Source: Dehalococcoidia bacterium
GTDB lineage: Bacteria > Chloroflexota > Dehalococcoidia > Bin125
NCBI GenBank assembly: GCA_965261225.1
Contig: OZ253456.1
Coordinates: 264,431 to 328,430, forward strand
Length of the DNA: 64,000 nucleotides
Direction of reading: 5' to 3'
In this document: positions 1-64,000 of the stretch, in pieces
Layout: each line of letters starts with the position of its first letter
How positions within the stretch are numbered: position 1 is the first letter of the stretch
The notes under the pieces: model-generated
The model's database searches: none
What the model was told of the DNA's origin: nothing
Seen by the model: only the letters and a program-made list of their open reading frames with translations
Made by a program: the position numbers and the translations under genes

Positions 1-988
1 CAGCAATCTTGATATAGGCGTTCGCGGTCGTCTTGGACTTGTCGCGAACAGTCACCGAGTACACGCTGGGCGGCAAGGTCGTGAATGTCGCCGTTTTGGT
101 GACGTCGGTCTCCGGGAAGTTGGAATCGTACGAGGCCTGCACCTCGTACTCGCGGTCGGAGATCAGACCTCGCAACCCAAACTCGATCGACGACTCGCCC
201 GGCAGAACCGCCTTCTTGGTGTTCCTCCAGCTATCGGTACCAGTGCGGAAGCGCAGATGCACCAAAGAGCCATTGGCAGCCGCAACGCCGACAAGGACAG
301 TCGCCGTTGTCTGTCCTTCGTCACTGACACTGATCGATTGCACGCTCGGCAGCAGCGTCGTGAAGATGTCTGACTTCTTTGCGTCCGCGTCGTTGAAGGT
401 GTTGTCGAAGGACGCTTCGATGGTGTACCTCGTGCCGGAGATCAGGTCGGTGAGAACGAACTCGTGCGAGGTGGCGAGAAGCGGGACAATCTCCGACTCG
501 GTCTCCCAGTTGGACTCGCCGTCCGCCCGATATTGGATGTAGACCCGGGCAGTGCCGTTGGGCTCCGTGACGTACACGGTGATCTTCGCGCCGGTCTGCG
601 ACCCTTCACTGGCAACGACTGAATCCACGCTCGGCGGGTTAGTCGCGAACTTGCCGGCCACGGTCCCGTCAGTTGGGAAGCCGCTGTCCAGCGAGGCCTC
701 AAGCTCGTAGTCGGTACCGGAAGTGAGTCCGCTCAGCGGGAAGTCAGCGAATGCATCGGTCGTGTCTACCGGCTCAGTTGCCTCCCAGGCCGCGTCCTTG
801 ACCCGATAGCGGAGATGAACCTGCTTCGAGTCGCCATTGGGCGCGCTGATCACGGCCTGGATGGTGGCTTCGGTCTGCGTCTTAGCGATCGCGCCGACCG
901 ACTCGATGGCCGGCGGCAGCGTCGTGAAACTGGTCGTCTTCGTGCGGTTGGTGGGGAACGTACTGACGTAAGAGGCCTCAACGTTGTA
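1..988 (-). pseudogene. Downstream FN3-type repeat portion of the large surface-protein gene. It is in the same frame as 989..3799 but lies beyond an in-frame TAG (989-991) and runs off the window start.
   Basis: Hand translation of the minus strand gives continuous FN3-like sequence (..QTGAKITVYVTEPNGTARVYIQYRADGESNWETESEIV.., ..SVTVRDKSKTTANAYIKIA) with no further stops; the codon phase is identical to ORF 989..3907. Confidence 0.6.
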
Positions 989-3799
989 CTAACGGTCCGA
1001 GGTCAGCCCGGTGAGTGGGAACTCAACCGACTCGACGCCAGATGCTCCGGGGAGCGAGGTTGTGGTCCAGTTCTCGGGATCCGAGACGAGCGCGTAGCGC
1101 ATGTGAACGTCTGTGTCGTTGGCCCCACTGACATTCACCGTGACCGTCGCCTCAGTCTGGGTGATGGAATCCTCATCCACTTCGACCGAGACCACGACAG
1201 GAGGCGAGGACCAGCCCGAATACTGGCGGTTGTTGTGCAGCGGGTAGGCGAGCAGACTGTCCCTGATGCTCGTCGAGGTGGTGTTGGAGCTGACCCAGAT
1301 AACGTGGCCGTCCGACCAGAATCCCTTGATTGTGCCGTGACCCTGAGACAACGTGACGTCGTGCACGTGGATATGGTGTGCGTTCGCCGGACCGTCCGAC
1401 AGATCAAGCGCAAACAGTTTCTTAGTGGAGCACTGCGTCGCCAGGTACAGCAGGCTCCGCGACGTATCGTGCCAGATGCCTACGACCTGATCGTGCTGAC
1501 AGATCGAGCTCGGTACAACGATGTCTTTGCCGAGCTCGCGCTCCCCCGTGGATGCGTTGTACGCGAACAAGGTGTCGCGCCCCGAGCCCGCAGCCCAGAA
1601 CGTCGAGCCGTCGCCGAAGAACGCCTCGGCCTCGGGAAGCTGCTTGCGGTCTACTCCACCTGGGTAACCCGGAGGTCGCATGTCCCCACTTGTTTGCACG
1701 ACCTCACTTGAGAGAAACGCGCCGTCCGATTTTCGGTATGGGACGAACCCGACTTCTTCGGCATGATTGATGTGTTCGATGTGATTCGCGGTCACCGTCC
1801 AGATGCGTGTGGCGTCGCCCCAGAGGCCGCCGTCCACGTCGGTGTAAATAGCCGTCGGGACACTGGTCGAGTCATTGTGCGCCGTGATGTCATCTTCGGC
1901 TTGTGCCGCGCCGGACGCCAGATCGTATGCGAAGAGTTTGTTGTCGGTCTCGTGCACAACCCAGATCGTGTCGCCGTCCGACCAGACGCCATGGGCGGAA
2001 TTGTCGACGAGCGTTCCCGAAGTCAGCTCGATATCGCGCAGCGCCGCGCAGCGATCGGTGGCGTAGTAGACGGCGCGGACTCGGTAGTGGTAGGTCGTGT
2101 CGGATTCGACGGTGTTGTCGAGGAAGCTGGTCGAGTCCGCGTCGACGCAGGTCAGGAAGGCGAAGGCGCCGTCGACGGATCGCTCGATCTCGTACTGGTA
2201 AACGTTCTGTCGCAGGCCGTTGGTGAGCGGCGTCGGCGGTGGTCCCCAACTGAGCCGCGTGCCGTCGGTCTCGTCGGCACGGGCGAAGCTCGTCGGACCG
2301 GCGCCGCCGTCGGCCACGGTGACCATCACATCGGGCAGTGTGATGACGTCATACTCAACCGAACTGCCGCCGATCGTATGGGCCAACTGGAGGCCGATGT
2401 CCTCGGTCACGGAGTCCGCGGCTGCTCTGACAATCACGTACTGCGGCGTCTCCCAGTTCGACGGGGTAATGGTGAGCTCTGTGGCGCTCAGGGTCACTAC
2501 TCCAGGCGAGGTGGAAATGGAAATAGTCACCGTGCCCGAGGGTTCGGAAATGATCGCAGCCTGGTAGTAGCCCTGGCCACCCTCGGGAACCGTGATATCG
2601 ATGGGGTTGATGATCCCACCGGTGTCGTCGTCGATCACGGTCGTCACGACATCGATGGATGTCCCCACATATAGGGGGCCGGAACCGGAGGCGCCTGAGA
2701 TTGTGATCGTCACCTCGTCGTTGGCGCCGTCGTCGTCACTACTGGCGCTGACGATCACCGTCTCACCCGTCGCCCAGTTCGACTCTTCGAACCTGATCCG
2801 CGCCGGGTTGACCGTCACATCGCCGCCGGCGTCGATCCGCATTTCGACATAGGGGGTATCGCTCGGTGCTACCGCCCTTGGCTTGCTGCAGAGCGAGATA
2901 GTGAACGTAGCTGTCTCACTCTCGGGAATGTAGAGACGCTCGGGATAGATCCTGACGCACGCCCCCGTCGCTTCGTCGTCCGCAATGTCCACTCTCACTG
3001 AAGGTCCTGAAAGGCCGTTGTAGCTGGCTTCGCTGCTGGAGCTCGCGAAGCTGACGCTGATCGTGGGGCGCTGATCCCACGGATTTCGCACCTGATCGTC
3101 CGTGGCGGTCACAGTGAACTGTTGCGGCGTGCTCCAATCGGTGCTGGTAAAGGTCAGCGTCGACGGGTCGATTGTGGCCCACTGGGTGTGGCTGACGGTC
3201 CCGCTGACCGTCACATCCGCTGTCGGCGGAGCTTCCAGCCGCACATCAATTGTCCCTGTGTGGCCCTCGGCGAAGCGCATCCGAGCCGGCGACGTGCTGA
3301 TCCCAGGGTCGTCGTCGTCTTCGATTGCCACCCTCACGGTCTGCACGTCCACGCTCAGGTACTCTGACGCGCTGCCAATCTTGATCGCGTGGGTGATGGT
3401 GGCTATGCCGTCGTTCGCATCCGCGTCATCCACGCCGTTGACGGTGATCTCCTGCGAACCGCGCCACCTCGTGGGCGTGAACTTGACCTCCGTCGGGTGG
3501 ACCGTGACGCCCTCACCGGCGCTGATGACGACTGTCATGTCAGCGCTCGGCGCGCTTCGTAGGTAGAGCCAATACCTGCCGCTGCTGCCTTCGTCGATCG
3601 TCAGATTAGTCGGGGTGACCAGCACCTCAACCTGGGTCGACTGAAAGGGTGCAGGGCCATCACTGGTGGATATGTCCGAGGACGCCGTGTCGAGGCCCTG
3701 GCCATGCACGGACCAGGTACCGGACAGCATGGCGCCGAGCAGGGCTGCGCCGGCGACTCCCACAAGCAGCCGCGTCGCGCGGGCGCTGCTCACTTCCAT
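989..3799 (-). CDS. Large secreted surface protein: Sec signal peptide, Ig/cadherin-like beta-sandwich repeats, W-S-D-G-x-x-I-W-V beta-propeller-like repeats, FN3. Terminated by TAG at a position that is Glu in paralogous repeats.
   Basis: ORF 989..3907; likely start at Met37 (MEVSSARATRLLVGVAGAALLGAMLSGTWSVHG signal peptide). Repeats FWSDGHVIWVSS / WSDGDTIWVVHETDNKLFAYDL are shared with the 12302..18955 protein. It ends ..FPLTGLTSDR*, whereas paralogous repeats read LISDREYEVQASY. Confidence 0.7.
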   Translation of the reverse strand: MEVSSARATRLLVGVAGAALLGAMLSGTWSVHGQGLDTASSDISTSDGPAPFQSTQVEVLVTPTNLTIDEGSSGRYWLYLRSAPSADMTVVISAGEGVTVHPTEVKFTPTRWRGSQEITVNGVDDADANDGIATITHAIKIGSASEYLSVDVQTVRVAIEDDDDPGISTSPARMRFAEGHTGTIDVRLEAPPTADVTVSGTVSHTQWATIDPSTLTFTSTDWSTPQQFTVTATDDQVRNPWDQRPTISVSFASSSSEASYNGLSGPSVRVDIADDEATGACVRIYPERLYIPESETATFTISLCSKPRAVAPSDTPYVEMRIDAGGDVTVNPARIRFEESNWATGETVIVSASSDDDGANDEVTITISGASGSGPLYVGTSIDVVTTVIDDDTGGIINPIDITVPEGGQGYYQAAIISEPSGTVTISISTSPGVVTLSATELTITPSNWETPQYVIVRAAADSVTEDIGLQLAHTIGGSSVEYDVITLPDVMVTVADGGAGPTSFARADETDGTRLSWGPPPTPLTNGLRQNVYQYEIERSVDGAFAFLTCVDADSTSFLDNTVESDTTYHYRVRAVYYATDRCAALRDIELTSGTLVDNSAHGVWSDGDTIWVVHETDNKLFAYDLASGAAQAEDDITAHNDSTSVPTAIYTDVDGGLWGDATRIWTVTANHIEHINHAEEVGFVPYRKSDGAFLSSEVVQTSGDMRPPGYPGGVDRKQLPEAEAFFGDGSTFWAAGSGRDTLFAYNASTGERELGKDIVVPSSICQHDQVVGIWHDTSRSLLYLATQCSTKKLFALDLSDGPANAHHIHVHDVTLSQGHGTIKGFWSDGHVIWVSSNTTSTSIRDSLLAYPLHNNRQYSGWSSPPVVVSVEVDEDSITQTEATVTVNVSGANDTDVHMRYALVSDPENWTTTSLPGASGVESVEFPLTGLTSDR

Positions 3800-3854
3800 A
3801 ACGCCCCGGCACATCAGCCGTGCCCATCGCGAGAGTTGACGCATCATTCGCCGG

Positions 3855-3890
3855 TCTCCACAAGCTCCACAATCTCCACAAGCTCCACAA
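3855..3890. repeat. Four tandem 9-bp direct repeats CTCCACAA(G/T) in the upstream region of the surface-protein gene.
   Basis: ctccacaag ctccacaat ctccacaag ctccacaat, read directly; it lies 56-91 nt upstream of the proposed ATG at 3797-3799. Confidence 0.8.
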
Positions 3891-4220
3891 TGAAGCCGAT
3901 GCCCCACTATAGGCAGATTTTTCCGTTATGTAAGTGCCGGAGAGAGGTTCTTTTGTCACCTGGTGAGCCTCGAAACGGTCGCCGAGGTGTTCGAATCGGA
4001 ACAGCCACACATCGTCGCGCTGCACGAAGCGCCTGGGGGATGGGCGGCCAACGGCTCTATGGACGCGCTTCGCCTGTGGCCTCGCCACAGGACAGAACCA
4101 GGGCAATGTGGTCCTCAGCCACGGTCGGGCCTGGGAGGCCGCCATCCGCCGAAGGCGCCACCGGTGGTGTTGAAACTCAAAGTCCCGCGCCCCGTGCGGG
4201 GCGTCGTCTCGGCCCGCAAC

Positions 4221-5054
4221 TCAGACGGGAAGCTCGTGCCTCTGCTCCGCGATCCGGAACCGGATCTTGTCGCTGGGCGACTGTGACGGGAACGAGTTGA
4301 TCAATCGCTTGGGAGGCTCGGAGGCCATCTCGAACCTGAAGTAATGCGCCAGCATCAGTAGGTTGAGCGCCAACTGCACCTCGGACCAGCGGAGACCCAT
4401 GCAGGCATGAGTACCGAGTCCGTACGGGGCGTCGCCGGTACCGAGATGCTCGTTGCGAGGCGGCAGATAGCGGTCAATGTCGAACTTCCACGGATCGGGG
4501 AACACGTCCTCCATGTAGTGCGCCGCCGTCGAGGCAATCACGACTCGGGCGCCCAGGGGCAGTTCAAAGCCGTCGACCACGCACGTATTCATCACGTGGC
4601 GCATCGCCATCGCGACGATCGGGTACATCCGCAGTGTTTCCATCAGCAATCGATGCGTCACGTCGATCTTCTCGGGTCGCAGATCAGCGCCGTTCGCATC
4701 GCCATCGGCAAATAGCGCGTCGGCCTCTGCAGTGACCCGCTCGTACAGCTCAGGGTGCGTGACCATGGCGTAGACGGCGAACCCCAGTTGGTCGCCGAGG
4801 TACATGCTCGCCATCAACATCGTGCCCAGGGGCACGTTCAAGTCCGACTCCGGCAAGAACTGCGGATCGCTCGCGTTGAGGGCGAGGTAGCCATCCGCTA
4901 CGTCGCGCGGCTGCCCACGCCGTTGGGCCGGCGAGTGGGTCCTCTGGATCCGCACGATCAACTCGTCCACGGCCTTCGCGCGTCGTCTGGTCGATGGCGT
5001 GTGCAGCATGAACCCCGGCAAGACCTTCAAGAGACCGACATTCAGCGCGCGCAT
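4221..5054 (-). pseudogene. Cytochrome P450, C-terminal ~277 aa only (I-helix, K-helix, heme-binding loop); the N-terminal ~200 aa are missing.
   Basis: PYGLGTHACMG heme-ligand loop and LPGFMLHTPSTRRRAKAVDELI..DVADGYLAL..TMLMASMYLGDQ I-helix region. The ORF begins inside the fold; only ~40 aa of a possible N-terminal remnant (KAPMRHLLFNRRLREGNFPALLADLAKRHAG) sit in the preceding ORF in another frame. Confidence 0.6.
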
Positions 5055-5070
5055 CTTGTAGTCGATGACT

Positions 5071-5877
5071 TCATTGATAATGTCCTGCGTGTCGCTTGGC
5101 GAGGTCCGCGAGCAACGCGGGAAAGTTGCCCTCGCGAAGGCGCCGGTTGAACAGCAAGTGACGCATTGGCGCCTTCGGAATCGGCTTGGTCAGGGATGGG
5201 CGTTGCAGCAGCGGAGCGGCCACGCTCTCGGTGACCGATTCGATGATGGACCTGCTGATCACATCCAGTTTGCAAACAACCGCAATCCGAGCCTCTGATT
5301 CCTCTTCGAGCTCGAACATCAAGTAGAAGACGTCACAGGCGTTCACGAGACTGATGATGATCACGTCCCGCGGGTCGGGAATCTCGTTCTCAAAGATGAC
5401 CTTGCTGATCCGCGTACGGACGAAATCGACCACCGTGCCGTCGCGGGAGTTCAGGTACTCGTCCAACTGGCCCAGATTGGGCGCCAGCGTCCAAAACTCG
5501 CCGGCATGGTGCTTCAGGATCTCGTTATCAACCAGACGCTCCAGCGTCTGGTCGATAATCATTTCCGTATGCGGCGCGAGCCGCTCAATCCAATACTGGA
5601 CGTTGTGTTGACCAGGCTCGCTGGCTATCTCGCGCTGGATCAAGTCCAGGGAGGCGTCGTCCGTCTCTGTGTCGTCCAGCAGGATCAACGAGTCAAGGTC
5701 CGAGTCTATGCGTGACATGAGCGACAGTTCCGCGAGCGCCGCGCCGGCGATCACGCAGTTCAGGGTCCAACCCGGTACCGGTTGAAAGAACCCGCTCTCT
5801 TCGTTAAGGAGCATCAAAATCAGATCCTCAGTTAAGCTGAGCGTCTTGGTAATCGTGTCTCCGGTGGCGGTTGTCAT
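5071..5877 (-). CDS. GPP34-family (Golgi phosphoprotein 3-like) protein with a C-terminal extension that may be a fused P450 N-terminal remnant.
   Basis: LSLTEDLILMLLNEESGFF..PGWTLNCVIAGAALAELSLM is typical of bacterial GPP34 proteins; start taken at MTTATGD. Confidence 0.5.
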   Translation of the reverse strand: MTTATGDTITKTLSLTEDLILMLLNEESGFFQPVPGWTLNCVIAGAALAELSLMSRIDSDLDSLILLDDTETDDASLDLIQREIASEPGQHNVQYWIERLAPHTEMIIDQTLERLVDNEILKHHAGEFWTLAPNLGQLDEYLNSRDGTVVDFVRTRISKVIFENEIPDPRDVIIISLVNACDVFYLMFELEEESEARIAVVCKLDVISRSIIESVTESVAAPLLQRPSLTKPIPKAPMRHLLFNRRLREGNFPALLADLAKRHAGHYQ

Positions 5878-6195
5878 TGATTCTTCCGGCCGACTTCGCA
5901 CTCTAGATAGTCGTTTGGTATAGCAAACTCCAGAGCAGTCCAACTGGGAACGAATCGTCCATTGGCCTTGGAAGTTATGTGTCGAGAACGCCGTAGCAGA
6001 CTGGTGCGAACCAAGTGGATGGGTGTTTGGAAGCCGGCGTTCCGCACCAAGTCACGCGAACTGCTGGCTGGATATCCGCTCGAGCAACTCAACTACATCG
6101 CGTTGCGACACAAGAGTGTGTAGCCGCGAAAATCCACCGACCTGCTCGCGGGTCCGCGACAATCTACGCTTTCATACACCGAGGAAGATTCTGTC

Positions 6196-6819
6196 ATGCA
6201 GTTTCGGCAGCGCGACACGGAAGCCATCGCTCGCGGAGAGCAAACCCTAACCTTCCGGCGTTGGCGCCGACCGCAAGCTCGATCGGGCGGCCGCTACCGC
6301 GTTGGCCCGTACGTCATTGAGGTCACGTCAGTTAAGCAGATCGATCCGTCGCAGATTTCGACCGAGGATGCACGCGCAGCCGGTCACGACTCGCCCGAGG
6401 ACGCCCTCGCTGCGATTCGTCGAAATCAACGCAAGTCGGGCGACACGAACGCACCGCTCTATCGGGTCGCGTTCCGCTGTTTGGGAGAACAAGCCGATCC
6501 GCGCAGCATCCTGGCCGCCGACTCCGGCCTCAAGTCGGACGAACTGAGCGCCTTCACCGAGCGCCTCGCAAAGATGGACGCACGCGCCCAACGCGGACCG
6601 TGGACGCGGGCCGCGCTAGAGGCAATCTCTTCCGATTCGGGTCGTCGTGCCGCCGAACTGGCCGCCGCACAAGGCCGCGAGACCGCGAAGTTCAAGGCCG
6701 ACGTGCGCAAGCTTAAAGCGCTCGGCCTCACGATCAGCCTCGAGGTTGGATACGAACTCTCACCGAGAGGACGCGTCGTCCTCGACGCGCTACAAGCAGC
6801 CGCGCCGGCGACCGATTAG
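6196..6819 (+). CDS. ASCH-domain-like hypothetical protein.
   Basis: IARGEQTLTFRRWRR resembles the ASCH GxKxxExR motif; plausible codon usage; 207 aa. Confidence 0.45.
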   Translation: MQFRQRDTEAIARGEQTLTFRRWRRPQARSGGRYRVGPYVIEVTSVKQIDPSQISTEDARAAGHDSPEDALAAIRRNQRKSGDTNAPLYRVAFRCLGEQADPRSILAADSGLKSDELSAFTERLAKMDARAQRGPWTRAALEAISSDSGRRAAELAAAQGRETAKFKADVRKLKALGLTISLEVGYELSPRGRVVLDALQAAAPATD

Positions 6820-7223
6820 GTCTGACGCGACTCGACGATCTCGCGAGCGGCGCTGACGACACGCGGGACGATCGCGGCGACTTCATCTTCGTCGAGCGCG
6901 TTGGCAACGGACGGGTAACCCGCACGCTCGATCATCGACCGCAGACGCCCGCGCTCGAAGACGTTCAACGTCCAATCGAGGGAGTCGCCTGCAGCCGTCA
7001 GGTCGAGCATGTGACGCTCGTCGTCTGCCTCGGGTCCGTAGTGGTAGTGAGGCGCGACGCGGAAGCAATCGAAGCGAAGCAGCTCCGTGTCATGTCCCTC
7101 GACATCGGCGCGGACTTCGATGCAAAGCCCCTCATCACCCGCGATGTCGTCGCGGTAGCGCATGGCAAAGGCGATCGCGCCTGCGTCAATTTGTGCCTGA
7201 TCTGCGGCAAGGTCTTCAGTCAT
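6816..7223 (-). CDS. Hypothetical acidic protein.
   Basis: 135-aa ORF with coding-like composition; no recognisable motif. Confidence 0.35.
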   Translation of the reverse strand: MTEDLAADQAQIDAGAIAFAMRYRDDIAGDEGLCIEVRADVEGHDTELLRFDCFRVAPHYHYGPEADDERHMLDLTAAGDSLDWTLNVFERGRLRSMIERAGYPSVANALDEDEVAAIVPRVVSAAREIVESRQT

Positions 7224-7578
7224 AATTCGTCTCCTGGCCCTGCCGCGTCTTCAGATCGGCGCTCACGGCAGGATGCAACCCTGCGCACCCAACTCCGGAG
7301 GACGGTGTGCTGTCCTCCGAGCCAAGGGCGCGGGAAATCAAGCTAGCACAGCCGACGAAGGCGCATCGCGTTAGGTCTGATCTACGGCAGACGCGTTCAC
7401 GCCTCGCTAGATTGACCGCACGACTCTAGGAGGAATAACCGTTGGAGGATCGGCACGGGAATGCTCTGATCAACCCAGTTCCTTGATTCCCCGCTCGAGG
7501 GGGAAGTTGCCGAAGCTGAAGAGGGTGTCTCAGAGGCAACCCGACCTCCATCTCCGTCATACCCGCGCTCCGTCGCGG

Positions 7579-7702
7579 GTATCTCGCCGAGTGCCGCACG
7601 GACCCTCGAACCTGAGCAACAGCGACAGCTTCGATCGCACAGGAGGCTCCCGGCTTCCGTGCCGAGCACAGCGAGATACCCGCGGCGGAGCGCGGGTATG
7701 AC
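7579..7702. repeat. Nested palindromic element: two ~32-bp inverted copies (cgtcatacccgcgctccgtcgcgggtatctcg / cgagatacccgcggcggagcgcgggtatgacg), each itself a GC hairpin, separated by ~60 bp.
   Basis: Read directly. It lies between the BVMO 3' end and the upstream end of the 6816..7223 gene. Confidence 0.7.
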
Positions 7703-7776
7703 GAATTTCGTTCTACTGAGACAGCCTCTAAAGGGGGTCCCCGATCGGCCTCGAACGCCAGTGACTCGGAAGATTC

Positions 7777-9408
7777 CTAAGTCAACTGGAATCCCTCGTA
7801 GCCGTTCGCCGCGACCTCCTCGAGACGCTGCCGATAGCGCGGCGCTCCGCCCGGGTAGATCTGGTAGCGGATGGTGTCGTGACCGTCGACGTTGGAGTTG
7901 TAGCCGGTGAACCAGCTCTTGACCTTGCTCATCAGCTGGAACTGGTACATCTCCTGGACGTGCTGCAGCCACTCCAACTCGGCCGCTTCGCGTGATTCGA
8001 CGCGGCGATAGCCGTGCTCGCGCATGTAACAGACCAGGTCCGTGATCCAGTCGACGGACGTCTCGATGCCGCGTGGGAAGTTGGTCGAGACGGAGCCGCC
8101 CTGCGGCCCGGTCAGCATGAGCAGGTTGGGAAAACCCGAGGTCTGCATTCCGAGGAACGTGTCGGGGCCGTCGGACCACTTGTCACGCAGCGCGACACCG
8201 CCGGCGCCGGTGAAGTTGATCCGGTCGAACGCTCCGGTGATCGCATCGAAGCCGGTTGCGTAGATGATCAGGTCAAACTCGAATTCCTGATACGAGGTCT
8301 GGACGCCGCTGGGCGTGATCCGCTCGATCGGCGTCTCGTTGATGTCGATCAGGTGCACGTTGTCGCGGTTGTAGGCCTCGAAGTAGTGCGTTTCCAGCGG
8401 CACGCGACGAGTGCCGAAGCCATGGTCTTTGGGGATCAGTTTCTCGGCGGTCAGCGGGTCGTGGACGCGCTCGCGGATCTTGTTGGCGATGAATTCGGAG
8501 TACTCGGCGTTGGCTTCCTCATTGATGCCGACATCGATGAAGTTACTGAACCAGACGCTGAATCCGGGAGAAGCGTAGATCTGCTCCCACAGTGCGAAGC
8601 GCTCCTCCTCGGGCACATCGCGGAACTTGCGCGGATCGGGACCGTGGATGAACCCTCCAGGGGTCTGTTTGCAGAGTTCGAAGATTTCGTCGTAGGAAGC
8701 CTTGATCTCGGCCATCGTGGCCTCGTCGATGGGCGCGTTGTGCAGCGGAGCGCACCAGTTGGGACGGCGCTGGAACACGGTCAGATCGCCGACCTTGTCG
8801 GCAATCTCCGAGATCACCTGGACGCCAGTCGCGCCCGTGCCAATCACGGCGACACGCTTGTTCGCCAGCTCGACCGGATCGTGCGGCCAGTAGTACGTGT
8901 GCCAGGCCTCGCCTTCGAAGCTCTCGACGCCTTCAATGCGAGGCAGGGTGGCGGCCGAGAGCATGCCGATCGCGGTGAGCAGGAAGCGGCCCGTGATCTC
9001 GCGGCCGTCCTCCAGATACACAGTCCAGAAGCTCTGGTCCTCGTCGAACGACGCGCCTGCAACCTTGCAGCCGAACTGCATGTGGCGGCGCAGATCGAAC
9101 TTGTCGACCACGTGATTGAGGTAGCGCAGGGTTTCGGGCTGCCCGGCGAAGTGCTCGCTCCACTCCCACTCTTCGAGCAGCTCCTTGGAGAATGAGTAGC
9201 CGTAGGTGTAACTCTCCGAGTCGAAGCGGGCGCCCGGGTAACGATTCCAGTACCAGGTCCCGCCCGGTCCGTCCGCGGCTTCGAGCACGGTGGCGTCGAT
9301 GCCCAGTTCTTGCAGCCGATACATCTGGTAGATGCCGGCAACGCCGGCGCCAATGATGATCGCTTCGTGCTGGGGTTGGTCCTGATCCGTCATGGCGTGC
9401 TCCTTCAT
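7777..9408 (-). CDS. Baeyer-Villiger (cyclohexanone-type) flavin monooxygenase.
   Basis: GAGVAGIY FAD-binding motif, BVMO fingerprint FEGEAWHTYYWP, second Rossmann GTGATGVQ; 543 aa; TAG stop. Confidence 0.85.
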   Translation of the reverse strand: MKEHAMTDQDQPQHEAIIIGAGVAGIYQMYRLQELGIDATVLEAADGPGGTWYWNRYPGARFDSESYTYGYSFSKELLEEWEWSEHFAGQPETLRYLNHVVDKFDLRRHMQFGCKVAGASFDEDQSFWTVYLEDGREITGRFLLTAIGMLSAATLPRIEGVESFEGEAWHTYYWPHDPVELANKRVAVIGTGATGVQVISEIADKVGDLTVFQRRPNWCAPLHNAPIDEATMAEIKASYDEIFELCKQTPGGFIHGPDPRKFRDVPEEERFALWEQIYASPGFSVWFSNFIDVGINEEANAEYSEFIANKIRERVHDPLTAEKLIPKDHGFGTRRVPLETHYFEAYNRDNVHLIDINETPIERITPSGVQTSYQEFEFDLIIYATGFDAITGAFDRINFTGAGGVALRDKWSDGPDTFLGMQTSGFPNLLMLTGPQGGSVSTNFPRGIETSVDWITDLVCYMREHGYRRVESREAAELEWLQHVQEMYQFQLMSKVKSWFTGYNSNVDGHDTIRYQIYPGGAPRYRQRLEEVAANGYEGFQLT

Positions 9409-9529
9409 TCCGGCTTGGCCTGAGGCTAGTCCTTCGGCAAGTCAGTCAGCAACAGGCGGCATGGGCAAGTCGCTACGGGATGAGAGCATCCCGACGCGCT
9501 ATGTTGTCGATCCGGACCGGCGGTGACCT

Positions 9530-10309
9530 GTGAGCATTGAACTGGCGACGATCCATACCTTAGTCGAAGGTGACGGTGAGCGGACCTTCCTCTTGCTCAA
9601 CGGGGCGGGCCAGAGTCTGCGTAGTTGGGACTACGTCGCGCCGGGCTTGCTCGATATCGGCCGCATCATCCGCTTCGATGTGCCGGGCGTCGGCGAGAGC
9701 CCGCCGCCCGACCAGCCATACTCGTTCGAGGAACTCGGGTATGCCGCGCTGGAACTAGCTGAGCCGCACCGCGTCGGCTCACTGATAGTCGTGGGCCACG
9801 CCTGGGGCACCCGAGCCGCGCAAGTGATCGCGCGTGACCATTCGCCCGCAGCAGTGGTGATCGGCTCCGGCGGCGGCAAGTTCCCGCCGCTCGCCAGCGC
9901 AGCGGACGTCCAAACGGCGACCGTCGGCGCCGATGACGGGGATACAGAGGCGTGGAACCAGCGCTTCGAGCGCACACACTGCGCGCCCGGCTTCAGTGCT
10001 CGCAATCCCGAACGAGCCGACTGGCTCTTCCAACTCGTGCGCACCACGCCGACCGAGCGCGCCGTCGTCTCAGGCGCGATTGAGCGAACCCCGCTCGAGT
10101 CCTACTGGGGTCGCTTCGACTGCCCAACACTGCTCCTCTACGGCGCCGACGACCTGGTCGGCCATCCCGACAACGCCGAGGACCTGCACCGCGCACTGCC
10201 AAACTCGAAACTGGTCTACATCGAGCAGGCAGGCCACTTCGTCATCGTGGAACAAGGAGAACGCTTCGCCCGGGAGATTTGCGGCTGGATCGAAGAGCAG
10301 GGGTTCTGA
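9530..10309 (+). CDS. Alpha/beta-fold hydrolase with Ala at the nucleophile position (G-H-A-W-G).
   Basis: HGxP-like N-terminus, VVGHAWGT in place of Sm-x-Nu-x-Sm, C-terminal GHF catalytic His. GTG start; TGA stop. Confidence 0.7.
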   Translation: MSIELATIHTLVEGDGERTFLLLNGAGQSLRSWDYVAPGLLDIGRIIRFDVPGVGESPPPDQPYSFEELGYAALELAEPHRVGSLIVVGHAWGTRAAQVIARDHSPAAVVIGSGGGKFPPLASAADVQTATVGADDGDTEAWNQRFERTHCAPGFSARNPERADWLFQLVRTTPTERAVVSGAIERTPLESYWGRFDCPTLLLYGADDLVGHPDNAEDLHRALPNSKLVYIEQAGHFVIVEQGERFAREICGWIEEQGF

Positions 10310-10700
10310 GCTCAGACCCAGTGCTCAAGCGCCCGATGCGGGGCTTCGAAGAGAACTATGACGAGCGCTAGCCCACCTGCTCGGAAGATGTCGAACCCGT
10401 CCATCTGGCCGTGCCGGCGAATCGGTTCGCAGGTCAGTAGGTAGCGGACGGGAAAGCAGGACAAGCTGGACCGTACTGCGAATATTCGTTTGAGAACTGG
10501 AACCATCAGCACGGACTCAACGTCTCCGGATCAACGCGATTCCACAGCGGTTCGAGTCCCACAGAGAGGACGCCAGCACCCTCCGCGCTACGCTCTGGAT
10601 TCGGAGTTAGGTACGATCTAGAGGCCAAACGGCGGAACCGGTAATTTGCTACAGCAGCCAACAGTTGCCATTGGGACAACGGAATGGTGGGGTTGGGCCT

Positions 10701-11900
10701 ATGAGACGTGCGTTGTCGTTTGGAACCGAATCCGCGTTGGCCGCTGCCGCGCCGGCAATGTTGGTGCGCGCGTTGCTTGCCCTGGTCGTCGGCTGCGTGG
10801 CGCTTGTCGTTGCCTGCACCGACGATGACACAGCGACCGACATGGCTCCGGAGCTCCGGGAGCAACAGGCGGCAGTAGAGATCGAACAGGAGCAGGAGCG
10901 TTCGAGCGAGCGTGGCGAGGCTGCGCCAGCGTCGGCGGCAGAAACAACCCACGAAACCCAGTCCAACGAGATTCAAGACAGCGCCGAACCAGCAGATTCC
11001 GAGACGTCCGAGAAGCCCGAGACCGAGTCCGACGACGCGGCTGCCTCCCAATCCGCGTCAGACAATCCTCCTGCCGAATCGGGCGACCAGACCGCAACCG
11101 AGCAGACCGCAACCGAGCAGGCAGCAGCCGTCGAATCGGAGCCGGAGCCGTCCGTAGCCCAGGCCCAGTCTCAGCAAGCGCCAGTCGAAGCCGAAACTCA
11201 GTCCGAACCGGAACCAGCTCAGCAAGCGCAAGACGCAGACAACAACGTACGAGAAGAGGCTGAAGAGACTCACGTTGCGCAACCACCCGCGACAGACCCG
11301 GATCCAGACCCAGACGTAGACACGGAAGAGGAGCAGACCTCTCGGGTGGCGCCGACGCCCGTCGGCTCGGGTGACAATGTCGGTGGATCCAGCGCCATGA
11401 CCGAGGACGAACCCGCCGGCCAGCAACCGCTCGATGCTTCGCCGCAGAAGGGTGCGGGTGAGACGGACGTCGTAACAGTCAGCACCGCCAATACCTACAC
11501 CTGGCAGGACGGCGACTACACCAGGACAGTCACGCACCAGGCGGACCTGACTGCCACCGCGCAGGCCGACGGCGGAAGCGAGATCGGTCCAAGGCAAGCC
11601 GGCGGCGCGCAGAGCGACCCGAATCCGGTCTTCCAGTCCGACACCGGCGAGACGATGACCCTGCCCGGCGGCGTGCTGCTGGTGTTGGACGCAGAGTGGA
11701 ACCAGGCGAGGATCGATCAGTTCTTCAAGGACAACAACGTGGACCGCAGTCTGGTGCAGGAGCGGACATTCACGACGAACGCCTACTTCATCGAAACCGA
11801 GCCCGGCTTCCCCTCGCTCAACCTGGCAAACGAGCTGGTCGCGCAGGAGGGCGTCGTGTTCTCCAGTCCCAACTGGCAAACTGAGGTCGAGCTCCAGTGA
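10701..11900 (+). CDS. Secreted lipoprotein with a long acidic low-complexity region and a C-terminal globular domain.
   Basis: Signal peptide with lipobox LVVAC; E/Q/A/T/S/D-rich repeats (ATEQTATEQ); the stop overlaps the GTG start of the next gene (GTGA). Confidence 0.55.
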   Translation: MRRALSFGTESALAAAAPAMLVRALLALVVGCVALVVACTDDDTATDMAPELREQQAAVEIEQEQERSSERGEAAPASAAETTHETQSNEIQDSAEPADSETSEKPETESDDAAASQSASDNPPAESGDQTATEQTATEQAAAVESEPEPSVAQAQSQQAPVEAETQSEPEPAQQAQDADNNVREEAEETHVAQPPATDPDPDPDVDTEEEQTSRVAPTPVGSGDNVGGSSAMTEDEPAGQQPLDASPQKGAGETDVVTVSTANTYTWQDGDYTRTVTHQADLTATAQADGGSEIGPRQAGGAQSDPNPVFQSDTGETMTLPGGVLLVLDAEWNQARIDQFFKDNNVDRSLVQERTFTTNAYFIETEPGFPSLNLANELVAQEGVVFSSPNWQTEVELQ

Positions 11901-12301
11901 GAGTCCGATTTCTGCCGGTGTCCCCGGCGGTGTTCCTGCCGCTGTTCCTGGCGATCTGCGCCGTGCTCTGCTTCTCGCTGTTCACGAGCGTGATCCTGGC
12001 CCAAGCGCCCGGTGAACCGACCATCGACTCGGCAACGTCCGGCACGACGTCGATCTCGATCGCGTGGACCGCGCCAGGCGACATCGGAGGCTCTGCAATC
12101 ATCGCCTACGACCTGCGCTACATCCGCACCGACGCAGACGAGGACGGCGCAAGCAATTGGACCGAAAAACAAGACATCTGGACCTCGCGGAATCTCAGCT
12201 ACACGCTCTCCGGCCTCAGCAGGGACACGGCGTTCGACTTCCAGGTCCGCGCTGTCAATTCAGACAGCACAACGAGCGACGGTCCCTGGTCGGCCACCTA
12301 G
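11897..12301 (+). CDS. Signal peptide plus single FN3 domain. This is the probable N-terminal module of the giant S8 protease gene, cut off by an in-frame TAG at 12299-12301.
   Basis: MRVRFLPVSPAVFLPLFLAICAVLCFSL.. then an FN3 domain (ISIAWTAPGD..YDLRYIRTD..FQVRAVNSD). Same frame as 12302..18955. Confidence 0.6.
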   Translation: MRVRFLPVSPAVFLPLFLAICAVLCFSLFTSVILAQAPGEPTIDSATSGTTSISIAWTAPGDIGGSAIIAYDLRYIRTDADEDGASNWTEKQDIWTSRNLSYTLSGLSRDTAFDFQVRAVNSDSTTSDGPWSAT

Positions 12302-15300
12302 GGAGCGTCAACCACCGATCATGGAAACAGCCAGTCGGCGGCGACGACGCTGTCATTGGGCTCCTCGCTGGAAGGCAGCATCGACCCCGCGGATGACGAA
12401 GACTACTTCAAAATCGTGGCGCCATCGAACACCGACCTCTGGGTCTATACCAGCGGTGCACTCGACACCACAGGAGAACTGTCGAGGTCTGGAGGCTCAG
12501 TGCTGGCCAGGAACTATGACGGGCGTCTCGTTGACCACCCGCTGGGCTTCTCGATGCGATACCGCCTCAGCGGCGGAACCTTCTACGTCAAGGTCACCAG
12601 CCACGCAGGGAAGTACACCGGCGCCTACACGATTCATGCCCAACAAGCGCTTAGCCTCGGAGGCAGCTTCGCCAACCCAACGGAGATCAATCTTGACTCC
12701 GCGGCCGCAGGAAGCCTCTACCCGATCGCCGAATCTGAGACGGAAATCGATACGAACGGAGTCTATAGGTACTACACCATAATCGACATTGACGTCTTCA
12801 CCTTCGAACTACTCGTCCCCACCGAGGTCTGGATCCTCGTCGCGGGGAGATTCGACAGCACACTCACTCTCTTCAATTCTGATCAACAAGTACTCGCAAG
12901 CAACGACAACGGAGGCTGGACGTACAACTCGACTGCGTCAATGATCAGACGGAGCCTGAGTCGTGGCTCGTACTATTTGAAAGTTTCGGGAGACAACGGA
13001 GACGACTTCGGGCCATACGTCCTGTATCTGAAAACTGTCACTGAACCAGGAGGGTCCCTGGCTGACGCGACTCGGCTTACCCTCAACGTCCCCCAGACCG
13101 GTAATTTGGCTTCCAATACGGACCAAGAATATTTCAGCTTCACACTTGATGACGAGACCTACGCGAGCGTCTATGTCGCATCGTTCGACGGAGCGTTGCC
13201 CGTCGCTGTAAGTGGCCTGGACGCTATGACGGAGAGCTTTGAGATCACCCGGGCCGACTACTCCGACGCCGGTGAGCGTGCCGAAAGCTATTACAAATGG
13301 GGTAAGCTCCCCGCTGATACTTATAATATTTCTACTTCAACGACCAACAGTGGAGGCGGGAAGTACCTGCTCCACGTGCGCACCTCCAGGTACGCCGAAG
13401 TGGTTGACAACTGCACGACGTCGCTGACGACGACCACGAGCGACCCGTGGTACGGATGCCAGTGGCACCTCGATAACACCAGTCAGTTCGCCAATGGCGC
13501 CGAACAGGACATCAACGTCCAGGAACTGTGGGACGACTCCGACCCGTCCACCATGGGCGCGGGCATTCGTGTGGCAGTGGTCGACGACGGGATGCACTTC
13601 GAGCACGAGGACCTGACTGACAACGCCCTGACGTCGCAGAATCGTACCTATCATCGGTCACGCAGTAGCATCTACAATCCGGCCGACAGCCACGGGACTG
13701 CGGTGGCAAGCATCATCGCCGGCCGAGACAACTCATCTGGAGTTCGCGGTGTAGCCCCCAGAGCCTCCATCTTCGGTATCAAAATCCTCTCAAATGTCCC
13801 ATTCACTAACGACACTGAATCCGGCGCGATGGACCCTGAAATGTCCAACGCCGCCATATTCAGCAACAGCTGGGGACCTGTCACAAGAGGTAGACTCTTT
13901 CGACCGTCGGACGCCTGGGAACAGGCCGTAACGGGAGGAGTCAATGATGGGTTCGGCAAGAATGGAATCCTCTATGTATTTTCCGGAGGAAACGGTCATT
14001 TGGATGGTGACTACAGCAATCTGAATGGCTTTGCAAACTATTACGGCGTCGTCGCTGTGTGCGCAGTCAACTATGCCGACAAGCGCAGTTGGTATTCGGA
14101 ACTGGGGTCCAACCTCTGGATCTGCGCTCCATCCAACTCCCCCCGCGAAATTCCGGAGCTCCCTGCCATCACGACCGCCGACAACGAAGACCGATACCGA
14201 AACAGCTTCGGCGGCACCTCGGCGGCTGCCCCTATCGTCTCCGGGGTCGCCGCTCTCATACGTGCTGCCGATCGAGGCACACAGCCGACACTGAGCTGGC
14301 GCGATGTCAAGCTGATCCTCGCCAACTCGGCGCGCAAGAACGACGCGACCGATTCCGGCTGGCGAGATGGAGCGCTGAAATACGGTTCCACAACTGAGCG
14401 GTACTCGTTCAACCACGAGTACGGCTTCGGCATGGTCGACGCCGGCGCAGCCGTCGCACTGGCAAAGACCTGGACCAACCTTCCCGACATGCGGCAGATG
14501 ACCGGAACCTCAACCAATCAAGCTCAGACGATCCCCGACGCACCGAGTAGTGTCACGACAGGTAGAACGATTGAGAGCAGACTGACCATCGATGACTACG
14601 TGGAGTTCATCGAGTTCGTCCAGATCGACATCAACTTCCAGCACACCCACTTCGGACATCTCAGCGTGGAGTTAGTCTCGCCGTCGGGCAAACGGTCCTC
14701 GCTCAGCGTGCGCCGGGACGTCTACGTGGCCAACCCAGTTAATGGCCCCTTCCGATTTGGCTCGGCCCGACACCTCGGCGAAAACTCGGCCGGGACCTGG
14801 AAGCTGAGCGTGACCGATCACCGACCAAACGACACCGGAATCTTGCATTCCTGGAGCATCACCGTCTACGGACACGGCATCACGCCGAATGAGCCCGATA
14901 TAGATTCGACCACGGCAGGCGATCAGACAATCACCGTTGCCTGGAAAGCGCCGGACGACCACGGCACTTCCGATATCACCAAGTACGATCTTCGCTACAT
15001 TCGCTCCGACGCTTCCAACAAGTCCGACACCCGTTGGACCCTTCACACGGACATCACCACCGATACCTACGAAATTATGAGCCTGGAAGCCGGGGTGTAC
15101 TACGACATCCAGATGCGGGCGCACAACGATGGCGGAGCGGGTGTCTGGTCCGAGACCGAACAAGGCAACACGGACGCGGTCGCGCGCGCGACGCTCAATA
15201 CGCCGAGCGTCACGGCTCGTGCGGCTGAACTGCTCGTCACCTGGACGCCGCCGGGGACCGGACAGGTCGGGATCAGCAGATACGACGTGCGCTACATCCT

Positions 15301-18300
15301 CAGCAGCGCCACTGCCGAGGAGAAAGAAGTTGGCACGAATTGGATGGAAGAGGTGGCCTGGAGAACCGGCGGCGGCGACTTGAAGTACATCATCGATAAC
15401 CTCATGAACGGCGCCAGCTACGACGTGCAAGTGCGTGCGACCAACGCCCTGGGGACTAGCGATTGGTCGGCGACCCGAACCGGAGCGCCGCGCGTCGCCA
15501 ACCAGGCGCCCGCATTCCTTATGTCTGAAACGGGCACGCGCAGCATTGACGAGAACACGCCGGCCGGTCAAAGAATCGGCGCGGCTGTACGCGCTACCGA
15601 CTCCGACGACCGCCAATTGACCTACGACCTCGCGGGTATCGATGCCGCCCACTTTGAGATCAACAAGGACACGGGACAACTTCAGACATTGGACGAGTTC
15701 GATTTCGAGAACAGCAGGAGGACATACTCAGTCGACGTCGAGGTCTCGGACAACAAGGATGCCAACGGTGACGACGATCCCAGCGTCGACGCCACGCAGC
15801 CGGTCACGATCACGGTCGAGAACGTCAACGAGGCGCCGACGGTCTCGGGCGGGCAGGATTTCGACTTCCGAGAGGATCGCGGACGGTGGGACGTGGGCAA
15901 CTACACCGCGATCGACCCCGAGATGGACATGATCACCTGGTCGCTGTCCGGTCCTGACCGCGGCGACTTCGAGATCGACCTAGACGGCAATCTCAGTTTC
16001 CGCCAAGCGCCGGACGCCGATCGGCCCGCCGACCAAGACCGCGACAACAAGTATGAAGTCAACGTGGTCGCTTCCGACGGCAATCTCCGAGGGGAGCTCG
16101 ATGTCACGGTGAATGTCGAAGAGGTCGATGAAGCACCAGAGATTACCGGCAGGGGCGACATCGATTATGCGGAAAACAGCATCGGCGTTGTCGAGAGGTA
16201 CTCGGCCACCGATCCAGAAGGCGGGACCGTCATCTGGTCGCTGCCAACGAGCGATCAAGGCACGTTCACTTTGACGAACGGCCAACTTCGCTTCAGGTCG
16301 TCCCCCAACCACGAGGATCGCCCCAGCTATTCGGTCATCGTCCGCGCATCCGACGGCAGCCTCACGCAATCCTTGCCGATCACAATCAACATCACGGATA
16401 TCGATGAAACTGAGACCCTGACCCTCTCATCCGACCAGCCGGTTGAAAACGTGCGCCTGACCGCGACGTTAACCGAGCTGGATGAGGTCACCAACGAGCG
16501 ATGGCAATGGGCTCGCTCAACAAGTCGGAGCAGCGGCTATTCCGACATTCCCAGCGCGACCTTCAGCGATTACATGCCGGACAGCGATGATGTCGGCGAC
16601 TACCTGCGAATAACCCTCACGTACAATGACCCCCACCGGGCCGACCGAACACTAACTGCGACCACCAGTGGGCGCGTTCTGGCAGCTCCGGTGAACAACG
16701 AGCCACCAACGTTCGCGCCCGATGAAACCGGCCAGCGCAACGTCCAGGAGAACTCGGGACATCGAACAGCCATCGGCGTCGCTGTAGCGGCCACCGATCC
16801 GGAGAGTGACCGACTCGTCTACAGCATCAATGACACACACGGGAACAAGTTCGAAATCGACCGAAACAGCGGACAACTCCGAGTTGGTTCGGCCGCCAAC
16901 CTCGACCACGAGCCAATGAGCACTTATCCGGTAACTGTTTCTGTCTCCGACCCATTCAATCCCGCCGTGACGCAACGGGTGACCATAACCATCGAGGACG
17001 TGAACGAGCGTCCCGTTGCGATAGACGACATCGCAACCACAAACGAAGATGAGACGATATCTATCGATGTGGTTAATAACGTTGACGGCAGAGACTCAGA
17101 TCCCGAAAATAAAGATTTATCCGTCGAACTCACACGCAATCCGGCGAGCGGCAACGCTGAAGTCGAGGCGGATCAAACGGTCAAGTACACTCCGAAACCC
17201 AATTTCGATTGTTCAGACAGTTTCCAATACCGAGTGTTCGACGGAGTATTGAGATCTGCTCACTCTGCCACTGTAGTGGTCAACATCAACCCTCGTAACG
17301 ACCCCCCAGAGTTCGTTGGCGGCCCGTCAACTCGCCAAGTAGCCAAGAACGCCGAACCTGGCAGTAAGGTTGGTCAGCCGGTCGTTGCCTCAGACATTGA
17401 CATCGACGCCGCCAAAGAGTGCAACGACGATGAACTGACTTATCGCCTGAGGGGTTCGAACTTCTTTGAGATCGACGACAACACGGGTCAGATAGTGGTC
17501 AGCACTTTGGCGACCTTTGACCCAACAGTGACGCCCACTTACTTCGTCGAAGTGATCGCCGGAGACACGTCATTCGAGGAGGCGAGAACGGTCGTCGCCA
17601 TCAACGTCGTTGACCAGATCACCACGACAACAATCACCACCGGCGGTGGCGGCGGCGGCGGACCGCCGCCCATTCCGATCCCATCCGACGAGGAGTTCGA
17701 CTGGAATGTGACTCGCGACATTGAGTCGCTGGATCGCGACAACGACCTGCCCACCGGGCTGTGGTCGAACGGCGCGGTGCTCTGGGTTGTGGAGAATTCG
17801 GCGACCGGCGCCGACTTGCTCTTCGCCTACGACCTCAACACGGGCGAGCGTCTTGAAGAGCACGAGTTCGAACTCGAGCGGCGCAACCGCTTCTCGCACG
17901 GCATCTGGTCCGACGGCGAGCTCGTCTGGATCGCCGACAGTGGTCAGGACAAGCTCTTCGCTTACAACCTTGCAACAGGCGAGCGCGACGAAGACCGCGA
18001 CCTCGAACTCGACGAGCGCAACCGCGACCCGCGCGAAATCTGGTCCAATGGCGAGTCGATGCTGGTGCTCGATAGCGTCAAGGACGCGTTGTTCGTCTAC
18101 GATCTTGAATCGGGCCGGTTGCTCGCCGAGTTCCCGCTGGACAAGCTCAACAAGAGCCCGCGCGGGATCTGGTCGGACGGCTTCACGATCTGGGTCTCGG
18201 ACGACGGCGCCAAGCGTATCTTCGCCTATCGCATCGAAGGCGAGACGTTCAAACGCTATGAGGACCAGGAGTTCACCTTCCGCTCGCTGCTCAAGGCCGG

Positions 18301-18955
18301 CAACGGCGACGCGCGTGGGATCTGGTCCGACGGCGACGTAGTCTTCGTCGCCGACGAGCAGGACGATCAGGTCTACACGTACAACATGCCTGACGCGATT
18401 GACGCGCGGCTCGCCTCGCTCACGCTGAGCGGCGTCGAGTTCGGCGAGTTCTCGGCCAGGCAGACGGAGTATGCGGCCGTCGTCGAGGCCAGCCTGCCGT
18501 TTACCACAGTGGAAGCGGAGGCTGCGCAGAGCAAGGCCGGCATCGAGATCATGCCCGCCGATGCTGACGGCGACCCGACCAACGGACATCAGGCAGCGCT
18601 GATCGATGGTCTCGACATCACGGTTGCGGTGACCTCCGAAGATGGCTCCCGGAGACTGGTGTACACGGTCGGCATCAGTAACTGTCTGAGCGGACTCAGC
18701 GAGACGCGCCTGAACTCAGTCCAGTTCGTGGGCGGCGGCGTGGGCGAGTTGGTCGACTGTGCCCGGAGTCTCGGCGTCGATGCGCTGTATCACTACCGCG
18801 ACGGCGTCTGGGTCGCCTTCTTCCTCGATGCGCCGGAGTTCCTCAGTCACGCCTTCCGCAATCGCTTCGCCGAGGGCGTCCCGGCCGGCGAAGTACTGAT
18901 CGCCAAGCGAGAGTCCATCCGGATGGCCACGCCTGCCGTGGAGAGTCCCGGCTAG
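12302..18955 (+). CDS. Giant subtilisin/kexin-like S8 serine protease: 3-4 PPC-like domains, S8 catalytic domain, proprotein-convertase P-domain, 2-3 FN3, ~7 cadherin-like repeats, Gly/Pro linker, 6-7 WSDG beta-propeller repeats, C-terminal beta-sandwich domain.
   Basis: D (VAVVDDGM), H (HGTAVASIIAG), S (GGTSAAAPIVSGVAAL) catalytic triad. P-domain: DYVEFIEFVQIDINFQHTHFGHLSVELVSPSGKRS. DxDxDGxxD-type cadherin repeats. GIWSDGxxVWV repeats. The ORF tool's TTG start at 12356 is not credible; the frame is open from 12302. Confidence 0.75.
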   Translation, partial: GASTTDHGNSQSAATTLSLGSSLEGSIDPADDEDYFKIVAPSNTDLWVYTSGALDTTGELSRSGGSVLARNYDGRLVDHPLGFSMRYRLSGGTFYVKVTSHAGKYTGAYTIHAQQALSLGGSFANPTEINLDSAAAGSLYPIAESETEIDTNGVYRYYTIIDIDVFTFELLVPTEVWILVAGRFDSTLTLFNSDQQVLASNDNGGWTYNSTASMIRRSLSRGSYYLKVSGDNGDDFGPYVLYLKTVTEPGGSLADATRLTLNVPQTGNLASNTDQEYFSFTLDDETYASVYVASFDGALPVAVSGLDAMTESFEITRADYSDAGERAESYYKWGKLPADTYNISTSTTNSGGGKYLLHVRTSRYAEVVDNCTTSLTTTTSDPWYGCQWHLDNTSQFANGAEQDINVQELWDDSDPSTMGAGIRVAVVDDGMHFEHEDLTDNALTSQNRTYHRSRSSIYNPADSHGTAVASIIAGRDNSSGVRGVAPRASIFGIKILSNVPFTNDTESGAMDPEMSNAAIFSNSWGPVTRGRLFRPSDAWEQAVTGGVNDGFGKNGILYVFSGGNGHLDGDYSNLNGFANYYGVVAVCAVNYADKRSWYSELGSNLWICAPSNSPREIPELPAITTADNEDRYRNSFGGTSAAAPIVSGVAALIRAADRGTQPTLSWRDVKLILANSARKNDATDSGWRDGALKYGSTTERYSFNHEYGFGMVDAGAAVALAKTWTNLPDMRQMTGTSTNQAQTIPDAPSSVTTGRTIESRLTIDDYVEFIEFVQIDINFQHTHFGHLSVELVSPSGKRSSLSVRRDVYVANPVNGPFRFGSARHLGENSAGTWKLSVTDHRPNDTGILHSWSITVYGHGITPNEPDIDSTTAGDQTITVAWKAPDDHGTSDITKYDLRYIRSDASNKSDTRWTLHTDITTDTYEIMSLEAGVYYDIQMRAHNDGGAGVWSETEQGNTDAVARATLNTPSVTARAAELLVTWTPPGTGQVGISRYDVRYILSSATAEEKEVGTNWMEEVAWRTGGGDLKYIIDNLMNGASYDVQVRATNALGTSDWSATRTGAPRVANQAPAFLMSETGTRSIDENTPAGQRIGAAVRATDSDDRQLTYDLAGIDAAHFEINKDTGQLQTLDEFDFENSRRTYSVDVEVSDNKDANGDDDPSVDATQPVTITVENVNEAPTVSGGQDFDFREDRGRWDVGNYTAIDPEMDMITWSLSGPDRGDFEIDLDGNLSFRQAPDADRPADQDRDNKYEVNVVASDGNLRGELDVTVNVEEVDEAPEITGRGDIDYAENSIGVVERYSATDPEGGTVIWSLPTSDQGTFTLTNGQLRFRSSPNHEDRPSYSVIVRASDGSLTQSLPITINITDIDETETLTLSSDQPVENVRLTATLTELDEVTNERWQWARSTSRSSGYSDIPSATFSDYMPDSDDVGDYLRITLTYNDPHRADRTLTATTSGRVLAAPVNNEPPTFAPDETGQRNVQENSGHRTAIGVAVAATDPESDRLVYSINDTHGNKFEIDRNSGQLRVGSAANLDHEPMSTYPVTVSVSDPFNPAVTQRVTITIEDVNERPVAIDDIATTNEDETISIDVVNNVDGRDSDPENKDLSVELTRNPASGNAEVEADQTVKYTPKPNFDCSDSFQYRVFDGVLRSAHSATVVVNINPRNDPPEFVGGPSTRQVAKNAEPGSKVGQPVVASDIDIDAAKECNDDELTYRLRGSNFFEIDDNTGQIVVSTLATFDPTVTPTYFVEVIAGDTSFEEARTVVAINVVDQITTTTITTGGGGGGGPPPIPIPSDEEFDWNVTRDIESLDRDNDLPTGLWSNGAVLWVVENSATGADLLFAYDLNTGERLEEHEFELERRNRFSHGIWSDGELVWIADSGQDKLFAYNLATGERDEDRDLELDERNRDPREIWSNGESMLVLDSVKDALFVYDLESGRLLAEFPLDKLNKSPRGIWSDGFTIWVSDDGAKRIFAYRIEGETFKRYEDQEFTFRSLLKAGNGDARGIWSDGDVVFVADEQDDQVYTYNMPDAIDARLASLTLSGVEFGEFSARQTEYAAVVEASLPFTTVEAEAAQSKAGIEIMPADADGDPTNGHQAALIDGLDITVAVTSEDGSRRLVYTVGISNCLSGLSETRLNSVQFVGGGVGELVDCARSLGVDALYHYRDGVWVAFFLDAPEFLSHAFRNRFAEGVPAGEVLIAKRESIRMATPAVESPG

Positions 18956-20511
18956 GGGCGGAATGTCGGGCCGGAGCCGGGACCGAGCTGCGTCTTGATC
19001 ACGCCCTGCGCCATCTCGACGAAGTCGCACAGACGCGCGCGCGTCTCCCGAGGGTCGATTAGATCGAGCCCGCTCGCCTCCGCCGTGCGGAACGGCGAGG
19101 AGATGCGCTGGAAGGTCTCTTCCAGTTCCAGCCGCTTCGCCTCCGGGTCGGGCGCGGATTCGATCACGCGCCGGAACGCGGCGCTGGTGCCGCCCTCGAT
19201 ATGCATCGATCCCCAATGGCCCGAGACCCAGGCGTAGCGTCGATACAGATGCGGGCCGGGACGGAACTGGAGACTCCCCGCCAGCCCATACGACTGCCGG
19301 CAGATGAACGAAATCCAGGGCATCTGGCTGTTGACGATCGAATAGACCAGTCGCGACCCCGCCCGCTCGATGCCCTGCTCCTCCGACATCGGTCCGACGA
19401 GGAATCCCGGGTCGTCCATCAGCACGACCATCGGAATGTGGAAGGTGTCGCAGAGTTGGACCAGTCGCGCCGACTTCTCGGCGGCGGCGACATCCATCGA
19501 ACCGCCACGCTGATAGGGGTTGTTGGCCATGACTCCGACCGGATAGCCGTGGGCACGCGCCAGACCGATAATCCGCGACGTCCCGTAATCCGGGGCGATC
19601 TCGAAGAACGAACCCTCGTCCAGCACGCTCTCCAGGATCACGCGTGTGTTGTAGGGTCGCCGCTTGCTGCGCGGAATCAGCGTGAGCAGGCGTTCATCGC
19701 GGCGGTTGGGATCGTCGCTGGTGTCGCCGCGCGGCGGCATCTCCCAGACGTTGTCGGGCAGGTAGCTGAGGAACTGCTTGACCTGGGCGATGGCGTCCGG
19801 CTCGTTCTCGGCCACATTGTCGACAACTCCGCTGATCCGCGTGTGGACGGCGTATCCGCCCAGCTCTTCCTTGTCGATGTCGAGTCCGAGGGCCGCTTTG
19901 ACAACCGGCGGACCACCGGGGAACACCTGACCTGTGCCCTTGGCGATCACGCTGAAATGGCTGAGGCAGGGAATTGGCGCGAGACCGCCGGCCGCGGGGC
20001 CGAGGACTGCGGAGGCCACGGGCGCGATGTTGAGGATCTTGCAGTAGTCCCCGAAAAACGCGCCATCGGGAATGTAGGTCCGGCCCAGGTCGGAGAACTC
20101 CGTCACGCTGCCGCCTGCGCCGTCGATCAGGTTGATCGTCGGTAACCGCAACTCGGTTGGGATTGGGTGACCGTGTCCGATGTCGACGCCGCCGTCGTCG
20201 GTGCGAGCGGATCCGCCACGAACCGTAAAGTCCTGCCCGCGGATATAGACGCGACGACCGTTGACCTTGGCCAGGCCGCGCACGCTGCTGACGGGCGTGA
20301 AGTCGGTCAGCTCGCCCTCTTCGTTGTACGTCGCGCGGCCCTGAAGCTTGCCCATCTCGTCGAAGCTGCCCGGGTCGACCAACAGCTCGAGTCGCTCGCG
20401 CACCGTGAGTTTGCCTTGCCGATGCTGCCGCTCGATCCCCGACGGACCGCCCATGGCCTCTTTCATTGCATGGCGACGCGCCAGCTCGTCGATCTCTTGC
20501 TGCCAGCTCAT
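18952..20511 (-). CDS. Acyl-CoA carboxylase carboxyltransferase (beta) subunit (propionyl/methylmalonyl-CoA carboxyltransferase family).
   Basis: N- and C-terminal carboxyltransferase halves (..RGQDFTVRGGSA.., ..VAENEPDAIAQVKQFLSYLP..); ~520 aa. Confidence 0.85.
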   Translation of the reverse strand: MSWQQEIDELARRHAMKEAMGGPSGIERQHRQGKLTVRERLELLVDPGSFDEMGKLQGRATYNEEGELTDFTPVSSVRGLAKVNGRRVYIRGQDFTVRGGSARTDDGGVDIGHGHPIPTELRLPTINLIDGAGGSVTEFSDLGRTYIPDGAFFGDYCKILNIAPVASAVLGPAAGGLAPIPCLSHFSVIAKGTGQVFPGGPPVVKAALGLDIDKEELGGYAVHTRISGVVDNVAENEPDAIAQVKQFLSYLPDNVWEMPPRGDTSDDPNRRDERLLTLIPRSKRRPYNTRVILESVLDEGSFFEIAPDYGTSRIIGLARAHGYPVGVMANNPYQRGGSMDVAAAEKSARLVQLCDTFHIPMVVLMDDPGFLVGPMSEEQGIERAGSRLVYSIVNSQMPWISFICRQSYGLAGSLQFRPGPHLYRRYAWVSGHWGSMHIEGGTSAAFRRVIESAPDPEAKRLELEETFQRISSPFRTAEASGLDLIDPRETRARLCDFVEMAQGVIKTQLGPGSGPTFRP

Positions 20512-20770
20512 GGATAACTCCTTTGGCGCCCGTTCGTACATCAATGTGTAACCGCGGCGAAGCGCGGACCTCCGTCAGGCTATCGCCGGGGCGACGAGCA
20601 GACGCCCGGTACCGGCTTGCGCAACGGCGACGTGGACTCGGGCTTGTTCGCACGGCCGGCGATGTGTTCGGTCGAGGCGTGTGTTGTGGTCATGGGCAGT
20701 TTCAGGTTTTCGATGGGACTTTTTTTCCTGGGCTGGTTTGGGGGCGATCTTCAGTGCATAGCTGGAGATC

Positions 20771-20810
20771 GTGTTTCAGGTTTTTTCAGGTTTTTTCAGG
20801 TTTTTTCGGT
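20771..20810. repeat. Four tandem 10-bp repeats TTTTTTCAGG within a 560-bp GT-rich intergenic region.
   Basis: gtgtttcagg ttttttcagg ttttttcagg ttttttcggt, read directly. Confidence 0.8.
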
Positions 20811-21102
20811 CTAGTTGAGGGAATTCTGGTCGGTTGTTGTTCCGGTCTGTTCGGATCTGTGCGGATTGGGACGAACCGGTTCGCCGAGTTGTCGCGCTGT
20901 GCGTGGTGGTTAGATGGTGTTCGAGGGCGTACCGGGTTGTGGCTGGGCGTGGAGTTGACATTGGCTTCGCCCTTCAAGCGCTCATGTGTTCTGATGATAA
21001 CGTGGCTCGGCAAGATCGGAGCTGAGGCGCAGGGATTGGTCCGGGGTTGGCCGTCGCGAGCGTTCTGTGTGAACAGGTCCTAGCGAAATATGCGCCACAT
21101 GC

Positions 21103-21432
21103 GTGGAATATTCTGAGCAGATGATGTCCGGCGACGATGGTGATGTTCCCGCTCGGGGACGCATCATATTTTCTCCGCGAGTAAAGAACACGCTGTTCGT
21201 GGAGCAGCGTGGTCGCTGCATGTATTGCGGTCGCCGCATGAGCAACCGTTACCTCGAGATCGACCACAAGTGGCCAGTCAGTCGTAACGGTGGGAACGAG
21301 CGCTCGAATCTGCAGTTGCTGTGCACGGCCTGCAACATGCGCAAGGGAATCCAGACCGACGAGGAGTTTCGCTCACGCTATTGGCGCTTGTTGCCGCCCG
21401 ACAGGACGATCCCCGAACCGCCAATCGGATAA
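21103..21432 (+). CDS. Free-standing small HNH endonuclease.
   Basis: CMYCGRRMSNRYLEIDHKWPVSRNGGNERSNLQLLCTACNMRKG (HNH with Zn-binding Cys pairs); 109 aa; ~0.5 kb of non-coding DNA on each side; TAA stop. Confidence 0.8.
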   Translation: MEYSEQMMSGDDGDVPARGRIIFSPRVKNTLFVEQRGRCMYCGRRMSNRYLEIDHKWPVSRNGGNERSNLQLLCTACNMRKGIQTDEEFRSRYWRLLPPDRTIPEPPIG

Positions 21433-21891
21433 GAACTGTTCACTGCAGAAACGCAATGGACTCGGGCCTCGCCGGAGGTACGTTCCATCTACCGCGAACG
21501 CTTCACAAGTGCGAGGCGTCGCCGTCAGCCAGCTGGGTTCGAAGGCGAAAACCCGAATGGATGTTTGACGGCTCCTCTGCTGCTGATCGTCGCTCTTCTC
21601 GTGGCGGCGCTCTCATTGCGTGGCAGCTGAGGCCGATCCTGCGAGTGCTTCGTTCCTGCTGTTGCACTCTTGACCGGTACTCGGACTCCCAGCCGGGAAG
21701 CAAACTTCGCGCTGTTCGGGTAGCCCGAGCTTGCAAGCAGTGATGTTGCAGTGAGGTCTCGATGACCATTGCCAAGTCCGCGCTCTGACCGCCTCGTCGC
21801 CCAATGCCGGCGACGGGTCAATGTCGCCGTCCGAAACGCTACTCAGTCGTCTCGGCGACTGGAAACTCCTGGTGACCAGGTTTCGTCACGC

Positions 21892-22596
21892 TTATGCCAG
21901 AAGTCTGGCGGCCAACTCCACGAAGTCGTCCACGATGATCTCGGGCTGATACTCCGAGTCCTCCGTGGGCAGCTTGTACCGGTTGATGTAGGCAGCTTTG
22001 AAACCGCAGGTCTGTGCGCCCAGAAGATCAAAGGCGTGCGCCGCGACCATCATGATCTCGCCGGGCTCACACTCCAGCCGTTGTATCGCTTTGCGGTATA
22101 TCCCAGGTGACGGCTTGAACGCACCAACCTGGTCCACGGAAATAATGGCATCGAACGTGATCGGGACGTTGTTGCCCAGCAACTCCTCCAGGTACCACTG
22201 CTCACCGTTGGACAGGGCGACCAGCTTGTATCGTCCCGCCAACGAGCGCAGCCCTTCGATGGCGTCGGCGTAGGGCTGTAAGTTCTTGTACACCTGCATG
22301 AACTCCTGGACCGCGTCGGCGGTGTAACTGACGTTGTGCTTCTTCAGGCAGTAGACGAAGGCCCGGCGGCAGGTCTCGAGGTAGCCGCTATGTCCGAGCA
22401 TCAACAGATTGTCCTGGTATTGCTCGATGCGCTGCCGTCCCCGCCAATCGTCGTAGAACGCCTGCCCCGTCATCTCGGAGCCATGAGCCGCCAGGAATAC
22501 TCCGGCGGGACCGGCCAGGCTGCCGGTCAGGTCCATGACGGTACCGAAGATGTCGAAGGTCAGGTAGTTCACGCGAGCCAGGAATCCGTCGGCCAT
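21892..22596 (-). CDS. HAD-superfamily hydrolase, haloacid dehalogenase type II-like.
   Basis: N-terminal FDIFGTVMD nucleophile motif; ..SNG..; C-terminal D-rich motif; 234 aa. Confidence 0.75.
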   Translation of the reverse strand: MADGFLARVNYLTFDIFGTVMDLTGSLAGPAGVFLAAHGSEMTGQAFYDDWRGRQRIEQYQDNLLMLGHSGYLETCRRAFVYCLKKHNVSYTADAVQEFMQVYKNLQPYADAIEGLRSLAGRYKLVALSNGEQWYLEELLGNNVPITFDAIISVDQVGAFKPSPGIYRKAIQRLECEPGEIMMVAAHAFDLLGAQTCGFKAAYINRYKLPTEDSEYQPEIIVDDFVELAARLLA

Positions 22597-22673
22597 GCGG
22601 CGCCTCCTCTAGCTGAACCACTCTGAGTTCCGCTCGCCGATGATGATAGCCCTGACGCTGGTAGACTTGGCGC

Positions 22674-23519
22674 ATGCTTGATGGTGTGAGTGTTTGCCTG
22701 TCGTTTGATTTTGATGCGATTTCCATTTGGGTTGGGCCGCGGCAGTCGAAGTCGCCGAATCTCATCGCACGAGGCGAGTTCGGCAGGGTGGGAGCGGAGC
22801 GTCTGCTCAAGCTCTTCGATGAGCGCCAGATTCCCACGACCTGGTTCATGCCCGGTCATACGATCGATACGTATCCCGAGACGTGCCGGAACATCGCCGA
22901 TGCGGGCCACGAGATTGGTTACCACGGATATTGCCATGAGGCGCCGTCGTCGGGACGGGACGAAGCGGACGAGCGCGCGATTCTTGAGCGGTCGATCGAA
23001 TGCATCGAGCGTGTGGCCGGGCGACCGCCCGTTGGTCAGCGGCTGCCCGGTGGCAACCTGGGCACGCGCTGGCTCGACCTCTTGCTTGAGCACGGGTTCT
23101 CGTACGACAGCTCGATGGCGCCCAACGACTACCAGCCCACCTACTGCCGGACCGGAGACGTCGTCAGGACGGACGGGCCGCACGAGTTTGGCGCTGAGGT
23201 GGATCTGGTGGAGTTGCCGTTCGACTGGAACCTCGATGACTGGCCCTACTTCACCCACGATCTGCGGACCGGGCTCGAAGGGATGCGCTCGCCGAACGAG
23301 GTGTACGACATCTGGGCTGCGGATTTCGACTACCTCTATCAGAAGGTCGGCTCGGGAGTGCTGGTACTGACGATGCATCCCCAGTGCATCGGCAAAGGCA
23401 GCCGGATGCTAATGCTCGAACGGCTGATCGACCACATGCAGAGCCACGAGGGCGTGCGCTTTCGGACGATGGAGGACGTGGCCGCAGAGTTCCGATTGGC
23501 AACCCCCAGACGCGACTGA
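22674..23519 (+). CDS. Polysaccharide deacetylase (NodB/PuuE-like) family protein.
   Basis: ..WFMPGHTIDTYPE..AGHEIGYHGYCHE.. metal-binding motifs; 281 aa. Confidence 0.75.
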   Translation: MLDGVSVCLSFDFDAISIWVGPRQSKSPNLIARGEFGRVGAERLLKLFDERQIPTTWFMPGHTIDTYPETCRNIADAGHEIGYHGYCHEAPSSGRDEADERAILERSIECIERVAGRPPVGQRLPGGNLGTRWLDLLLEHGFSYDSSMAPNDYQPTYCRTGDVVRTDGPHEFGAEVDLVELPFDWNLDDWPYFTHDLRTGLEGMRSPNEVYDIWAADFDYLYQKVGSGVLVLTMHPQCIGKGSRMLMLERLIDHMQSHEGVRFRTMEDVAAEFRLATPRRD

Positions 23520-23550
23520 GCGACTTGTCCGCGACGACGTCCAGGATGTT

Positions 23551-24928
23551 TCACTGCCGAGTAGGCGCCTGTCGGAGCCGTTGGCCCAACGAAGTAGCGG
23601 AGGCTTGAGGTTGACGACGGCCGGCAAGACGGCCTACACGATCAGGCTGATTGCCGCTCTGGCGATGCCGAGGAAGAGCAGGAAACCGAATACGTCCGTG
23701 AATGTGGTCACGACGACGGCCGATGCGACCGCGGGATCGACCCCCCATGCGGCGCAGGAACAGAGGCACCGCCGCCCCGACTGAGCCGGCGATGATCATG
23801 TTGCCCAACATGGCTACCCCGAGGACCAGCGCGAGGCCGTAGTTCTGCTTCCCGAGGATCGCAATCACTGCCACGAGGATGCCCAACCAGACGCCATGCA
23901 GGACACCGAGCACGGCTTCGCGGACCAGCAGTCGCCGGGCCGAGACACCGACGAGTTCGCCCAACGCGATGGTGCGCACGATCAATGTCAGCGTCTGAGT
24001 TCCGCCGATGCCCCCCTGCCCGGCGACGACCGGCAAGAAGGCCGCCAGCACGACTACCTGGGTCAGCGTGGATTCGAACAGGGCGATCGTCGCGGCGGCG
24101 AGGAAGGTCGTTGCGAGATTGACCGTGAGCCAGGGCAGCCGCGTGCGAATGGCGCTCCAGATCGGACCGTCCACCGACTCGCCGGCCACACTGGCGACGC
24201 AAACGGGCGCATTCGTGCGCCTCAGTTTCGGTCGACACCGACGCGACGATTGGCAGGCTGAGCGACTCGATCGGCGCGTCGCTCTGGGCCAGCGCCAAAT
24301 CGACCATGGGGATCTGTCCGAGCAGTTGATCGCCGGGTCCCACGACAAACACGTAGGTGAACATGAGCCGGTCCAGCGACAGTGCGCGAACGCTGTCGCG
24401 CGCGTCCTCGGCCGTGCCGTCGATTGAGACCAACGGATATTCGGCGACCATCAGCGAGCCTGCGCTATTGGTCGCTTGAACGTTCAGGTCGATGTCGGTC
24501 AATGCCTCGTCCAGCGTCCCGGCCAGTGCCTGCGAACGATGTAACGGCAGCCGTCGCAGTGTCGCGAGTGCATGCTGCGGGTGCATCTGCTGCAACACGA
24601 ACGTGAGCGCCTGTACCCCAAGTCGGGTGCCCACCCGCGCCGCCTCGACGGGATTCATCTGGCGCAGCATCCAGGCGACCGTGTCGGGCGACATGACGCG
24701 AACCATGGTGTCGCGGCTCGTGCGCGGCAGGCCGGAGATGATCAGGCCCATATCGGCCGGGTGCAGGCTTCGCACGCGCTCGAACGCGAGATATTCCTGG
24801 CCCGAGGCAATCAGCTCGCGGACTTCCCTGGCGATGGCAGACACTTCGTTGAGTGAGATCGCCCGGCCAGGGCGGATGCTTCTCGCCTCGAGATCCAGAG
24901 GTGGCGCGTTGTCTGTGTGGTCAACCAC
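23551..24928 (-). pseudogene. mgtE: Magnesium transporter MgtE, disrupted by a frameshift plus a short internal deletion between the CBS pair and the membrane domain.
   Basis: The N-terminal and CBS regions are good in ORF 23708..24928 up to ..EAHECARLRRQ. The TM domain (..RLPWLTVNLATTFLAAATIALFE..GGIGGTQTL..) is in ORF 23551..24348 in another frame, and the linker is shorter than in intact MgtE. Confidence 0.65.
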
Positions 24929-25005
24929 GGCGGTCCCTCCAGTGGTCTGATGAGGCGGAAACGATAGCGAGCATTGAGTCGGGAGTCGACCAGTCTCTTC
25001 CGAGG

Positions 25006-25421
25006 TCAGCGCAGAATGGGCAGCGCCTCCAAAGCGGTTTTGAACCGGCGTTGTAGGTCTCGCAGGCGCTCGGGGTCAACCTGCTGAGCAGCGCGGTCGT
25101 ACCACGGATCCAACAGGTACCAGCTGCGATTCATCTCAATCTGAATCCAAGCTATGCCGCCGTCGGCAAACCCCTGCCCGTGCCGACGAGTGATATGCCC
25201 GCCCTGGAACGGATCGATCAGCCGAATCTCCGCGCCTGGTCGACGGTCATCCACTCGTTGAGACGCAACAGCGCCTCGATCAATCGGCCCTTGAGGATGA
25301 CCTCTCGCTCGTTGGAGCGCTCCTCGGCCAGTTCTTCACGCGGAACGAACGTCCAGCCCAACGCGACCAGGAGATCGCGTGCGGGGTTGGCGGCGGGAGG
25401 AAATTCGGCGAGCGGCGCCAA
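25006..25421 (-). pseudogene. hsdR: HsdR/Res N-terminal (PD-(D/E)xK, HSDR_N-like) fragment split over two frames.
   Basis: DLLVALGWTFV..VILKGRLIEALLRLNEW (25218..25421), then ..RRHGQGFADGGIAWIQIEMN.. (25006..25254) in another frame; the helicase part is absent. Confidence 0.5.
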
Positions 25422-25716
25422 TTTGGCGCTGTGGGCTGGGAATTTGCGCCTGAGGTGTCCGGATTAGTCCAGATTTGTCCAGATTTGGATAGTTTGGGCT
25501 AGATTCTGACGGTGTTTGTCGCCGAAAATCTCGCTGGGTCTGGGAATGTTGGGGCGTTCGGGTTGAGGCTGGGGACGGTCATGGCGATCTCGCTGGTTCG
25601 CTGCGCGGGGTTTCGCGTCGGCCATTGTATGCGGACGGGCGTTCTGTTGGGGTGGAAGATCAGCAGTGCTTCACTCTGTTCAAGTCGATGGTGCTCGGTT
25701 GGACTCTCGAATCTGG

Positions 25717-26586
25717 TCAAGCATCATTCCCGCCGTTCGGAGAGTGGGCAGACAACTCCCCTCTTTGACGCAAGAGGTGTTCTATGGTCTCAATGACGCA
25801 CTTTGCCTTATACACCACACCGAGATCGATCATTTGGTGAGTCGTCACAACAGCCTTTACTGCAGCCGGGACTTCCACAAATGTCAGTTGGCCATCGTCC
25901 TCTTGCCGAAAGACTCGGCCAAGAACTCCCAGGAAATGAAACTGCTGGGCTTGTCGCAATCTGCCGTCAACTTCGCGCCATGGCCCTGCTCTGAGCAGAA
26001 AGACCGGGCTGCCGCTACTGCCGGGAAAGACCGAGGCGTCGATGAGGGAGAGCGGCTCGCCTCCATAATCGATGGACGGGTGCGTGGCGATGATGCCCTT
26101 GCGGAATATCGGCAGATTATGCGCTCGATCAAACATTCCATTTGGATAACCAACGAAGACGACGTCCTCTACAACGTCGAATGTCGCTAGGGTGTGTTCA
26201 TCGGGAATCATGTCTGTAGGGATGCTCTTGTAGAAGACTGAGATACTACGCTCCAACAGGTGATTCAGAGCGCCTCCAAGTGGAAGCACCGCAATGTCTA
26301 TCTCGTCAGAAGGGTGCCCGGTCCACTCCCAGCTCCCGTCGCTAAACGTAACTGCATATGCCTCTCCGAGTCGGGGATGTTGATCTGGACTGTCCCCTTC
26401 GCTGAGAGCGAAGGAGAGCTTCCCTGCCGTGGTTCCGGCCACCACGTGCTTGTTTGTGACGAGAAATGGACCTTCTTTCCCGTCCGCCCACTTGTGGTTC
26501 ACAATCGCACCCGTGCCAATGCTCGTTCTGGTCTGGATCCTCAATGTTGAGAACAGGAGCTGTTCAGCAAACGTCTCAACCTTCAT
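25717..26586 (-). CDS. Cytoplasmic trypsin-like (S1/chymotrypsin fold) serine protease.
   Basis: His (TNKHVV), Asp (DIAVLPL), Ser (GSSGSPVF) triad in canonical order; no signal peptide; the start ATG overlaps the stop of the upstream hsdS-like gene (ATGA). Confidence 0.8.
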   Translation of the reverse strand: MKVETFAEQLLFSTLRIQTRTSIGTGAIVNHKWADGKEGPFLVTNKHVVAGTTAGKLSFALSEGDSPDQHPRLGEAYAVTFSDGSWEWTGHPSDEIDIAVLPLGGALNHLLERSISVFYKSIPTDMIPDEHTLATFDVVEDVVFVGYPNGMFDRAHNLPIFRKGIIATHPSIDYGGEPLSLIDASVFPGSSGSPVFLLRAGPWREVDGRLRQAQQFHFLGVLGRVFRQEDDGQLTFVEVPAAVKAVVTTHQMIDLGVVYKAKCVIETIEHLLRQRGELSAHSPNGGNDA

Positions 26587-27410
26587 GCCGGCCCCTCTTT
26601 TCGAATGACAGAAGTTCGCCGACGCCCTGAGAGCAGCGCGTCCGCGATTGATGCATTGCAGATCTTCAGAGTATCGCGATGCTCGGCGTTCCGATCAACC
26701 GTCTGATCGATTGTGTGGATGACGGTGGCGATCTTCTGCTGTTCTAAATGTGGCGGCAGAGATACGCGAAGCGAGCGCACACCGTCACGTGAGATTTCCA
26801 GGAAGGTGCTGCCAGCGGCTCTCCTCTCGAGGTCGCGTTTCATCGCCGTTGCCAGGTAGTAGAGCCAGGTTCCGTCAGTTTGGGAGTTGGGGATCAGATT
26901 CTGGAAACCCTGATTGGTCGTGACCGGGATCTGGTTGACGGCGGTGGCTCCAATCGTTGCTCGACTTGTCAGCAGGACGGAACCAGCGGGAATCACTCGC
27001 AGTCCAGCGGAGGTCATCCCCTTTGCTGAAATCGTCTCTCGCGACCTTGTCAATTCCATCCCCGGCAACTCAGTGATCTCGGATGGTGTGACCCAGGGAA
27101 TGTCGCCACCCCAGTACTCCGGCTTGCTCCGCGAAGGCGTCGTCCCGCCAACAACTTCGCACACATCGCCCAAACGCACTACGTCCCAGCGGGCGGGCAT
27201 GGTTCCGAGGCCTTGGACTTGCTTCCACTCTGTGTGGCGACCGGGGAGGTCTCGGGCGAGGAGGTCGTGGAGCAGGGCGTCGCGCAGATGCTCGGTGGCG
27301 GCAGCATCGTCGCGAGCGTGACGCCGCGATAGCTGCGGCGCGACGGACTGCGCACAATCGGCCAGGGGATCAGTGCCAGGTCGTCGGCTGGGAGAGAGCC
27401 GTCGGTGCAA
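26583..27410 (-). CDS. hsdS: Type I restriction-modification specificity subunit, single-TRD (half-size) HsdS-like; start uncertain.
   Basis: WDVVRLGDVCEVVGGTTPSRSKPEYWGGDIPWVTPSEI..NQGFQNLIP..LYYL..LPPHLEQQKIATVIHTIDQ is the HsdS TRD plus conserved coiled-coil region. No hsdM in the window. Confidence 0.7.
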   Translation of the reverse strand: MHRRLSPSRRPGTDPLADCAQSVAPQLSRRHARDDAAATEHLRDALLHDLLARDLPGRHTEWKQVQGLGTMPARWDVVRLGDVCEVVGGTTPSRSKPEYWGGDIPWVTPSEITELPGMELTRSRETISAKGMTSAGLRVIPAGSVLLTSRATIGATAVNQIPVTTNQGFQNLIPNSQTDGTWLYYLATAMKRDLERRAAGSTFLEISRDGVRSLRVSLPPHLEQQKIATVIHTIDQTVDRNAEHRDTLKICNASIADALLSGRRRTSVIRKEGPA

Positions 27411-27720
27411 CGCATGTCGACATCGAATTGATGCTCGCCGGCGCGGGCGGTGATCAGCGCTCCGTTCGGATCACCCGACTTGAGGCCGATCACATTGCGC
27501 GCGCGGGCAGACGCCGCTTCAATCAGCTGGCTTCCTCCTGAACCGCTCGCAGCGCCGTCACTGGTGAGCAGGATTGCGACGCGCAGCTGCCGCAGCCGAC
27601 GGATGTGCCTCAGGCCGCGCAGTGCGGCCAGCGCCACAGCGATTCCACCCTTGGTCTCAGCGGCGCCGGCGCCGTAGATGCGGCGGTCGTCGGCCAGGCG
27701 CTCGGCGCCAAAGTAGCGAA
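27390..27720 (-). pseudogene. Internal fragment of an M20-family metallopeptidase fused in-frame to the 3' end of ddl.
   Basis: ..RIYGAGAAETKGGIAVALAALRGL..LRVAILLTSDGAASGSGGS.. matches the M20 GxADmKGG and DEExG region; the N-terminal His/Asp ligand region is absent and the frame decays after ..FDVDMRC. Confidence 0.45.
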
Positions 27721-28693
27721 TCGCCGCCACATCCAGCATGCGGTTGACCATCGCGTCATATGAGTAACCGGCCGTTTGTGCCGAGTGCGCGTAGGTTCCG
27801 GTCAGACCGAGTGAGTCCATCGAGTTGATTTCGAGGATGTACGGTTTGAGGTCCGCGTCCAGGCGTATGTCGACTCGGGCGAAGTCGTATAGCTCCAGAC
27901 TGCGAAACGCCCGCTTCGCCAGCTCTTGCAAGTCGGCGGTCTGTTCATCGGTCAGCGGCGCCGGACAGAGCTTGCCGCGCGGAGTCCGCAGCTTGTTCGA
28001 GTCGGTTTGAATCGCGTTTGGGTCCCCGTCGAGGTCGATCTCGACGATCGGCAGTACCTCGGGATTGCCGTTGCCGAGCAGGCCGATGGCCAGTTCACGC
28101 CCGGCAATGAACTGTTCAACCAGCACATGCTGGCCAAACTCGTTGATGATCGTGGCGACGGCCTCATGCAGGTCGTCCTGGTTCTGAACGGTCCGGATGC
28201 CGTAGGAGACTGCCTCCTTTTTTGGTTTGACGATCAGCGGATGCTCGCGGCTGCACTCCAGGTCCTCGAACCGGTCGTCTGGGGATGCGAAGTTTCAGAA
28301 CTTCGCCGTCGGCAGCCCGGCGGCCTGGAACATGATCTTGGCGATCACTTTATCCAGCGCCATGCCGTGAGCCTGTGGCCCGGAGCCGACGTAGGGGACG
28401 CCGAGCATTTCAAGCATCGCCGGCATGTGCGTGTATCGCGACACGCCCTGGATGCCGTAGGCCATGTTGAAGACCATGCCTGGTCGCTCGCCGGCGATCA
28501 CGCGCGGCATGAAGTCCTGCAACTGCTCAACCACGTGCATGTTGCCGTCGATGATGCGCACAGTGTGTCCGCCCGAGTCGAGCGCACGAGCGACGCGCTC
28601 AACCGTGCGAGGGTTGTAGCGCTCGCGATTCTGCGGTCCGAAGACGTTGATCACTCCGCTGGCATCACGATTGTGGACTACTGCTACGCGCAT
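27715..28693 (-). pseudogene. ddl: D-alanine--D-alanine ligase interrupted by an in-frame TGA (28293-28295).
   Basis: N-terminal ORF 28295..28693 (MRVAVVHNRDASGV..AGLPTAKF*); the same frame continues NFASPDDRFEDLE..HPLIVKPKKEAVSYGIR..LVEQFIAGRELAIGLLG..LKPYILEINSMDSLG..GYSYDAMVNRMLDVAA. Confidence 0.7.
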
Positions 28694-28837
28694 CGGTAGG
28701 CGCTCCCAAGATCGCTCGTAGCATGATTGGTTGACTCACGCCGGAGCAAGTGGATAAGACTCCAAGTACCATCCACTTGCCCACAAGTGACCACAGCTGC
28801 TGGCTACAGGCCGTAACTGCGTTGGCGACACGGCGCC

Positions 28838-29449
28838 TTATGCGAGCTGAGGTCGCTTGCGGTTCCGGTCGGCGCGAGTTGGTCGCATCGCCGCGGTGAC
28901 GGAGAGGTCGGCGATCTCGAGACCGAGCTGCTGAGCCGCAGTCTCGATCATGGTATTCCGTGCGGTTTGGGACGTTGAGGGCACGACCATGTCCCGGTTG
29001 GGACTGAGGCTGAGCTGTGCTCGTACTCGTAGCGTGCCATCGCGGTGGGGCCGCACGCGAACGGTGGCGGCTTCAACACCGTCGATGGCCAGGACGCCGA
29101 GCGCCAGGTACGACTCGACCGAGCTTCGCTCGATCGTGGTGATGCCCAATTCGTCATCGCTGATCAACAGCGCCGTCGCGTTGCCGGGGAGCAACAATCG
29201 CAACTCGATCAACGCGGTGAGCACTCCGGCAAGCGCGGCAATGATGCAGAGCGCGAACGCGAGCACCTCGTCGCCGCCGCCCAGCGCCCGCGCTTGGGAC
29301 AATGCGTCGGTGAACCAACTGAATGGCGCGGCGCGCTCGGGATCGAGCGCGCCGCTCATGACTAGCAGCACTCCAACCGCGGCGAACGCCAGCCCGGCGG
29401 CCGCCAGCGCCGCGGCCAAGGTATTGAACCAGAGTGCATAGCTGCGCAT
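28838..29449 (-). CDS. amaP: Alkaline-shock-response membrane anchor protein AmaP-like.
   Basis: N-terminal TM helices then a soluble domain; located next to an Asp23-family gene as in asp23 loci; 203 aa. Confidence 0.5.
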   Translation of the reverse strand: MRSYALWFNTLAAALAAAGLAFAAVGVLLVMSGALDPERAAPFSWFTDALSQARALGGGDEVLAFALCIIAALAGVLTALIELRLLLPGNATALLISDDELGITTIERSSVESYLALGVLAIDGVEAATVRVRPHRDGTLRVRAQLSLSPNRDMVVPSTSQTARNTMIETAAQQLGLEIADLSVTAAMRPTRADRNRKRPQLA

Positions 29450-29462
29450 GAATTGGCCCTGC

Positions 29463-29528
29463 CTTCCAGCCGAACGTGTTTTCCAGCCGAACGTGTCTTC
29501 CAGCCAACGTGTCTTCCAGCCGAGCGCG
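29463..29528. repeat. Four tandem 16-17-bp direct repeats TTCCAGCCGAACGTGT(T/C) between the asp23 and amaP genes.
   Basis: ttccagccgaacgtgtt ttccagccgaacgtgtc ttccagccaacgtgtc ttccagccgagcgcga, read directly. Confidence 0.8.
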
Positions 29529-29594
29529 AACTGGCGCGCTCGGCCCGACGTGGTTGGTTTGCCTTACGCCAGTTGTCGTGCCTTATGTCGTGCC

Positions 29595-29966
29595 TTACGC
29601 CAGTTTTCGTCCCTCTTCAACTTCCTCACGGGCGATGTCGCGAACGTGGATGTTGACTTCGACCGTTTCCAGGTTCGTCATCTGCTCAATCGCCGCCGCC
29701 ACGTTCGAGCGCACGGCATTGACGACATCGGGGATGTTGTGTCCCCAGACCACGACCAGGTCAAAGTTGAACGCAGCTTCGCGCTGCCCGTGTTCAGAAG
29801 ACACGCCGCCACCGCGCACCGAGTCGATCGCGCCGGCGATGCCGCTTCGCCCGAGCGAGTGCACGCCCTTGACGTCCGCCGCAGCCATGGCCGCGATCGT
29901 GTCCAGCACGCTGTCCTCGATCAGGAGTTCCCCGGTTACCGAGCTGTCGTTCTCATTCGTTGTCAC
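29595..29966 (-). CDS. Asp23/Gls24-family envelope stress response protein.
   Basis: ..IEDSVLDTIAAMAAADVKGV.. and the conserved C-terminal ..VEVNIHVRDI..; 123 aa. Confidence 0.8.
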   Translation of the reverse strand: MTTNENDSSVTGELLIEDSVLDTIAAMAAADVKGVHSLGRSGIAGAIDSVRGGGVSSEHGQREAAFNFDLVVVWGHNIPDVVNAVRSNVAAAIEQMTNLETVEVNIHVRDIAREEVEEGRKLA

Positions 29967-30030
29967 TACAGGTTCCTTTCTTGTACCCGCGGCATGTTCC
30001 CGCGGTTAGTACCGATTTCTGTGGGCGGGC

Positions 30031-30828
30031 CTATATCGACTCCCGCATGAACATTGCGTTGGGCAAGGTGTGGTCTGCGCCGTCGATCGTCCGGAGCACC
30101 GTGGCGAGCAGCCCGATCGAGCGGATCTGCGCTCGATCGGAGCGGAAGCTGACCATCTGTCCCTCAATGTAGTGCTCTTCGACATACCGAGCGGCAAGCA
30201 GGTTTTCGAGCAACCCGCGTGCGCCGAGCAACAGCGCCGTGACGACGAGCACCAGCGCCCCGGCCAGACAGAGCGCCAGGACGATCACGGGTAGGTCGGC
30301 TCTCACGCCGGAGGCTTCGAGCGCGAGTGCCAGGGCGCCCGCCAGGACCGCGGTCCGGACCAATCCCGCCGCCATGGCCGGTGGTACGGCGCCGCTGCGC
30401 TCGGCAGCCGAGCGGGCGGCTCGAGCCAATCGTTCGCTGAGTGTCGCGCCAACGAACAACACCACCAGCACGATCACGAAGATCGGCGCAATCCCCACCA
30501 GGCGGTCGATGAGGCCGGCGACTGCGTCCAGGTCCAGGAAGTGCGCTGCCTGGGCAATCGCGACGACGATCACCGTCCAGCGGATGAGCCACCTGAGTGC
30601 GTGACTCGGGGTCGTCTTGATCCCAAACAACGGAAAGAGTTGCGTGAGTTGTTGGCCGGCACTGGAGTCATCGACGGCGAAGCGTCGACATCCCTCCTGA
30701 ACGGCTCGATCAAGCAGCCAGGCGAACATGCCGCCGACAATCAGGAACGCGGCCGCGCCAAACAGACGTGGCGCGAACAGCGCCACATCGGCCCCGAGTG
30801 TCTCAAACCGCTCGATCAGCTGCTCCAT
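30031..30828 (-). CDS. MscS-family mechanosensitive channel, apparently C-terminally truncated.
   Basis: TM helices plus the start of the beta domain (GQMVSFRSDRAQIRSIGLLATVLRTIDGADHTLPNAMFM). It ends directly after the PN motif, and the next gene follows within 65 bp. Confidence 0.55.
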   Translation of the reverse strand: MEQLIERFETLGADVALFAPRLFGAAAFLIVGGMFAWLLDRAVQEGCRRFAVDDSSAGQQLTQLFPLFGIKTTPSHALRWLIRWTVIVVAIAQAAHFLDLDAVAGLIDRLVGIAPIFVIVLVVLFVGATLSERLARAARSAAERSGAVPPAMAAGLVRTAVLAGALALALEASGVRADLPVIVLALCLAGALVLVVTALLLGARGLLENLLAARYVEEHYIEGQMVSFRSDRAQIRSIGLLATVLRTIDGADHTLPNAMFMRESI

Positions 30829-30829
30829 C

Positions 30830-31165
30830 TCAGCCCCGCCTTTTCAGTGACGATGAGGTCAGTGACGATGAGGTCAGTGGCGACGTCGTCAATATGGCTG
30901 TGATCTCGCCGATCGCCCGGCGCCGGTAGGACTGGCGGCGGATGGCTCGCACCGCCTCGACGGCGGGGGTCGCCATTGGCTGTTGCGTATCCCGAGTGAT
31001 CAGCCGGGCCAGGCTCAGATAGCGGCCGTGTGCGAAGACTCGCGCTTCGCAGTCCGGGCAATCCTCGATGGTCAGCGGCACGTCGAGTCCACTGATTGTG
31101 GCCCGCGCCAGTTCATCAATCTGTTCGTCGTCCAGATGCCGGTGTTGGAATTCGGATTCACTCAT
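30830..31165 (-). CDS. Putative zinc-finger (zf-HC2-like) anti-sigma factor; contains a duplicated 15-bp in-frame repeat.
   Basis: ..CPDCEARVFAHGRYLSL.. Cys/His motif; the stop/start overlaps the ECF sigma gene; cagtgacgatgaggt x2 encodes LTSSSLTSSS. Confidence 0.45.
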   Translation of the reverse strand: MSESEFQHRHLDDEQIDELARATISGLDVPLTIEDCPDCEARVFAHGRYLSLARLITRDTQQPMATPAVEAVRAIRRQSYRRRAIGEITAILTTSPLTSSSLTSSSLKRRG

Positions 31166-31780
31166 CGCTCTACTCCTCGCCGTGCTGTCCGATTGGGAAC
31201 AAGGACGGCACGCGCCCGACTCAGTCGCATCTTCACCGCCGCCTCGGATATGCCAAGCTGTTCGGCGGTCTCGCGGATCGAGAGCCCTTCCACATCACGC
31301 AGCACGACAGCTGCTCGCTGAGCGGCCGGCAATAGGTCCAGACGCGCACGGAACTGGTCCAAGGCGTCCTGGGTCTCCAGGGTGTCGGCGGGACCCGGGC
31401 TGGTATCGGGTTCGTCGTCCGAGAGTTCAACGAGCGTTCGCTTGCGCAGCTCATCGGTCGCCAGGCGGACGGCAATCTGTCGAACCCAGCCGCTGAAGGC
31501 AGCCGGTTTCCGCAAATCGGCAATTCGTTCGTGCGCCCGCAGGAAAGCGTCCTGGCTGATGTCCTCGCTCAGTGCGTGATTGCGCAACAGCCGGAAGGTC
31601 GTCGCGTACACCATGCCTTCATGTCGTTGAATCGCAATACTTGCCGCCGCAATATCGCCACGCTGCCAGCGCCGCACCAGGACTGCGTCGGACTCGTCGT
31701 CGAACACAAACAGCTCCGCCTCTCGCTGAGCGTCAAGATTGTTGGCGGCGCCTTGTCCTCGACTGATTCGGATCTCAGCC
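31162..31780 (-). CDS. ECF-type RNA polymerase sigma-70 factor.
   Basis: Region 2 (..DISQDAFLRAHERI..FSGWVRQIAVRLATDELRKR) and region 4 (..LSIRETAEQLGISEAAVKMRLSRAR); start codon uncertain. Confidence 0.8.
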
Positions 31781-32593
31781 ACGTCCAGTTCCCCTCTGTG
31801 TTGCAGCCCAGAGCGCGTAGCCGACTCCACAACCCATCGCCGTGGCAATGATCGTCAGCAACAGTTCATCCCCGGAAAGGAACACAATCAGAGGAATCAC
31901 CACGCCGAACAGGGCGCCGGCCAGCATCCAAGTGGATCGGAGGGACAAATCGAAATGCAATCGCAAGATTTTGTTTCCCTTCTACAGGTAAGACGGATCA
32001 GCGGATGGAAAGGTAACGCGCCGACCCCAAGGTTGGTCAGGATGCGTCGGCTGACTGTGGCTCAATGCGCACTGCAGCAGTGCAACCTCCGGTCAGCTCG
32101 ATGTGCCCCGAAGCGACGACCGCATCTGGATTGTCGCGCTACCGAGTGTTCCCGCAGCGCGGAGAGTCGATGTTGTGGCGGCGTCAGGGGTTTCGGCAAC
32201 GGAAGATGATCCTGCTGCCCAAGGGTACGCGTTGATTGGTCCGGTCGTGCAGTTCGGCTTGACCGACTCATCGTCTCAGGTACGCGGGCCAGTCGCAACA
32301 ACTGCTCTGCTTCTGGGGGCTGACTTCCGTCTCGCAATCGGGAGGGCTTCACCGATACGGAGTAGAATCAGGCCCTGGCGCCCCCAGAATCTCTGCGTTT
32401 GACTACGCGACAAACACGCTGGCGCGAAGTCGAGCGACGCGATGCACTACGTGCTCAACCGGCTCCTGACGCAGATGGCGCCGGTGTTGAGCCTGGCCTC
32501 GATCCTTGTGACGCTCACCGCCTACCTCGGAGGCTTCGACACTGCGCACATCCGCCGTTGACCAGACCTCTGGGGCCAGCCTCAAGTGCCGCC

Positions 32594-34306
32594 ATGCCCA
32601 CGCTCGAATTCAGAGGCAAACAGCACATCTACGCCCACCACCTCACCGTGCCTTACAGACCATTGGTCCTCGACCCCGCGAAGTCCCACGGCGACAATGC
32701 TGGCGAACCCGACGACAACCTGATCATCCACGGCGACAACCTCGAGGCGCTTAAGGCCCTGCTTCCTCGCTACGCCGGCAAAGTCAACTGCATCTATATC
32801 GACCCGCCTTACAACACCGGCAACGAGGGCTGGACCTACAACGACAACGTCAACAGCCCGCTGATGCGAGAATGGCTTGCAAAGAACAACCCGGTCGATG
32901 GCGAAGACCTCGAACGTCACGACAAGTGGCTCTGCATGATGTGGCCGCGCTTGCAGCTATTGCTGGAACTGTTGGCCGACGATGGCATCATCTTTGTGTC
33001 AATCGACGACAATGAGCAACATCATCTCCGAATGCTAATGGATGAAATCTTCGGCGAAACCAATTTTCTGAACTCGTTCACTTGGGTGAACAATCTCAAA
33101 GGCCGGCAGTTAACTGGCCAAGGTGCCGCACGCACCCACGAAACGATACTCGCCTACGGAAAAGACATACGAGAACTTAGCGCACCCTTCCAGATAGACA
33201 TTAGTCTTGCGAAGGCAATCATGCCTGATGCATATCGCATGGGAACATATGAAAAGTATCAGGACGAAATAGGTCCATATGTAATAAAGAACCAATTGCA
33301 CAACACAAACTCTAAGGTTAACGAGGAGACTCGACCAGCGTTAGTTTTCAATATTCACTATGCACCGGAATTAAATTCAGTTCGCTTCACGGACGTTGAC
33401 TCTGATTTGCATATCTCAGGTTTCACCCGAATCCCACCCAAAGCCTCCAACGACGGCGTTCACAAGTTTCACGCTTGGCGGTGGAGCAGGCAGAAGATCG
33501 ATGCTGAGTTGCACAATCTACATTTTGAACGGTATGGTGAAACATTCCGGATTCACACGAAAATTCGAGTATTCGACGAAACGAGTCTCAAGGACCTAAT
33601 TACGAATGTCAGCAACTCCAATTCGGAACTTAAGTCGTTGTCTCTTGAGTTTCCGTTTCCAAAGCCCGCAGACTTAGTTAAAGTCCTAATCCAATCCGTC
33701 AGGCACGCAACAGCGATCTTCTTAGATTCCTTCGCCGGAAGCGGAACCACCGCCCACGCCGCACTGGCACTCAATAAGCAAGACGGCGGCAGCCGCAGAT
33801 TCATCCTCGTCGAATGCGAAGACTATGCCGACACGATCACCGCCGAGCGCGTCCGCCGCGTGATCAACGGCGTGCCCGAAGCGAAAGGTGAGGATCTCCG
33901 CGAGGGGCTCGGCGGCTCCTTCACCTATTGCACCCTGGGTGAGCCGATCGAGGCCGAACGGATGCTGACCGGTGAGACACTCCCCAACTACCACGCTCTG
34001 GCCGCGCACCTGCTCTATACCGCCAAAGGAATCACCGCATCCAGGGCGCTTCAACAGCCCACCGACGGTGATCCGTTCTACAGCGATCCTGCCACGGACA
34101 CCGACTACTATCTGCTTTATCAGGCCGATCCCGATTGGCTGCGTGGGAACGACGCGATGCTGTCCGACCAACAGGCAAGCGACATCGCCCATCGCGGGCG
34201 GGCCGCCGTCGTATTCGCAGCCGGCAAGTACATGGGTCAGGGCGATCTCACTCGCCACAACATCACCTTCTGCCAGTTGCCCTACGATCTGCATCGCAGC
34301 GGCTGA
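32594..34306 (+). CDS. mod: Type III restriction-modification DNA methyltransferase (Mod, N6-adenine beta class); the central TRD has markedly low GC.
   Basis: DPPYN motif IV (IYIDPPYNTGNEGW) precedes motif I (IFLDSFAGSGTTAHAA); 570 aa; the segment ~33000-33700 is AT-rich compared with the flanks. Confidence 0.85.
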   Translation: MPTLEFRGKQHIYAHHLTVPYRPLVLDPAKSHGDNAGEPDDNLIIHGDNLEALKALLPRYAGKVNCIYIDPPYNTGNEGWTYNDNVNSPLMREWLAKNNPVDGEDLERHDKWLCMMWPRLQLLLELLADDGIIFVSIDDNEQHHLRMLMDEIFGETNFLNSFTWVNNLKGRQLTGQGAARTHETILAYGKDIRELSAPFQIDISLAKAIMPDAYRMGTYEKYQDEIGPYVIKNQLHNTNSKVNEETRPALVFNIHYAPELNSVRFTDVDSDLHISGFTRIPPKASNDGVHKFHAWRWSRQKIDAELHNLHFERYGETFRIHTKIRVFDETSLKDLITNVSNSNSELKSLSLEFPFPKPADLVKVLIQSVRHATAIFLDSFAGSGTTAHAALALNKQDGGSRRFILVECEDYADTITAERVRRVINGVPEAKGEDLREGLGGSFTYCTLGEPIEAERMLTGETLPNYHALAAHLLYTAKGITASRALQQPTDGDPFYSDPATDTDYYLLYQADPDWLRGNDAMLSDQQASDIAHRGRAAVVFAAGKYMGQGDLTRHNITFCQLPYDLHRSG

Positions 34307-34320
34307 GCGGAAGCGCGATC

Positions 34321-36882
34321 ATGGAGCTCAAGGAATACCAATCGCAAGCGCTTGATGCGTTCTCGCGCTGGTTGGACGAGCTGCGCCAGGCGCGAGCAGC
34401 CGCAGAAGCCTCCGAGCAAGTGCTTCAGGCGCTGCCGCCGGAAGCCGTCGCGGCGGCCCGAGACTACCCGCGCACGACCTGGAACAGGCTGCGCGGCGCC
34501 GGCCAGCTCCCGTCGTCGGCCGGCGAATATGTCCCCCGCACGGATGAAGCGGAACGCCCCATCCCGCACTTTTGCTTCAAGGTGCCGACCGGCGGCGGCA
34601 AAACGCTGCTGGGCGCGGCGGCCTTGGAGCGGCTCAGCCAGCCCACCGGTCTCGTCCTCTGGTTCGTGCCGACCAGGGCAATCTATGCGCAAACGAAGGC
34701 CGCCTTGTGGAACCGCGAGCATCCGTACCGCCAGATGCTGGAACGCGCTAGCGGCGGACGGGTCAAACTGCTCGAAAAGGACGACACGCTCACCCGCGAC
34801 GACATCGCCCACTATCTCTGCGTGATGCTGATCTCGTTGCAAGGCGCCAATCGCAAGAACAACAAGGAATTTCTACGGATGTTCCGGAGTTCAGGCCGCT
34901 ATCCGTCCTTCTTCCCGCCCGACGACGATCTCTGGGCGCACACAAACCTGCTGACCAAGCATCCCGACTTGTATCAGATTGACGGCGGCGGCATGGCTGC
35001 CCAGAGTCTCGCCAACGTGTTCAAGCTCACGCGTCCGGCCGTGGTGCTTGACGAAGCGCACAAGGCGTACGGGACCGCAAAGGCTGCCGGCGACGAGTTT
35101 GTGCAATCGATCAACCGCTACAACCCGAGTCTGGTGATCGAATTGTCCGCGACGCCGAACCGCCGCGCCAGCAACGTCCTGGTCGATATCGACGGCCCGG
35201 CGCTCAAGCGCGAAGAGATGATCAAGCTGCCGATCCAGGTGCGAACCACCAAGGACACTGACTGGAAACATACGCTGGCGCTCGCCGCCGACGAACTCGC
35301 TCAACTGGAACACGCCGCCGATAACTTCGCTGAGAACAGCGGCCGATACATCAGACCCATCGCCGTTGTCCGGGTTGAACGCACAGGTAAAGATCAGCGG
35401 AATACCGACCACATCCACGCCGAAGATGCACGCGGCCATTTGCGGACGCTCGGCGTCCCCGCCGACCAGATCGCGGTCAAATCAGCCGAAGTGGATGAGA
35501 TCACCGGCGTCGACCTGATGTCGCCCTACTCGCCCATCCGCTGGATCATCACCAAGGCGGCGCTGATGGAGGGATGGGATTGTTCCTTTGCCTATGTGCT
35601 GGTCGTACTTGACAATACCCAGTCGAAGCGTGCGATCACCCAGCTCGTCGGACGCGTCATGCGCCAACCCGAGGCGCGGCGAACGGAAGTCGAGGCGCTT
35701 GATCAGTGCTACGTCTACTGCACCGAGACAACCGTTGGCGAAGCCATGTCCCACGTAAAGGACGGTCTGGAGCGCGAGGGTCTGGGCGACCTGCTTGACG
35801 ACGTACACGGCGAATCTACCCAACTGAGAATTCAAGAGTTTCAGCGGCGACCAGAGTTCGCCGGTGCGAAGATCTTCCTGCCTAAGGTATTGCACCGTGA
35901 CGCAGACGGTTGGAGCGATCTCGACTATCAGCGTCACATCTTGCCCCACATCGATTGGGACGACATTCGCATCGCCGACGTACAAAGCTCGCTTCCTCGC
36001 CGGCCATCGATCGAGTTCGGCACAATCGATCTGGACGAGCGCGGCGTCTTCGCTTCTGGATGGGGCGAAGCGGAACTGCCGGATGCCGAGCCGCTGCGGG
36101 TGTCTTGGTACGCCCGGCGTCTCGCCGACTTGGTTCCCAACCCTTGGCAGGCCGCCCGCATCGCCTCGGACATGATCGACGACCTGCGAGCAGCTGATCA
36201 GACTGACAAACAGATATACCGCCAACGTGCAACGCTGGTCGAATGGCTTCGAGCACAGGTGCGCCGCCAGATCGAGACGCAATCGGAGCGTGTGTTCCGG
36301 GGAAAACTAGGCGCTGGCGACATCCGCTTCTCGCTGGATGCTAAGTTGCCCAATCACCGGATAACGGCCGAACCGTTCAAGCGGCTGTTGCCCGCCAACT
36401 TCCACGAGTTTCAGCCGAGCCTGGGCAGGCAACTCCGGCTGTCCTTGTTCACACCGGTTATCGAAGAAGAGCTCGATTCCGAACTCGAAAAGCGGTTCGC
36501 CAAATACCTTGACGAGCGGAAGGCGCTGACCTGGTGGCACCGTGTTGGCGTGCGCCAAAGCCGCGAATACTATCTGCGCGGCTGGAAACCCGAACGGATT
36601 TGGCCCGACTTCATCGCCATGGCGGGGGAAACGGCCGGACGGCCGCATCTGCTCGTATTCGAGACCAAAGGCGACCATCTGGCGCAGACGGAAGATACGC
36701 AGTACAAGGAACATGTGCTGCGAACTCTCGAGGCGGCATTCAATCCGGGTAACGCGGTCAACGAGGATGGCGGACCGTACGGCGCGGTCAAGGTTCGCAA
36801 TGGTCCGATGCGCGGCACGTTCCAGTTGGTCTTCGAGCGAGAGTCGTTCGATGCGGTTGAGCGCGCCCTGGGACTCATCTGA
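34321..36882 (+). CDS. res: Type III restriction endonuclease Res subunit (SF2 helicase plus C-terminal nuclease).
   Basis: Walker A ..KVPTGGGKTLLGAAA.., DEAH box ..VVLDEAHKAYG.., motif VI region ..LVGRVMRQ..; 853 aa; follows mod by 14 bp. Confidence 0.85.
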   Translation: MELKEYQSQALDAFSRWLDELRQARAAAEASEQVLQALPPEAVAAARDYPRTTWNRLRGAGQLPSSAGEYVPRTDEAERPIPHFCFKVPTGGGKTLLGAAALERLSQPTGLVLWFVPTRAIYAQTKAALWNREHPYRQMLERASGGRVKLLEKDDTLTRDDIAHYLCVMLISLQGANRKNNKEFLRMFRSSGRYPSFFPPDDDLWAHTNLLTKHPDLYQIDGGGMAAQSLANVFKLTRPAVVLDEAHKAYGTAKAAGDEFVQSINRYNPSLVIELSATPNRRASNVLVDIDGPALKREEMIKLPIQVRTTKDTDWKHTLALAADELAQLEHAADNFAENSGRYIRPIAVVRVERTGKDQRNTDHIHAEDARGHLRTLGVPADQIAVKSAEVDEITGVDLMSPYSPIRWIITKAALMEGWDCSFAYVLVVLDNTQSKRAITQLVGRVMRQPEARRTEVEALDQCYVYCTETTVGEAMSHVKDGLEREGLGDLLDDVHGESTQLRIQEFQRRPEFAGAKIFLPKVLHRDADGWSDLDYQRHILPHIDWDDIRIADVQSSLPRRPSIEFGTIDLDERGVFASGWGEAELPDAEPLRVSWYARRLADLVPNPWQAARIASDMIDDLRAADQTDKQIYRQRATLVEWLRAQVRRQIETQSERVFRGKLGAGDIRFSLDAKLPNHRITAEPFKRLLPANFHEFQPSLGRQLRLSLFTPVIEEELDSELEKRFAKYLDERKALTWWHRVGVRQSREYYLRGWKPERIWPDFIAMAGETAGRPHLLVFETKGDHLAQTEDTQYKEHVLRTLEAAFNPGNAVNEDGGPYGAVKVRNGPMRGTFQLVFERESFDAVERALGLI

Positions 36883-37221
36883 GCAACCGCCTGCCTTCCA
36901 ACACCGACTAAACTAGAAACATCCGTACCATCCAACCGAACGACATCGGCCCATGATTGCCCCCACCGACACTCACCACTGCTATCCGAATACCGCCGAA
37001 TATTCCCGAACAGAACCGAACAGAACCGAACAAACCTGAACGCCCCGAACACACAAAACCCAGTAACACACAGGAGATCGTCCACTTCTCATCCCAAGAA
37101 AAACATTCTGACCTGAACACTGAACATCGCCCCTTCTTCAAACTGGCAACAGCGACCCGTTGCCCGCGCGGCACTGGCCGTTGGTACCGTGTCTCTGCTG
37201 TATCGATGCGGAGCAGCGTTC

Positions 37222-37590
37222 ATGGTCCGCCTCTCAGACCTCCATCCCCAGGAAGCCAAGAACCTGATGAGCTGGCCACGTGTCCATATCGAGCCGGGCG
37301 ACTGGATCACGCCCAAGCCGCTGGCGGAATCGACGATCGCCCTGATCAAGACGGCCGGCCTGCACCGCCGCCACGATCCGCCACTCGTCGCGGGCGGCGT
37401 CGACTACCGGATCATCCCCGGCGACATCGACTTCGCGGACATCGTCTCTTCCCACGTCAGCGCCAATTGGGACCGCTCGGCGCTGGCGCAGGACCTCAAC
37501 GTGGTACTGCCGATTGAACGGCTGCGCGAACTGCCAGATCGGCTGGCCCTCGCCGACGAGGCCGACAAGCTGCTATCCGGCCTCCAGTAG
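37222..37590 (+). CDS. Hypothetical protein downstream of the R-M locus.
   Basis: ORF with plausible codon usage (MVRLSDLHPQEAKNLMSWPRVHIEPGDW..); no recognisable domain. Confidence 0.35.
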   Translation: MVRLSDLHPQEAKNLMSWPRVHIEPGDWITPKPLAESTIALIKTAGLHRRHDPPLVAGGVDYRIIPGDIDFADIVSSHVSANWDRSALAQDLNVVLPIERLRELPDRLALADEADKLLSGLQ

Positions 37591-37625
37591 CCGACAGGCT
37601 GCCCGCGCTGCCCACCGAGATCTCG

Positions 37626-38711
37626 CTACAGCGCCTCGGCGATCGCAGCTCCCAGGTCGGCCGTGGAGGCGGAGCCACCAATGTCAGGCGTGCGCGGCGC
37701 ACCACTTGTGGGGTCGAGCACCGTCTCGATCGCCGCGAGGATCGCGTCGTGCGCGCGTCGGTGACCGAGGAAGTCCAACATCATCGCTCCGCACCATATT
37801 TGTCCGATCGGGTTGGCGATTCCTTGTCCGGCGATGTCAGGCGCGGACCCATGCACGGGCTCGAAGAGTGACGGGAACGCCTCCGGCGGGTTGAGGTTGG
37901 CGCTCGGCGCGATCCCGATCGTTCCGGTGCACGCCGGCCCCAGGTCGCTGAGAATGTCGCCGAACAGGTTGCTGGCGACCACCACGTCGAAGAAGTCGGG
38001 CCGCTGCACGAAGTGCGCCGTCAGAATGTCGATGTGGAACTTGTCGACCTCGACGTCGGGGTAGCTCGCCGCCATTTCCTCTACGCGCTCGTCCCAGAAC
38101 GGCATCGTGATCGCGATGCCGTTCGACTTCGTCGCGCTCGTCAGGTGCTGTTTGGGGCGCGACAACGCGAGGTCGAACGCGTACTTCAGCACGCGGTCGA
38201 CGCCGATGCGCGTCATCACCGTTTCCTGCATCACCATCTCGCGCTCGGTGCCCGAGAAGATTCGTCCGCCGATGCTGGAGTATTCGCCCTCGGTGTTCTC
38301 GCGCACGATGTACATGTCAATCTCGCCGGGCTCGCGCGGGCTGCCGTCGCGCCGCACGACCGGCGCGATGATGCCCGGCATGAGGCGGGCCGGTCGCAGG
38401 TTGATGTACTGATCGAACTCGCGCCTGAACTGCAGCAATGAGCCCCAGAGCGAGACGTGGTCGGGAATCTTCTCGGGCCAGCCGACCGCGCCGAAGAATA
38501 ACGAGTCGTGTCCGCCAATCTGGTCCTTCCAGTCGTCGGGCAGCATCTGCCCGTGCTGCTCGAAGTAGTCCCAGGAGGCGAAATCGAAATAGTCAAACTC
38601 CAGATCGATCTCGAACTTGGTCGCCGCTGCTTCGAGCACGCGAATGCCCTCGGGGACGACTTCCTTGCCGATGCCATCCCCTGGAATGACGGCGATTCGC
38701 TTTGAACTCAT
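37626..38711 (-). CDS. 3-isopropylmalate / tartrate dehydrogenase family (beta-decarboxylating dehydrogenase).
   Basis: KRIAVIPGDGIGKEV N-terminus, NLFGDILSDL motif; 361 aa. Confidence 0.85.
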   Translation of the reverse strand: MSSKRIAVIPGDGIGKEVVPEGIRVLEAAATKFEIDLEFDYFDFASWDYFEQHGQMLPDDWKDQIGGHDSLFFGAVGWPEKIPDHVSLWGSLLQFRREFDQYINLRPARLMPGIIAPVVRRDGSPREPGEIDMYIVRENTEGEYSSIGGRIFSGTEREMVMQETVMTRIGVDRVLKYAFDLALSRPKQHLTSATKSNGIAITMPFWDERVEEMAASYPDVEVDKFHIDILTAHFVQRPDFFDVVVASNLFGDILSDLGPACTGTIGIAPSANLNPPEAFPSLFEPVHGSAPDIAGQGIANPIGQIWCGAMMLDFLGHRRAHDAILAAIETVLDPTSGAPRTPDIGGSASTADLGAAIAEAL

Positions 38712-38861
38712 CGTGACCGGTCCTTTACTCGCGCTGGCTGCATCCTGATCAAGCTACCGCGAACCATGTCAGCAGAATCTATGCCAGCGCCAAGAAGCGT
38801 GCGTTAGCCTCGGCACGACAGTTCAGCCGGACAGTTCGGCAGGACAGTGAGGAGCGATGAC

Positions 38862-39551
38862 ATGGCGACATTCGTATTGATCCACGGCGCGTATCAGGGC
38901 GGATGGATCTGGTCGCCCGTCGCGACGCAGTTGCGCGACGCCGGCCACCGCGTGTACGCGCCGTCGCTTGACGGTTGCGCCGAGCGTTCGGCGCAGGCGC
39001 GGCCCGGGATCACGACGGAGACGCAGGCCGAAGAAATCGCGGAGCTGCTGCGCTACGAGGATCTCACTGAGGTTGTGTTGGTCGGTACCTCGTCGGGCGG
39101 CATGGTGCTGGCCAAGGTCGCCGAACTCGCCCGCGAGCGGATTCAGCGCCTGGTCTTCGCCGACGCGCTCGCCCTGCTCGACGGAGAGACCATCCGCGAC
39201 ATCGTGACCTCATCTGCCGCAATCACCAACGATGTCGTGACTGGCCCCTCGCCTGACGGGATGCTCAACACGCTGCAGGCAAGCATGGAGCCGGAGCTGG
39301 CCGCGTGGGCGGCGGAGCGTTTCGGGCTGCACCCAGTCGCGGCGTTCAACCAACCGGTCGTGCTCGAATCGTTCTGGGATCAATCGTGGGACGCCTCCGT
39401 GATCTGGTGCCGCCAGGCGCCGAATCCCGGCGAGGCACACCAACGCCGTTGCGCAGAGTCGCTCGGCGCGCGCTGGCACGAGCTCGACACAGGGCACTAC
39501 CCGATGCTGAGCACACCCGACGAGCTGACCCGCCTGATGCTGGAGGGCTAG
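38862..39551 (+). CDS. Alpha/beta hydrolase (esterase, MES/PNAE-like).
   Basis: ATFVLIHGAYQGGWIW..VVLVGTSSGGMVLA (GxSxG)..; ~229 aa. Confidence 0.75.
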   Translation: MATFVLIHGAYQGGWIWSPVATQLRDAGHRVYAPSLDGCAERSAQARPGITTETQAEEIAELLRYEDLTEVVLVGTSSGGMVLAKVAELARERIQRLVFADALALLDGETIRDIVTSSAAITNDVVTGPSPDGMLNTLQASMEPELAAWAAERFGLHPVAAFNQPVVLESFWDQSWDASVIWCRQAPNPGEAHQRRCAESLGARWHELDTGHYPMLSTPDELTRLMLEG

Positions 39552-39778
39552 TGGTTCCAGCCATTGGTCGCCCTGGCGTCCCGCCCATCAACGCCTCCGT
39601 ATTGCGTTCCAACGGAGGGTAGTACGGCGGAATTCATGGTCGGATCCGGTAAGCAGGTTCCAGCCATCAAACGCGCGCAGTATCAGCACGGGAACGTGCT
39701 CGGCTTCGAGCCGCTGCAGCAAACCCAGTACGTGCGCTCGGCATTCCAAACGCGGATGGAGACGGTCGTTCGCTTGGA

Positions 39779-40867
39779 TTAGCCAAACGTATTCGCGCGA
39801 CTGCGGAAGCCGTCGATGCCCAGACCGTCTCGCCACTTCTCCGACTCGCGGCGTGAGAATGAATCCAGGGGAATGCCGCAACCGTCGGCGATACGTACCA
39901 TTCGCTGGAAGTTTGCGACGGTCGCTGCGCAATCCACGACTGCGTCCGGCCCCATGGCGGCGTTAACTGCCTCCCGAGCCTCGGCAAGGTTCGGGGTGTG
40001 TCTCACTGCTGCATCCGAGTAGCGAAGTAATACTTCGCCATGTTCGACGCCGCTATCGATATCGTTTCGCACCGTACCGTTAAGGTTGAGGGTGTCGTTG
40101 CTTTCGCTGCTCCGACCGAGCAGCATCACATGTGAGATCGTTCAATAGAAACACTCATTCAAGGCCGACACTCTCGCCGCCACCAACTCGCGCTGCGGAC
40201 GCGTCAACACGCGGAACGACTCTTGTTCGCTGCTGATCTCCACCCAACTGAGGTAGTGCGCATCGAATAGATCAGCCAACCAGCGCACGCTGTCCGGATG
40301 CAGGCTCATCGCTGCGCGAACATTCGCGGCGTGCTCGTCTCCGCCATAGATATCCGACTCGCGCTCACCCAGGTCGTCGGGCCGAATGGTCGGTGGCCAA
40401 CTTCCATGTTGTTTCGCGCCCGACGGTCGGATCCAAGTGGGCTCGCCAACGATCGGCTCCGGCAACGGCTCACACGGCAACGAGAGCGCACGATGAAACT
40501 CGTCAACCGACCAGACATGGACTACGACGCCAAGCAACTCGATGTAATGAGCGTCCGAAATCCCGTCGGCGGCTGTGACCTCCTCGTACCACTCCTTGTT
40601 CACGTTGGGCAAATCGGCGATGAGTTTGTGCACCGCGAAGACGGCCGCCTCGGGCAGTTGCGCCGGTCCCGCTCCCGGATCGGGGAGTCCGTCCACCAAC
40701 GCGGACGCCCGACGAGTCTCGGCGGCGATCGACACGCGCTCAGGGCCAGTCCACCAGTCTCCCGGCGAGGCCAGCATCTCCCAACTGCGACGGTGCGCTT
40801 CGGCCATGCGGTCCAGGACGGGCCAGGCGGTATCCACGTATCCAAAGGCTCTGGCGGTCGTGGTCAT
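39779..40867 (-). CDS. AhpD/CMD-family (carboxymuconolactone decarboxylase-like peroxidase-related) protein, copy 1. Candidate selenoprotein with in-frame TGA at 40142-40144 (C-F-Y-U-T-I-S-H).
   Basis: ORFs 40142..40867 and 39779..40129 share one frame, separated only by TGA. ..ELVAARVSALNECFY[TGA]TISHV.. fits the AhpD SxxNxCxYCxxxH motif with U at the second Cys. Hairpin gctgctc-cgacc-gagcagc at 40106-40124 lies 17 nt downstream of the UGA in the mRNA. Confidence 0.6.
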
Positions 40868-40876
40868 GTGTGGCTC

Positions 40877-41965
40877 CTAGCTGGGGGTGTTGGCGGCGGA
40901 TGCATAGGCGTAGACGCCGAGCTCGTCGCGGAAATCGGCGCTGGCTTCAACAGTTGGAGCGTCCAGCGGGATGCCGCAGCCGTCGGCGATTCGCACCATG
41001 CGTTGATAGTTAGCGATCACGCCGACGGCGTCAACTACCGCTGCGGCGCCCAACTCCGCGCGGAGCGCTTCGCGACGCTCCGGCAGGTCGGCATACCGTC
41101 CGACCACGGCATCGGCGAAGCGCAGCAGCGTCGTCGCATTGGGGACGCCACTCTCGACCTCGTTATCGACCGCCCCGGCCAGGTTCAATCGATTGTTTCC
41201 GGTGCTACTCCGACGGAGCGCAGCTACGTGGGAGACCGTTCAATAGAAGCACTCGTTCAGAGCCGATGTGCGAGCAGCCAACAGCTCGAACTGCGGCCGC
41301 GAGAGCGCCCGCGTCGCGGGATCGAAGTGCATGGTCTGCTCCCACGACATGTACTGCGCAGCGCGCAATTCGTTGAGCCAACGCACATTCTCGGGGACCA
41401 GGCTGAGGGCGCTGATCACGTTGGCGGTTCGCGCGGGTCCGCCGTAGATATCGGAGTCTTCCGGATCAAGGTCGGGCGGCATCACGATCGGCGCCCAGGA
41501 TCCGTGATCGGCCGCTCCAGCGGGGCGTCGACGGGCCGGTTCGCCGGCTTGCGGTTCGGGCAACGGCTCAAGCGGGAGTGAGAGCGCGCGATGAATCTCG
41601 TCGATCGCCCATACATGCACGACCACGGCCAGAAGCTCGATGTAATGCGCATCGGACATGCCCGGCGCGGAGACGATCTCTTCGTACCATTCGCGGCTGA
41701 GGTTGGGGAGGTCGCCGATTAGCCTCTGCACAGCGTGGACGGCCGCCTCGGGCAGATCGGCCGGTCCTGGTCCGGGGTCCGGCAGACCGTCGATCATCGC
41801 CCCTGCGCGGCGGGTCTCGGCGGCGATGCTGATCCGTTCGGCGCCGCTCCACCATTCACCGGCGGCAGCCAGACGCTCCCAGCTGCGGCGATGACCGTCG
41901 GCGGTGCGCACAGGTATCGGCCAGATTATGTCCGCATATGCGAACGGGACAGCGGTTGTGGTCAT
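40877..41965 (-). CDS. AhpD/CMD-family protein, copy 2 (tandem paralog). Candidate selenoprotein with in-frame TGA at 41240-41242 (C-F-Y-U-T-V-S-H).
   Basis: ORFs 41240..42175 and 40877..41188 share one frame. ..SALNECFY[TGA]TVSHVAALRRSSTGNNRLNLAGAVDNE.. continues into ..ANYQRMVRIADGCGIPLD, homologous to copy 1 downstream of its TGA. An imperfect hairpin lies ~15 nt after the UGA. Confidence 0.6.
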
Positions 41966-42700
41966 CGCAAGTTCCTCGCCAGCGTCGAGTTCAATCGACC
42001 GACCTTCTGCGACCTTAACGGATTTCGGACTCTCGATTCGGTCAGGATCGAGCGATCCGCAGATGGCTCGTCTCGACTGCTGGGAATACTCTGAACAACT
42101 CCGATCCCCGCTTCCCCCCCTCTGCGGGGGAAGCTGCCGAAGGCTGAAGGGGGGTCCTCGCTCAGCCTGCGACACCAGTTGTTCAGAGGATTCCTGGGCC
42201 TATTGTCAGAGCTGACTCGCCCGACTTATGAGAGGTCCGGAGGTAGGTTTCGGGGCACAAACACTCTCTCGCGAGAGCCGCCACCCTGACAACTGACGGT
42301 CGACTCGCTTGCATCGTCGGAAGAGGACTCGATACTTGCACAGCATGAGGAGCGAGCGCTGTGAAGTGGGGCAACAGGCTCCTACATGAGTACGACGACC
42401 ACTACTCGGACGTGGCCGTGTGACCGGCGCGGTCGATGATCGACGATGGCTAGTCCAAACGTGGACCAGGCGCTGTACAGGCGCTGGAATAACTCACGAA
42501 TCAGAGGCGAGCGCCGACGAGGCCAAGTGATCGACGTTCTACCGCAAGCGGTCCGCGAGAACTGGTGTTGTACCACCCCGCCACGGAGATCGGCCATGAG
42601 CGCGTGCCACAGCCACGCTCGCTGGGAACGACCCAATCCCAACAGCAGCGCCCTGGTCGATCCATGAGCCCGAGGTCGGCTCGCTATAGGCGGATGCTCG

Positions 42701-44752
42701 CTAGCGGGAAACCTGCGGTGGTTCCTTGGCTTCCTCGAAGCCCGAAAGCGGACGGCGATCAGCCGGGTATCCGGAACCAGAGCGAAGACGAATGCCGCAG
42801 TCGGCCAGGTGGTGGTCCGACCAGCCATAGTCGAGCAGTCTCGCGTCGGGACTGAACCACGGTTGGACGATGCTCAGTTGAACCGGGTTAGCCAGATTGT
42901 TAATCCAGCCGGTGCTCGCTCCACTGAGCAGACGTCGCTGGATCTCAGCGATGAGCTCTGTCAGTACGTCGAAATTCAGCTCCCGATGCAGTTGCTCAAG
43001 CAGCCGATCAAGTTCCGCGTCCGGGAATGCGCCCCAGCTCTCCGCACCCTGTGAATGGAGGCTGCGCGACCATGCGCCGATCGGCAGAGGCGACACGGGC
43101 AGCTCGCCCCAAGCCACGTTGACGAAGCGTTCGCCGTTGCTCAGGCGGCTGATCGCTGCTGCACCGTCGAGCTGCTCGAACTCGACGCTCAGCCCCGTCA
43201 CGCGTTCGATCATCCCTGCGATCAGCCCCCCCAAGTCCGCGAAATACGAGCTGACCTCCGTAGAGACCACCAGCTTGAGCGGGCCGATCTGTTCGACGCC
43301 ACCTGCGGCCTCGATCAACTCGGCCACAATCGGCGACACTGCTTCTGGCGAGGGCAGATAACCGGCGTATTGGTGCAATTCTGTATCTGGTAGGGCGAAA
43401 TCGGTGAAGTGCCACGGCACTGGCCCCGAGGGACGCAAGACGAAGGGTTCTGTCAGCGATTCCGCAATCTGCACACGGTCGATTGACCAGTTGATTGCCA
43501 TCGCAACGCGCGGATCGCTCAACGCTCCGGCAGGATCAGGATCGCGTGGCGTGAGCAATTGCAACGGCCGTCCTCCAGGGATTTCATAGATATTGTGCTC
43601 GTGAAACTGGTCGGACAATGAGGCAATCTGCCGGTTGCTTAAGGGCCAATCGGCGCGGTCGATATCGCCGGCGGCGTACGCCTCCAGCAAGTCATTGGCG
43701 GATCCGCTGACAAACGTGATTGCGTTCATCCGTGCCAACCGTTGTTCGAGCCAATACTGGTTCGTTTCCTTCGCTCTCCACCAATCTTCCGAGCGAACAA
43801 CCGAAGTCCGATGTTCGCCATGCTCCACAGCGCGGTATGGTCCCGTTCCGTCAGTCCAAAGATCGCCTGCAGTGCCCCTGGGCCAACGGATGTCCGCTTG
43901 TGCGATCGCTTCCGAGCTGGCAATCCACCCGAATGGGCCTGCGACCACGTCGCGTTGCTGGTGATAGACAGACGAGTCGCTGATCAACGCAAAAGTGTGA
44001 CCTCCGTCGGCATGCGGTTCAAGCTCCTGGAACCGCGTGCCGTTCCAGTCCGCAGCGCGGCGGAGATGCGTGTCGGGAACCCGTTCCCGTGCGTTGGCCC
44101 AGGCCAGCCGCTCGATGCTCAGGCGCACATCATCGGACGTCACCTGACGCCCGTCGTCGGCCGGATCGGCGGTGAACCGGGCGCGCGGATCAATAGGGAA
44201 GATCGAGGTTTGTGCGTCCGGGGTTTCGGGCCATTAGCACAGATCGGGCTCGACCAAGGTTGAGTTCGTCCTGGTCGGTCGCAACAGGCGGTTGTACGTC
44301 AACGAATGGACGCGCTGGACGAAGGTTGACATGGAACGATGCGGGTCCCACGTGTCGACCTCGTTCGAATAGGCGAATTGATGCGTAACGCGAGGAGGAC
44401 GCTGTGATTCGGGCTGGGCTGATTCGGGCTGTGGTAGTTCGGGCTGGGGTTGCGCGCGCGGAGGACGCGGCCTTGCTGGATCGTCCGCTGCCGCTGATGC
44501 ATCTAACTGTTGCGGCTCTGAGCGCAAAGAAGGTTCTTGCAGAGGTCCCGGCGAACGCGGCTCGGGGGGCGGTTCCTGACTACAGCCAAGAAGCGCCAGC
44601 GCCGTAGCGCCCACGCCGGCCAGAGCGCTAACGCGCAGCAGTTGGCGGCGGCTGAAGCGTTCGCCGAGCGTTGGCATGAGGCCAGCGTAGCCCGATTCGG
44701 CGCACCCGGAAGAGCATCCGAATAACGGCAGGCCGGGGCGGACGCTGGACAT
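42701..44752 (-). pseudogene. ABC transporter substrate-binding lipoprotein (family 5, peptide/nickel type) interrupted by an in-frame TAA (44234-44236).
   Basis: Signal peptide/lipobox (MPTLGERFSRRQLLRVSALAGVGATALALLGC) and the start of the family-5 fold in ORF 44234..44752. The same frame continues after TAA (..WPETPDAQTSIFPIDPRARFTADPADDGRQVTSDDVRLSIERL..) into ORF 42701..44143. Confidence 0.7.
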
Positions 44753-44942
44753 CTCACTGGCATGCAGAGAGAAGGAGAGAGAAGGATGGCGTGTTCGACA
44801 GCACGATGTCGGTCAGATCTCCAGCGCGAACGTCAACTCGAAGGATCTTGATTTCGTCAAGTTTGGTGGGCCGAACTCGCTGGGTGAGTGGTGTTTGAGG
44901 CTTCGGTTGGCGACACTGCAATCGGGCGGGCTCCGATAGATC

Positions 44943-44994
44943 GCAACCAGGTCCCGCAACCAGGTCCCGCAACCAGGTCCCGCAACCAGGTCCC
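44943..44994. repeat. Four tandem 13-bp direct repeats GCAACCAGGTCCC upstream of the RCC1-repeat gene.
   Basis: gcaaccaggtccc x4, read directly. Confidence 0.8.
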
Positions 44995-45316
44995 AGAGCA
45001 GTACCGTGCAGCCCAAAACGGGTCTGGCGCGTGTCGGTCGAGCAAGCTGGGCATCAGAGTCAAGCGCATTCCGTTCCGGCTGGGTGTCGCCGTGAGTGCG
45101 ATGATCTCGTTCTTGGCTCTGATCGCAGCGGTTGACGCGGCGTCAATGGCGCTGGATTCGAGCACAGCGATCGCTGAGGGTGAGGAGTCGTCGGCCTTCG
45201 TCGTCCAGCAAGTTGACGCGGGAGGGGACTTCACCTGCATGTTGACGACGGAGCAGACGCTGGTCTGCGCTGGTCGAAACACGACTGGACAGACGAACGC
45301 GCCGCCAGGCCGCTAA

Positions 45317-45354
45317 GCGCAGGTCAGCGCAGGTCAGCGCAGGTCAGCGCAGGA
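45317..45354. repeat. Three tandem copies of the 10-bp unit GCAGGTCAGC inside the RCC1 coding region.
   Basis: gcgcaggtcagc gcaggtcagc gcaggtcagc gcagga, read directly. A single copy would give an in-frame ..AQVSAGGSHGCAIGVEGS.. reading. Confidence 0.75.
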
Positions 45355-46037
45355 GGGTCGCACGGCTGCGCGATCGGCGTTGAAGGCTCCTTGTCCTGTT
45401 GGGGCTGGAACGCAGCGGGTCAAGCAGCCGCCCCAACCGGCGAATTCATGCAAGTGAGCGCCGGTTCACGACACAGCTGCGCGATTGATGTTGAGGGCGC
45501 CCTGACTTGTTGGGACGCAGATCCGCTGTACGGTACGCCGCTGGCACAAGGGTCGGTCACTTCAACAGTGTCGGCACGGAGTCCAGGCTCAGAGCAACAT
45601 GACAGCGAAGGTGGCAGCGAAGGTGACAGCGATGCGAGGAGCGGGGTCCGGGTCGTGCAAGTCGAAGTTGGTACGTCCTTCGCTTGCGCGTTGACGGAGG
45701 ACGGACAAGCTATCTGTGGTGGTTACAACTATTACCATCAGGCAGACGCGCCTCAGCTCACATTCACCCAGCTCAGCACAGGCAGCTATCACGCTTGTGG
45801 ACTTCGCGAAGATCAATCGGCGTCTTGTTGGGGCAAAAACGATCACGGCCAAACGAACACGCCCCCGGTTCGCTTCATTCAGGTCAGCGCTGGCGCCAAT
45901 CATTCCTGCGCCTTGCGCGACGATGGCGAGCTTGTCTGCTGGGGCAGGAACGATAAAGGTCAAATCGATTCCCCGTCCTGGACATTCGAGCGACTTGACG
46001 CAGGTTCAAACCACAATTGCGCTCAGTGATGTTCGCA

Positions 46038-47045
46038 TTATTCACTCATCCCCTGCGGTTGTTGACCGACCGAGTCCCCGATCCGCTGAAGGCTCAGGAG
46101 TATGACCTCATCGTCAACTGGCGATTGCCCCGCGGCTCTTTCGATAGCCGTCAGCGCCGAACGTTGGATTTCTCTTCGATAGACAGTGCCCGTAGAGATA
46201 CCGATGTCAACAAAGGTCCGATAACCCGGGCCGCGAAAGCCAATGCTGAATGAGCTTTCTCCTCCATCTGGGGTCTCGAACGAACCCATGAACGCGGTCG
46301 TGATTTCATCGGGAACGGTGATGAGCTGATCGAAGAATCGGTAGGTCTCGCCAGCCCGGAGTGGGGTATTCGAGTCGCCCGTATCGGTGATCTCGTAGAC
46401 GCCCGCTGTTGTCTCCGCTGTCGCGCCGCCGGCGTCCGTCACGGTCGCGCGAATCGTTTTGCGGCCGGAGTCGACGCGAGGTTCTTTCAGGTAGCGACGG
46501 TAGCGATTGTTGTAGGGACCACCGATCACGGTCTGACCGATATCTAGCGCGCAACTCACGGATGCCGTGCCCGAAGCCCCGGCATACTCGTGGCTGCCGT
46601 CCTCGCTCTCCCCGTCGATCATCAGGGTGTACGGTGCGGTTCCCCCACTGACCGTCCACTCCACCGGGATTTCGGACACACCTTGCCAGGCGATCAGGGT
46701 GCTGTTGTGATTCGTCCCATCTTCGTCCTGGGTCCAGTGGGCGTCATAGGATGAAGAGGCGCGCTTCGTTTCGCAGATTTCGGGCGCGGCCAGCGTCAGA
46801 GTCAACGGTGCGATGTTGTCTTCTTCTTCACTGCCGTCGCTGCCGTCCTCAGCCGGCGGCTGCCTCTCCTCGACATCGGCCGTGCTCGTTGCCTTCGCCT
46901 CGTCGCCCACGCCCGATTCGCGACCGATGAATACCGTTGCGAGCGCCACGACGCTAGCCACGACCACGACCACGACCACGAACAGGGCCAGGTCGCGCAA
47001 TCGGATTCGGTTTAGCTTGGCTTTCGTCTCGAACTCCATCTCCAT
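46038..47045 (-). CDS. Hypothetical single-pass membrane protein.
   Basis: MEMEFETKAKLNRIRLRDLALFVVVVVVVASVVALATVFI TM anchor followed by a ~300-aa extracytoplasmic region without a recognisable motif. Confidence 0.4.
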   Translation of the reverse strand: MEMEFETKAKLNRIRLRDLALFVVVVVVVASVVALATVFIGRESGVGDEAKATSTADVEERQPPAEDGSDGSEEEDNIAPLTLTLAAPEICETKRASSSYDAHWTQDEDGTNHNSTLIAWQGVSEIPVEWTVSGGTAPYTLMIDGESEDGSHEYAGASGTASVSCALDIGQTVIGGPYNNRYRRYLKEPRVDSGRKTIRATVTDAGGATAETTAGVYEITDTGDSNTPLRAGETYRFFDQLITVPDEITTAFMGSFETPDGGESSFSIGFRGPGYRTFVDIGISTGTVYRREIQRSALTAIERAAGQSPVDDEVILLSLQRIGDSVGQQPQGMSE

Positions 47046-47330
47046 GCGGCTCGCCCGCGTTTGGACGACGGCTACTCTTGATGGACCGCCGCGCTTGGAG
47101 TCAGGCCATGTTTCTGAGCGCTGCGTGATCGGCTTGAACGGAACGTCATCAAGCAGCGAGGTCTGTCTCTGCGCAGGGAACGTCGCCACTGAAACAGCGG
47201 TATCCTGGACATCCCACCCCCCTGTCCCGATCGTCGGCCAACGCCTCGCCGGCCGGGGCGGAACTCTGTCCACGCGTACTCACGCTACGCAACGACTGCT
47301 GATAACGCGCTGAGATATGGGACTAGCAGA

Positions 47331-47466
47331 GGCTGTTGCACAAACCCCTGATTGCTCCGTTCCAGTGATTTTTGCGAAGGCGGCAGCCTACCGCTGACCA
47401 GATACGGAGACTGGATTCTCGGTCAAGCCGGGACTGACGGAAATGGGGTTTGTGCAACAGCCTCAG
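47331..47466. repeat. MITE-like ~135-bp element with terminal inverted repeats GAGGCTGTTGCACAAACCCC / GGGGTTTGTGCAACAGCCTC.
   Basis: The termini are perfect reverse complements, read directly. The interior (..gaccagatacggagactggattctcggtcaagc..) is homologous to 50795-50827. An IS copy abuts its right end. Confidence 0.65.
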
Positions 47467-47470
47467 CTAG

Positions 47471-48045
47471 GGCTGTTCACGATAGTTGGAGTGCGTCGTA
47501 GATGAGGGCGAGATAGATGACGTTGAGGCAGATGAGGTCGAGTTTGTCGTAGCGAGTGGCGATCCGGCGGAAACGCTTGAGCCGGCAGCCGAAGTGCTCC
47601 ACCTCGTTGCGTCGGCGGTAGAGTTCGCGGTCGTGGGTCCCGGTCGGGTTGCGGTAGCTAGGCGGCGGGACGACGGGGAGCTAGCCCAGGTCGCGCGCCA
47701 GCCGGCGCGTCTAGTCGCCGCGGTCGCCGCGGTCCATGATCAGCGCCGGGCCGTCCGGTGACGACGCGCTCCAAGACGCCGGCCTTCGCCCGGCGATTGA
47801 GCCGCATGTGGATCGTGTGCCAGTGGCCAAACTCCGCTGGCAACCCGCGCCAGGTGCAGCCCTCTTTCGCGATGTAGAACAGTGCATCCAGGACTTGGCG
47901 CTGGGGAATCGTCAACTTGCCTCGCGGCGTCGGCAGCAACGGCGCGACCCGCTCGTACTGAGCAGCCGTCAGTGTCATCCGGTCACCAAGGCCGCGCCGC
48001 CAAGCACAACCACTCTGTCAGATCCGCGGCAGTGGACTGTTTCGC
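47471..48045 (-). mobile_element. IS5-family (IS427-group) insertion sequence, truncated copy: orfA intact, ~230-bp internal deletion in orfB, degenerate right end.
   Basis: Left end ggctgttcacgatagttggagtgcgtcgtagat is almost identical to the 53259 copy. orfA 47658..47978 (MTLTAAQYERVAPLLPTPRGKLTIPQRQVLDALFYIAKEGCTWRGLP..). Confidence 0.75.
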
Positions 48046-48118
48046 TCCGTGACGAGCCGCTGATCTAGATCCGTGGCGGCGCTGTGCCGCTCCACACGTT
48101 GCCTGCTCGCCGATCCTC

Positions 48119-50593
48119 CTACTGTCCTCCGGAGGTGCTGCAGTAGGGGAGACCTAGCTCGTCGAGATCAGTGCGCCTGACGTTCTGCAACTCCACGGGG
48201 ATGCAGCCGGTCAGTTGGTTGCCGGCAAGTTGCAGGTGGTTCAGGTTCGTCAGATTGCCCAGGGTGGTGGGTATCCCACCCGTAAAGCTGTTGTCATCGA
48301 GCCAGAGCAGGGTCAACCCTGACAGGTTGCCCAGCCACGACGGGATCGCACCCGTGAAGCCGTTATCCCTCAACAGCAACAAGTTGAGCCCCGTGAGATT
48401 CGCCAGCTCCACTGGTAGCTCACCCACCAGCCGGTTGGTGCTCAGTGTCAGCGTCGTCAGCCTGGTGAGGTTGCCCAGTTCGGGCGGAATCTGACCGGTC
48501 AACTGATTCGGGCCCAGTTCGAGTTTCGTGAGCCTGGTCAGGCCAGCTAACTGGGACGGAATGGACCCGGTGAGCTCGTTGAAACCGAGTTCCAGCGCCG
48601 TCAACTTGGCGAGCTGGCCCAACTCTGGCGGAACGGGTCCGCTCAGTTCGTTCCCGCTGAGATCCAACTCTGTCAGCTCGGTCAAGTTACCGAGCTGAGA
48701 GGGGATGTCGCCGGTTAAGTCGTTGTTGTCGAGGTCGAGCCGCCTCAACTTGGCCAGGTTGCCCAGCTCAGCAGGAATCTCACCGCTGAGCTCATTCCAG
48801 TCCAACTCCAGTTCCCGGAGCTCGGACAGACGCCCCAACTCGGACGGGATCTCCCCGCGCATGTCGCCGTTGATGACAAGCGTCTCAAGCTTGGCCAAAT
48901 TGCCCAGTTGCGCGGGTATCTCGCCGGCGAAATCACTCAGCTCCAGGCTCTTGACCCGTTGCGGCGATCCCCCCAGTCCGATACCTGTCCAGCCGGCCAT
49001 CGGCGTGGTTGGAGACCAGTTCAACGTTCCCGTTCCGGCTATGGCATCGCGCGCCGCGAGCAGGCTCTCGCAGTCGGACACGAGCCCGTCGTTGGTGGAC
49101 GCATTCGGTACCGCTGTTCCAGTCGCGCATGAGACCGTTGCCTCGCAGAAGGGAGGAAGCGGAGGCCGTGGGTCGTCAAACCGGTATGTCGCGTATGAGC
49201 TATCCAGGGAACGGAAGCTGTCCGGTATACAGCCGGTCAGCGGGTTGCCGTGCAGGTAGTAGGAGTGCAGTGCGGACAGGCTTGCCAGCTCGGAGGGCAC
49301 GTCCCCGCTGAGAACGTTGTCTCTGAGATCAAGTGTCCCCAACCGGGACAAGTTGCCCAGCGCAGCAGGTATCGGCCCGCTCAAGTCGTTGTTGCCGAGA
49401 TTGAGACTCTTGAGTTGGGTGAGCCCACCGAGCCCAGCCGGAATCATCCCGCTCAGGCTATTGCTGGTGAGATTGAGAACCTCCAGCATCGCCAGGCTCC
49501 CCAGCTCTACGGGTATCCCGCCGCGCAGCATGTTGTGGTTGAGCCAGAGCGACCGGAGGCGCGTCAGCCTCCCCAACTCAGGCGGAATCACCCCGCTGAG
49601 GCTGTTGCCGTGAACCCGCAACGATTGCAGGTTCGTGAGCATGCCCAACTCTGCGGGTATCTCACCATCGAGCTGGTGCCAGGACACGTCGAGGATTTGC
49701 AGGTTCCCGAGCTTGCCCAACTCCCGCGGGATCGTTCCCGTCAGGCCCAGGCTGCGCTCATGTTGACCCGTCTGGTCGGAGAGGTCGAGGGTTTGCAGGT
49801 TCGACAGATTCCCCAGGGCCGGAGGGATCACTCCTGAAATGTCGTTGTTCTCGCTCAGGTCCAACACCCGCAGACTCGCGAGTGTGCTCACAGCGGCGGG
49901 AATCGCGCCCTTCAATTCATTGCTGCTCAGTTCGATATGCGTGACACAGCCGTTGACATTGGTCGTGATCCCATGCCACCTGTCGATGGCCTCGTTGGAT
50001 TGCCAGTTCGAGTCCCGACGCCAGTTCTCACCGTCTAGCGACTGATACAACGTCGTCAGCACAGCTCTGTCTCGGCTGACGCAGGCATCCGAATCCGATG
50101 TCCCTTCCGCGGGCACGGCCGACTCAGGCTGGGGCGACGCGGTCTCGGGTTCCGTGACCTCTCCCTCCGACAGCGTGATCAACGAGCTGCGCAGCCAGCG
50201 GTTGGCCCGTGCGTTCACGGGGAAATAACGAGCGCGCGGCAGAATGCGCTCTCCAGCGTCGGGGATGAAGCCAAATTCGACCCGCCGGTCCTCAAGCCGC
50301 ATTGCGGTGACCTGGCCCAGATTCTCGCCGTCCCGCTGCACCGCAGATGACAACTGCCAGCGCCCAACTGACGAGGTGGGGAAGAAGCGGCTGCGGGGCA
50401 GGATTCGCGCTTCGCCTTCGGGTTGGAATCCAAACTCAATCCGCCCGTCGTCGAGCAGTCGAGCGACGATCTTACCTTCGACCGCGGCAGCGGTCATGGC
50501 GCCATCCTGTGCCACCCCGCTCGACATCAGCGCGACTACACCGACCGCGACGAGGCTAGCCAGCAAAGCAACCAGACTGATGGGACGATACAT
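48119..50593 (-). CDS. Secreted leucine-rich repeat protein with ~25 plant-type LRRs (LxxLxxLxLxxNxLSGxIPxxLGxLxxL) and two N-terminal ~50-aa repeats.
   Basis: Signal peptide MYRPISLVALLASLVAVGVVALMSSGVAQ; long regular 24-residue LRR array; Cys-rich cap regions. Confidence 0.8.
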   Translation of the reverse strand: MYRPISLVALLASLVAVGVVALMSSGVAQDGAMTAAAVEGKIVARLLDDGRIEFGFQPEGEARILPRSRFFPTSSVGRWQLSSAVQRDGENLGQVTAMRLEDRRVEFGFIPDAGERILPRARYFPVNARANRWLRSSLITLSEGEVTEPETASPQPESAVPAEGTSDSDACVSRDRAVLTTLYQSLDGENWRRDSNWQSNEAIDRWHGITTNVNGCVTHIELSSNELKGAIPAAVSTLASLRVLDLSENNDISGVIPPALGNLSNLQTLDLSDQTGQHERSLGLTGTIPRELGKLGNLQILDVSWHQLDGEIPAELGMLTNLQSLRVHGNSLSGVIPPELGRLTRLRSLWLNHNMLRGGIPVELGSLAMLEVLNLTSNSLSGMIPAGLGGLTQLKSLNLGNNDLSGPIPAALGNLSRLGTLDLRDNVLSGDVPSELASLSALHSYYLHGNPLTGCIPDSFRSLDSSYATYRFDDPRPPLPPFCEATVSCATGTAVPNASTNDGLVSDCESLLAARDAIAGTGTLNWSPTTPMAGWTGIGLGGSPQRVKSLELSDFAGEIPAQLGNLAKLETLVINGDMRGEIPSELGRLSELRELELDWNELSGEIPAELGNLAKLRRLDLDNNDLTGDIPSQLGNLTELTELDLSGNELSGPVPPELGQLAKLTALELGFNELTGSIPSQLAGLTRLTKLELGPNQLTGQIPPELGNLTRLTTLTLSTNRLVGELPVELANLTGLNLLLLRDNGFTGAIPSWLGNLSGLTLLWLDDNSFTGGIPTTLGNLTNLNHLQLAGNQLTGCIPVELQNVRRTDLDELGLPYCSTSGGQ

Positions 50594-50735
50594 TGTGCGA
50601 CCCTTCTGCACTGAGTGGCTGACAGCCGTCCGCGAAGATGGTACTTCAACTGGTAGACACCGGTTTGGAGCCTATTCACATCGTTTGCAGAGCGTCACAT
50701 ATAAACGCAACATAGATCGAGCTATCAGAGGCCGT

Positions 50736-50860
50736 CGCACAAACCCTAAGTTCGTCATTCCCGCGCAGGCGGGAATCCAGCCTTGACCAGATTTGGAGAA
50801 TAGATTCTCGCCTGCGCGGGAATGACGAACTTGGGGCGATCGAGGGTTTGTGCAACAGCC
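50736..50860. repeat. Second copy of the MITE-like palindromic element; it contains a perfect 24-bp inverted repeat AAGTTCGTCATTCCCGCGCAGGCG.
   Basis: aagttcgtcattcccgcgcaggcg ...(spacer)... cgcctgcgcgggaatgacgaactt; ends with gggtttgtgcaacagcctcagc as at 47445-47466. Confidence 0.65.
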
Positions 50861-51300
50861 TCAGCAGGCTGCTGAAAGATCGCGTATGAGATCATCGAGG
50901 TGCGAGTGTTGTTGTAACTGAGGGAGACTGCGATGCGTGGTCAGTCTGAGCGGTAGGCGACGTTGCTGTTGGGTTTGACGCCGGACGGATTCGTGCCCCG
51001 GGACCATCCGCTGCGCCGGATCAAGCCGCTGGTCGATTCGGCGCTGGGGTGCATGTCGCCCGTGTTCGACGAGGTGTACGCGGCCGGCGGACGGCGCTCG
51101 ATTCCGCCGCACGACGCGACATGACGGCTACCAACACAGCCAACGCCGGCGCAAGCGGGTCGAGGAAGTCGTCGGCTCGATCAAGACGATCGGCGGCGGC
51201 AAGCTGCGCTATCTCGGTCGGGCGCGCAACAAGCTCTGGCTGGAACTGACCGCCGCCGCCTATGATCTTGTCCGCATCGCGAAGCTCGATCTGGCTCCCG
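50861..51300 (+). pseudogene. Remnant of an IS5-family transposase: N-terminal ~55 aa with an in-frame TAG and C-terminal ~45 aa; the middle is deleted.
   Basis: MRGQSER*ATLLLGLTPDGFVPRDHPLRRIKPLVDSALGCMSPVFDEVYAAGGRRSIPP and ..VGSIKTIGGGKLRYLGRARNKLWLELTAAAYDLVRIAKLDLAPA are typical IS5-family Tnp termini. Confidence 0.6.
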
Positions 51301-51448
51301 CCTAGGACAACGCCGACAGTCACGACGGAGCGCTCAAGATCAGGCCCGCCGACGCACCTCGATCAAACGGCCACCGGGCACGAACAGAGTCGCCACTGTC
51401 TCGTTGCGCAGCCAATCTCTGTCACAGCCCACATTCTTCAGCATCCTG

Positions 51449-52625
51449 CTAGTGTCCTGAGTCGGGAATACGGTTGAGATATCCGGCGAGGTTGTCGAAG
51501 ATCTGGTCGGCGGTCTTGTGCCAGACGAAGGGGCGCGGGTGTTCGTTCCAGCCGGCGACCCAGCGTTCGATGTCGCGGGTCAGGTCGGCCACGCTGCGGT
51601 GCGCGCCGCGCCTGAGCCACTTGGTGGTCAGTTCGGCGAACCAGCGTTCGACCAGGTTCATCCAGGAGCTGTAGGTGGGGGTGAAGTGAAAGCTGAAGCG
51701 GGGATGACGCTGGAGCCAGCGCTGGATCTCGGCGGTCCGGTGGGTGGCCACGTTGTCCAAGACGACATGCACGGCGAGTTCGTCGGGTACCTGCTCGTCA
51801 ATCAGGTCGAGGAAGCGCCGGAACTCGCGGGCCCGGTGTCGCGGGGTCAGGTCGGCGATCACGTGGCCCGAGGCGATATCCAGCGCCGCGTAGAGGTTGG
51901 TGGCGCCATGACGGACGTAACCGTGAGTCTGACGGCGAGGCACGCCGGGCAGCATCGGCCGCGTCGCAGCGGTGCGGTCAAGCGCCCGGATCTGGGTTTT
52001 CTCGTCCACACACAGGACGACCGCCGCGTCGGGTGGGTTGAGATAGAGGCCGGCCACGTCGCGCACCTTGTCGATGAACTGCGGGTCGGGCGACAGCTTG
52101 AACTGCTCGACGAGGTGCGGCTTGAGGCCGAAGGCGCGCCAGATCCTGGAGACCGCCGTCTGCGACATGCCCATCTCGGCGGCCATCGAACGGGTTGACC
52201 AGTGAGTCGCGTGGCGCGGTTGCTGTTCCAGCGTCTTGACGATCACCGCTTCCACCTGCTCGTCGCCAATCGTGCGGGGCGCGCCGGGACGCGGCTCATC
52301 GCTCAGCCCATCCAGCCGCCGCTGGGCGAAGCGTCGCCGCCACTTGCCGGCCGTGACCGGATGGCAACCGAGCGCCGCGCCGATCTCCGTGTTCGTTTGC
52401 CCGGCCGCCGCTCCGAGCACGATCCGGCTGCGCAGCGCCAGGGCCTGCGCCGTGCTCGGTCGGCGCGCCCAGCGCTCCAGCGTCTCTCGCTCCTCCGCAC
52501 TCAGCACGATCGTCACCGTCGGGCGGCCCAGTTGGGTACGCATGACACTCCACCGAGAACCCCGGATGACCAAACCAACTCCACCATACCCGCTTGTTCA
52601 TCGCATTAGCGACTCAGGACACTAG
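51449..52625 (-). mobile_element. IS630-family insertion sequence (~1.18 kb) with an intact 374-aa transposase (CDS 51449..52573) and ~16-bp terminal inverted repeats CTAGTGTCCTGAGTCG flanked by TA.
   Basis: HTH plus DDE transposase (..VLCVDEKTQIRAL..VVLDNVATH..PTYSSWMNLVERWF..). TIRs ctagtgtcctgagtcg (51449-51464) and cgactcaggacactag (52610-52625), read directly. Confidence 0.85.
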
Positions 52626-53258
52626 GTCTGGGCGCTCGTGCCACCGGTCGTCGCTGGATGGTGTGTGCTGGTCATTTTGGACGCGTACGAATCGCTCCTC
52701 GATCAGGTGGTCCAACACCAGCCTGGCATTGGCGCGCGCGGATTGTTGGACGGTGTCAAGCGAAATCTCCGGGTGTTGCGGAGCTTCATACGGATCATCG
52801 ATCCCGGTGAAGTTGGCGATCTCACCGCGGCGCGCCCTGGCGTACATGCCCTTGGGGTCGCGCTCTTCGCAGACATGGAGCGGCGTGTCGACGAACACCT
52901 CGATAAAATGTTTGGATCCGACCATGGTCCGTACCTCATTTCGCACAGCGCTGTAGGGGCTCACGGCCGCACAGATTGCGACTCCGCCATGACGGACGAT
53001 TTCCGAGGCGACGAATCCAATCCGCCGTATGTTGGCGTCGCGGTCCTCTTTGGAGAAGCCCAGGCCCTTGGACAAGTGCGTTCTGACGACGTCCCCGTCG
53101 AGGACCGTTACCTGCCGCCCGTGCTCCATGAACAAGCCCGTGAGCAGCTCGGCGGTTGTGGACTTGCCTGAACCGCTGAGGCCGGTGAACCAGACGCACA
53201 CCCCCTGGCGATGCTTCGGCGGATGGTGCTCAGCCACGATCCTGGCGACCTCGGGCAT
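52614..53258 (-). CDS. cysC: Adenylyl-sulfate (APS) kinase; orphan, with its 3' end running into the IS630 terminal repeat.
   Basis: P-loop ..WFTGLSGSGKST.. and APS-kinase core. The last three codons (..LVS*) and the stop are encoded by the IS630 TIR. The start ATG is 4 bp from the IS427-like left end. Confidence 0.8.
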   Translation of the reverse strand: MPEVARIVAEHHPPKHRQGVCVWFTGLSGSGKSTTAELLTGLFMEHGRQVTVLDGDVVRTHLSKGLGFSKEDRDANIRRIGFVASEIVRHGGVAICAAVSPYSAVRNEVRTMVGSKHFIEVFVDTPLHVCEERDPKGMYARARRGEIANFTGIDDPYEAPQHPEISLDTVQQSARANARLVLDHLIEERFVRVQNDQHTPSSDDRWHERPDLVS

Positions 53259-54099
53259 GGGCTTGTTCACAGTAGTTGGAGTGCGTCGTAGATCAGGGCG
53301 AGATGGATGAAGCTGAGGAAGATCAGGTCGAGTTTGTCGTAGCGAGTGGCGATCCGGCGGAAGCGCTTGAGCCGGCAGCAGAAGCGCTCGACCTCGTTGC
53401 GGCAGCGGTAGAGTTGGCGGTCGTAGGTCCAGGTCGGGTTGCGGTAGCTGGGCGGCGGGACGACCGGGCGGTAGCCCAGGTCGCGCGCCAGTTGACGCGT
53501 CTCATTGCCGTGGTCGGCACGGCCCATGATCAGCGCCGGGCCACCTGTGACTGGTCCGAGCCGGCGCAGCAACTCGCGACCAGCGGGTGCATCACCGGCC
53601 TGACCAGGTGAGAGTCCGATGATCATCGGCGTGCGCTCGTTGGCGACCAGCGCATGCAGCTTGGTGCTCAGGCCGCCACGCGAGCGTCCGATCGCTTGGC
53701 GCCCCTGTTTCGCAGTGCGCCCGTGCCGTGCGCATGCAGCTTGATGATCGTGCTGTCCAGCGACAACGCGTCCAGTTCCAGCGCAGCGAGCTGGTCGCGC
53801 TGCAGTTCCGTGACGACGCGCTCCAACACGCCCGCTTTGGCCCAGCGATTGAGCCGCATGTAGATCGTGTGCCAGTGGCCGAACTCGGTTGGCAGGCCGC
53901 GCCAGGTGCAGCCCTCTTTCGCGATGTAGAACAACGCATCCAGGACCTGGCGCGGGGGAATCGTCAACTTGCCTCGCGGCGTCGGCAGCAAGGGCGCGAC
54001 CCGCTCGTACTGAGCATCTGTCAGTGTCATCTGGTCACCAAGGCCGCGCCGCCAAGCACCCCCACTATGTCAGATCTGCGGGCTACTGTGAACAGCCCC
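53259..54099 (-). mobile_element. IS5-family (IS427-group) insertion sequence, apparently complete (841 bp). orfA 53668..54030 and orfB 53267..53626 are in a -1 frameshift arrangement; ~17-bp TIRs.
   Basis: TIRs gggcttgttcacagtag / ctactgtgaacagcccc. orfA MTLTDAQYERVAPLLPTPRGKL..LDSTIIKLHAHGTGA (D1), orfB ..LIMGRADHGNETRQL..YRCRNEVERFCCRLKRFRRIATRYDK (D2, E). The orfB frame is open upstream across the orfA stop. Confidence 0.8.
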
Positions 54100-54854
54100 T
54101 AGGCGGCGCGCATCGGACCTATCGATTCGAAGCGGCAAGAGTCCCGCTCGATGTAGGCCAACGAGCGCTCAACTATCTCCGAGCCGAGCAGCGGTCGGAG
54201 GCATAGTGCCACCTCTTCGATGCCAAGACCGTTCCAGACGTAGTAGAGGTCGTAGGCGTCTTGCTCCACGCCACGGTTGGCGAAGGCGAGCGCCTTGAGC
54301 ACGGTAAGGGCGCCGGGTCCGCAGACGTGGAACTTCCTCGTCGCCCGTTCGCCGCGCAAGGTGCGGCCGCTCAGTTCGATCGTGCGCCTGTCCTTGAACG
54401 CGAGCGCGAGCCCGGGGATGACGAAAGCGCCGAAGTCGCGATCGAAACGCATCATGCGTTCTTCCGGGCCCGCCTCTGGTGATGGATTGATCAAGAAGTC
54501 AATCATCACGACAGGCGCGTCAACGGTATGCCAGCGTTGCAACATTGGCTGATCCTCATTGTTCAGGTCCGGTTCGAATCCGGCCTCGACCAGCCGCGTA
54601 CGAAGCGCCTGATAGCGTCGGTCGTCGAAGAGCGTCACATCGAGACCCAGATCGACATCCATCGTGCCCGCGTGGGCGCCGAGATCGAACGGCGGCGGAT
54701 CCTGCTCAACCAGCAGCGCCGGAGCGAGGCCGCCGACGATCACGATCTCATCGAGTAGGTCACCCAGCCTGGTCGCAAGTTCGAGACATGCCGAACGCGC
54801 CTGTTCGATAAATTCGATGTCGTAGCCGTCCGCCGTGCGGGGCTTTTCATCCAT
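54099..54854 (-). CDS. abiEii: AbiEii-family nucleotidyltransferase toxin (type IV TA / abortive infection).
   Basis: ..IVIVGGLAPALL..GTMDVDLGL.. GG/DxD nucleotidyltransferase motif; overlaps the upstream abiEi by 8 nt. Confidence 0.65.
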   Translation of the reverse strand: MDEKPRTADGYDIEFIEQARSACLELATRLGDLLDEIVIVGGLAPALLVEQDPPPFDLGAHAGTMDVDLGLDVTLFDDRRYQALRTRLVEAGFEPDLNNEDQPMLQRWHTVDAPVVMIDFLINPSPEAGPEERMMRFDRDFGAFVIPGLALAFKDRRTIELSGRTLRGERATRKFHVCGPGALTVLKALAFANRGVEQDAYDLYYVWNGLGIEEVALCLRPLLGSEIVERSLAYIERDSCRFESIGPMRAA

Positions 54855-55899
54855 GCTCGGCCCAGCCAAATTGAGTGCGTAGTTCCTCAGCCGCCTCGCG
54901 GGCTCGTTCGGGATGGGCAAGAAGATCCAGATAAATCTGCACGAGATGCGCGCAGTCCATGCCGTCAACGACGGAACCGCCATCAAACACACCTTCGTCC
55001 TGGGGCACAAGCAGCCAGAGATTGGCGCCCCGCGGCTCGGGCGTAAATCCGATCAGGTCGAGCAGCGCTGGAGACGGTGCTTGATCCACGTAGACCGTGG
55101 TCAACCGGTAGCGCGCGAACTGAGTCCGCAGCCAGGCTCCGGCCAATCCGGTAAGGGCATAGCGACGATCGTATTTCGCGCAGCTATCGGCGACGATTTG
55201 GGCGACACTCTGTCGGTTGGCCGGCGTGACATGACCCGCGATCAGGCGGTGCTTGTCGAACCGGTACTCTTCCGCCCAGGCATCGAGCAGGCGGTCTGGA
55301 TCTGTCGCGCGCACGCCGGACGCCTGGCGTTCTACCAGGCCCATCTCATTGAGCTTCGCCAGAACGCGGCTAAGGTATCCGGGGTTGAGACCTGTGAGAC
55401 TGGCCAACTCACCCTGGGGAATGACCCGTCGCGGTTCGATCAGCAGCTGCCGCGCGACACGAGAACCGCGCGGAGCGAAGGCCGTATCCGGCCGGCCCGG
55501 CCGCGCGAAACGGTTCTTGCACCCCTCCACATGAACGAACAGTTCGGGCGCTTTGATGCTCGCGTTGCCGGACAGGTCAATCCAGTTGACGCCGGACGAT
55601 GCGCAGCTCCTGCGGCCGGCTGGACTCATGTAGGGCACAACCAAGAGGGGAACAAGCGGAGGGCGCGAACACGGCATGCCGTGCGCGATCTGGTTGATCC
55701 CTGTGTGCACGTGGCGCGGCGAACCGGAGGCTTTCCAATTCAGCGCGAATGCGTGGGAGCCCGAGCGGGCGGTGGCATCGAAACCTACATCAGGCAGGGA
55801 GAGCGCCACTCCCGCCGGCATGTGCTCGACGGGTTCGCCAAGTATCTCGCAGAGACGTAGGAGGGCGAGTTCAATCGCCTCCGCTTCTGTGATGGGCAT
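54847..55899 (-). CDS. abiEi: AbiEi-family antitoxin / transcriptional regulator (wHTH).
   Basis: ..IPQGELASLTGLNPGYLSRVLAKLNEMGLVERQ.. winged HTH; partner of a DUF1814/AbiEii-like gene. Confidence 0.6.
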   Translation of the reverse strand: MPITEAEAIELALLRLCEILGEPVEHMPAGVALSLPDVGFDATARSGSHAFALNWKASGSPRHVHTGINQIAHGMPCSRPPLVPLLVVPYMSPAGRRSCASSGVNWIDLSGNASIKAPELFVHVEGCKNRFARPGRPDTAFAPRGSRVARQLLIEPRRVIPQGELASLTGLNPGYLSRVLAKLNEMGLVERQASGVRATDPDRLLDAWAEEYRFDKHRLIAGHVTPANRQSVAQIVADSCAKYDRRYALTGLAGAWLRTQFARYRLTTVYVDQAPSPALLDLIGFTPEPRGANLWLLVPQDEGVFDGGSVVDGMDCAHLVQIYLDLLAHPERAREAAEELRTQFGWAEHG

Positions 55900-56914
55900 G
55901 TTGTCTTTATGCAGCGATTTGCTCCATTGAGCAAACAGAGATACATACACAAGCACCCCGCATGTGCCGACAACGGCAGGCTGGAGCCATGAAGGAGAAT
56001 CCTGGCGGTAGCGGCTCGTTAGACGCGCGGTCTTGAGTGGGACCCATAGGGATTCGCATGTTGCTCCCGGCTCGGTCTCGCCTAACCAAATGTGCCTTTA
56101 GTCCAGCCGTAGTCAGATGGCGGCCGAGCTGAAAGCAGATCCGGCACTGAACAGAACCAGTTGCCTAAATCATGCCAATTGCTTCGACGTGCAAACAATT
56201 TGATTGAGGCAACGGCAACTCTGCTCGATTGACACGGGAACCTCGATCACATCCCCACCGCTCGCGCACAGTCCAACCGGACTCGTCGTCGGAACTCAGG
56301 CTGGGCGAACATCCGATCTGCCTGAGCCACGCGGTCCAATCGAATAGGAGTCGCAACAGTGGGCAGAGCATGATCGCACCTGTCCGAGCGCAAGGTATCC
56401 GTACGAAACTTGCCTTCAAGCCGACCATTGATTTGGGCAGAGCGCGAGAGGCGAATGGTCGATACGACGTCAAGCGTGATGCAATCCACAGCGCCATTCG
56501 CCGGGCGATAGCCCAACGCCGAACACGGTTTCCGTAGACCGCGCAATCGGGCCGAAACTCGCGCTGTCATTCTTTCCCCTCGTCGCAGCCGGACCTGGCC
56601 TGCTATGGGGAGAACAGGCTGTGGACGACACTCAGCTTGGCCCACCACAGGTGGCGCAGCAGGCCGCGCTGCCTCACCAAATCCAGGCGATCGGTTCGTA
56701 GTTCAGTAACAGATGGCCGTGAACAGTGGGCCTACACGTACCGAATTGCGAACTTCTCGGTGGGACGTTCTTATCTGAGGAGGCGGACAGGCGACTCCGG
56801 AAAGCGCCTCACGAGCTACCGATCCACCAGGGTTGGAGGCTCAGCCATGCTATGGCTCTCGTGTTCTCAGACCTAACGCCTTTCGCAGGCGCGCGCTTTT
56901 CAGCGTCGCCTGGC

Positions 56915-57559
56915 TCAGCTTGTTAAGCCCTTGATGGTAGATGGCAATTCTCTAAACGTAGCGACCCTGGCAGTCGCTATGGACAAATCGTGAGTTGCAG
57001 TGAACTCGTTTGCAACCACGATGCAGTCAATACCGGCCGCAATTGCCGACTTCAACCCTCTCGCCGAGTCTTCAATAACTACCGTTTCAGCGGCAGTCGC
57101 ACCAAAGCGTTGGAGTCCTCTCAGATAGGGTTCGGGGTGTGGCTTAGCTCGTTCATAGTCCTCCACAGTCAAATAGAATTCCATATAGTCTAGAATGAAT
57201 CGCTCTTCGTGTATGAGGGTGAAGTCAGTTCGTTTGGATGTAGTAACTATACCCATCCTATACGCATCTGCGAGTTCGGCTAGTGTTTGCAACACACCCT
57301 CGATCTCGATGTCTTCGGTCATCAGGTATTCCTGGTAGTATCGGTTTCTTAGTTCTCGGCCACGTCTAATATCAGATTCGGACATTCCTGAAACTCGTGC
57401 CGCCTCCCACGCGGAAACTCCATTCGCCATATTCACCAAATATGCGTCTCGTGGGAGATCAATTCGGAGAGATGCCAGCGCTCGTTTGTTTGCTAGGTAA
57501 TACCAATGTTCTGTTTCGACTAACACTCCATCATGGTCAAAGAGAATGTATTGTTTCAC
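56915..57559 (-). CDS. HAD-superfamily hydrolase (beta-phosphoglucomutase-like subfamily) on a low-GC islet.
   Basis: MKQYILFDHDGVLVETE (DxDGV motif I), ..VTTS.. motif II, ..EDSARGLKSAIAAGIDCIVV motif IV. GC visibly lower (~45-50%) than the surrounding ~65%. Confidence 0.75.
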   Translation of the reverse strand: MKQYILFDHDGVLVETEHWYYLANKRALASLRIDLPRDAYLVNMANGVSAWEAARVSGMSESDIRRGRELRNRYYQEYLMTEDIEIEGVLQTLAELADAYRMGIVTTSKRTDFTLIHEERFILDYMEFYLTVEDYERAKPHPEPYLRGLQRFGATAAETVVIEDSARGLKSAIAAGIDCIVVANEFTATHDLSIATARVATFRELPSTIKGLTS

Positions 57560-58166
57560 TGTTGTGTTCGATTCAATTTCGGCTTATCGATTAAGCTAAC
57601 ACACACGGATGACAGTCCCCAAGGGAGTGTGAACGCCGCTGAGATCGCCCTCAACGGCGGAGTTTGCAGTTCAGTACGTCATGATGGACAGTGCGGTTCG
57701 TTGTCTTTCGTATTGCCGGCCTGCGGCGTCTATCGCCTGTCCGTCTGGATCGGCGGCGGCTGGGTGCGCGAGGGCAGACGAGGCCCCGCTCAGACTTGGA
57801 ACAGCGCGAAGTCGGTTAGTGTCACAAACGCCGATCTGACCGGTATCGAATTCCGCCTGCCCGCAGAACCAGCATCTTTCTGTCACTGATCGGGAAGCTC
57901 GCTCGGGTCCGTAGCACGGCGGCCCGGTCCGGCTGTTGACCGTGCGTCAAGCCTGACTGAACGCCGTCTCGGGAGTTCGTTTCGTGTTCAGCCAGCTCGG
58001 CCTGGGCTAGCACCGCCAGCGACGGCGGCTGAGCCCTGACCCGCGGGGCCGGATGTCGGTTCCGTGGCTGCTGGTAGCCTCGCACGCGATGGACCTGATC
58101 TGTTTCACGAAACTGCTCCAGCCCCTCGGCGCCGATGAGCTGATCGACTTCACGCGCCGGACTTGA

Positions 58167-59033
58167 TTGGCCGGCTACGACCTGACGGTGCGGGACGGTC
58201 ATCCCGTCACGCCCGAAACGATTGGCACGGAGCTCGTGCCGTTTGTCCGGCAACTCACGGACGCCGGCCTGCAGGCGCCTTTGGCCACCATCGGCGGGAC
58301 CGTGCTGCCCGCCGGGGATCCCGCCACCGAGGCGGCGTGGGCGGCGTGCGCCGAGGCCGGCATCGGGATGATCAAGCTCGGCTACTGGCATTGGACCCGT
58401 GAGGGTCCCCACTATTGGGATCAGGTGGAGTCGGTGCGCGACGAGTTGCATCAATACGCCAGGCTGGCCGAGAGGTTCGAGGTGACAGCCGTATTCCACA
58501 CGCATTCAAATCATCTCTGGGGGACGACTCCGGCGCTGACTGCCCCGTACGGGTTCAGCGCATCCTCCCTCATGCATCTGATCGCAGACATCGACCCGCG
58601 GCACGTCGGCGCGTATATCGACCCGGCGCATCTGTCGCTAGACGGCGAACCGCTGGAGCTAGCGCTCGACATCCTCAAGAATCGGGTGGCCATCGTGGTC
58701 GTCAAGAACATGGTCTATCAGCCCACAACGGACGGCGATACGACCGTGTGGAGCCACGAGGCGTGTCCATTGCCGAAAGGCCTGGTCGATTGGCGCGCAG
58801 CGATCGCAGCGCTTCGCACGGCTGGGTATGACGGCTGGCTCAACCTGCATGCCGAATATGACGGTCGCTACGCCCGGGTCGTCGCTCCTGTCGCCAGCGG
58901 GGACGCTGGCAGCAGCACCAGGTCACCACCCTGGAAGCTCGATCCGACGGGGAACCTCGCCGAAACACCGCCCGTCCTGGACCTGCTGGAATCCGACATC
59001 GCGTATCTTGCGCAGATCGTCGCCGGTTCCTGA
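58167..59033 (+). CDS. Sugar phosphate isomerase/epimerase (xylose isomerase-like TIM barrel) family protein; start unclear (TTG).
   Basis: ..IGMIKLGYWHW..FHTHSNHLWG..DPAHLSLDG..WLNLHAEYDG.. pattern of metal-binding His/Asp/Glu. Confidence 0.55.
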   Translation: MAGYDLTVRDGHPVTPETIGTELVPFVRQLTDAGLQAPLATIGGTVLPAGDPATEAAWAACAEAGIGMIKLGYWHWTREGPHYWDQVESVRDELHQYARLAERFEVTAVFHTHSNHLWGTTPALTAPYGFSASSLMHLIADIDPRHVGAYIDPAHLSLDGEPLELALDILKNRVAIVVVKNMVYQPTTDGDTTVWSHEACPLPKGLVDWRAAIAALRTAGYDGWLNLHAEYDGRYARVVAPVASGDAGSSTRSPPWKLDPTGNLAETPPVLDLLESDIAYLAQIVAGS

Positions 59034-59089
59034 CCGTTCATCCACACGCGACGCGCGTCGGCGGGGGCCGTCAAAGGGAAGGACGCGCG

Positions 59090-60169
59090 ATGTCACTCCG
59101 AATTGGCATCCTGGGCGCCGGCCCTCATGTCAGGCAGTCAGTCCTGCCGGCGTTTCGCGCCCAGGGCTGGGAAGTGGGCGCCCTCTGCAGCATCGATCAG
59201 GATCTCCCCGAACAGGCCGCCCGGCTTGGCATCCCCGTCGCGACCGCGGATTACCGTGCGCTTGTCGAACGCGAGGACCTGGACGCGGTCGCGATCGCGA
59301 CGCCGACTCCCACCCACCGCGAGATCATGCTTGCCGCCGTCGCCGCAGGCAAGCACGTCCTCTGCGAGAAACCGATCGCTATGAATCTGCAAGAGGCGCG
59401 CGACATGCAGGCCGCGGCGCAGGCCGCCGGTGTGACTGCGATGATCGACTTCGAGTTTCGATTCGGTCCAACCCGCCTGCACGTCCAGCAACTCCTGGCC
59501 GACGGCTACGTGGGCGACCTGCGCCACGCGAGCATCGAGCTGATGACCGAGAGTCCATTCGTCAGCCCCGACCAGAGCTTCAGTTGGCACGACCAGGCGG
59601 CCCTGGGCGGCGGCACACTCAATGAACATGGCTCCCACTACATCGACATGCTGCGTCAATGGTTCGGGGAGATCAGCGATGTCAGCGCCCGCATGCACAC
59701 GTTCGTCGGCGAGCGCCGCGATCCCGAGAGGGGGGGCACCGTTCAGGCCGACGCCGATGACTTCTGGACCGCCAACATGACGCTGGCCGGCGGCGGACTC
59801 GTCACCCTGACCCAGTCCTGGGTCAGCGGGATTAGCCATGGACTGCGCGTCGCCATCGCCGGAACGGACGGCGCGGTCGTCGTCACGCAGAACGAAACGA
59901 TGCTCTCGGATGCGCCGGTGCGCGGTGGCAAGACCGGCGCGGCGCAGCTCGACGAGATTCCCCGCCCCGCCTCTCTACCACCCCTGGCAGACGCGCCCAG
60001 CTGGCGGGTCGCCGTCGTCCAGCGCCTGATTCACGAGTTTGAGCGCGGCATTCGCGACGGCATGTCGCCCGCGCCGAGCCTCCAGGACGGCCTCCGCTGT
60101 CAGGCCATCCTCGATGCCGTGCGCGAGTCGGCCCGGGACGGGCGCCGGGTGACCGTGCCCCCCGTCTGA
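59090..60169 (+). CDS. Gfo/Idh/MocA-family NAD(P)-dependent oxidoreductase.
   Basis: N-terminal Rossmann IGILGAGPHVRQSVLPAF..; EKP motif (LCEKPIAMN); 359 aa. Confidence 0.85.
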   Translation: MSLRIGILGAGPHVRQSVLPAFRAQGWEVGALCSIDQDLPEQAARLGIPVATADYRALVEREDLDAVAIATPTPTHREIMLAAVAAGKHVLCEKPIAMNLQEARDMQAAAQAAGVTAMIDFEFRFGPTRLHVQQLLADGYVGDLRHASIELMTESPFVSPDQSFSWHDQAALGGGTLNEHGSHYIDMLRQWFGEISDVSARMHTFVGERRDPERGGTVQADADDFWTANMTLAGGGLVTLTQSWVSGISHGLRVAIAGTDGAVVVTQNETMLSDAPVRGGKTGAAQLDEIPRPASLPPLADAPSWRVAVVQRLIHEFERGIRDGMSPAPSLQDGLRCQAILDAVRESARDGRRVTVPPV

Positions 60170-60211
60170 CCTGCTCGCCCGCTGAGCGAAGACCCCCATT
60201 GGCGCTGTGAC

Positions 60212-61336
60212 TTATCCGTTGCGTGTAAACACGACTCCCAGCATGGCGTCCGGATCGGCCAACGCTTCGGAGATGCCATCGTCCACGTCTTCGAAGGGGA
60301 TGACGTGTGTGATCAGCGTGTCCAGATCGAGCTTGCCCTCGGCGACCAGCCGCATGCACAGTTCCAGATTCGTGGTCGTGGTCCAGCGCACGAGGACCGG
60401 TGGGTAGCCGGGGCCGGATTCCCAGGCCTCGTCGTGATAGCCGGGCCCTGTCCGCATCGCGCTGCGGATGTCGAGGTTCGTTACCCCGGCGGATTCGTGG
60501 TCGCTGTAACTGAATCGCGCCAGCCCGACCACGACGATGGCGCCGGTCGGATGCCCATCGGGGGTCCGTTTCATGCACTGGGCGAGGCTCTGTACGGCCT
60601 GGCTCGCTTCGCCGCCGAACGCGATCGCTCCGCCGTCCAGGCCGTACCCGTCGGTGAACTCGCGTGTCCGAGCGACCGGATCTTCCGGTCCGACCGTCAC
60701 CGTCGCGTCGATGCCCCACTTGCGAGCGATCTCCGTGCGGAACGGAACGGTGTCCCAGCCGATGACGCGATTGCCCGCCAGCATGTGCAACTGCGCCGTG
60801 AGCTGACCCACGACGCCGAGCCCAACCACGGCACACGATTCACCGAAATTGAGGTCGGCTCGGCGCAGCGCGTTCAGCGCGGTGCCCATCAGCATCCCGT
60901 ACGACCCCTGCGCGTAGGACACCTGCTCGGGCAGCGGGACCGCGAGATGGTGCGGCACGATCGCGGTATCGGTGTGCAAGGCAATCCCTCCGCCGATACA
61001 GGCGACTCGTTCGCCCGGACGGAAGCGCGTCACGCCCTCGGCGACCGCGATCACGATGCCGGCATTCGAGTAGCCGCCATAGGCACGCGGTTCACCGGCT
61101 GCGTCCGGGGCTGCGTTCGCGGCTGTGTCCGACGACCTGCGATGCTCGGCCAGGCTGCGCCATCCGCCCAACACTTCGCGCTGGTCCCGGCCCCAGCTGA
61201 ACTCGCTGCCGGGACTGACCGACGACGCCCGCACATCGACGGCGATGCTGCCGGGTCGCAGTTCAGGAACGTCCTGTTCGATCAGCCGGATGTGGCCGTC
61301 GTCGAACCAGGCGGCGACGGTTCTCTTGCTCGGCAA
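60212..61336 (-). CDS. Medium-chain dehydrogenase/reductase (MDR, zinc-ADH-like fold; catalytic Zn ligands not obvious).
   Basis: ..GIVIAVAEGVTRFRPGERVA.. GroES-like region and ..CAVVGLGVVGQLTAQLHMLAGNRVIGWD.. NAD Rossmann; probable TTG start near 61336. Confidence 0.7.
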   Translation of the reverse strand: MPSKRTVAAWFDDGHIRLIEQDVPELRPGSIAVDVRASSVSPGSEFSWGRDQREVLGGWRSLAEHRRSSDTAANAAPDAAGEPRAYGGYSNAGIVIAVAEGVTRFRPGERVACIGGGIALHTDTAIVPHHLAVPLPEQVSYAQGSYGMLMGTALNALRRADLNFGESCAVVGLGVVGQLTAQLHMLAGNRVIGWDTVPFRTEIARKWGIDATVTVGPEDPVARTREFTDGYGLDGGAIAFGGEASQAVQSLAQCMKRTPDGHPTGAIVVVGLARFSYSDHESAGVTNLDIRSAMRTGPGYHDEAWESGPGYPPVLVRWTTTTNLELCMRLVAEGKLDLDTLITHVIPFEDVDDGISEALADPDAMLGVVFTRNG

Positions 61337-61353
61337 TGGCAACTCAGACCGCC

Positions 61354-62259
61354 CTACTTGATCGTGGCTGAAGTCCCGATCTTCTGCCAAATGGTCTCGC
61401 CGTGGCCTGTGTCCGCGACGCGCTGGAAGGCGCCCGGCGTCTCCGAGCCGGTGGGAATCAGACCTGCACAGGGATCGTCCGGGGAGATGTAGGTTCTCAC
61501 GGTCCCGGGCTCCCATTCCGCGGTCTGGAGCTGCGTTCCCCTGCCGAAGCTGTGGATCAGGACCTGTCCGCGCTTCCCGGCATGTGGCTGGAGCTGGCCC
61601 AGCTCGTGGATGGCGCCGATACGATCGCTCAGCTGCGGCTCGTCCGCGACGGATCCGGGCGTCAGCTCGAGGGAGAACCGCACGGCCCCTTCATAGAGCA
61701 CCTCTGCGCGATCACGTGCGATGGTCATCTCATCGGCGATGTACTTCGGCAGCCCCCAGACCAGGCCGATGTACGCGGTCAGCACGTTCGCGACCGGCAT
61801 GCTGGCCACGACCCACAGGTCCTTGCCGTTGTCGGGGCGCGTTGCCTTGACTAGCACCCATCCCTCGGGATAGCGCGTCGCGGGGTTGCCGCTGTTGAAG
61901 TCGACCAGGGTCAGGGCGACTTCGGGAACCGCAGGCATGCGCAGCGGATCCGGAATGTAGGAGCGGTAGACGTCCAGATCGGGCGGCTCGACGACGGTGA
62001 AGATGCCGGACGTACCAAGCCCGCTCGCGACCTGCTCCGGGGTAAGCGGCGTGTGCGGGACGACCATCTCCCGTCTGGTCGAGTCCGCGACGAATCGCTG
62101 TAGCCGCGCCACGCGGAAGCGGCCGTCGACCAGTCGGTCGACTTCCGATTGCACGGTTGAAGCCGTCGGTCCGGCGGAGGCGTGCTGCGGAGGCACGGCC
62201 TGGTCGGGAGGTACCGCCGTTTGCGTCGCGATGTGTTGAGAAATCGTTGCCGTCACCAT
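61354..62259 (-). CDS. Acetoacetate decarboxylase-like (ADC fold) family protein.
   Basis: Overall pattern and length fit the ADC-like beta-cone family; assignment is weak. Confidence 0.4.
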   Translation of the reverse strand: MVTATISQHIATQTAVPPDQAVPPQHASAGPTASTVQSEVDRLVDGRFRVARLQRFVADSTRREMVVPHTPLTPEQVASGLGTSGIFTVVEPPDLDVYRSYIPDPLRMPAVPEVALTLVDFNSGNPATRYPEGWVLVKATRPDNGKDLWVVASMPVANVLTAYIGLVWGLPKYIADEMTIARDRAEVLYEGAVRFSLELTPGSVADEPQLSDRIGAIHELGQLQPHAGKRGQVLIHSFGRGTQLQTAEWEPGTVRTYISPDDPCAGLIPTGSETPGAFQRVADTGHGETIWQKIGTSATIK

Positions 62260-62374
62260 GTCCTGAAGCCTCTCCGTGTCGCGTTCGTTCGCTGAGCGCG
62301 CACAGCCGTGTACTGGTTCGATACTAACGTTCGAGTGACCGCCTCCTTCAGTTATTCGATCAGCAGGTCTCCCA

Positions 62375-63277
62375 TCAGCGCAGGTTGCGCAGGCGCGGAT
62401 CGAGGGCGTCGCGGACCCAGTCGCCCATCATCATGGCGGTCAGCGAGATCAGCACGATGGCGATGCCGGGGATCCAGATCAGCCACCAGGCGATCGTCAT
62501 GAAGTTGCGCCCTTCGGAGATCATGACCCGCCAGGAGGAGGTCCCGGCCCCGACCCCGACGTTGAGAAAGCTCAGCCCCGCCTCGAACAGGATCACGGTG
62601 GCGACCTCCATCGTCATCAGGATGACGACCGTATTGAGCAGGTTGGGCAGCACATGGCGGGCGAGCACGCGCCGATCCGGCGCCCCGATCGAGCGCGCGG
62701 CGAGGACGAACTCCCGCTCGCGCAGCGAGAGCACGTCCCCCCGCACCAGGCGTGCGTAGCCGGACCAGGTCCAGAGCGTGATGATCAGGATCACGTTGCG
62801 CAGGCTGGGGCCCCAGACGGCGGCCACGAGGATGGCGAAGAGCAGCGCCGGGAAGGCCAGCTGCATGTCCACGACCCGCATCAGCACCCGGTCCGCCCAG
62901 CCCAGGCGCCAGCCGGCCAGCAGGCCGACCAGGGTGCCGACGACGGCCGCCGCGGGGACCGCGATCGCGACGACGGTCAGGGAGATGCGGGCGCCGGCCA
63001 GCAGGCGGGCGAGGATGTCGCGGCCCAGGTGGTCGGTGCCCAGGACGTGATCCCAGCTGCCCCCGTCGAAGACGGGCGGGAGCAGCTTGTCCGGGAGCAC
63101 GATCTCGCGCGGGTCGTAGACGGAGAGCAGGTCGGCGAAGATCGCCGCGACGAGGAACAGCGTCACGATCAGCACGGACGGCAGGAGCAGCGCCAGCCGT
63201 TTCCAGTTGCGCCTGCGGCGTGGGCTCGCGGACGCCAGGGCCGGGACCGCGACGTCCTGCCCGGCTGGCATTGACAT
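62375..63277 (-). CDS. ABC transporter permease (DppC/OppC-like).
   Basis: Six predicted TM segments and an EAA-like loop (..ARSIGAPDRRVLARHVLPN..); 300 aa. Confidence 0.8.
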   Translation of the reverse strand: MSMPAGQDVAVPALASASPRRRRNWKRLALLLPSVLIVTLFLVAAIFADLLSVYDPREIVLPDKLLPPVFDGGSWDHVLGTDHLGRDILARLLAGARISLTVVAIAVPAAAVVGTLVGLLAGWRLGWADRVLMRVVDMQLAFPALLFAILVAAVWGPSLRNVILIITLWTWSGYARLVRGDVLSLREREFVLAARSIGAPDRRVLARHVLPNLLNTVVILMTMEVATVILFEAGLSFLNVGVGAGTSSWRVMISEGRNFMTIAWWLIWIPGIAIVLISLTAMMMGDWVRDALDPRLRNLR

Positions 63278-64000
63278 TAGGCCGCTCCCGCCCGAATGCG
63301 GGGGTCGACCAGCCGGTAGGAGATGTCGACGACGATGTTGGCCAGCACGATCGAGACCGCGATCAGCAGGATTGCGGTCTGCGTGACCGGGAAGTCGCCC
63401 CCGTCGATCGCCTGGATCGTCAGCCGGCCGATGCCGGGCCAGGCGAAGACTGTCTCCACGATGATCGCGCCGGCGATCAGCCGGCCCGACTGGAGACCGA
63501 GGATCGTCACCACCGGCAGCAGCGCGTGGCGCAGGGCGTGGCGAACGACGACCGTGCGCTCGGACAGGCCCTTGGCCCGCGCCGTGCGCACGAAGTCCGC
63601 GCCCATCGCGTCGATCATGCCGGAGCGGGTCAGCCGCATGAGTGCGGCGGCGGTGAACGTGCCCATCGTGATCATGGGCAGGATCATGTGTTTGAGGCTG
63701 CCGCTGCCGCCGGTGGGCAGCCAGCCCAACTCAACGCTGAAGAAGAAGATCAGCATCAAGCCCAGCCAGAAGTCGGGCACGGCCTGGCCGAACACGGCCA
63801 GCAGCCGGGCCAACCAGTCCGCCGGACGGCCGCGGCGCAACGACGCGATCACGCCCGTCAACAGGCCCAGCACGAGGGCGAACAGCAGCGCGCCGACGCC
63901 CAGCTGCAGCGTCTTCACGACCCGCGAGCTGGCTTCGCCGAGGGCGTCCCGGCCGTTGAGCAGTGACCGGCCCATGTCGAGCTGGACCGTGTTCCAGAGG
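63277..64000 (-). CDS. ABC transporter permease (DppB/OppB-like), N-terminus beyond the window end.
   Basis: TM segments plus EAA loop (..ARAKGLSERTVVVRHALRHALLPV..); the frame is open to the window edge. Confidence 0.75.
   Translation of the reverse strand, partial: LWNTVQLDMGRSLLNGRDALGEASSRVVKTLQLGVGALLFALVLGLLTGVIASLRRGRPADWLARLLAVFGQAVPDFWLGLMLIFFFSVELGWLPTGGSGSLKHMILPMITMGTFTAAALMRLTRSGMIDAMGADFVRTARAKGLSERTVVVRHALRHALLPVVTILGLQSGRLIAGAIIVETVFAWPGIGRLTIQAIDGGDFPVTQTAILLIAVSIVLANIVVDISYRLVDPRIRAGAA

Follow-up and report, generated by a model that had tools for sequence, protein, structure and literature searches.

The stretch of DNA analysed here (64 kb of a 3,651,207-bp chromosome, hereafter the window) appears to come from a chromosome-scale metagenome-assembled genome (MAG) of a sponge-associated member of the Dehalococcoidia (Chloroflexota). 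Its PccB protein is 98% identical to that of a Dehalococcoidia MAG chromosome, sponge bins dominate the neighbourhood of the matches, and its nearest relatives are sponge-metagenome MAGs and sponge bins. Since the clade is sponge-associated, the host-associated setting proposed in the initial annotation is correct, the sponge lifestyle being taken from the relatives and not from sample metadata. Genes for eukaryote-like proteins, as well as GPP34, are present in the window, and the features discussed below are collected in Table 1.

Table 1. Genes, remnants, and mobile elements of the window, in window coordinates.
Feature	Position	Strand	Remarks
FN3/propeller surface protein gene, runs off window start	2-3925	-	Premature TAG 989-991
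P450 C-terminal remnant	4221-5189	-	Pfam p450 profile positions 216-452 only
GPP34 part of former GPP34-P450 gene	5071-5943	-	From comparison with L082
Alpha/beta-hydrolase-fold gene	9530-10309	+	Intact; GHAWG (Ala at nucleophile position)
Giant secreted S8 protease/cadherin/propeller gene	11885-18955	+	Premature TAG 12299-12301
HNH endonuclease gene	21121-21630	+	Premature TAA 21430-21432
Variable island	23525-37606		mgtE, type I restriction remnants, ddl-M20, Asp23/DUF6286, MscS-like, ECF sigma factor, intact type III mod/res pair
mgtE pseudogene	23551-24928	-	Internal deletion shifts frame; second frameshift near 3' end
Type I restriction remnants	25221-27410	-	hsdR N-terminal fragment and hsdS; trypsin-like peptidase gene between
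hsdR N-terminal fragment, 81 aa	25221-25463	-	HSDR_N E=0.001, weak, under Pfam cut-off
hsdS, single-domain	26583-27410	-	One Methylase_S domain only
ddl-M20 pseudogene	27179-28693	-	Three lesions
MscS-like gene, 265 aa	30031-30828	-	Pfam matches end in MS_channel_2nd, position 63/68
Two tandem AhpD-related selenoprotein genes (predicted)	39779-41965	-	In-frame TGAs 40142-40144, 41240-41242
Family-5 solute-binding protein (SBP) pseudogene	42701-44752	-	Premature TAA 44234-44236
RCC1-repeat gene remnant	45146-46029	+	TAA 45314-45316 and frame change
Degraded IS5-family copy	47474-48029	-	262-bp internal deletion, internal stops; DUF4096 match
Insertion-sequence cluster	50979-54081	-	Pfam matches; inverted ends; two overlapping frames
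DDE_Tnp_1_6 fragment	50979-51302	+	Pfam
IS630-type transposase, intact	51449-52573	-	Pfam
APS kinase gene, between IS elements	52614-53270
Full-length IS5 copy	53264-54081	-	Terminal inverted repeats, overlapping orfA/orfB

Single-codon nonsense mutations were confirmed against intact orthologues in five genes (FN3, S8, ddl-M20, SBP, and HNH), and comparison with orthologues from closely related sponge-associated Dehalococcoidia MAGs recovered the ancestral sense codon at every one of the five sites. A stop or frame break faces a sense codon and a continuous open reading frame in a high-identity orthologue for S8, ddl-M20, SBP, FN3, HNH, RCC1, and P450, and the claim of the initial annotation that many genes of the window are inactivated is thereby upheld for most of the lesions. 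The TAG that had been listed in the FN3 gene lies in an FN3-like repeat, the first of several toward the C-terminus, at a position where a sister repeat has GAG; GAG also stands there in L082 (P0067, intact, 1460 aa), and GCA in L083. Past the TAG, the reading frame stays open for a further 329 codons with a GC3 of 0.80, while the shortened product in the window (P0011) has 941 aa; in L083, P0012, and P0013 the gene carries frameshifts. The P450 gene, as reported, has suffered a deletion, with approximately 370 bp gone by comparison with the 635-aa GPP34-P450 gene of L082 (profile positions 11-448). The gene calls of L083 give a separate GPP34 and half-P450 as in the window, the alignment between the two is unbroken, and the deletion appears to be common to both. 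In the S8 gene, the TAG that had been reported stands in place of TAC (L002) or TAT (L001), cutting the signal peptide and the first FN3 domain off from the body of the protein. Intact S8 frames run to 2351 codons in L002 and to 2352 aa in a genome of 3,636,229 bp; relative to L002, the first 1,100 codons are only about 1.4% different and dN/dS for the gene is 0.33. The L001 copy is frameshifted exactly at a mosaic junction. When the S8 changes downstream of the stop were polarised, informative sites proved too sparse in the closely related 5' part, and the mosaic 3' part confounds the comparison.

The HNH gene had been cited as an intact control terminated by TAA, yet it is itself prematurely stopped, a lesion overlooked in the initial annotation; the codon is CAA in L001 and L002, and the orthologues are 169 aa long with a hydrophobic C-terminal tail. 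Many of the lesions fall within the 14-kb variable island, which is missing between the polysaccharide deacetylase and dehydrogenase genes in L001 and is held only in part by L002 and L081. Here, the frameshift and deletion ascribed to mgtE are both real: about 50 codons are gone, corresponding to residues 246-299 of PDB chain 2yvx, and there are two frame changes, so that the MgtE_N and MgtE membrane domains lie in separate frames and the true C-terminus ('VDPAVASA...') in a third, the second frameshift being situated in a run of six G. No hsdM gene was found among the type I restriction remnants. In the ddl-M20 gene there is a TGA (W133*), some 110 aa have been deleted internally, and approximately the last 215 aa are lost. 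Its TGA is a genuine stop, TGG in L002, although it occupies positions 28295-28297 and not 28293-28295 as first given, and the fusion of ddl to M20, which had been taken for damage, is native, since L002 has an intact ddl-M20 fusion of 757 aa. The 132-aa ddl product recurs with two residues different in a second genome (P0086, the 3,636,229-bp contig), the one in which S8 is intact. Relatives have lesions of their own: in type III mod, L081 shows a tryptophan-to-stop change, and in L002 this gene is broken over several reading frames; an acidic secreted protein of L002 is doubly frameshifted.

The TAA noted in the family-5 SBP gene was likewise substantiated; the SBP_bac_5 domain runs across it, and the window reads TAA-TGG where L081 reads CAT-TTA. 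An identical TAA is found in L085, an independent 2x contig that shows no mismatches to the window over positions 40870-46466 (SBP TAA and RCC1 remnant included) and differs from it by three single-base indels. Each of the other sequenced members of the 90% SBP cluster is truncated or split differently; in L081, the signal-peptide region is frameshifted, and L081 has only five G in a run that counts six in the window. A scan of metagenome contigs with the SBP as query yielded no relative. The RCC1 gene, described earlier as bearing a TAA and a frameshift, retains only residues 1-63 and approximately 458-686 of its 1207-aa orthologue, in different frames; that orthologue is intact in L081, and L085 has the remnant structure of the window. 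The lesions of the IS5 remnant, previously recognised from its stop, are seen both against the full copy (repeat families D1 and D2) and in the translations. As for the proliferation of insertion sequences that had been proposed, two elements are intact and two pieces degraded, and within the window they form a local cluster of four at 47-54 kb.

Two of the supposed inactivations were not sustained by the orthologues. The alpha/beta hydrolase had been thought to have lost its nucleophile, whereas the orthologues of L012 and L015 (72-75% amino acid identity) are of full length and retain GHAWG; no Ser or Asp occurs at the nucleophile elbow in these orthologues, and a recently dead hydrolase was rejected. 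The MscS-like protein has no canonical C-terminal domain and had been considered truncated. It is 265 aa long in all four sequence variants, from at least nine contigs, a form that the window shares with its relatives; searching the PDB sequences with the protein gave no match.

The two tandem AhpD-related genes carry in-frame TGAs of another kind. Both display the C-F-Y-U-T motif, and the match to the NF041238 (AhpD_rel_CFYUT) profile reaches 346 bits, the cut-off being 175. The TGA is kept in 11 gene copies from eight sequences (the window and seven relatives), and a conserved hairpin (GCUGCUC-GGUCG-GAGCAGC) follows the UGA about 18 nt downstream. These two TGAs are predicted on such grounds to encode selenocysteine and not to be lesions. 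They had not been listed in the initial annotation. The combination of family score, conserved UGA in a redox motif, and downstream hairpin concerns these two genes only, and the family accounts for none of the five nonsense lesions. Stop-codon reassignment is known elsewhere, with TGA read as Trp or Gly and TAG recoded in some phages and bacteria, and the window resembles such systems in having in-frame stops inside conserved domains. The notion that the five stops are read through or reassigned, be it by selenocysteine, pyrrolysine, a suppressor tRNA, or an altered code, and that the genes remain functional draws on the two putative selenocysteine codons elsewhere in the window and on the ddl TGA, which stands for Trp, the commonest TGA reassignment. 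It is nonetheless extremely improbable: TAG would have to mean Glu and Tyr, TAA Gln and His or another residue, and TGA Trp, so that the stops map to no single amino acid, and all three also end conserved full-length genes in the window, whereas a reassigned codon should end no genes and specify one residue. The ddl-M20 gene is additionally deleted twice, and the close relatives have sense codons at the stop sites, which are therefore not conserved recoding sites. ARAGORN detected no tRNA gene in the window, hence no local suppressor tRNA. Global reassignment had already been dismissed in the initial annotation because intact genes end in TAA, TAG, and TGA, and this argument survives the misjudged HNH control since other intact genes use all three stops. 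Rfam searches of the window at the gathering threshold gave no match. The five nonsense sites have no sequence motif in common, and a shared methylation or sequence context for them was ruled out on that account.

Altogether, the window has about 47 gene-like units, of which approximately 13 are disrupted; with mobile-element and restriction fragments left aside, the count is about 9 of 41 (roughly 20-28% of the window's units). Deletions or multiple lesions are found in ddl-M20 (three lesions), mgtE (at least two), RCC1 (also multiply hit), P450, and the IS5 remnant. The lesions all lie in accessory, surface, eukaryote-like, transporter, restriction-modification, or mobile genes, and the housekeeping genes of the window (PccB, dehydrogenase, APS kinase, BVMO, and oxidoreductases) are all intact. 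The ages of the lesions are mixed, some being common to other genomes and others present only in the window. The ddl stop recurs in the 3,636,229-bp genome, and L085 shares the RCC1 remnant as well as the stop in the SBP gene; the S8, FN3, and HNH stops were seen in no second assembly.

The initial annotation had allowed for a low-accuracy metagenome assembly. A MAG is indeed what the sequence appears to represent, and in a MAG wrong consensus bases or strain chimeras could mimic pseudogenes. Single-base indels in low-coverage relatives (three in L085, five G in place of six in L081), the S8 frameshift of L001 at its mosaic junction, and the second mgtE frameshift in a homopolymer of six G would all suit such an artefact. 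The nonsense lesions are substitutions, however, and not homopolymer indels, two of them recur in other assemblies, and large deletions and triple hits are impossible as base-calling errors. An error load sufficient for five stops would moreover add about 1.6 non-synonymous differences per kb, an excess that the window branch does not show, and no core gene is frameshifted. Poor accuracy is accordingly disfavoured, and an artefactual origin of the lesions is very improbable.

The branch leading to the window was followed in eight intact genes, in which it accumulated 144 synonymous, 35 non-synonymous, and one nonsense change, compared with 372 synonymous and 131 non-synonymous changes on the sister branches. 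The ratio of non-synonymous to synonymous changes (35:144) lies below that of the sisters (131:372) and corresponds to a dN/dS of roughly 0.08, indicating strong purifying selection; Ka/Ks of flanking intact genes, a check proposed in the initial annotation, thus reveals no relaxation. The substitution spectrum is biased from GC to AT (97 vs 53). These values bear directly on the earlier proposal of early reductive evolution after recent host restriction, according to which selection would be relaxed everywhere, pseudogenes and insertion sequences would be accumulating genome-wide, and the window would be typical of the chromosome. The sponge association of the clade, the disrupted fraction given above, the four IS-related pieces, and the presence of lesions in relatives speak in its favour. 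Against it, purifying selection on the window branch is no weaker than in the sisters, the G+C content of the window is 62% with GC3 values of 0.7-0.9, the chromosomes of the relatives measure 2.7-3.6 Mb, every housekeeping gene of the window is intact, and the damage is concentrated in the island and among surface or eukaryote-like genes. A number of the lesions are of older date and occur in other genomes as well, which does not agree with a recent burst. The proposal is thus unsupported, and genome-wide reduction is considered unlikely.

The build-up of pseudogenes in the accessory genome is well known from host-associated bacteria, for example from Shigella, Salmonella Typhi, and Sodalis, pathogens or symbionts that became host-restricted recently. 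The window resembles these in its many recent inactivations by nonsense mutation, deletion, and insertion sequences, in the involvement of surface and transport genes, in the same genes being hit across lineages, and in some genes carrying single lesions. It differs in that its core genes show no local relaxation of selection, that the genome is neither AT-shifted nor small, and that nonsense substitutions far outnumber small frameshifts.

It is fairly probable, instead, that the broken genes are genuine pseudogenes reflecting the decay of a flexible pool of host-interaction genes. Ordinary turnover, as opposed to a new code or an assembly fault, is favoured because accessory and surface genes decay in the sister genomes too and housekeeping genes are under strong selection. 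The lesions would have arisen by ordinary mutation, that is, by stop-creating substitutions, deletions in repeats or from one repeat to another, and the activity of insertion sequences. Their targets are secreted and surface eukaryote-like repeat proteins (FN3, RCC1, and the cadherin/propeller S8), along with the orphan SBP, the small HNH nuclease, what is left of restriction-modification systems, and the cargo of the 14-kb island. Given that the same genes are inactivated differently in sister genomes, the decaying genes are apparently dispensable or only intermittently useful in the clade. The lesions have built up over time, some inherited and shared and others unique to this genome, with some genes struck three times. 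While the lesions, the sense codons that they replaced, their reappearance in other assemblies, and the pattern of selection are observed, the cause would probably be relaxed or fluctuating selection on host-interaction genes. As the lesions of the relatives are often single-base indels in 8x and 2x contigs, and may be errors, the argument from parallel decay is partly weakened. The five nonsense substitutions to a single small-indel frameshift (that of mgtE in the six-G run) make a ratio that is unusual for bacterial pseudogenes and that counts against this explanation.

A different view of the same recurrence is that the inactivation of surface or eukaryote-like proteins is positively selected or frequency-dependent in particular sponge hosts. 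S8, FN3, SBP, and type III mod have been struck independently in different genomes, the S8, FN3, and HNH stops are single hits, and beyond its stop, S8 does not look to be under relaxed selection. Recurrence would also be expected under neutrality, however, very long genes being large mutational targets, and part of the lesions in the relatives may be sequencing errors; mgtE, ddl-M20, P450, and HNH, which are not surface genes, do not fit. Adaptive loss is therefore rated as rather improbable, and it is equally doubtful that the repeated S8, FN3, SBP, and RCC1 knockouts reflect loss favoured in particular hosts or an on/off polymorphism maintained within populations. If it were true, the window would hold a symbiont counterpart of pathoadaptive gene loss, and the nonsense alleles would mark host-specific adaptation and not decay.

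Under the decay of host-interaction genes preferred here, the pseudogenes of the window show no new mechanism. Enrichment in eukaryote-like proteins, restriction-modification systems, and mobile elements is a signature of sponge symbionts (PMC4850255, PMC8163846), and GPP34 has been described likewise (PMC11706023). The window matches this signature in its LRR, RCC1, FN3, cadherin-like, and GPP34 genes, type I and type III restriction systems, and IS5 and IS630 elements. The literature stresses gain and enrichment, whereas in the window several such genes are being lost, and among the papers listed by literature searches that covered pseudogenes, none dealt with pseudogenes of sponge Chloroflexota in its title or abstract. 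Chromosome-scale genomes of sponge-associated Dehalococcoidia would thus contain many recent pseudogenes among the very genes counted as 'enriched' in sponge symbionts, and gene-content comparisons blind to inactivation would overstate host-interaction repertoires. In-frame stops and apparent damage in such genomes need to be sorted into three classes, all of them represented in the window, namely true lesions, conserved selenocysteine codons, and look-alikes of damage. An automated comparison of 37 related loci, all against all, for stops and switches of frame produced too much noise for a pseudogene rate to be derived, with antisense open reading frames of high GC3 serving as false queries; its one useful yield was the stop in the HNH gene.

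Stop-to-stop reading frames were inspected, with the ancestral codon at each site taken from a close relative, and the cluster of broken genes claimed in the initial annotation was found to be real, with corrections. In four genes, two long stretches of coding-type composition share a frame and are parted by a lone stop. The stop in the FN3/propeller gene falls within the first unit of a 93-aa repeat series, its counterpart in a sister repeat being GAG; the codon is also GAG in the related locus L082, where the gene is intact (1460 aa), and GCA in another, L083. The S8 stop lies downstream of the signal peptide and first FN3 domain and corresponds to TAC in the related locus L002 (in a 121-bp stretch otherwise identical) and TAT in L001, with intact orthologues of 2351 codons in L002 and 2352 aa in a 3,636,229-bp sister genome. 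The ddl stop, TGG in L002, had been recognised correctly but placed two bases away from its actual position, whilst the family-5 solute-binding protein (SBP) gene reads TAA-TGG where the relative L081 has CAT-TTA. The HNH gene, previously cited as an intact gene ending in TAA, is itself prematurely stopped: L001 and L002 both have CAA at the site, and orthologues reach 169 aa. A context comparison revealed no common sequence context among the five nonsense sites, and the S8, FN3, and HNH stops are each known from one assembly. The small HNH protein has its best NCBIfam matches, all sub-threshold, among nucleases of the IscB and Cas9 type, in their HNH domain; the protein of relatives has a hydrophobic C-terminal tail, and its gene is kept beside the carboxylase gene in several genomes.

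Features of the window discussed in the text, in window coordinates
Feature	Position	Strand	Detail
FN3/propeller surface protein gene			TAG 989-991
GPP34 and P450 piece	4221-5943	-	P450 profile positions 216-452 only
Inverted repeat	7555-7703		48 nt, 88% complementary, 53-nt spacer; intergenic, upstream of monooxygenase gene
Baeyer-Villiger-type monooxygenase gene	7777-9408		intact
Alpha/beta hydrolase gene	9530-10309	+	GHAWG at nucleophile elbow
Acidic secreted protein gene	10665-11900
S8 giant secreted protease gene	11885-18955	+	TAG 12299-12301
PccB (propionyl-CoA carboxylase beta subunit) gene	18955-20544	-
HNH endonuclease gene	21121-21630	+	premature TAA 21430-21432; lesion overlooked by the initial annotation
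Variable island	23525-37606		mgtE, type I restriction remnants, ddl-M20, MscS-like, type III mod/res
ddl-M20 gene			TGA 28295-28297
Two tandem AhpD-related (seleno)protein genes	39779-41965	-	in-frame TGA 41240-41242 and 40142-40144, each in motif C-F-Y-U-T
SBP pseudogene	42701-44752	-	TAA 44234-44236
Inverted repeats	47326-47382 and 50809-50865		57 nt, 72% complementary
IS5 remnant	47474-48029		262-bp deletion, internal stops
LRR protein, N-terminal region	50171-50530	-	tandem domain
IS5 copy	53264-54081		looks intact
HAD-family hydrolase gene	56915-57559	-	third-position G+C 0.47

Stop-codon reassignment, already discounted by the initial annotation, and read-through were excluded for the five lesions on three grounds: no consistent residue is replaced, conserved genes still end in each of the three stops, and the sites are sense codons in close relatives. 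Two further in-frame TGAs occur in a tandem gene pair matching NCBIfam NF041238, “alkylhydroperoxidase-related (seleno)protein” (346 bits against a cut-off of 175). Each of the 11 copies found, from the window and seven relatives, has the TGA, with a conserved hairpin (GCUGCUC-GGUCG-GAGCAGC) approximately 18 nt downstream; these codons are thus predicted to be selenocysteine codons and not lesions. Gene callers split these genes; in L081, for instance, the pieces are 241+76 and 241+115 aa.

The fusion of ddl to an M20 peptidase, initially counted as damage, is native, since L002 encodes the ATP-grasp ligase and the peptidase in a single 757-aa protein; the window gene has been hit three times, with a stop at W133, the loss of ~110 internal residues, and the loss of approximately the last 215. 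The lesions reported for mgtE, the RCC1 gene, the P450, and an IS5 remnant were all borne out. The N-domain and membrane domain of mgtE lie in different frames, residues 246-299 are absent in an alignment with the solved transporter, and the true C-terminus follows in the third frame, past a run of six G. Compared with the 1207-aa L081 orthologue, the RCC1 gene retains residues 1-63 and continues, in another frame, with a stretch closest to residues ~458-686. A single 635-aa ORF in L082 (7506-9413) comprises GPP34 and a complete P450 (profile 11-448), ~370 bp of which are absent from the window, leaving GPP34 with only the C-terminal half of the P450; the gene calls of L083 are the same and its alignment to the window is unbroken, so it appears to have this deletion in common with the window. 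A second IS5 copy is bounded by inverted ends and has two overlapping frames, as is usual. Among the type I restriction remnants in the window, the hsdR fragment is based on a weak match, hsdS has one recognition domain, and no hsdM is present.

Inverted repeats flank the IS5 remnant and the gene for an 830-aa LRR protein, and a composite mobile unit may have brought in the LRR gene. The tandem domain of the LRR protein is also found, at 60% identity, at the C-terminus of the L081 RCC1 protein (L081 5583-9206), and seems to be a module shared by different eukaryote-like repeat proteins.

Two supposed lesions were not upheld. The alpha/beta hydrolase had been reported to have lost its nucleophile to Ala, but orthologues at 72-75% identity also have GHAWG. 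The Ala is old and conserved, and the protein is a family member, non-canonical or else non-catalytic, that is probably kept under selection. The gene adjoins that of the monooxygenase, and Ala occupies the nucleophile position in all three orthologues seen. Similarly, the MscS-like protein, reported as truncated, lacks the canonical C-terminal domain yet measures 265 aa in all four sequence variants on record, which makes this a shared state.

A 3,651,207-bp contig (NCBI, ENA) bears exact products of the window, among them the 941-aa FN3, 132-aa ddl, and 406-aa mgtE pieces, the 2199-aa S8 piece, and both SBP pieces, so the window belongs to a public chromosome-scale MAG. Related contigs are named in the pattern ctgN_8x_l, and metaMDBG was used for metagenome assembly in sponge genome notes (PMC12648040); we infer that the window's genome derives from such long, accurate-read data. 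The alternative that the lesions reflect an inaccurate assembly was weighed against several lines of evidence. The separate 3,636,229-bp genome encodes the 132-aa ddl product, differing at two residues, and has an intact S8 gene, which marks the ddl stop as inherited and the S8 stop as younger. L085, an independent 5.6-kb contig at 2x coverage (ENA assembly ERZ25068833) whose sample may or may not be that of the window's chromosome, matches positions 40870-46466 with no mismatches and three single-base insertions, and contains both the SBP TAA and what is left of RCC1. Base-calling errors do not produce triple hits, nor deletions hundreds of bases long. In addition, changes were polarised with sister genomes over eight intact genes (7.6 kb). 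Random substitution errors sufficient for five stops would be expected to add ~1.6 non-synonymous differences per kb, and no such excess was observed: the window branch carried 144 synonymous, 35 non-synonymous, and one nonsense change, and the sister branches 372 synonymous and 131 non-synonymous (four counts from two comparisons, L001 being in both). The window-specific spectrum was skewed towards GC-to-AT changes (97 versus 53), and of the four stops that could be polarised, three involve such a change.

Relatives show different damage at the same loci. In L081, loss of a single base in the SBP gene shifts the signal peptide into another frame. The 90% cluster of this protein has 23 members; those otherwise sequenced amount to pieces of 170+369, 244, or 512 aa, and the window's allele is the only one sequenced whose signal peptide is in frame. 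L083 has a frameshift in the FN3 gene, and two deposited products from relatives (P0012 and P0013) have off-frame ends. The type III methylase of L081 has a Trp-to-stop change, and the L002 mod/res pair is broken up across several frames. The L002 orthologue of the acidic secreted protein (L002 18633-19898) contains two single-base frameshifts, -1 and +1, ~490 bp apart and neither in a homopolymer; both gene ends therefore share a frame, and only the low-complexity middle is shifted. The S8 gene of L001 changes frame exactly at the junction of its 65%- and 94%-identity parts. Against L002, the first ~1100 codons of the window's S8 are ~99% identical and the later cadherin/propeller parts far more divergent, L001 having the opposite pattern, which suggests a mosaic gene arising by recombination between alleles. 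This parallel damage carries moderate weight because some of the relatives' lesions, being in contigs of low coverage, could be errors. The P450 deletion, ddl stop, and MscS form are apparently common to other genomes; the S8, FN3, and HNH stops and the RCC1 collapse are, as far as seen, confined to the window.

Approximately 13 of ~47 gene-like units are disrupted, or ~9 of 41 once mobile-element and restriction fragments are set aside. All are accessory, being secreted repeat proteins, an orphan binding protein (no transporter genes adjoin the intact SBP copy in a relative), a small nuclease, or cargo of the island; L001 has the genes that flank the island but lacks the island between them. 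Genes found intact are those for the carboxylase, dehydrogenase, APS kinase, monooxygenase, oxidoreductases, and permeases. The initial reading, early reductive evolution following a recent restriction to hosts, may or may not hold for the whole genome; it is locally contradicted by strong purifying selection on the retained genes (35:144 non-synonymous to synonymous on the window branch), by the high G+C (62%, with a strong third-position bias), and by the mixed lesion ages. The initial interpretation as a whole is supported in part.

The PccB protein is 98%, 96%, and 93% identical to those of chromosome-scale “Dehalococcoidia bacterium” MAGs, followed in rank by Chloroflexota bins from sponge metagenomes. 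Eukaryote-like or repeat proteins (LRR, RCC1, FN3, cadherin-like, and GPP34, a family reported as sponge-symbiosis-associated (PMC11706023)), type I and type III restriction systems, and IS5 and IS630 elements make up a gene set typical of sponge symbionts (cf. PMC4850255, PMC11706023). The lesions fit a continuing turnover of the flexible, host-interaction gene pool in a sponge symbiont. Repeated loss of the same surface genes might instead have been selected in particular hosts, an explanation that is not needed because these genes are very large mutational targets. The excess of nonsense substitutions over small frameshifts is a feature that we cannot explain. The phenomenon is of a known kind, with no prior description of such pseudogenes in this lineage found in the literature searched.

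Elsewhere in the window, the low third-position G+C of the HAD-family hydrolase gene (neighbours 0.7-0.9; 56% overall G+C in the surrounding 56-58 kb region) is consistent with recent horizontal acquisition, and the inverted repeat ahead of the monooxygenase gene is a possible palindromic repeat element.

Follow-up and report, generated by a model that had tools for sequence, protein, structure and literature searches.

Organisation of the locus

The window (the whole stretch of DNA that was analysed, 64,000 nucleotides; 62% G+C) carries on its forward strand the gene of a giant S8 protease, which is interrupted by an in-frame TAG (Table 1). The stop stands in the context GCC ACC TAG GGA as codon 135 of 2353. 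It closes a short ORF of 134 codons (11897–12298), and the frame behind it is open to the end of the gene; the initial annotation had placed the ORF 11897..12301 and the frame from 12302 in one phase, and this was confirmed. GC3 is of the coding type in both segments (0.81 in the short ORF, 0.74 in the long frame). The signal peptide of the short ORF reaches a peak Kyte-Doolittle value of 2.9 over 15 residues; homologs of the protease carry equivalent signal peptides.

Table 1: Features of the interrupted protease gene and of its surroundings (positions in the window).
Feature	Position	Strand	Remarks
Second in-frame TAG	989..991	-	in FN3-like repeat of giant adhesin gene (3925 to beyond window start)
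GPP34 (Golgi phosphoprotein 3-like) gene	5071–5943	-	
Upstream ORF	10665..11900	+	~400 aa; without Pfam match
GTG start and signal peptide	11897..12007	+	37 residues (MRVRFLPVSPAVFLPLFLAICAVLCFSLFTSVILAQA), AQA cleavage motif; from translation
N-terminal FN3 domain	12008..12298	+	Pfam fn3, E=1.3e-9, residues 38–125
In-frame TAG	12299..12301	+	in FN3-PPC linker; nonsense substitution of ancestral Tyr codon
Remainder of protease gene	12302..18952	+	2217 codons, all open; same frame as short ORF
S8 catalytic domain	~13556–14431	+	Peptidase_S8, E=1.3e-38, model 1–288/288
P-domain	~14612–14863	+	P_proprotein, E=2.3e-21
Natural TAG terminator of protease	18953..18955	+	L004 ortholog ends in TAG, same C-terminus
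Type III-like restriction-modification pair	32399–36882	+	N6_N4 DNA methylase, 635 aa; ResIII helicase-nuclease, 915 aa
Leucine-rich-repeat (LRR) protein	48119–50611	-	830 aa
IS630-type DDE_3 transposase	51449–52573	-	with HTH domains; apparently intact, TAG-ended

The remainder of the gene encodes a full S8 model followed by P_proprotein, the arrangement of the S8 peptidases with a P-domain. The catalytic Asp, His and Ser motifs (VVDDG, HGTAVAS and GGTSAAAP) are intact in the translation. The other modules are three PPC-like domains (weak PPC match), two FN3 domains, cadherin and cadherin-like domains, WSDG-type repeats and a cadherin-like beta sandwich; no match to a propeptide (I9) was reported in the Pfam search of the protease.

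The upstream ORF is conserved; in its product a long stretch of low complexity is acidic, and the C-terminal ~100 aa form a conserved part. Its TGA overlaps the GTG start of the protease (GTGA), and the two are for this reason probably translationally coupled. On a second contig (L001, see below) a gene of 399 aa was called for this ORF, and at the ortholog locus L002 an upstream ORF (383 aa) is arranged alike, with the identical 4-nt overlap. The product could be a coupled partner of the protease (chaperone, propeptide-like protein or inhibitor). At the other end of the gene, the tetranucleotide CTAG at 18952–18955 holds the stops of two convergent genes, TAG of the protease (+) and TAG of a carboxyl transferase (-), which overlap by 2 nt, tail to tail.

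Neighbourhood and host association

GPP34, the LRR protein and the giant S8/FN3/cadherin family co-occur in the window. GPP34 and LRR proteins belong to the "eukaryote-like" features for which enrichment in sponge symbionts has been reported (PMC11706023), and their presence supports a sponge-symbiont origin; the bacterium is likely sponge-associated. FN3, cadherin and LRR surface proteins of "eukaryote-like" character have likewise been described in sponge symbionts (PMC3909097, PMC11706023). The two ORFs of the restriction-modification pair (Table 1) overlap by ~170 nt in different frames.

Ancestral state of the junction

Homologs: The fused N-terminus was used as protein query; the search returned only proteins of less than 1000 aa. 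Many of these homologs carry signal peptide, FN3, PPC-like modules and S8 domain on one chain, and the closest of them run ...DGPWSATKEGSTTDHGG... uninterrupted over the junction. In the alignment (35–66% identity) the FN3/PPC junction was continuous in 12 of 12 homologs, the only signal peptide was N-terminal, and a two-gene design was found in none; the column of the TAG is variable and is occupied by K, Y, S, T, N, V or F. Fragmentary orthologs were considered as evidence of decay and set aside, since the set of <1000-aa proteins may be a selection effect; a survey of genome loci was used instead (see below).

Orthologs: Locus L004 (CAXXUV010000008.1, a Dehalococcoidia MAG) has ~95% DNA identity to window 5821–21995 and ~99% identity over the first 1000 codons of the protease gene. 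Its protease is one unbroken ORF, 2347 codons long if counted from the corresponding GTG and 2351 if counted from the stop before it; the junction there is GCC ACC TAC GGA. The more distant orthologs have TAT (L005) and AAA (L002) as junction codon. From these codons, obtained by the ortholog comparison that the initial annotation had proposed, the TAG of the window is a single C-to-G transversion at 12301, by which Tyr135 (TAC) became TAG. A stop at this codon was found in no relative except contig L001, which is identical to the window here; every other one examined has a sense codon. A scan of JGI metagenomes for either allele of the junction gave 0 matches. The earlier view of the junction as an FN3-to-PPC linker split within one ancestral gene is borne out by the 12 continuous homologs together with L004.

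Age of the lesion and selection

No further stop or frameshift was found downstream of the TAG across the 2217 codons. The remainder is collinear with L004, the indels (8 and 3 codons) being all multiples of 3, and dN/dS against L004 downstream of the TAG is 0.32. With L005 as outgroup, 22 synonymous and 21 nonsynonymous substitutions were counted on the window branch and 30 and 20 on the L004 branch, counts of low power; relaxed selection on the window branch was not detected, the substitutions being too few to separate a young pseudogene from a still-selected gene.

In the TAG-bearing segment dS against L004 is only ~0.01–0.03, which indicates that the nonsense mutation is very recent, and the lack of other damage in the gene also points to a young lesion. 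The undamaged frame would fit a very recent lesion and would fit as well a gene still under selection, e.g., through leaky expression.

Divergence along the gene is strongly mosaic (window 11897–18955 against L004 7881–14936): dS is ~0.01–0.03 over codons 1–995, 0.21 over codons 995–1635 and 0.47 over the C-terminal 730 codons; the DNA flanking the protease gene is ~92–97% identical. This pattern suggests recombination or segment exchange within the giant protease gene.

The second TAG in the giant adhesin gene

The presence of a TAG in a second giant gene of the window, also recorded in the initial annotation, was verified (Table 1). The adhesin gene has >1300 codons; the interrupted repeat reads ...LTGLTSDR*YNVEAS... 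(asterisk, stop), and the frame downstream of the TAG is coding-like (GC3 0.80). Two adhesin orthologs (71–72% identity) have Glu at this place, P0121 in ...SDREYNVEAS... and P0123 in ...ADREYTVEAS..., so that the TAG is a Glu-to-stop change, most simply GAG to TAG. By this comparison it is an independent lesion of the same kind as that of the protease. Calculated from codon usage, 46–49% of the possible nonsense substitutions in the protease gene and 57–59% of those in the adhesin gene give TAG; p for both lesions being TAG is ~0.28 under mutation alone, and two TAGs are thus not more than chance.

Lesions in the protease family

A scan of species-representative genomes, other than that of the window, gave 80 family loci (L004–L083), nearly all in Dehalococcoidia MAGs; the matches include sponge-derived bins (SB0661, APA) and Candidatus Poriferisodalis. 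The family is widespread and redundant, with several copies per genome. A stop was counted as in-gene if tblastn homology continued past it. The 80 loci contained 11 such stops: TAG, 6 (L019, for Tyr; L034; L048, twice; L081, twice); TAA, 3 (L021, for Ser; L047, for Glu; L051, for Ser); TGA, 2 (L029, for Trp; L041, for Gly). The split TAG/TAA/TGA of 55/27/18% matches the mutational expectation from codon usage (~49/27/24%), i.e., the family lesions occur in proportions expected from mutation alone. The idea that it is TAG specifically which hits these genes finds no support in these counts nor in the p value given above.

Frameshifts were found in ~16 of the 80 loci; copies with frameshifts and/or in-frame stops amount to ~22 of 80, roughly a quarter, the positions being scattered, and L021, L048 and L051 have more than one lesion each. 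Apart from 1 nt inserted within the S8 domain of L017 (GGGCCC-TGG changed to GGGCCCTTGG), the proteins of loci L016 and L017, which belong to two different MAGs, are 100% identical. An enrichment of nonsense codons in FN3 domains was considered and rejected (6 of 12 after the full survey); FN3 has many Tyr and Trp codons, which a single substitution can turn into a stop.

TAG as a terminator and signals for read-through

TAG terminates 7 of the 12 Pfam-supported genes of the window and is the commonest genuine terminator there. For isopropylmalate/isocitrate dehydrogenase the Pfam model (2–348/348) ends 4 residues before its TAG; the other genes ended by TAG are those of the carboxyl transferase, the LRR protein, the DDE transposase, a solute-binding protein, an FMO-like oxidoreductase and the protease. 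Many intact members of the protease family, L004 included, also end in TAG.

The base at +4 of the TAG at 12299–12301 is G. No stimulatory RNA structure was found 3' of it (fold of 12290–12410, z=-0.82 against shuffles), and the sequence shown downstream of the junction codon is the same in L004, where this codon is TAC. The 64-kb window contains no tRNA gene, and no suppressor tRNA was found in it.

Nature of the lesion

The data are best explained by a recent nonsense mutation that inactivated a giant secreted subtilase, the gene being now a young pseudogene or a segregating loss-of-function allele; a probability of about 0.8 was assigned to this reading. The two ORFs are one ancestral gene, whose protein runs from signal peptide and FN3 through three PPC-like domains, S8 and P-domain to FN3, cadherins and repeats. 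The C-to-G change at 12301 made Tyr135 a TAG, and translation would terminate after 134 residues; a small secreted FN3 fragment would be the only product released, and 2217 codons, the catalytic domain included, would be cut off from start codon and signal peptide. Such a lesion is indicated by the sense codons in the close orthologs, by the continuity of the 12 homologs and by the loss, for the catalytic body, of its start and its only signal peptide. Further lesions downstream and relaxed selection, which a pseudogene may show, were not found, in a comparison of low power. Termination in vivo is presumed to be efficient, with no functional protease made. Of the two possibilities raised in the initial annotation, fresh pseudogenes and metered amber read-through, the first is supported by the sense codons in the orthologs at the protease site and by Glu in those of the adhesin.

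The second, that programmed amber read-through meters the expression of the protease, is not supported by the sequence comparisons: the stop is not conserved, TAG is a normal terminator in the window, the lesions of the family are mutational in their proportions and without specificity for one type of stop, and neither a stimulatory structure nor a favourable +4 base is present.

Leakiness of a less specific kind, the main rival of the pseudogene reading, was weighed separately. Basal near-cognate read-through of the UAG (Gln, Tyr, Lys or similar inserted) would give a little full-length, exported and active protease, as in a "pseudo-pseudogene", and residual expression of this kind could be tolerated or even selected. 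In proteogenomic work on Salmonella enterica, many nonsense pseudogenes were translated at low level; 68.6% of the read-through cases were at UAG, and C was over-represented at +4 (Feng et al. 2022 NAR, PMC9122581). At the present locus the TAG falls in a linker column that tolerates many residues, and the downstream frame is pristine, with no relaxed selection seen; both would suit such a product. Against it, the stop is absent from every relative examined, G stands at +4 where C is favoured in the Salmonella set, a stimulatory structure is missing, and other family members have TAA, TGA and frameshift lesions at rates expected from mutation. Long untranslated mRNA is, moreover, exposed to Rho-dependent polarity where Rho is present, and 6.6 kb would be so exposed here. 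Read-through of this kind is a generic low-level property of ribosomes and not a designed device. This explanation is considered unlikely; the leaky product, if any, would be incidental and not a means of metering.

Reliability of the base call

A sequencing or assembly error, with C as the true base at 12301 and an intact gene, was judged still less probable. The window and L004 differ here by one base only, and several low-coverage contigs of the same kind of dataset carry plainly broken orthologs (L002, 2.34x; L003, 8x); both points speak for an error. MAGs of the same naming style were obtained from PacBio HiFi reads by metaMDBG assembly. Errors of long-read consensus are mostly indels, of which there is none in the protease gene over 7 kb, and apart from the TAG the frame of 2217 codons is kept intact in the window assembly. 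Two contigs on record encode the exact truncated product of 134 residues; the longest measures 3.65 Mb.

Contig L001, the second of them (17.3 kb, 3x coverage), matches the window without a difference over 3500–16764, the TAG included. A divergence of ~10%, accompanied by many indels, is confined to the giant adhesin gene (L001 1–1560 against window 1938–3500) and may reflect either strain-level hypervariability of repeats or an effect of low-coverage assembly. L001 is probably a different adhesin haplotype that bears the identical TAG, and the TAG is then probably real; its occurrence on this contig makes a random consensus error unlikely. As evolutionary comparator L001 was dropped; being identical to the window over 3500–16764, it supports the base call only.

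A methylation or error motif shared by the two TAGs was looked for and rejected: the first lies in CCTAGG, the second in GTTAGT, and there is no common motif. CCTAGG occurs 3 times against 5.8 expected. In the whole window CTAG is under-represented (48 against 89 +/- 8 expected from dinucleotide-preserving shuffles).

Possible restart downstream of the TAG

A restart behind the stop would turn the two ORFs into separate functional genes, one for a 134-aa FN3 protein and one for a protease begun at TTG 12356 or GTG 12500; this is regarded as very improbable. The in-frame starts after the TAG are TTG 12356 (the first), GTG 12416, GTG 12500 and ATG 12554, and GTG 12500 has GGAGG 4 nt upstream. 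The large part is left without a signal peptide, as the initial annotation had stated: no signal-like hydrophobic segment follows the TAG within 150 residues, the peak Kyte-Doolittle value being 0.79 against 2.9 for the true signal peptide, and no restart product would carry a signal peptide. A promoter-like site was not found between 10300 and 12900.

Over codons 136–555, which include all four candidate starts, the window differs from L004 by ~10 substitutions only, and the L004 protein is identical through the residues around GTG 12500 (...RSGGSVLARNY...). On this comparison the candidate starts are apparently part of coding sequence that was inherited. If translation resumed at GTG 12500, the first PPC-like domain would be truncated, and a two-gene design is seen in no ortholog. 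The outcome of a restart would be a shortened protease that lacks a leader.

Possible decoding of TAG as an amino acid

That TAG is read as an amino acid, whether by an amber suppressor tRNA, as pyrrolysine or in a reassigned code, with normal translation of the two giant genes, is suggested by the fact that both have TAG and neither TGA nor TAA; it is as improbable as the restart, given that TAG is not avoided but is the most frequent terminator of the well-supported window genes and stops housekeeping enzymes at the end of the Pfam model, that the two TAGs stand for different residues (Tyr and Glu) and coincide in type at a probability that mutation alone accounts for, that no tRNA gene lies in the window, and that relatives have in-frame TGA and TAA as well.

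Comparison with known systems

"Internal stop" pseudogenes: The protease gene agrees with these in the single base change against an intact ortholog, in the ancestral sense codon, in the separation of the body from start and export signal and in the lesions of every type scattered among paralogs and orthologs. It differs from a typical case in that secondary decay is not yet visible; the lesion would be young and may still be polymorphic.

Salmonella "pseudo-pseudogenes" (PMC9122581): Common to both are a UAG lesion in an otherwise intact gene and, in principle, the possibility of near-cognate read-through. TAG is a rare terminator in Salmonella (9.3%) and the commonest in the window; at +4, C is over-represented there and G stands here.

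Programmed read-through and recoding: Decoding of UAG as pyrrolysine and the A1 read-through protein of phage Q-beta are examples of programmed events at stop codons. The likeness of the protease gene to these is one of surface only, namely a stop in frame with a long open stretch behind it. In contrast to them, the stop of the window is not conserved, has no stimulatory element and no specificity of stop type in the family, and TAG is a normal terminator.

Kexin/proprotein-convertase-like S8 subtilases: These share with the protease the order S8, then P_proprotein; the window gene also has FN3 and cadherin modules. It is far larger (~2350 aa), with an N-terminal FN3 domain, three PPC-like domains and no reported I9 match. 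The giant S8/FN3/cadherin family appears to be uncharacterised.

Implications

The lesion of the interrupted protease is a further case of a well-known type and brings no new mechanism. For annotation, both ORFs should be joined as one pseudogene with an internal stop, in place of a small FN3 protein and a leaderless 2199-aa protease. The suggestion of alternative amber decoding in Chloroflexota thereby falls away as a false lead.

It is conceivable, at low probability, that giant surface proteases and adhesins are switched off strain by strain via point lesions, young UAG alleles keeping a trickle of protein; if true, costly surface proteins exposed to the host would vary between on, low and off within the population, under pressure from host or phage. 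Ordinary mutations often disrupt the giant S8/FN3/cadherin family in the surveyed Dehalococcoidia MAGs, which is relevant to strain-level variation of surface proteins.

Follow-up and report, generated by a model that had tools for sequence, protein, structure and literature searches.

The anticodon nuclease PrrC of EcoprrI is encoded between hsdS and hsdR, and its activation follows inhibition of the Type I enzyme by T4 Stp (PMC12707154). The protease described here, found in a 64-kb stretch of DNA (the whole of which is referred to as the window), belongs to a family, PDC-S45, whose members in intact relatives of the locus likewise lie directly after hsdS and before hsdR, and the two share the notion of a Type I operon carrying a second-line effector. 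PrrC, however, is an ATPase-ACNase and PDC-S45 a serine protease, with no sequence or fold relationship between the two; PrrC is almost exclusively embedded, whereas PDC-S45 is mostly stand-alone; and the window locus encodes no R-M complex for the protease to guard.

PDC-S45 is a single-gene phage defence candidate of PADLOC obtained by 'guilt-by-embedding', one of a set of 145 drawn from genes that sit inside BREX, DISARM or Type I R-M loci (Payne et al., bioRxiv 10.1101/2024.01.29.577857). No anti-phage experiment on any PDC-S45 member was found in the literature searched. The window protease matches the family HMM over its full length, and the context of its closest relatives is the Type I embedding of the candidate set, the difference being that the window copy lies in a dead, truncated locus and not in an intact one. 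It is a member of this catalogued candidate family and not a new system, and the arrangement of hsdS and protease, which a first-pass annotation had believed undescribed, falls within what that set already covers (bioRxiv 10.1101/2024.01.29.577857). Membership in PDC-S45 says nothing about mechanism. A plausible model of substrate-gated activation without a separate sensor is Lit of prophage e14, a single-gene abortive-infection zinc metalloprotease that cleaves EF-Tu when the T4 Gol peptide is present. Both would be single-domain cytoplasmic proteases carried on mobile elements or prophages; Lit differs in being a zinc metalloprotease and has no homology to PDC-S45. In the trypsin-MBL module of Hachiman, Argonaute and AVAST, proteolysis activates a pro-effector (bioRxiv 10.1101/2025.09.03.673762). 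That module, too, links a trypsin-fold protease with a defence system containing a helicase, but the window protease is free-standing and not fused to HamA/HamB-type proteins. Assignment to this module was rejected, as no MBL-fold gene occurs among the commonest neighbour families of PDC-S45.

Anatomy of the Type I fragment

Window positions 25227-27302 very probably come from the interior of a Type I R-M island acquired by horizontal transfer, and in this fragment an orphan PDC-S45 protease has remained intact (Table 1). The island remnant measures about 2.1 kb, its sole intact gene is the embedded serine-protease gene, and pieces of GGT, FGase and MgtE genes enclose it within a variable region. 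Its GC content of 56-59%, against about 62-65% in the flanks, is consistent with a foreign origin. The sequences used for comparison all derive from metagenome assemblies, and the genome itself was viewed as the 64-kb window.

Table 1. Features of the fragment and its flanks, in window coordinates
Feature	Position	Strand	Evidence
ATP-grasp(Ddl-like)-M20 fusion pseudogene (host)	27430..28693	-	blastn L108, translation, Pfam
GGT remnant, 128 bp, left flank of the Type I fragment	27297..27424	-	L108 match
hsdS 3' half, two-TRD gene	26583..27302	-	tblastn, blastn, Pfam, PADLOC
PDC-S45 trypsin-fold serine protease, 289 aa, complete	25717..26586	-	PADLOC, Pfam, AF2/Foldseek
Native protease-hsdR spacer	25407..25716	-	L001 spacer match
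hsdR 5' stub, codons 9-68 of about 1042	25227..25406	-	tblastn, Pfam, PADLOC
FGase (N-formylglutamate amidohydrolase) C-terminal remnant, right flank	25006..25222	-	Pfam, TIGR02017
MgtE pseudogene, frameshifted	23551..24928	-	ORF list, Pfam MgtE_N on first ORF

The first-pass annotation had described a half-size HsdS with a single TRD. The single-TRD reading frame itself is confirmed, since ORF 26583-27410 on the minus strand carries one Methylase_S domain (Pfam, E = 7.5e-29), and it also matches Specificity_I of PADLOC (E = 9.8e-47); its reading as a self-contained half-size gene has to be abandoned. Residues 195-435 of the HsdS of an intact locus, L001, match window 27302-26586 (tblastn), and residues 195-243, which correspond to the end of the central conserved helix and the linker, match in-frame sequence that precedes the proposed ATG (window 27302-27157, 90% nucleotide identity). 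The Met at 27200, taken to be the start, aligns with an Ile in L001. Since this ATG is not conserved and the homology continues in frame upstream of it, the window hsdS is the 3' half of a two-TRD gene, and ATG 27200, as the alignment places it, is an internal codon and no conserved start. The remaining parts are the tail of the central helix with the linker (27302-27201), one TRD, which shares 63% identity with TRD1 of L001, and the conserved helix of the C-terminus, followed by the stop at 26583-26585. The gene is cut inside the central conserved helix at about 27302, where it is joined to the GGT scrap; only the last ~35 residues of that helix are left, the N-terminal conserved region is missing, and the frame, open from 27410 to 26583, begins with a GGT-derived peptide. 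The window hsdS has only one TRD, and it lacks the start codon and the pair of conserved regions that would make a half-size gene self-contained.

The GGT remnant shows 84% nucleotide identity to positions 10411-10538 of the related genome L108, inside a gene annotated G_glu_transpept, and the peptide DVDMRCTDGSLPADDLALIPWPIV...TLATMLPPP aligns with the GGT fragment of that genome. Beyond it lies a host pseudogene in which Pfam recognises Dala_Dala_lig_C and a partial Peptidase_M20. Its translation is interrupted by an in-frame stop at 28295-28297, and it carries a 327-bp internal deletion with the junction within 27690-27709 (blastn: L108 8000-9004 corresponds to window 28694-27690, and L108 9332-9609 to window 27709-27430). 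The rest of the M20 domain has been lost at a further junction, 27424-27430. An intact ortholog of 757 aa (P0121) is 93% identical, and the nearest named homologs of this flanking gene come from Gemmatimonadota MAGs.

On the other side of the protease, window 25533-25382 is 75% identical to the L001 spacer (10878-11028), and no significant ORF, RNA family (Rfam) or sigma-70-like promoter was detected in the spacer. The HsdR N-terminal fragment that had been reported after a gap is indeed present about 295 bp downstream, with 75% identity to residues 9-68 of the intact 1042-aa HsdR of L001 (tblastn); it is not frameshifted, the second ORF assigned to it being FGase. On this stub the Pfam profile HSDR_N matches with E = 5.8e-4, below its gathering score, and REase_I of PADLOC with E = 1.3e-4. 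Because the HSDR_N match covers only positions 10-63 of 198, the stub would end before the PD-(D/E)xK nuclease motifs and the motor domains, which speaks against the nuclease remnant initially read here, and a full-length hsdR with nuclease, SF2 motor and C-terminal domains was not found, residues 9-68 of 1042 being all that is present. The FGase tail matches positions 185-219 of 219 of PF05013 (E = 2.4e-5) and 200-256 of 263 of TIGR02017, and its ORF (25006-25254) is joined to hsdR codon 68 at 25222-25227. The MgtE pseudogene consists of two overlapping ORFs (24928-23708 and 24348-23551) and is part of a 3.8-kb segment, 23526-27296, that is missing in L108, synteny returning at 23525.

Searches with the L001 proteins (tblastn) returned no hsdM in the 64-kb window, as had been stated at the outset, no further hsdR and no YgjP. 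A complete Type III R-M pair lies 5 kb away (32399-36882), and the sole methyltransferase found in the window is a Type III Mod (32399-34306). The truncated hsdS resembles silent hsdS' cassettes, for instance those of pneumococcal ivr, in having one TRD with conserved helices and a TRD that varies between strains. The window differs from them in that an adjacent intact hsdS, a recombinase and significant inverted repeats are lacking and the flanks are unrelated pseudogenes. A phase-variable hsdS shufflon was thus rejected: no second hsdS or recombinase homolog was found in the window, and a repeat search around the junctions gave direct and inverted repeats at chance level only, with no IS, target-site duplication or shufflon-type repeats.

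We propose that deletions in a variable region rich in pseudogenes gave rise to this arrangement. They would have removed everything upstream of the middle of hsdS and everything downstream of hsdR codon 68, and the break points would have been fused to scraps of host or neighbour genes, GGT on one side and FGase on the other, so that the 'half HsdS' would be a by-product of deletion. Restriction and modification by the window locus are dead because hsdS is halved, hsdR is reduced to 60 codons and hsdM is gone; together with the flanking gene scraps, these features bear out one of the two first readings, debris of a decayed Type I locus. That hsdS might be a decayed fragment had been foreseen as the refutation of a functional module, and this is largely the case, with the qualification that its other half has been deleted and not pseudogenised nearby. 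The window locus should be annotated neither as an R-M system nor as a new half-HsdS/protease module.

The protease and its family

The recognition of an S1-type protease with an ATG overlapping the hsdS stop has stood up well: the 289-aa Trypsin_2 ORF begins in the hsdS TGA as ATGA, and its GAGG Shine-Dalgarno sequence sits inside the hsdS 3' end. The PADLOC match to PDC-S45 (E = 6.9e-84, 279 bits) aligns protein residues 1-274 with profile positions 11-286 of 293, and Pfam Trypsin_2 (PF13365) scores 38.3 bits against a gathering cut-off of 27.6 (E = 2.9e-9). Kinship with the RT-protease of type XI retrons was rejected, the PADLOC matches (E = 0.011 and 0.018) being confined to the active-site region. 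The predicted triad His47/Asp97/Ser191 is in canonical order with a GxSGxP nucleophile motif; H47, D97 and G189-S-S191-G-S-P194 (GSSGSP), invariant or near-invariant in an alignment of 39 sequences, are all found in the window protein. Four of the 80 conserved family columns deviate in it, three of them also in P0002, the L001 protease, to which it is 80% identical. The AF2 model (pLDDT 84, pTM 0.83) points to a chymotrypsin-like double beta-barrel fold with an extra disordered loop at residues 231-252, and its top Foldseek matches are MarP, DegP, DegQ, DegS and V8 (probability 1.00, E = 1e-7 to 1e-5). This predicted fold would be common to HtrA/DegP/DegS, MarP (Rv3671c) and V8/Spl (PA-clan, S1), proteases that also account for the Pfam Trypsin_2 match, but sequence identity to them is low (14-18%), a PDZ domain is lacking in the window protein, and searching PDB sequences with a profile yielded no significant match (best E = 0.017). 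Reading the sequence alone reveals neither a signal peptide nor a membrane anchor, and a cytoplasmic location is predicted on that basis.

The operon promoter of the intact loci, upstream of hsdM, is missing in the window. Scans of 23-29 kb for promoters (sigma-70 consensus sites only) and terminators were empty or at chance level, and an Rfam search of the same interval matched no RNA family; the orphan protease might yet be produced from transcripts that read through from upstream. The dN/dS of the protease against L001 is 0.34 (other pairs are saturated at synonymous sites), a value that is rather high for an enzyme and could reflect relaxed constraint in the window lineage.

The nearest named homologs of the protease come from Dehalococcoidia/Chloroflexi MAGs, and a contig scan with the protease as single query returned only four loci, all distant. 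The closest homologs sampled, at 55-80% identity, represent five distinct loci; the complete loci encode proteases identical to that of the window at 80% (L001), 61% (L006), 58% (L104 and L105) and 55% (L007-L010). Their gene order is a single-TRD S-like gene, hsdM, a toxin-antitoxin pair, a two-TRD hsdS, the PDC-S45 protease, zero to three cargo genes, hsdR and a ygjP-like gene, the last encoding a second predicted hydrolase; L104 is without the single-TRD S-like gene and the toxin-antitoxin pair. The ATGA overlap is present in all ten loci in which the protease follows hsdS, including those of a second clade at about 40-44% identity. This gives the PDC-S45 candidate a concrete conserved anatomy, namely hsdS, ATGA overlap, protease and hsdR, in two divergent clades. 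A large serine recombinase adjoins L001 and L006, suggesting that the intact islands are mobile.

Embedding in Type I loci was found for the five distinct loci of the closest clade and for six from other clades, and on the family tree it originated in no fewer than three clades. In an unbiased sample of 30 PDC-S45 loci, each flanked by 1.5 kb or more on either side, Type I genes lie near about 3-4, leaving about 90% of the sampled members without them. Most of the more distant members are stand-alone genes, or belong to plasmids, prophages or defence islands; stand-alone copies adjoin IS elements, toxin-antitoxin pairs, Mrr-like genes or Type IIG R-M, and members occur on small plasmids without R-M genes and in the temperate Shigella phage SfII. 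The commonest neighbour families are Methylase_S and HSDR_N, the others comprising integrases, HTH proteins, TIR, HEPN, PIN and other methylases. A recurrent linkage of the protease to R-M genes, on which the first-pass annotation had made its case depend, is thus seen between hsdS and hsdR with the ATGA overlap, although most of the sampled members are not beside R-M genes.

Possible roles of the protease

We tentatively propose, at somewhat less than even odds, that PDC-S45 is an autonomous, substrate-gated defence protease. It would be a self-contained cytoplasmic serine protease serving as an accessory anti-phage gene, and it is probably gated at the level of the substrate, since it has a protease domain only and no sensor domain: a phage protein or a host factor would be cleaved only during infection, similarly to Lit. 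Type I loci would have taken up the protease in several lineages, in the position immediately after hsdS. There the ATGA overlap may tie its synthesis to that of HsdS, and the protease could act as a second line of defence or as a back-up when restriction is inhibited. The fact that the protease outlives its R-M host locus argues for an autonomous function.

A guard mechanism of the PrrC kind, in which the protease is latent while the HsdM/HsdS/HsdR complex is intact and is released when a phage anti-restriction protein disables that complex, leading to abortive infection by proteolysis, appears unlikely. It has the precedent of PrrC itself (PMC12707154), and it would account for the fact that, wherever the protease follows hsdS, it takes the prrC slot ahead of hsdR, for translational coupling kept through the ATGA in two divergent clades, and for the repeated gain of Type I embedding in at least three. 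PrrC is, however, nearly exclusive to Type I loci (bioRxiv 10.1101/2024.01.29.577857), against the 3-4 in 30 given above for PDC-S45, and the many stand-alone copies on plasmids, in prophages and beside IS elements imply that the protein must be controllable without an R-M complex. Homology to PrrC or RloC is also lacking, the PADLOC scan having returned PDC-S45 and two marginal RT-protease matches. Under a guard mechanism the effector in the window would be an orphan, and one that is either constitutively silent or dangerous; an intact gene with no partner within 64 kb argues against an unrestrained toxin, and a new guard/effector pairing, as first suggested for the window, has nothing left to guard there.

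It is still less probable that the protease serves restriction alleviation or housekeeping, degrading HsdR or another subunit in a naive host or after DNA damage, as a portable substitute for the ClpXP-dependent control of Type IA and IB enzymes and thus an establishment factor instead of a defence gene. In EcoKI and EcoAI, ClpXP is known to control HsdR by proteolysis (PMC12707154), the intact islands are mobile and already carry the YgjP-like hydrolase, and co-translation with HsdS would put the protease at the complex. Such a role fits poorly with the roughly 90% of the sampled family that have no Type I genes nearby and with the members carried by a temperate phage and by small plasmids that have no R-M genes. 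In L006, moreover, a fully intact locus, the protease (P0004) has Asn in place of the nucleophile Ser191, and catalysis is apparently dispensable there.

A functional minimal module, in which the single-TRD HsdS dimerises and uses HsdM and HsdR encoded elsewhere with the protease as its dedicated partner, is highly improbable: half-size HsdS proteins, natural and engineered, can function as dimers, the frame 27410-26583 is open with its TRD and C-terminal helix intact, and the search covered the 64-kb window only, but a GGT-derived peptide and ~35 central-helix residues stand in place of the N-terminal conserved region, ATG 27200 corresponds to Ile in L001 and has no obvious Shine-Dalgarno sequence before it by eye, the neighbours are all pseudogenes, and the pair is not conserved at 97-98% identity, the sister genome L109 having a frameshifted hsdS half and no protease. 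Were an intact Type I system encoded elsewhere in the genome, it might make use of the half-HsdS, or the protease might interact with it.

Cargo exchange in a sister genome

The independently assembled sister genome L109 (97-98% identity) can be aligned without a break through the left junction, and it shares the hsdR stub, which indicates that the arrangement is no assembly artefact. Where the window has PDC-S45, L109 has PDC-S19 and an unknown gene; this interior has no homolog among the other loci compared, and the hsdS TRD differs between the two strains. The comparison shows embedded cargo swapped within a Type I scaffold, which bears on the movement of defence genes. It is doubtful that a clade of PDC-S45 proteases is a true Type I R-M-coupled effector, made with HsdS through the ATGA and doing by proteolysis what PrrC does once restriction is blocked; if it were, the hsdS helix and the hsdR 5' end would be homology arms for the exchange of defence cargo, and the window protease would have been kept by selection after losing its R-M partner. 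The MgtE gene of the right flank is in still smaller pieces in L109 than in the window.

A protease gene in a truncated Type I locus

The genes on the minus strand were compared with L001, an intact Type I locus that holds the closest homologue of the window protease. In tblastn, residues 195-435 of the L001 HsdS correspond to window 27302-26586, the alignment opening with the last part of the central conserved helix and the linker (AVTERLRDALLHDLLTRGIPGRHTEYKQVRGLGTIPASWDVVRLGDVC in L001, AATEHLRDALLHDLLARDLPGRHTEWKQVQGLGTMPARWDVVRLGDVC in the window) and closing with a closely matching C-terminal helix, while the Met at 27200 proposed as the hsdS start is an Ile in L001. The single TRD of the window has 63% identity with TRD1 of L001, in keeping with the known exchangeability of TRDs. 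HsdR of L001 aligns through residues 9-68 (window 25406-25227, 75% identity) and not beyond them, and its HsdM, YgjP, small S-like protein and recombinase have no tblastn match anywhere within the 64-kb window, which bears out the initial remark that HsdM is missing. At the DNA level, L001 matches the window at 27302-27157 (90%), 26790-25748 (85%), 25533-25382 (75%, the native spacer) and 25386-25232 (85%). Across 25-27 kb the GC content drops to 56-59%, from about 62-65% in the flanks.

Judged from its sequence, the window locus is what is left of a Type I island, truncated and no longer functional, and its 'half HsdS' and 'HsdR remnant' are deletion products. The half-size HsdS of the first-pass annotation does exist as an ORF with one Methylase_S domain, but it is the 3' half of a two-TRD hsdS; likewise, the N-terminal HsdR remnant stands, but not its supposed second piece, an 82-aa ORF ruled out as HsdR by matches placing it at the C-terminus of an N-formylglutamate amidohydrolase (FGase).

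Features of the fragment and other genes of the window
Feature	Window coordinates	Strand	Basis or remark
Ddl-like ATP-grasp ORF, in-frame stop at its end	28693-28295	minus	ORF list and sequence
ATP-grasp continuation with partial M20 peptidase domain	28126-27179	minus	ORF list, Pfam
ORF with single Methylase_S domain	27410-26583	minus	Pfam E = 7.5e-29
Trypsin_2 ORF (protease), 289 aa	26586-25717	minus	ATG overlaps preceding TGA as ATGA
Interval of ~295 bp between protease and hsdR stub, no convincing ORF		minus	ORF list and sequence
67-aa ORF, weak HSDR_N match	25421-25218	minus	Pfam E = 5.8e-4, below gathering score
82-aa ORF, FGase C-terminus	25254-25006	minus	PF05013 positions 185-219/219; TIGR02017 200-256/263
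MgtE gene, frameshifted	23551-24928	minus	ORF list, Pfam
Type III Mod	32399-34306	plus	PADLOC MTase_III E = 2e-148
Type III Res	34135-36882	plus	PADLOC REase_III E = 3.5e-184
Very long ORF, 2199 aa	12356-18955	plus	

Junctions and the sister genome

The gene upstream of the fragment has an intact orthologue, P0121, a 757-aa ATP-grasp-M20 fusion (93% identical), and the related genome locus L108 shows the order ATP-grasp-M20, gamma-glutamyltranspeptidase (GGT) fragments, polysaccharide deacetylase and HAD hydrolase. Against L108, blastn places a 327-bp deletion within the window ATP-grasp-M20 gene at 27690-27709 and a second deletion, with its junction at 27424-27430, that takes the rest of M20 and the GGT start. 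The 128-bp GGT scrap left at 27424-27297 (84% identity to L108, blastn and peptide alignment) meets the hsdS central helix at 27297-27302. Since the blastn alignment breaks at 27297 and synteny with L108 picks up again at 23525, the window lineage alone has the 3.8-kb segment 23526-27296, a mosaic of the MgtE pseudogene, FGase tail, hsdR stub, spacer, protease and hsdS 3' half; the hsdR/FGase joint lies within 25222-25227. A repeat search found no repeats, IS elements or inverted repeats at the junctions.

The chimeric ATP-grasp ORF has a cluster mate at least 90% identical in a second, 3.64-Mb assembly, whose locus (L109) has flanks 97-98% identical to the window. Its positions 3153-9045 align with window 33058-27175, unbroken across the left GGT/hsdS junction, and 11691-12129 align with 25661-25224, comprising the spacer and hsdR stub; the deletions are therefore real and predate the strain split. 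L109 bears a further 77-bp loss starting exactly at the hsdR/FGase joint. Between the common ends, the interiors differ (L109:8800-12130 versus window 27302-25224): the sister carries an hsdS half that is frameshifted and has another TRD, a DUF3644 gene (PADLOC PDC-S19, E = 1e-121), a scrap of the hsdS C-terminal helix and a 276-aa unknown ORF, and lacks the protease gene, so that the pair of hsdS half and protease is not conserved even between near-identical strains. The simplest reading is a homologous replacement of the interior, with arms supplied by the conserved hsdS helix and by the spacer plus the 5' end of hsdR. The differing contents suggest that recombination replaces cargo inside a dead Type I scaffold.

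All host genes that flank the fragment are broken (27430-28693 and 23551-24928, minus strand): the ATP-grasp-M20 fusion gene is interrupted by an in-frame stop and has undergone two internal deletions, the frameshifted MgtE is more fragmented in L109 than in the window, and GGT is in pieces at the corresponding place in L108. Gene flux and decay seem to mark the interval from ATP-grasp-M20 to the polysaccharide deacetylase throughout the lineage.

Intact Type I loci of the closest homologues

Examination of homologue neighbourhoods, proposed at the outset as a check, showed that the protease recurs with Type I genes, and its closest homologues all sit in complete loci: P0002 in L001 (80% identical to the window protease), P0004 in L006 (61%), P0005 and P0008 in L104 and L105 (58%), and P0016 in L007-L010 (55%). 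The intact order is a ~200-aa S-like gene, hsdM, usually a toxin-antitoxin (TA) pair, a two-TRD hsdS (404-435 aa; the 522-aa call in L010 runs through the upstream DUF2442 gene), the protease, 0-3 small cargo genes, often with a PIN toxin, hsdR (1038-1053 aa) and a YgjP-like gene. L104 is without both the S-like gene, present in every other intact locus, and the TA pair. The large serine recombinase behind L001 and L006 suggests that this type of locus is a mobile island. The ATGA overlap of hsdS stop and protease start, recognised from the first and confirmed at 26586, is kept in all ten loci with the protease behind hsdS, among them those of a second clade (L049, L039, L056, L058) only ~40-44% identical to the window protease, and is therefore a conserved feature of intact loci. 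The order hsdS-ATGA-protease-hsdR is thus conserved among intact relatives.

The ~200-aa gene, directly upstream of hsdM (L001:6096-6698, L006:4002-4604, L007:3911-4510), opens most intact loci; missed by Pfam, it matches the PADLOC single-TRD specificity subunit (E = 1.7e-11) and is a genuine half-size S-like gene beside a normal two-TRD hsdS. TA-like pairs fill two slots in most intact loci (L001, L006, L007-L010, L104, L105), with HicA/HicB or DUF4160/DUF2442 between hsdM and hsdS, and a small gene plus PIN toxin between protease and hsdR in L007-L010, L104 and L105, indicating several embedded cargo genes at fixed positions in these operons. In L006, otherwise intact, the protease P0004 (L006:8001-8870) has Asn for the catalytic Ser191 (GSNGSP), which points either to an inactive pseudo-protease or to an error in sequencing.

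The protease family and its possible role

The window protease is an intact member of PDC-S45, matching this PADLOC profile over its full length (E = 6.9e-84, positions 11-286 of 293) and giving no match in an NCBIfam profile search. The 145 phage defence candidates (PDCs) are genes collected from inside BREX, DISARM and Type I R-M loci, and are untested candidates (bioRxiv 10.1101/2024.01.29.577857); in the searchable literature beyond that preprint, the sole mention of PDC-S45 is a Sinorhizobium prophage hit. The novelty at first attributed to a protease beside R-M genes is accordingly limited: the recurrent embedding is real, but it had already been captured computationally, and the protease joins a known, uncharacterised family. 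His47, Asp97 and G-S-S191-G-S-P, invariant or nearly so in a 39-member alignment, are all kept in the window protease, which departs from consensus in four of the 80 strongly conserved columns; its closest relative shares three of the four departures, so that the window protease bears no sign of decay, and dN/dS between the two is 0.34. Its AlphaFold2 model is a chymotrypsin double beta-barrel (pLDDT 84, pTM 0.83) with no extra domain, only a disordered insertion at residues 231-252, and its best structural neighbours are MarP, DegP, DegQ, DegS and V8/Spl (identity 14-18%).

The family comprises 3732 clusters at E <= 1e-3. It was sampled through conserved peptide patterns (80 metagenomic, 4 genomic and 8 viral loci), the comparison sequences being metagenome assemblies, and Type I genes were scored with locally built HsdM, HsdS, HsdR and YgjP profiles. 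They adjoin the protease in ~3-4 of the 30 loci that are flanked by 1.5 kb or more on each side and were not picked for closeness to the window protease, and in three more short contigs (L056, L058 and L070); the protease of L070 has hsdM on one side and hsdS on the other, and that of L087 is upstream of hsdS. Among the two nearest ORFs on each side, the commonest Pfam families are Methylase_S (8 ORFs) and HSDR_N (6 ORFs), the others including HTH proteins, integrases, PIN, TIR, HEPN and other DNA methylases, a combination usual for mobile or defence regions. In a neighbour-joining tree, embedded members fall in at least three clades, mixed among non-embedded ones. Stand-alone members lie by IS elements, toxin-antitoxin pairs or an Mrr-like gene, in an island that also encodes a Type IIG enzyme and a HEPN protein, on Nitrobacter, Kocuria, Arthrobacter, Bacillus and Acinetobacter plasmids, and near the right end of the temperate Shigella phage SfII. 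The SfII member (KC736978.1, 40312-40971; 31% identity over 76% of the query), annotated as hypothetical, lies between an IS911 copy and the HNH gene, close to where the linear record ends, as is typical for accessory genes.

We propose that the protease is an autonomous accessory gene, probably anti-phage, which would have been recruited repeatedly into Type I operons. Since the protein consists of a protease domain alone and must do no harm by itself in many genomes, the most economical mechanism would be gating at the substrate level, as in Lit. Members of the embedded clades may act as PrrC-like guards, but the many stand-alone copies and the survival of an orphan protease in the window weaken this reading. 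The same distribution weakens a role in restriction alleviation, in which the protease would be a portable counterpart to the control of HsdR by ClpXP, as does the Asn replacing the nucleophile Ser in the embedded P0004. Several observations contradict the idea that half HsdS and protease form a new working pairing, a minimal module: HsdS lacks its N-terminal conserved region, the start codon is not conserved, the surroundings are pseudogenes and the sister strain is without the pair. The other initial suggestion, debris of a decayed Type I locus, is the right one for the window, with both hsdS and hsdR truncated.

Elsewhere in the window, a complete Type III R-M pair (32399-36882, plus strand) lies ~5 kb from the locus in a low-GC patch (50.7% at 33-34 kb); at this position, the more distant relative L107 has no more than a 232-aa N6_N4_Mtase gene, perhaps a fragment. 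In the neighbourhood corresponding to the 2199-aa ORF, relatives encode giant surface proteins of cadherin/fn3/S8 type (L108).

Follow-up and report, generated by a model that had tools for sequence, protein, structure and literature searches.

A 64,000-nt stretch of Dehalococcoidia DNA (hereafter, the window) carries two adjacent AhpD/CMD-like genes, each interrupted by an in-frame TGA where a redox cysteine is expected. This locus raises the question of whether the codon terminates two truncated proteins or is decoded as selenocysteine (Sec). An initial annotation, made from the sequence alone, had favored Sec and described the genes as probable unannotated selenoproteins with downstream SECIS-like hairpins.

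Layout and family of the gene pair

Both genes were located on the reverse strand, with the following features:

40877-41965, reverse strand: copy 2, the upstream gene, predicted AhpD-related selenoprotein of 362 codons by translation, stop TAG
41240-41242, reverse strand: in-frame TGA of copy 2, predicted Sec242; all 116 family copies have TGA at this codon
41228-41287, reverse strand: catalytic motif of copy 2, E227-x11-C239-F-Y-U242-T-V-S-H246
40868-40876, reverse strand: 9-nt spacer from the TAG of copy 2 to the ATG of copy 1, with a GGAG ribosome-binding site
39779-40867, reverse strand: copy 1, the downstream gene, predicted AhpD-related selenoprotein of 362 codons by translation, stop TAA
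40142-40144, reverse strand: in-frame TGA of copy 1, predicted Sec242; likewise TGA in 116 of 116 family copies
40130-40189, reverse strand: catalytic motif of copy 1, E227-x11-C239-F-Y-U242-T-I-S-H246

The proposed tandem of AhpD/CMD-like genes with UGA at the redox Cys was confirmed: each gene was interrupted in frame by one TGA only, codon 242 in both copies, within the local sequences already read as NECFY-TGA-TISHV (copy 1) and NECFY-TGA-TVSHV (copy 2). The two copies shared 59% identity over their full length, and their TGA-to-TGA spacing of 1098 nt was the same in loci L001-L003. Mechanical ORF calling divided copy 1 into 241 aa and 116 aa, and copy 2 into 311 aa and 103 aa. The split at the TGA agreed with the initial annotation, but its upstream limit of 42175 did not hold, as the 311-aa ORF is extended upstream to a GTG. 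In homologs, and in the gene calls of a relative, the start corresponds to the ATG at 41965 (MTTT...), so this codon was taken as the start of copy 2 and the true span of the pair as 39779-41965; a GAGGA ribosome-binding site lies ~9 nt before this ATG. The GGAG ribosome-binding site in the spacer suggests that the two copies are probably co-transcribed, and a promoter and terminator scan of 39400-42800 found neither element.

Both proteins belong to the NCBIfam equivalog family NF041238 (AhpD_rel_CFYUT; alkylhydroperoxidase-related (seleno)protein), with scores of 345.9 bits for copy 1 (model positions 3-357 of 357) and 347.1 bits for copy 2 (positions 5-356), about twice the curated cutoff of 175 bits. 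Scores above cutoff were also obtained with Pfam PF02627 (CMD; 25.8 and 30.9 bits, cutoff 23) and with TIGR00778 (AhpD core domain; 30.5 and 30.1 bits, cutoff 27.8). The scores with TIGR01926 (peroxidase-related enzyme) were 32.2 and 39.6 bits, below the cutoff of 81.8; judged by sequence, both proteins are relatives of this subfamily and not members of it. The C-F-Y-U-T motif with a TGA-encoded U was present in both copies, and the AhpD/CMD signature E-x11-C-x2-C-x3-H was matched with U242 replacing the second Cys. Among 113 full-length copies, Q225, E227, C239, F240, U242, T243 and H246 were invariant.

In the Sargasso Sea selenoproteome published in 2005 by Zhang, Fomenko and Gladyshev (PMC1088965), NF041238 appears as "hypothetical protein 1". 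The family is thus already known, along with its Sec codon and SECIS; it was first reported in that year and is curated by NCBI under a name taken from the CFYUT motif, and the pair is "unannotated" only insofar as public gene calls nearly always split such genes at the TGA. The window proteins show no essential difference from the described family, sharing the CFYUT motif, the length of ~360 aa, and CxxU followed by a downstream bacterial SECIS. What sets the window apart is the presence of two diverged tandem paralogs, of which copy 2 lies on a branch specific to its lineage and has a weaker hairpin with a bulge. Copy 2 was 88-93% identical to its counterparts in L001-L003 and 62-64% identical to all other copies, while copy 1 was orthologous to a widespread "B-type" copy (T[IV]SHV[MT]LLGR) and 80-83% identical to copies in many Dehalococcoidia. 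One database protein (P0121) was 100% identical to the C-terminal ORF of copy 1 over the aligned part.

Compared with the TIGR01926/COG2128 selenoproteins ("AhpD-like 1", CxxU; abundant in marine metagenomes), the window proteins share the AhpD-core fold, Sec as the second residue of CxxU and a SECIS just downstream. However, those selenoproteins are single-domain proteins of ~180-190 aa, whereas the window proteins add an N-terminal half of ~180 aa. The solved AhpD-family proteins, namely M. tuberculosis AhpD (PDB 1gu9), 6k40 ("Alkyl hydroperoxide reductase AhpD") and the "peroxidase-related" 2oyo, 2pfx and 2prr, are also single-domain, carry Cys where the window proteins have Sec, and resemble them only marginally (E 3e-5).

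Conservation of the TGA, the downstream sequence and the hairpin

To follow the codon across the family, we compared 116 copies, comprising those in the window and those in 80 fetched related loci (78 out of 451 relatives in a genome scan and two from the contigs of a close relative). The results showed that the site was TGA in all 116 copies, which span at least six phyla, and TAA, TAG or a Cys codon in none. Past the TGA, every copy kept the frame open for another 114-170 codons, and translation continues beyond the codon. Conservation across the stop, as proposed in the initial annotation, was borne out by purifying selection: dN/dS against close orthologs was 0.05-0.18 after the TGA, similar to the value before it, H246 was invariant although it lies downstream of the stop, and tblastn matches spanned residues 1-360. 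The proposal that the TGA takes the place of the second Cys in the AhpD/CMD motif also stood, since U aligned with the second Cys of CxxC in PDB 6k40 and 2oyo, and Cys occupied the aligned position in the homologs P0296 (LNECVYCASGH) and P0237 (NECFYCATYS). Such Cys-containing homologs exist but are rare; P0237 is a full-length single chain of 370 aa. Matches to Pfam CMD (residues 218-285), TIGR01926 (204-328) and 6k40 (219-332) all crossed the TGA, so that a product ending there would be without half its domain.

TGA also served as an ordinary stop, ending 21 of 49 mechanically picked candidate ORFs in the window and 52 of the 116 family genes, which indicates a standard genetic code. Elsewhere in the window, a Ddl-like gene has a TGA at 28295-28297 where solved Ddl structures have a Leu, and this gene looks like a real nonsense pseudogene.

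Downstream of each TGA, both hairpins of the initial annotation were recovered:

40105-40125, reverse strand: SECIS-like hairpin of copy 1, U-GCUGCUC-GGUCG-GAGCAGC-G, 8 bp with the closing U.G and a 5-nt loop containing GU
41203-41222, reverse strand: SECIS-like hairpin of copy 2, UGCGCUCC-GUC-GGAGU(A)GCA, stem of 5 bp and 3 bp separated by a bulged A, loop GUC

In copy 1, the 7-bp stem hairpin (40106-40124) begins 17 nt past the UGA and forms part of the minimum-energy fold; with the closing U.G pair, its 8 bp have a dG of -13.4 kcal/mol. The imperfect hairpin of copy 2 had a dG of -8.2 kcal/mol (-10.1 in the L001/L003 orthologs) and lay outside the minimum-energy fold of its 81-nt context. 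In E. coli fdhF, the UGA-to-stem spacing is roughly 11 nt; the spacing in this family is longer, with the stem beginning 16-19 nt past the UGA, and a SECIS role is predicted from sequence. The hairpin was kept in orthologs and paralogs of several phyla. Its core 5 bp were paired in 97-100% of 107 sequences, and in 98 of these it appeared in the local minimum-energy fold in the same register as in copy 1. The apical loop read [C/G]-G-[U/G]-N-N, with the G at loop position 2 invariant in the 107 sequences.

Examination of the family sequences further revealed frozen synonymous sites in the hairpin. Leu at codon +8 was CTC in 107 of 107 sequences, compared with 35% elsewhere in the same genes, and Ser at codon +11 was AGY in 102 of 102 (40% elsewhere). 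At codon +9, in the loop, only CGU, GGU or CGG was found, and CGC or GGC never, though these make up 53-58% elsewhere. Pair 22-38 was C-G in 62 sequences and A-U in 7. The covariation score was 0.124 compared with 0.098 for shuffled alignments (0 of 500 reached it), and a control slid by +3 gave 0.129; covariation is modest because the core never varies. No consensus structure was predicted by RNAalifold on the 107-sequence alignment, and no match was found in an Rfam scan of the window; the hairpin was assessed by explicit pair counts and per-sequence folds. Bacterial SECIS elements have a small apical loop with a guanosine (PMC1088965), and those of the E. coli fdhF type and of the 2005 Sargasso Sea consensus likewise form a hairpin within the coding sequence right after the UGA, with G in the small loop.

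Alternative readings of the TGA and selenium context

Several other explanations of the in-frame TGA were weighed against these data. A nonsense mutation in each paralog, with decaying sequence past the TGA, would agree with gene callers stopping at the codon and with the presence of the pseudogene-like Ddl gene in the same window. Pseudogenes would not, however, be expected to hold TGA in 116 of 116 copies of at least six phyla, each followed by 114-170 open codons, nor to show a dN/dS of 0.05-0.18 after the TGA against close orthologs and an unchanged H246; the conservation data already refute this reading, and we assign it practically no probability. Reassignment of TGA to sense throughout the genome, as in a code 4- or 25-like code, is just as negligible, being suggested by nothing beyond the in-frame TGAs themselves and refuted by stop-codon usage: TGA closes the family genes counted above at conserved C-termini as well as the window ORFs, and the Pfam domains of neighboring genes end normally. 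A third possibility is that the locus holds four separate genes, in which termination-reinitiation yields a 241-aa protein and a ~115-aa protein as a split AhpD domain without selenocysteine. Many copies do contain an in-frame GTG or ATG 5-6 codons past the TGA, giving ORFs of 100-125 aa that are called publicly, and in GenBank the two pieces stand side by side, each as a "hypothetical protein" (MXX32342.1, MXX32341.1). Yet a plain stop would drift, as the true ends of the same genes do in using all three stop codons, whereas the internal codon is always TGA. Moreover, the interruption separates the two redox residues of C-x-x-C and aligns with Cys in homologs, T243 and the next codons are conserved although they lie upstream of the supposed restart, and the frozen synonymous sites correspond to a hairpin at SECIS distance rather than to a ribosome-binding site. 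Given these points and the full-length single-chain Cys form P0237, the split-gene reading was rejected as very unlikely.

The remaining explanation accepts read-through but not Sec. The UGA would be read as Cys or Trp, through near-cognate suppression or through a Cys-charged tRNA-Sec-like tRNA that depends on SelB, in a lineage whose selenium metabolism has been lost or changed. Cys-charged tRNAs resembling tRNA-Sec are described from some bacteria, which lends this reading some support, as does the result that selA, selB, selD and tRNA-Sec were not found within the 64-kb window, where a tRNA scan also found nothing. A tblastn search of the window and the 80 loci with E. coli SelA, SelB and SelD (approximate query sequences) detected only selD, in two loci of Spirochaetales (L070 and L075) at a distance of 2-5 kb from the family gene; this links the family to selenium and favors Sec. 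Also against this reading, related Dehalococcoidia are listed among the most selenoprotein-rich bacteria: two Dehalococcoidia MAGs have been reported with 46-49 selenoproteins, and entry in the selenoprotein database listing them required at least two Sec-pathway genes. In addition, the SECIS features match ordinary bacterial Sec insertion, and in a Sec-less lineage one would expect TGC or TGT to become fixed, which is the case in 0 of the 116 copies. We therefore regard non-Sec read-through as very unlikely.

Taken together, the locus very likely comprises two tandem, probably co-transcribed NF041238 paralogs, each decoding UGA as Sec. Analysis of neighboring genes revealed no ahpC or other redox partner as a conserved neighbor, and no AhpC partner gene near the window pair; the only recurrent neighbors of the family gene were riboflavin-synthesis genes, in one clade. 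A pattern scan of the loci for further CxxU or UxxC genes returned mostly wrong-frame noise, the DNA being GC-rich.

Predicted chemistry, tandem pairs and annotation

On the Sec reading, SelB with Sec-tRNA(Sec) would bind the hairpin through its small loop with G in second position, and selenocysteine would be put in at codon 242 instead of termination, giving a protein of 362 residues in this organism. We infer an all-helical protein of two AhpD-like halves, forming a Sestrin-like internal pseudo-dimer, in which the N-terminal half would have lost its active site in copies 1 and 2 and the C-terminal half bears the AhpD signature E227-x11-C239-x2-U242-x3-H246. A structure model, covering residues 1-241 only, gave no significant Foldseek match, and profile comparison of the N-terminal with the C-terminal half gave a weak result (probability 10%, E 0.003). 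Sestrin-2 (PDB 5cuf) was matched to this partial model at 14% identity, for which no homology is claimed; it is eukaryotic and has Cys, not Sec. In AhpD of M. tuberculosis, a Glu-His relay activates the second Cys of CxxC, which is the nucleophile. By analogy, Sec242 may act as the attacking selenolate, with Cys239 resolving it to a selenenylsulfide, and the proteins may function as thiol/selenol-dependent (hydro)peroxide or disulfide reductases. No enzymology of the NF041238 family was found in the literature consulted.

The tandem arrangement extends beyond the window. In nearly every Dehalococcoidia locus with enough flanking sequence, an "A-type" gene (TASHVRMLRE) was directly followed by a "B-type" gene, the two TGAs being ~1.1 kb apart; in the lineage of the window, the upstream slot holds a different, fast-diverged paralog. 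Instead of a casual duplication, the pairs could represent a conserved unit of two subunits, which might form an obligate hetero-oligomeric selenoenzyme having a pair of Sec sites and Sestrin-like double AhpD subunits, an idea that we offer tentatively and consider doubtful. No description of a tandem two-subunit unit for the NF041238 family was found in the literature consulted, and the recurrence of tandem pairs across Dehalococcoidia is the one minor new point. The locus opens no new question, as literature going back to 2005 already covers the family together with its Sec codon and SECIS.

The practical value of the finding lies in annotation. With the full-length query, 769 matches were obtained in the protein database, and the best 120 of the 769 all ended at ...NECFY, with 65-67% query coverage. 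A query spanning the junction recovered only N-fragments or C-fragments, and 148 of the 150 best cluster representatives were cut at the UGA. Public calls thus nearly always cut the gene into a 241-aa piece and a ~115-aa orphan, and for both copy 1 and copy 2 the appropriate annotation is one selenoprotein of 362 residues. With this pair, two selenoproteins are added to a Dehalococcoidia lineage whose relatives were found mostly as uncultured metagenome-assembled genomes, and within Dehalococcoidia the family is multi-copy and often arranged in tandem.

A tandem gene pair of a known selenoprotein family

Two tandem AhpD-related genes, copy 2 upstream and copy 1 downstream, lay on the minus strand of the window, with 9 bases between the stop codon of copy 2 and the ATG of copy 1.

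Features of the gene pair (window coordinates)
41965 (ATG) to 40877 (TAG), minus strand: copy 2 gene, 362 codons
41240-41242, minus strand: sole in-frame TGA of copy 2, codon 242; NECFY-TGA-TVSHV
41203-41222, minus strand: copy 2 hairpin, 5 bp, a bulged A and 3 bp, GUC loop; dG -8.2 kcal/mol
40867 (ATG) to 39779 (TAA), minus strand: copy 1 gene, 362 codons
40142-40144, minus strand: sole in-frame TGA of copy 1, codon 242; NECFY-TGA-TISHV
40105-40125, minus strand: copy 1 hairpin, U-GCUGCUC-GGUCG-GAGCAGC-G, in the minimum-energy fold; dG -13.4 kcal/mol

The initial annotation had described two paralogs, each split at a single in-frame TGA, and the ORF pieces were recovered in a mechanical ORF list. 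Its span to 42175 needs one correction, in copy 2: homologs and the gene calls of a close relative start at MTTT, and the 311-aa ORF reaching 42175 is therefore an upstream GTG extension.

With U (Sec) written as C, copy 1 and copy 2 matched the NCBIfam equivalog model NF041238 (cutoff 175 bits) end to end, at 345.9 and 347.1 bits, respectively. Pfam gave a weak CMD domain alone in both proteins (about residues 218-285), and both scored far under the cutoff of TIGR01926. "Hypothetical protein 1" of the 2005 Sargasso Sea selenoproteome was shown with a conserved CXXU motif and a predicted SECIS (PMC1088965). Given the NF041238 match and the 2005 report, this kind of protein is already known and curated, and both genes are members of that selenoprotein family. 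The initial observation and its selenoprotein interpretation, with predicted Sec, were thus right; the genes count as unannotated only insofar as public gene calls nearly always split such genes at the TGA.

Translation across the TGA

A full-length query against 5.8 billion proteins returned 769 matches, the best 120 of which were all 229-268 aa long, covered 65-67% of the query and terminated exactly at ...NECFY. With a junction-spanning query, no match crossed the junction; only N-fragments (33-34% coverage) or C-fragments (100-125 aa) were returned. Adjoining GenBank "hypothetical proteins", such as MXX32342.1 (241 aa) and MXX32341.1 (118 aa), are such pieces, and some 241-aa fragments already bear the name "alkylhydroperoxidase-related (seleno)protein".

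A scan covering one genome per species yielded 451 relatives; in the 78 loci kept, tblastn matches crossed the stop and reached residue 360-362. Across the window and 80 fetched loci (L001-L080), all 116 family copies carried TGA at the codon 242 position (TAA, TAG, TGC or TGT, 0/116), followed by 114-170 open codons. In comparisons with the close L001 and L003 orthologs, dN/dS was 0.05-0.18 after the TGA and 0.13-0.20 before it. The open frame, the tblastn matches and the low dN/dS therefore indicate that the post-TGA sequence is translated, as initially proposed; when orthologs were checked for unconserved sequence past the TGA, every copy stayed open.

These results bear directly on the alternatives. 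A pseudogene is excluded by the invariant TGA, the open codons beyond it and the low dN/dS, and a split gene by the same invariance, the alignment of the TGA with Cys in homologs and the conserved hairpin. TGA also terminates 52 of the family genes themselves (TAG, 50; TAA, 13) and 21 of 49 mechanically picked candidate ORFs in the window; the code is therefore standard and the invariance of TGA specific to codon 242, which excludes a recoded genome. That the UGA is read through as Cys or Trp instead of Sec is very improbable.

The conserved hairpin downstream of the TGA

Both hairpins of the initial annotation, the perfect one of copy 1 and the imperfect one of copy 2, were found. Folding the 81-nt context of the copy 2 hairpin gave a different minimum-energy structure; the equivalent hairpin in the L001 and L003 orthologs had a dG of -10.1 kcal/mol. 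In a gap-free alignment of 107 distinct sequences (48 nt from the TGA onward), the five core pairs (columns 23-27 with 33-37) were paired in 97-100%, confirming that orthologs keep the hairpin. The core stem lay within the local minimum-energy fold in 98/107 sequences (mean dG -12.7 kcal/mol), and the second loop position was an invariant G, a feature named for bacterial SECIS elements (PMC1088965).

Pair 22-38 was C-G in 62 sequences and A-U in 7, and pair 20-40 occurred as five pair types. The covariation score was 0.124 compared to 0.098 for shuffles (0/500 reached 0.124), but is not decisive alone because a control slid by +3 scored 0.129; RNAalifold predicted no structure for this alignment. 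Synonymous-site freezing is the stronger argument. Codon +8 (Leu) was CTC in 107/107 sequences, a codon that makes up 35% of Leu codons at other positions of these genes, and codon +11 (Ser) was AGC/AGU in 102/102, compared to 40% elsewhere. Codon +9 was CGU (62), GGU (31) or CGG (14), never CGC/GGC (53-58% elsewhere), and codon +10 had a third-base G in every sequence. Judged by sequence and predicted folding, the hairpin is an RNA element over coding sequence, with the place and shape of a bacterial SECIS.

Active site, selenium links and genomic setting

An exhaustive HMMER search with the exact C-terminal part against 1.84 billion cluster representatives gave 727 matches. Orphan C-fragments made up 148 of the best 150; the other two were Cys forms, the database proteins P0296 (LNECVYCASGH) and P0237 (370 aa, NECFYCATYS). 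In the nearest PDB sequences, 6k40 ("Alkyl hydroperoxide reductase AhpD") and 2oyo, LNRCVYCAVSH aligned with LNECFYUTISH, so that U falls on the second Cys, where the initial annotation had placed the TGA. Q225, E227, C239, F240, U242, T243 and H246 were invariant in 113 full-length copies. The motif thus reads as the AhpD signature E-x11-C-x2-C-x3-H, with predicted Sec replacing the second Cys. In M. tuberculosis AhpD, a Glu-His relay activates the second Cys, which acts as the nucleophile; by analogy, we infer that Sec at this position would fit AhpD chemistry.

A separate CxxC occurred in an N-terminal-half insertion in 41/113 full-length copies (about a third), from L003-L080 (e.g., P0065, ...RAAGDCELCRERAAS...), at a position aligning with the C-terminal active-site helix. 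It may be a relic or second redox site from internal duplication; copy 1 and copy 2 are without it.

In the 64-kb window, tRNA genes and Rfam matches were absent, and a scan of 40 ORFs turned up none of selA, selB and selD. Two observations lend indirect support to the presence of Sec machinery. First, the closest relatives, of which L003 is 92% identical, are Dehalococcoidia MAGs, and the BSepDB paper, which required at least two Sec-pathway genes per organism for inclusion, credits two MAGs of this class with 49 and 46 selenoproteins. Second, in two Spirochaetales MAG loci the family gene is separated by 2-5 kb from a homolog of selD (selenophosphate synthetase), which shares 35-36% identity with E. 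coli SelD.

selD homologs near family genes
L070:459-1373, minus strand
L075:2894-3889, minus strand

The pair's window neighbours (alpha/beta hydrolase, isocitrate/isopropylmalate dehydrogenase and solute-binding protein genes) also flank it in the close relative L001/L002. The family's only recurrent neighbours, riboflavin-synthesis genes in one clade, were absent from the window. An 18-nt inverted repeat (GGAATACTCTGAACAACT / AGTTGTTCAGAGGATTCC) at 42083-42194, some 120 nt before copy 2 begins, surrounds two inner hairpins; the ~115-nt element, with a folding energy of -65 kcal/mol (z -4.4), had no Rfam match. It recurs upstream of the L003 gene pair (5773-5883), one arm is present elsewhere in L001/L002 (~15.3 kb), and window 7458-7475 gives a third, weak match; the element resembles small mobile palindromes of the MITE/REP kind rather than a regulator of the pair.

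Elsewhere in the window, a D-Ala-D-Ala-ligase-like (ATP-grasp) gene at 27179-28735 (-) has an in-frame TGA at 28295-28297 (AGLPTAKF*NFASPDD). Homology to solved Ddl structures crosses this TGA, which aligns with Leu, not Cys, and past about residue 350 the frame enters unrelated-looking sequence; the probable explanation is a nonsense pseudogene or a sequencing error rather than a selenoprotein. Eukaryote-like repeat proteins are encoded at 12356-18955 (+), 45391-46029 (+) and 48119-50611 (-), namely a 2199-aa subtilase/P-domain/fibronectin/cadherin protein, an RCC1-repeat protein and an 830-aa leucine-rich-repeat protein. The pair is surrounded by defence and mobility genes, at 26583-27410 (-), 32399-36882 (+), 51449-52573 (-) and 54847-55956 (-), which include a type I restriction specificity subunit, a DDE transposase, an AbiEi-like antitoxin regulator, and a DNA methylase and ResIII helicase forming a type III-like restriction-modification system.

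Copy 1 is orthologous to a widespread type, sharing 80-83% identity with copies in many Dehalococcoidia. Copy 2 represents a paralog specific to its lineage: identity is 88-93% with L001-L003 and 62-64% with all others. Tandem pairs occurred in 35/81 sequences (window and 80 loci), nearly all Dehalococcoidia, usually as an A-type copy (TASHVRMLRE) followed by a B-type copy (T[IV]SHV[MT]LLGR). In a Candidatus Binatia MAG, the locus's own tandem NF041238 pair is directly preceded by a third candidate selenoprotein, which is of another AhpD-like type (L059:4656-5930, +; in-frame TGA at 4980, motif HSSCYY-U-TETIG, with 108 open codons upstream of the TGA and 316 downstream); if real, this candidate would make one cluster of three CxxU genes. 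In annotation, each gene of the window pair should stand as one 362-residue selenoprotein, and the recurring tandem pairing in Dehalococcoidia may merit attention.
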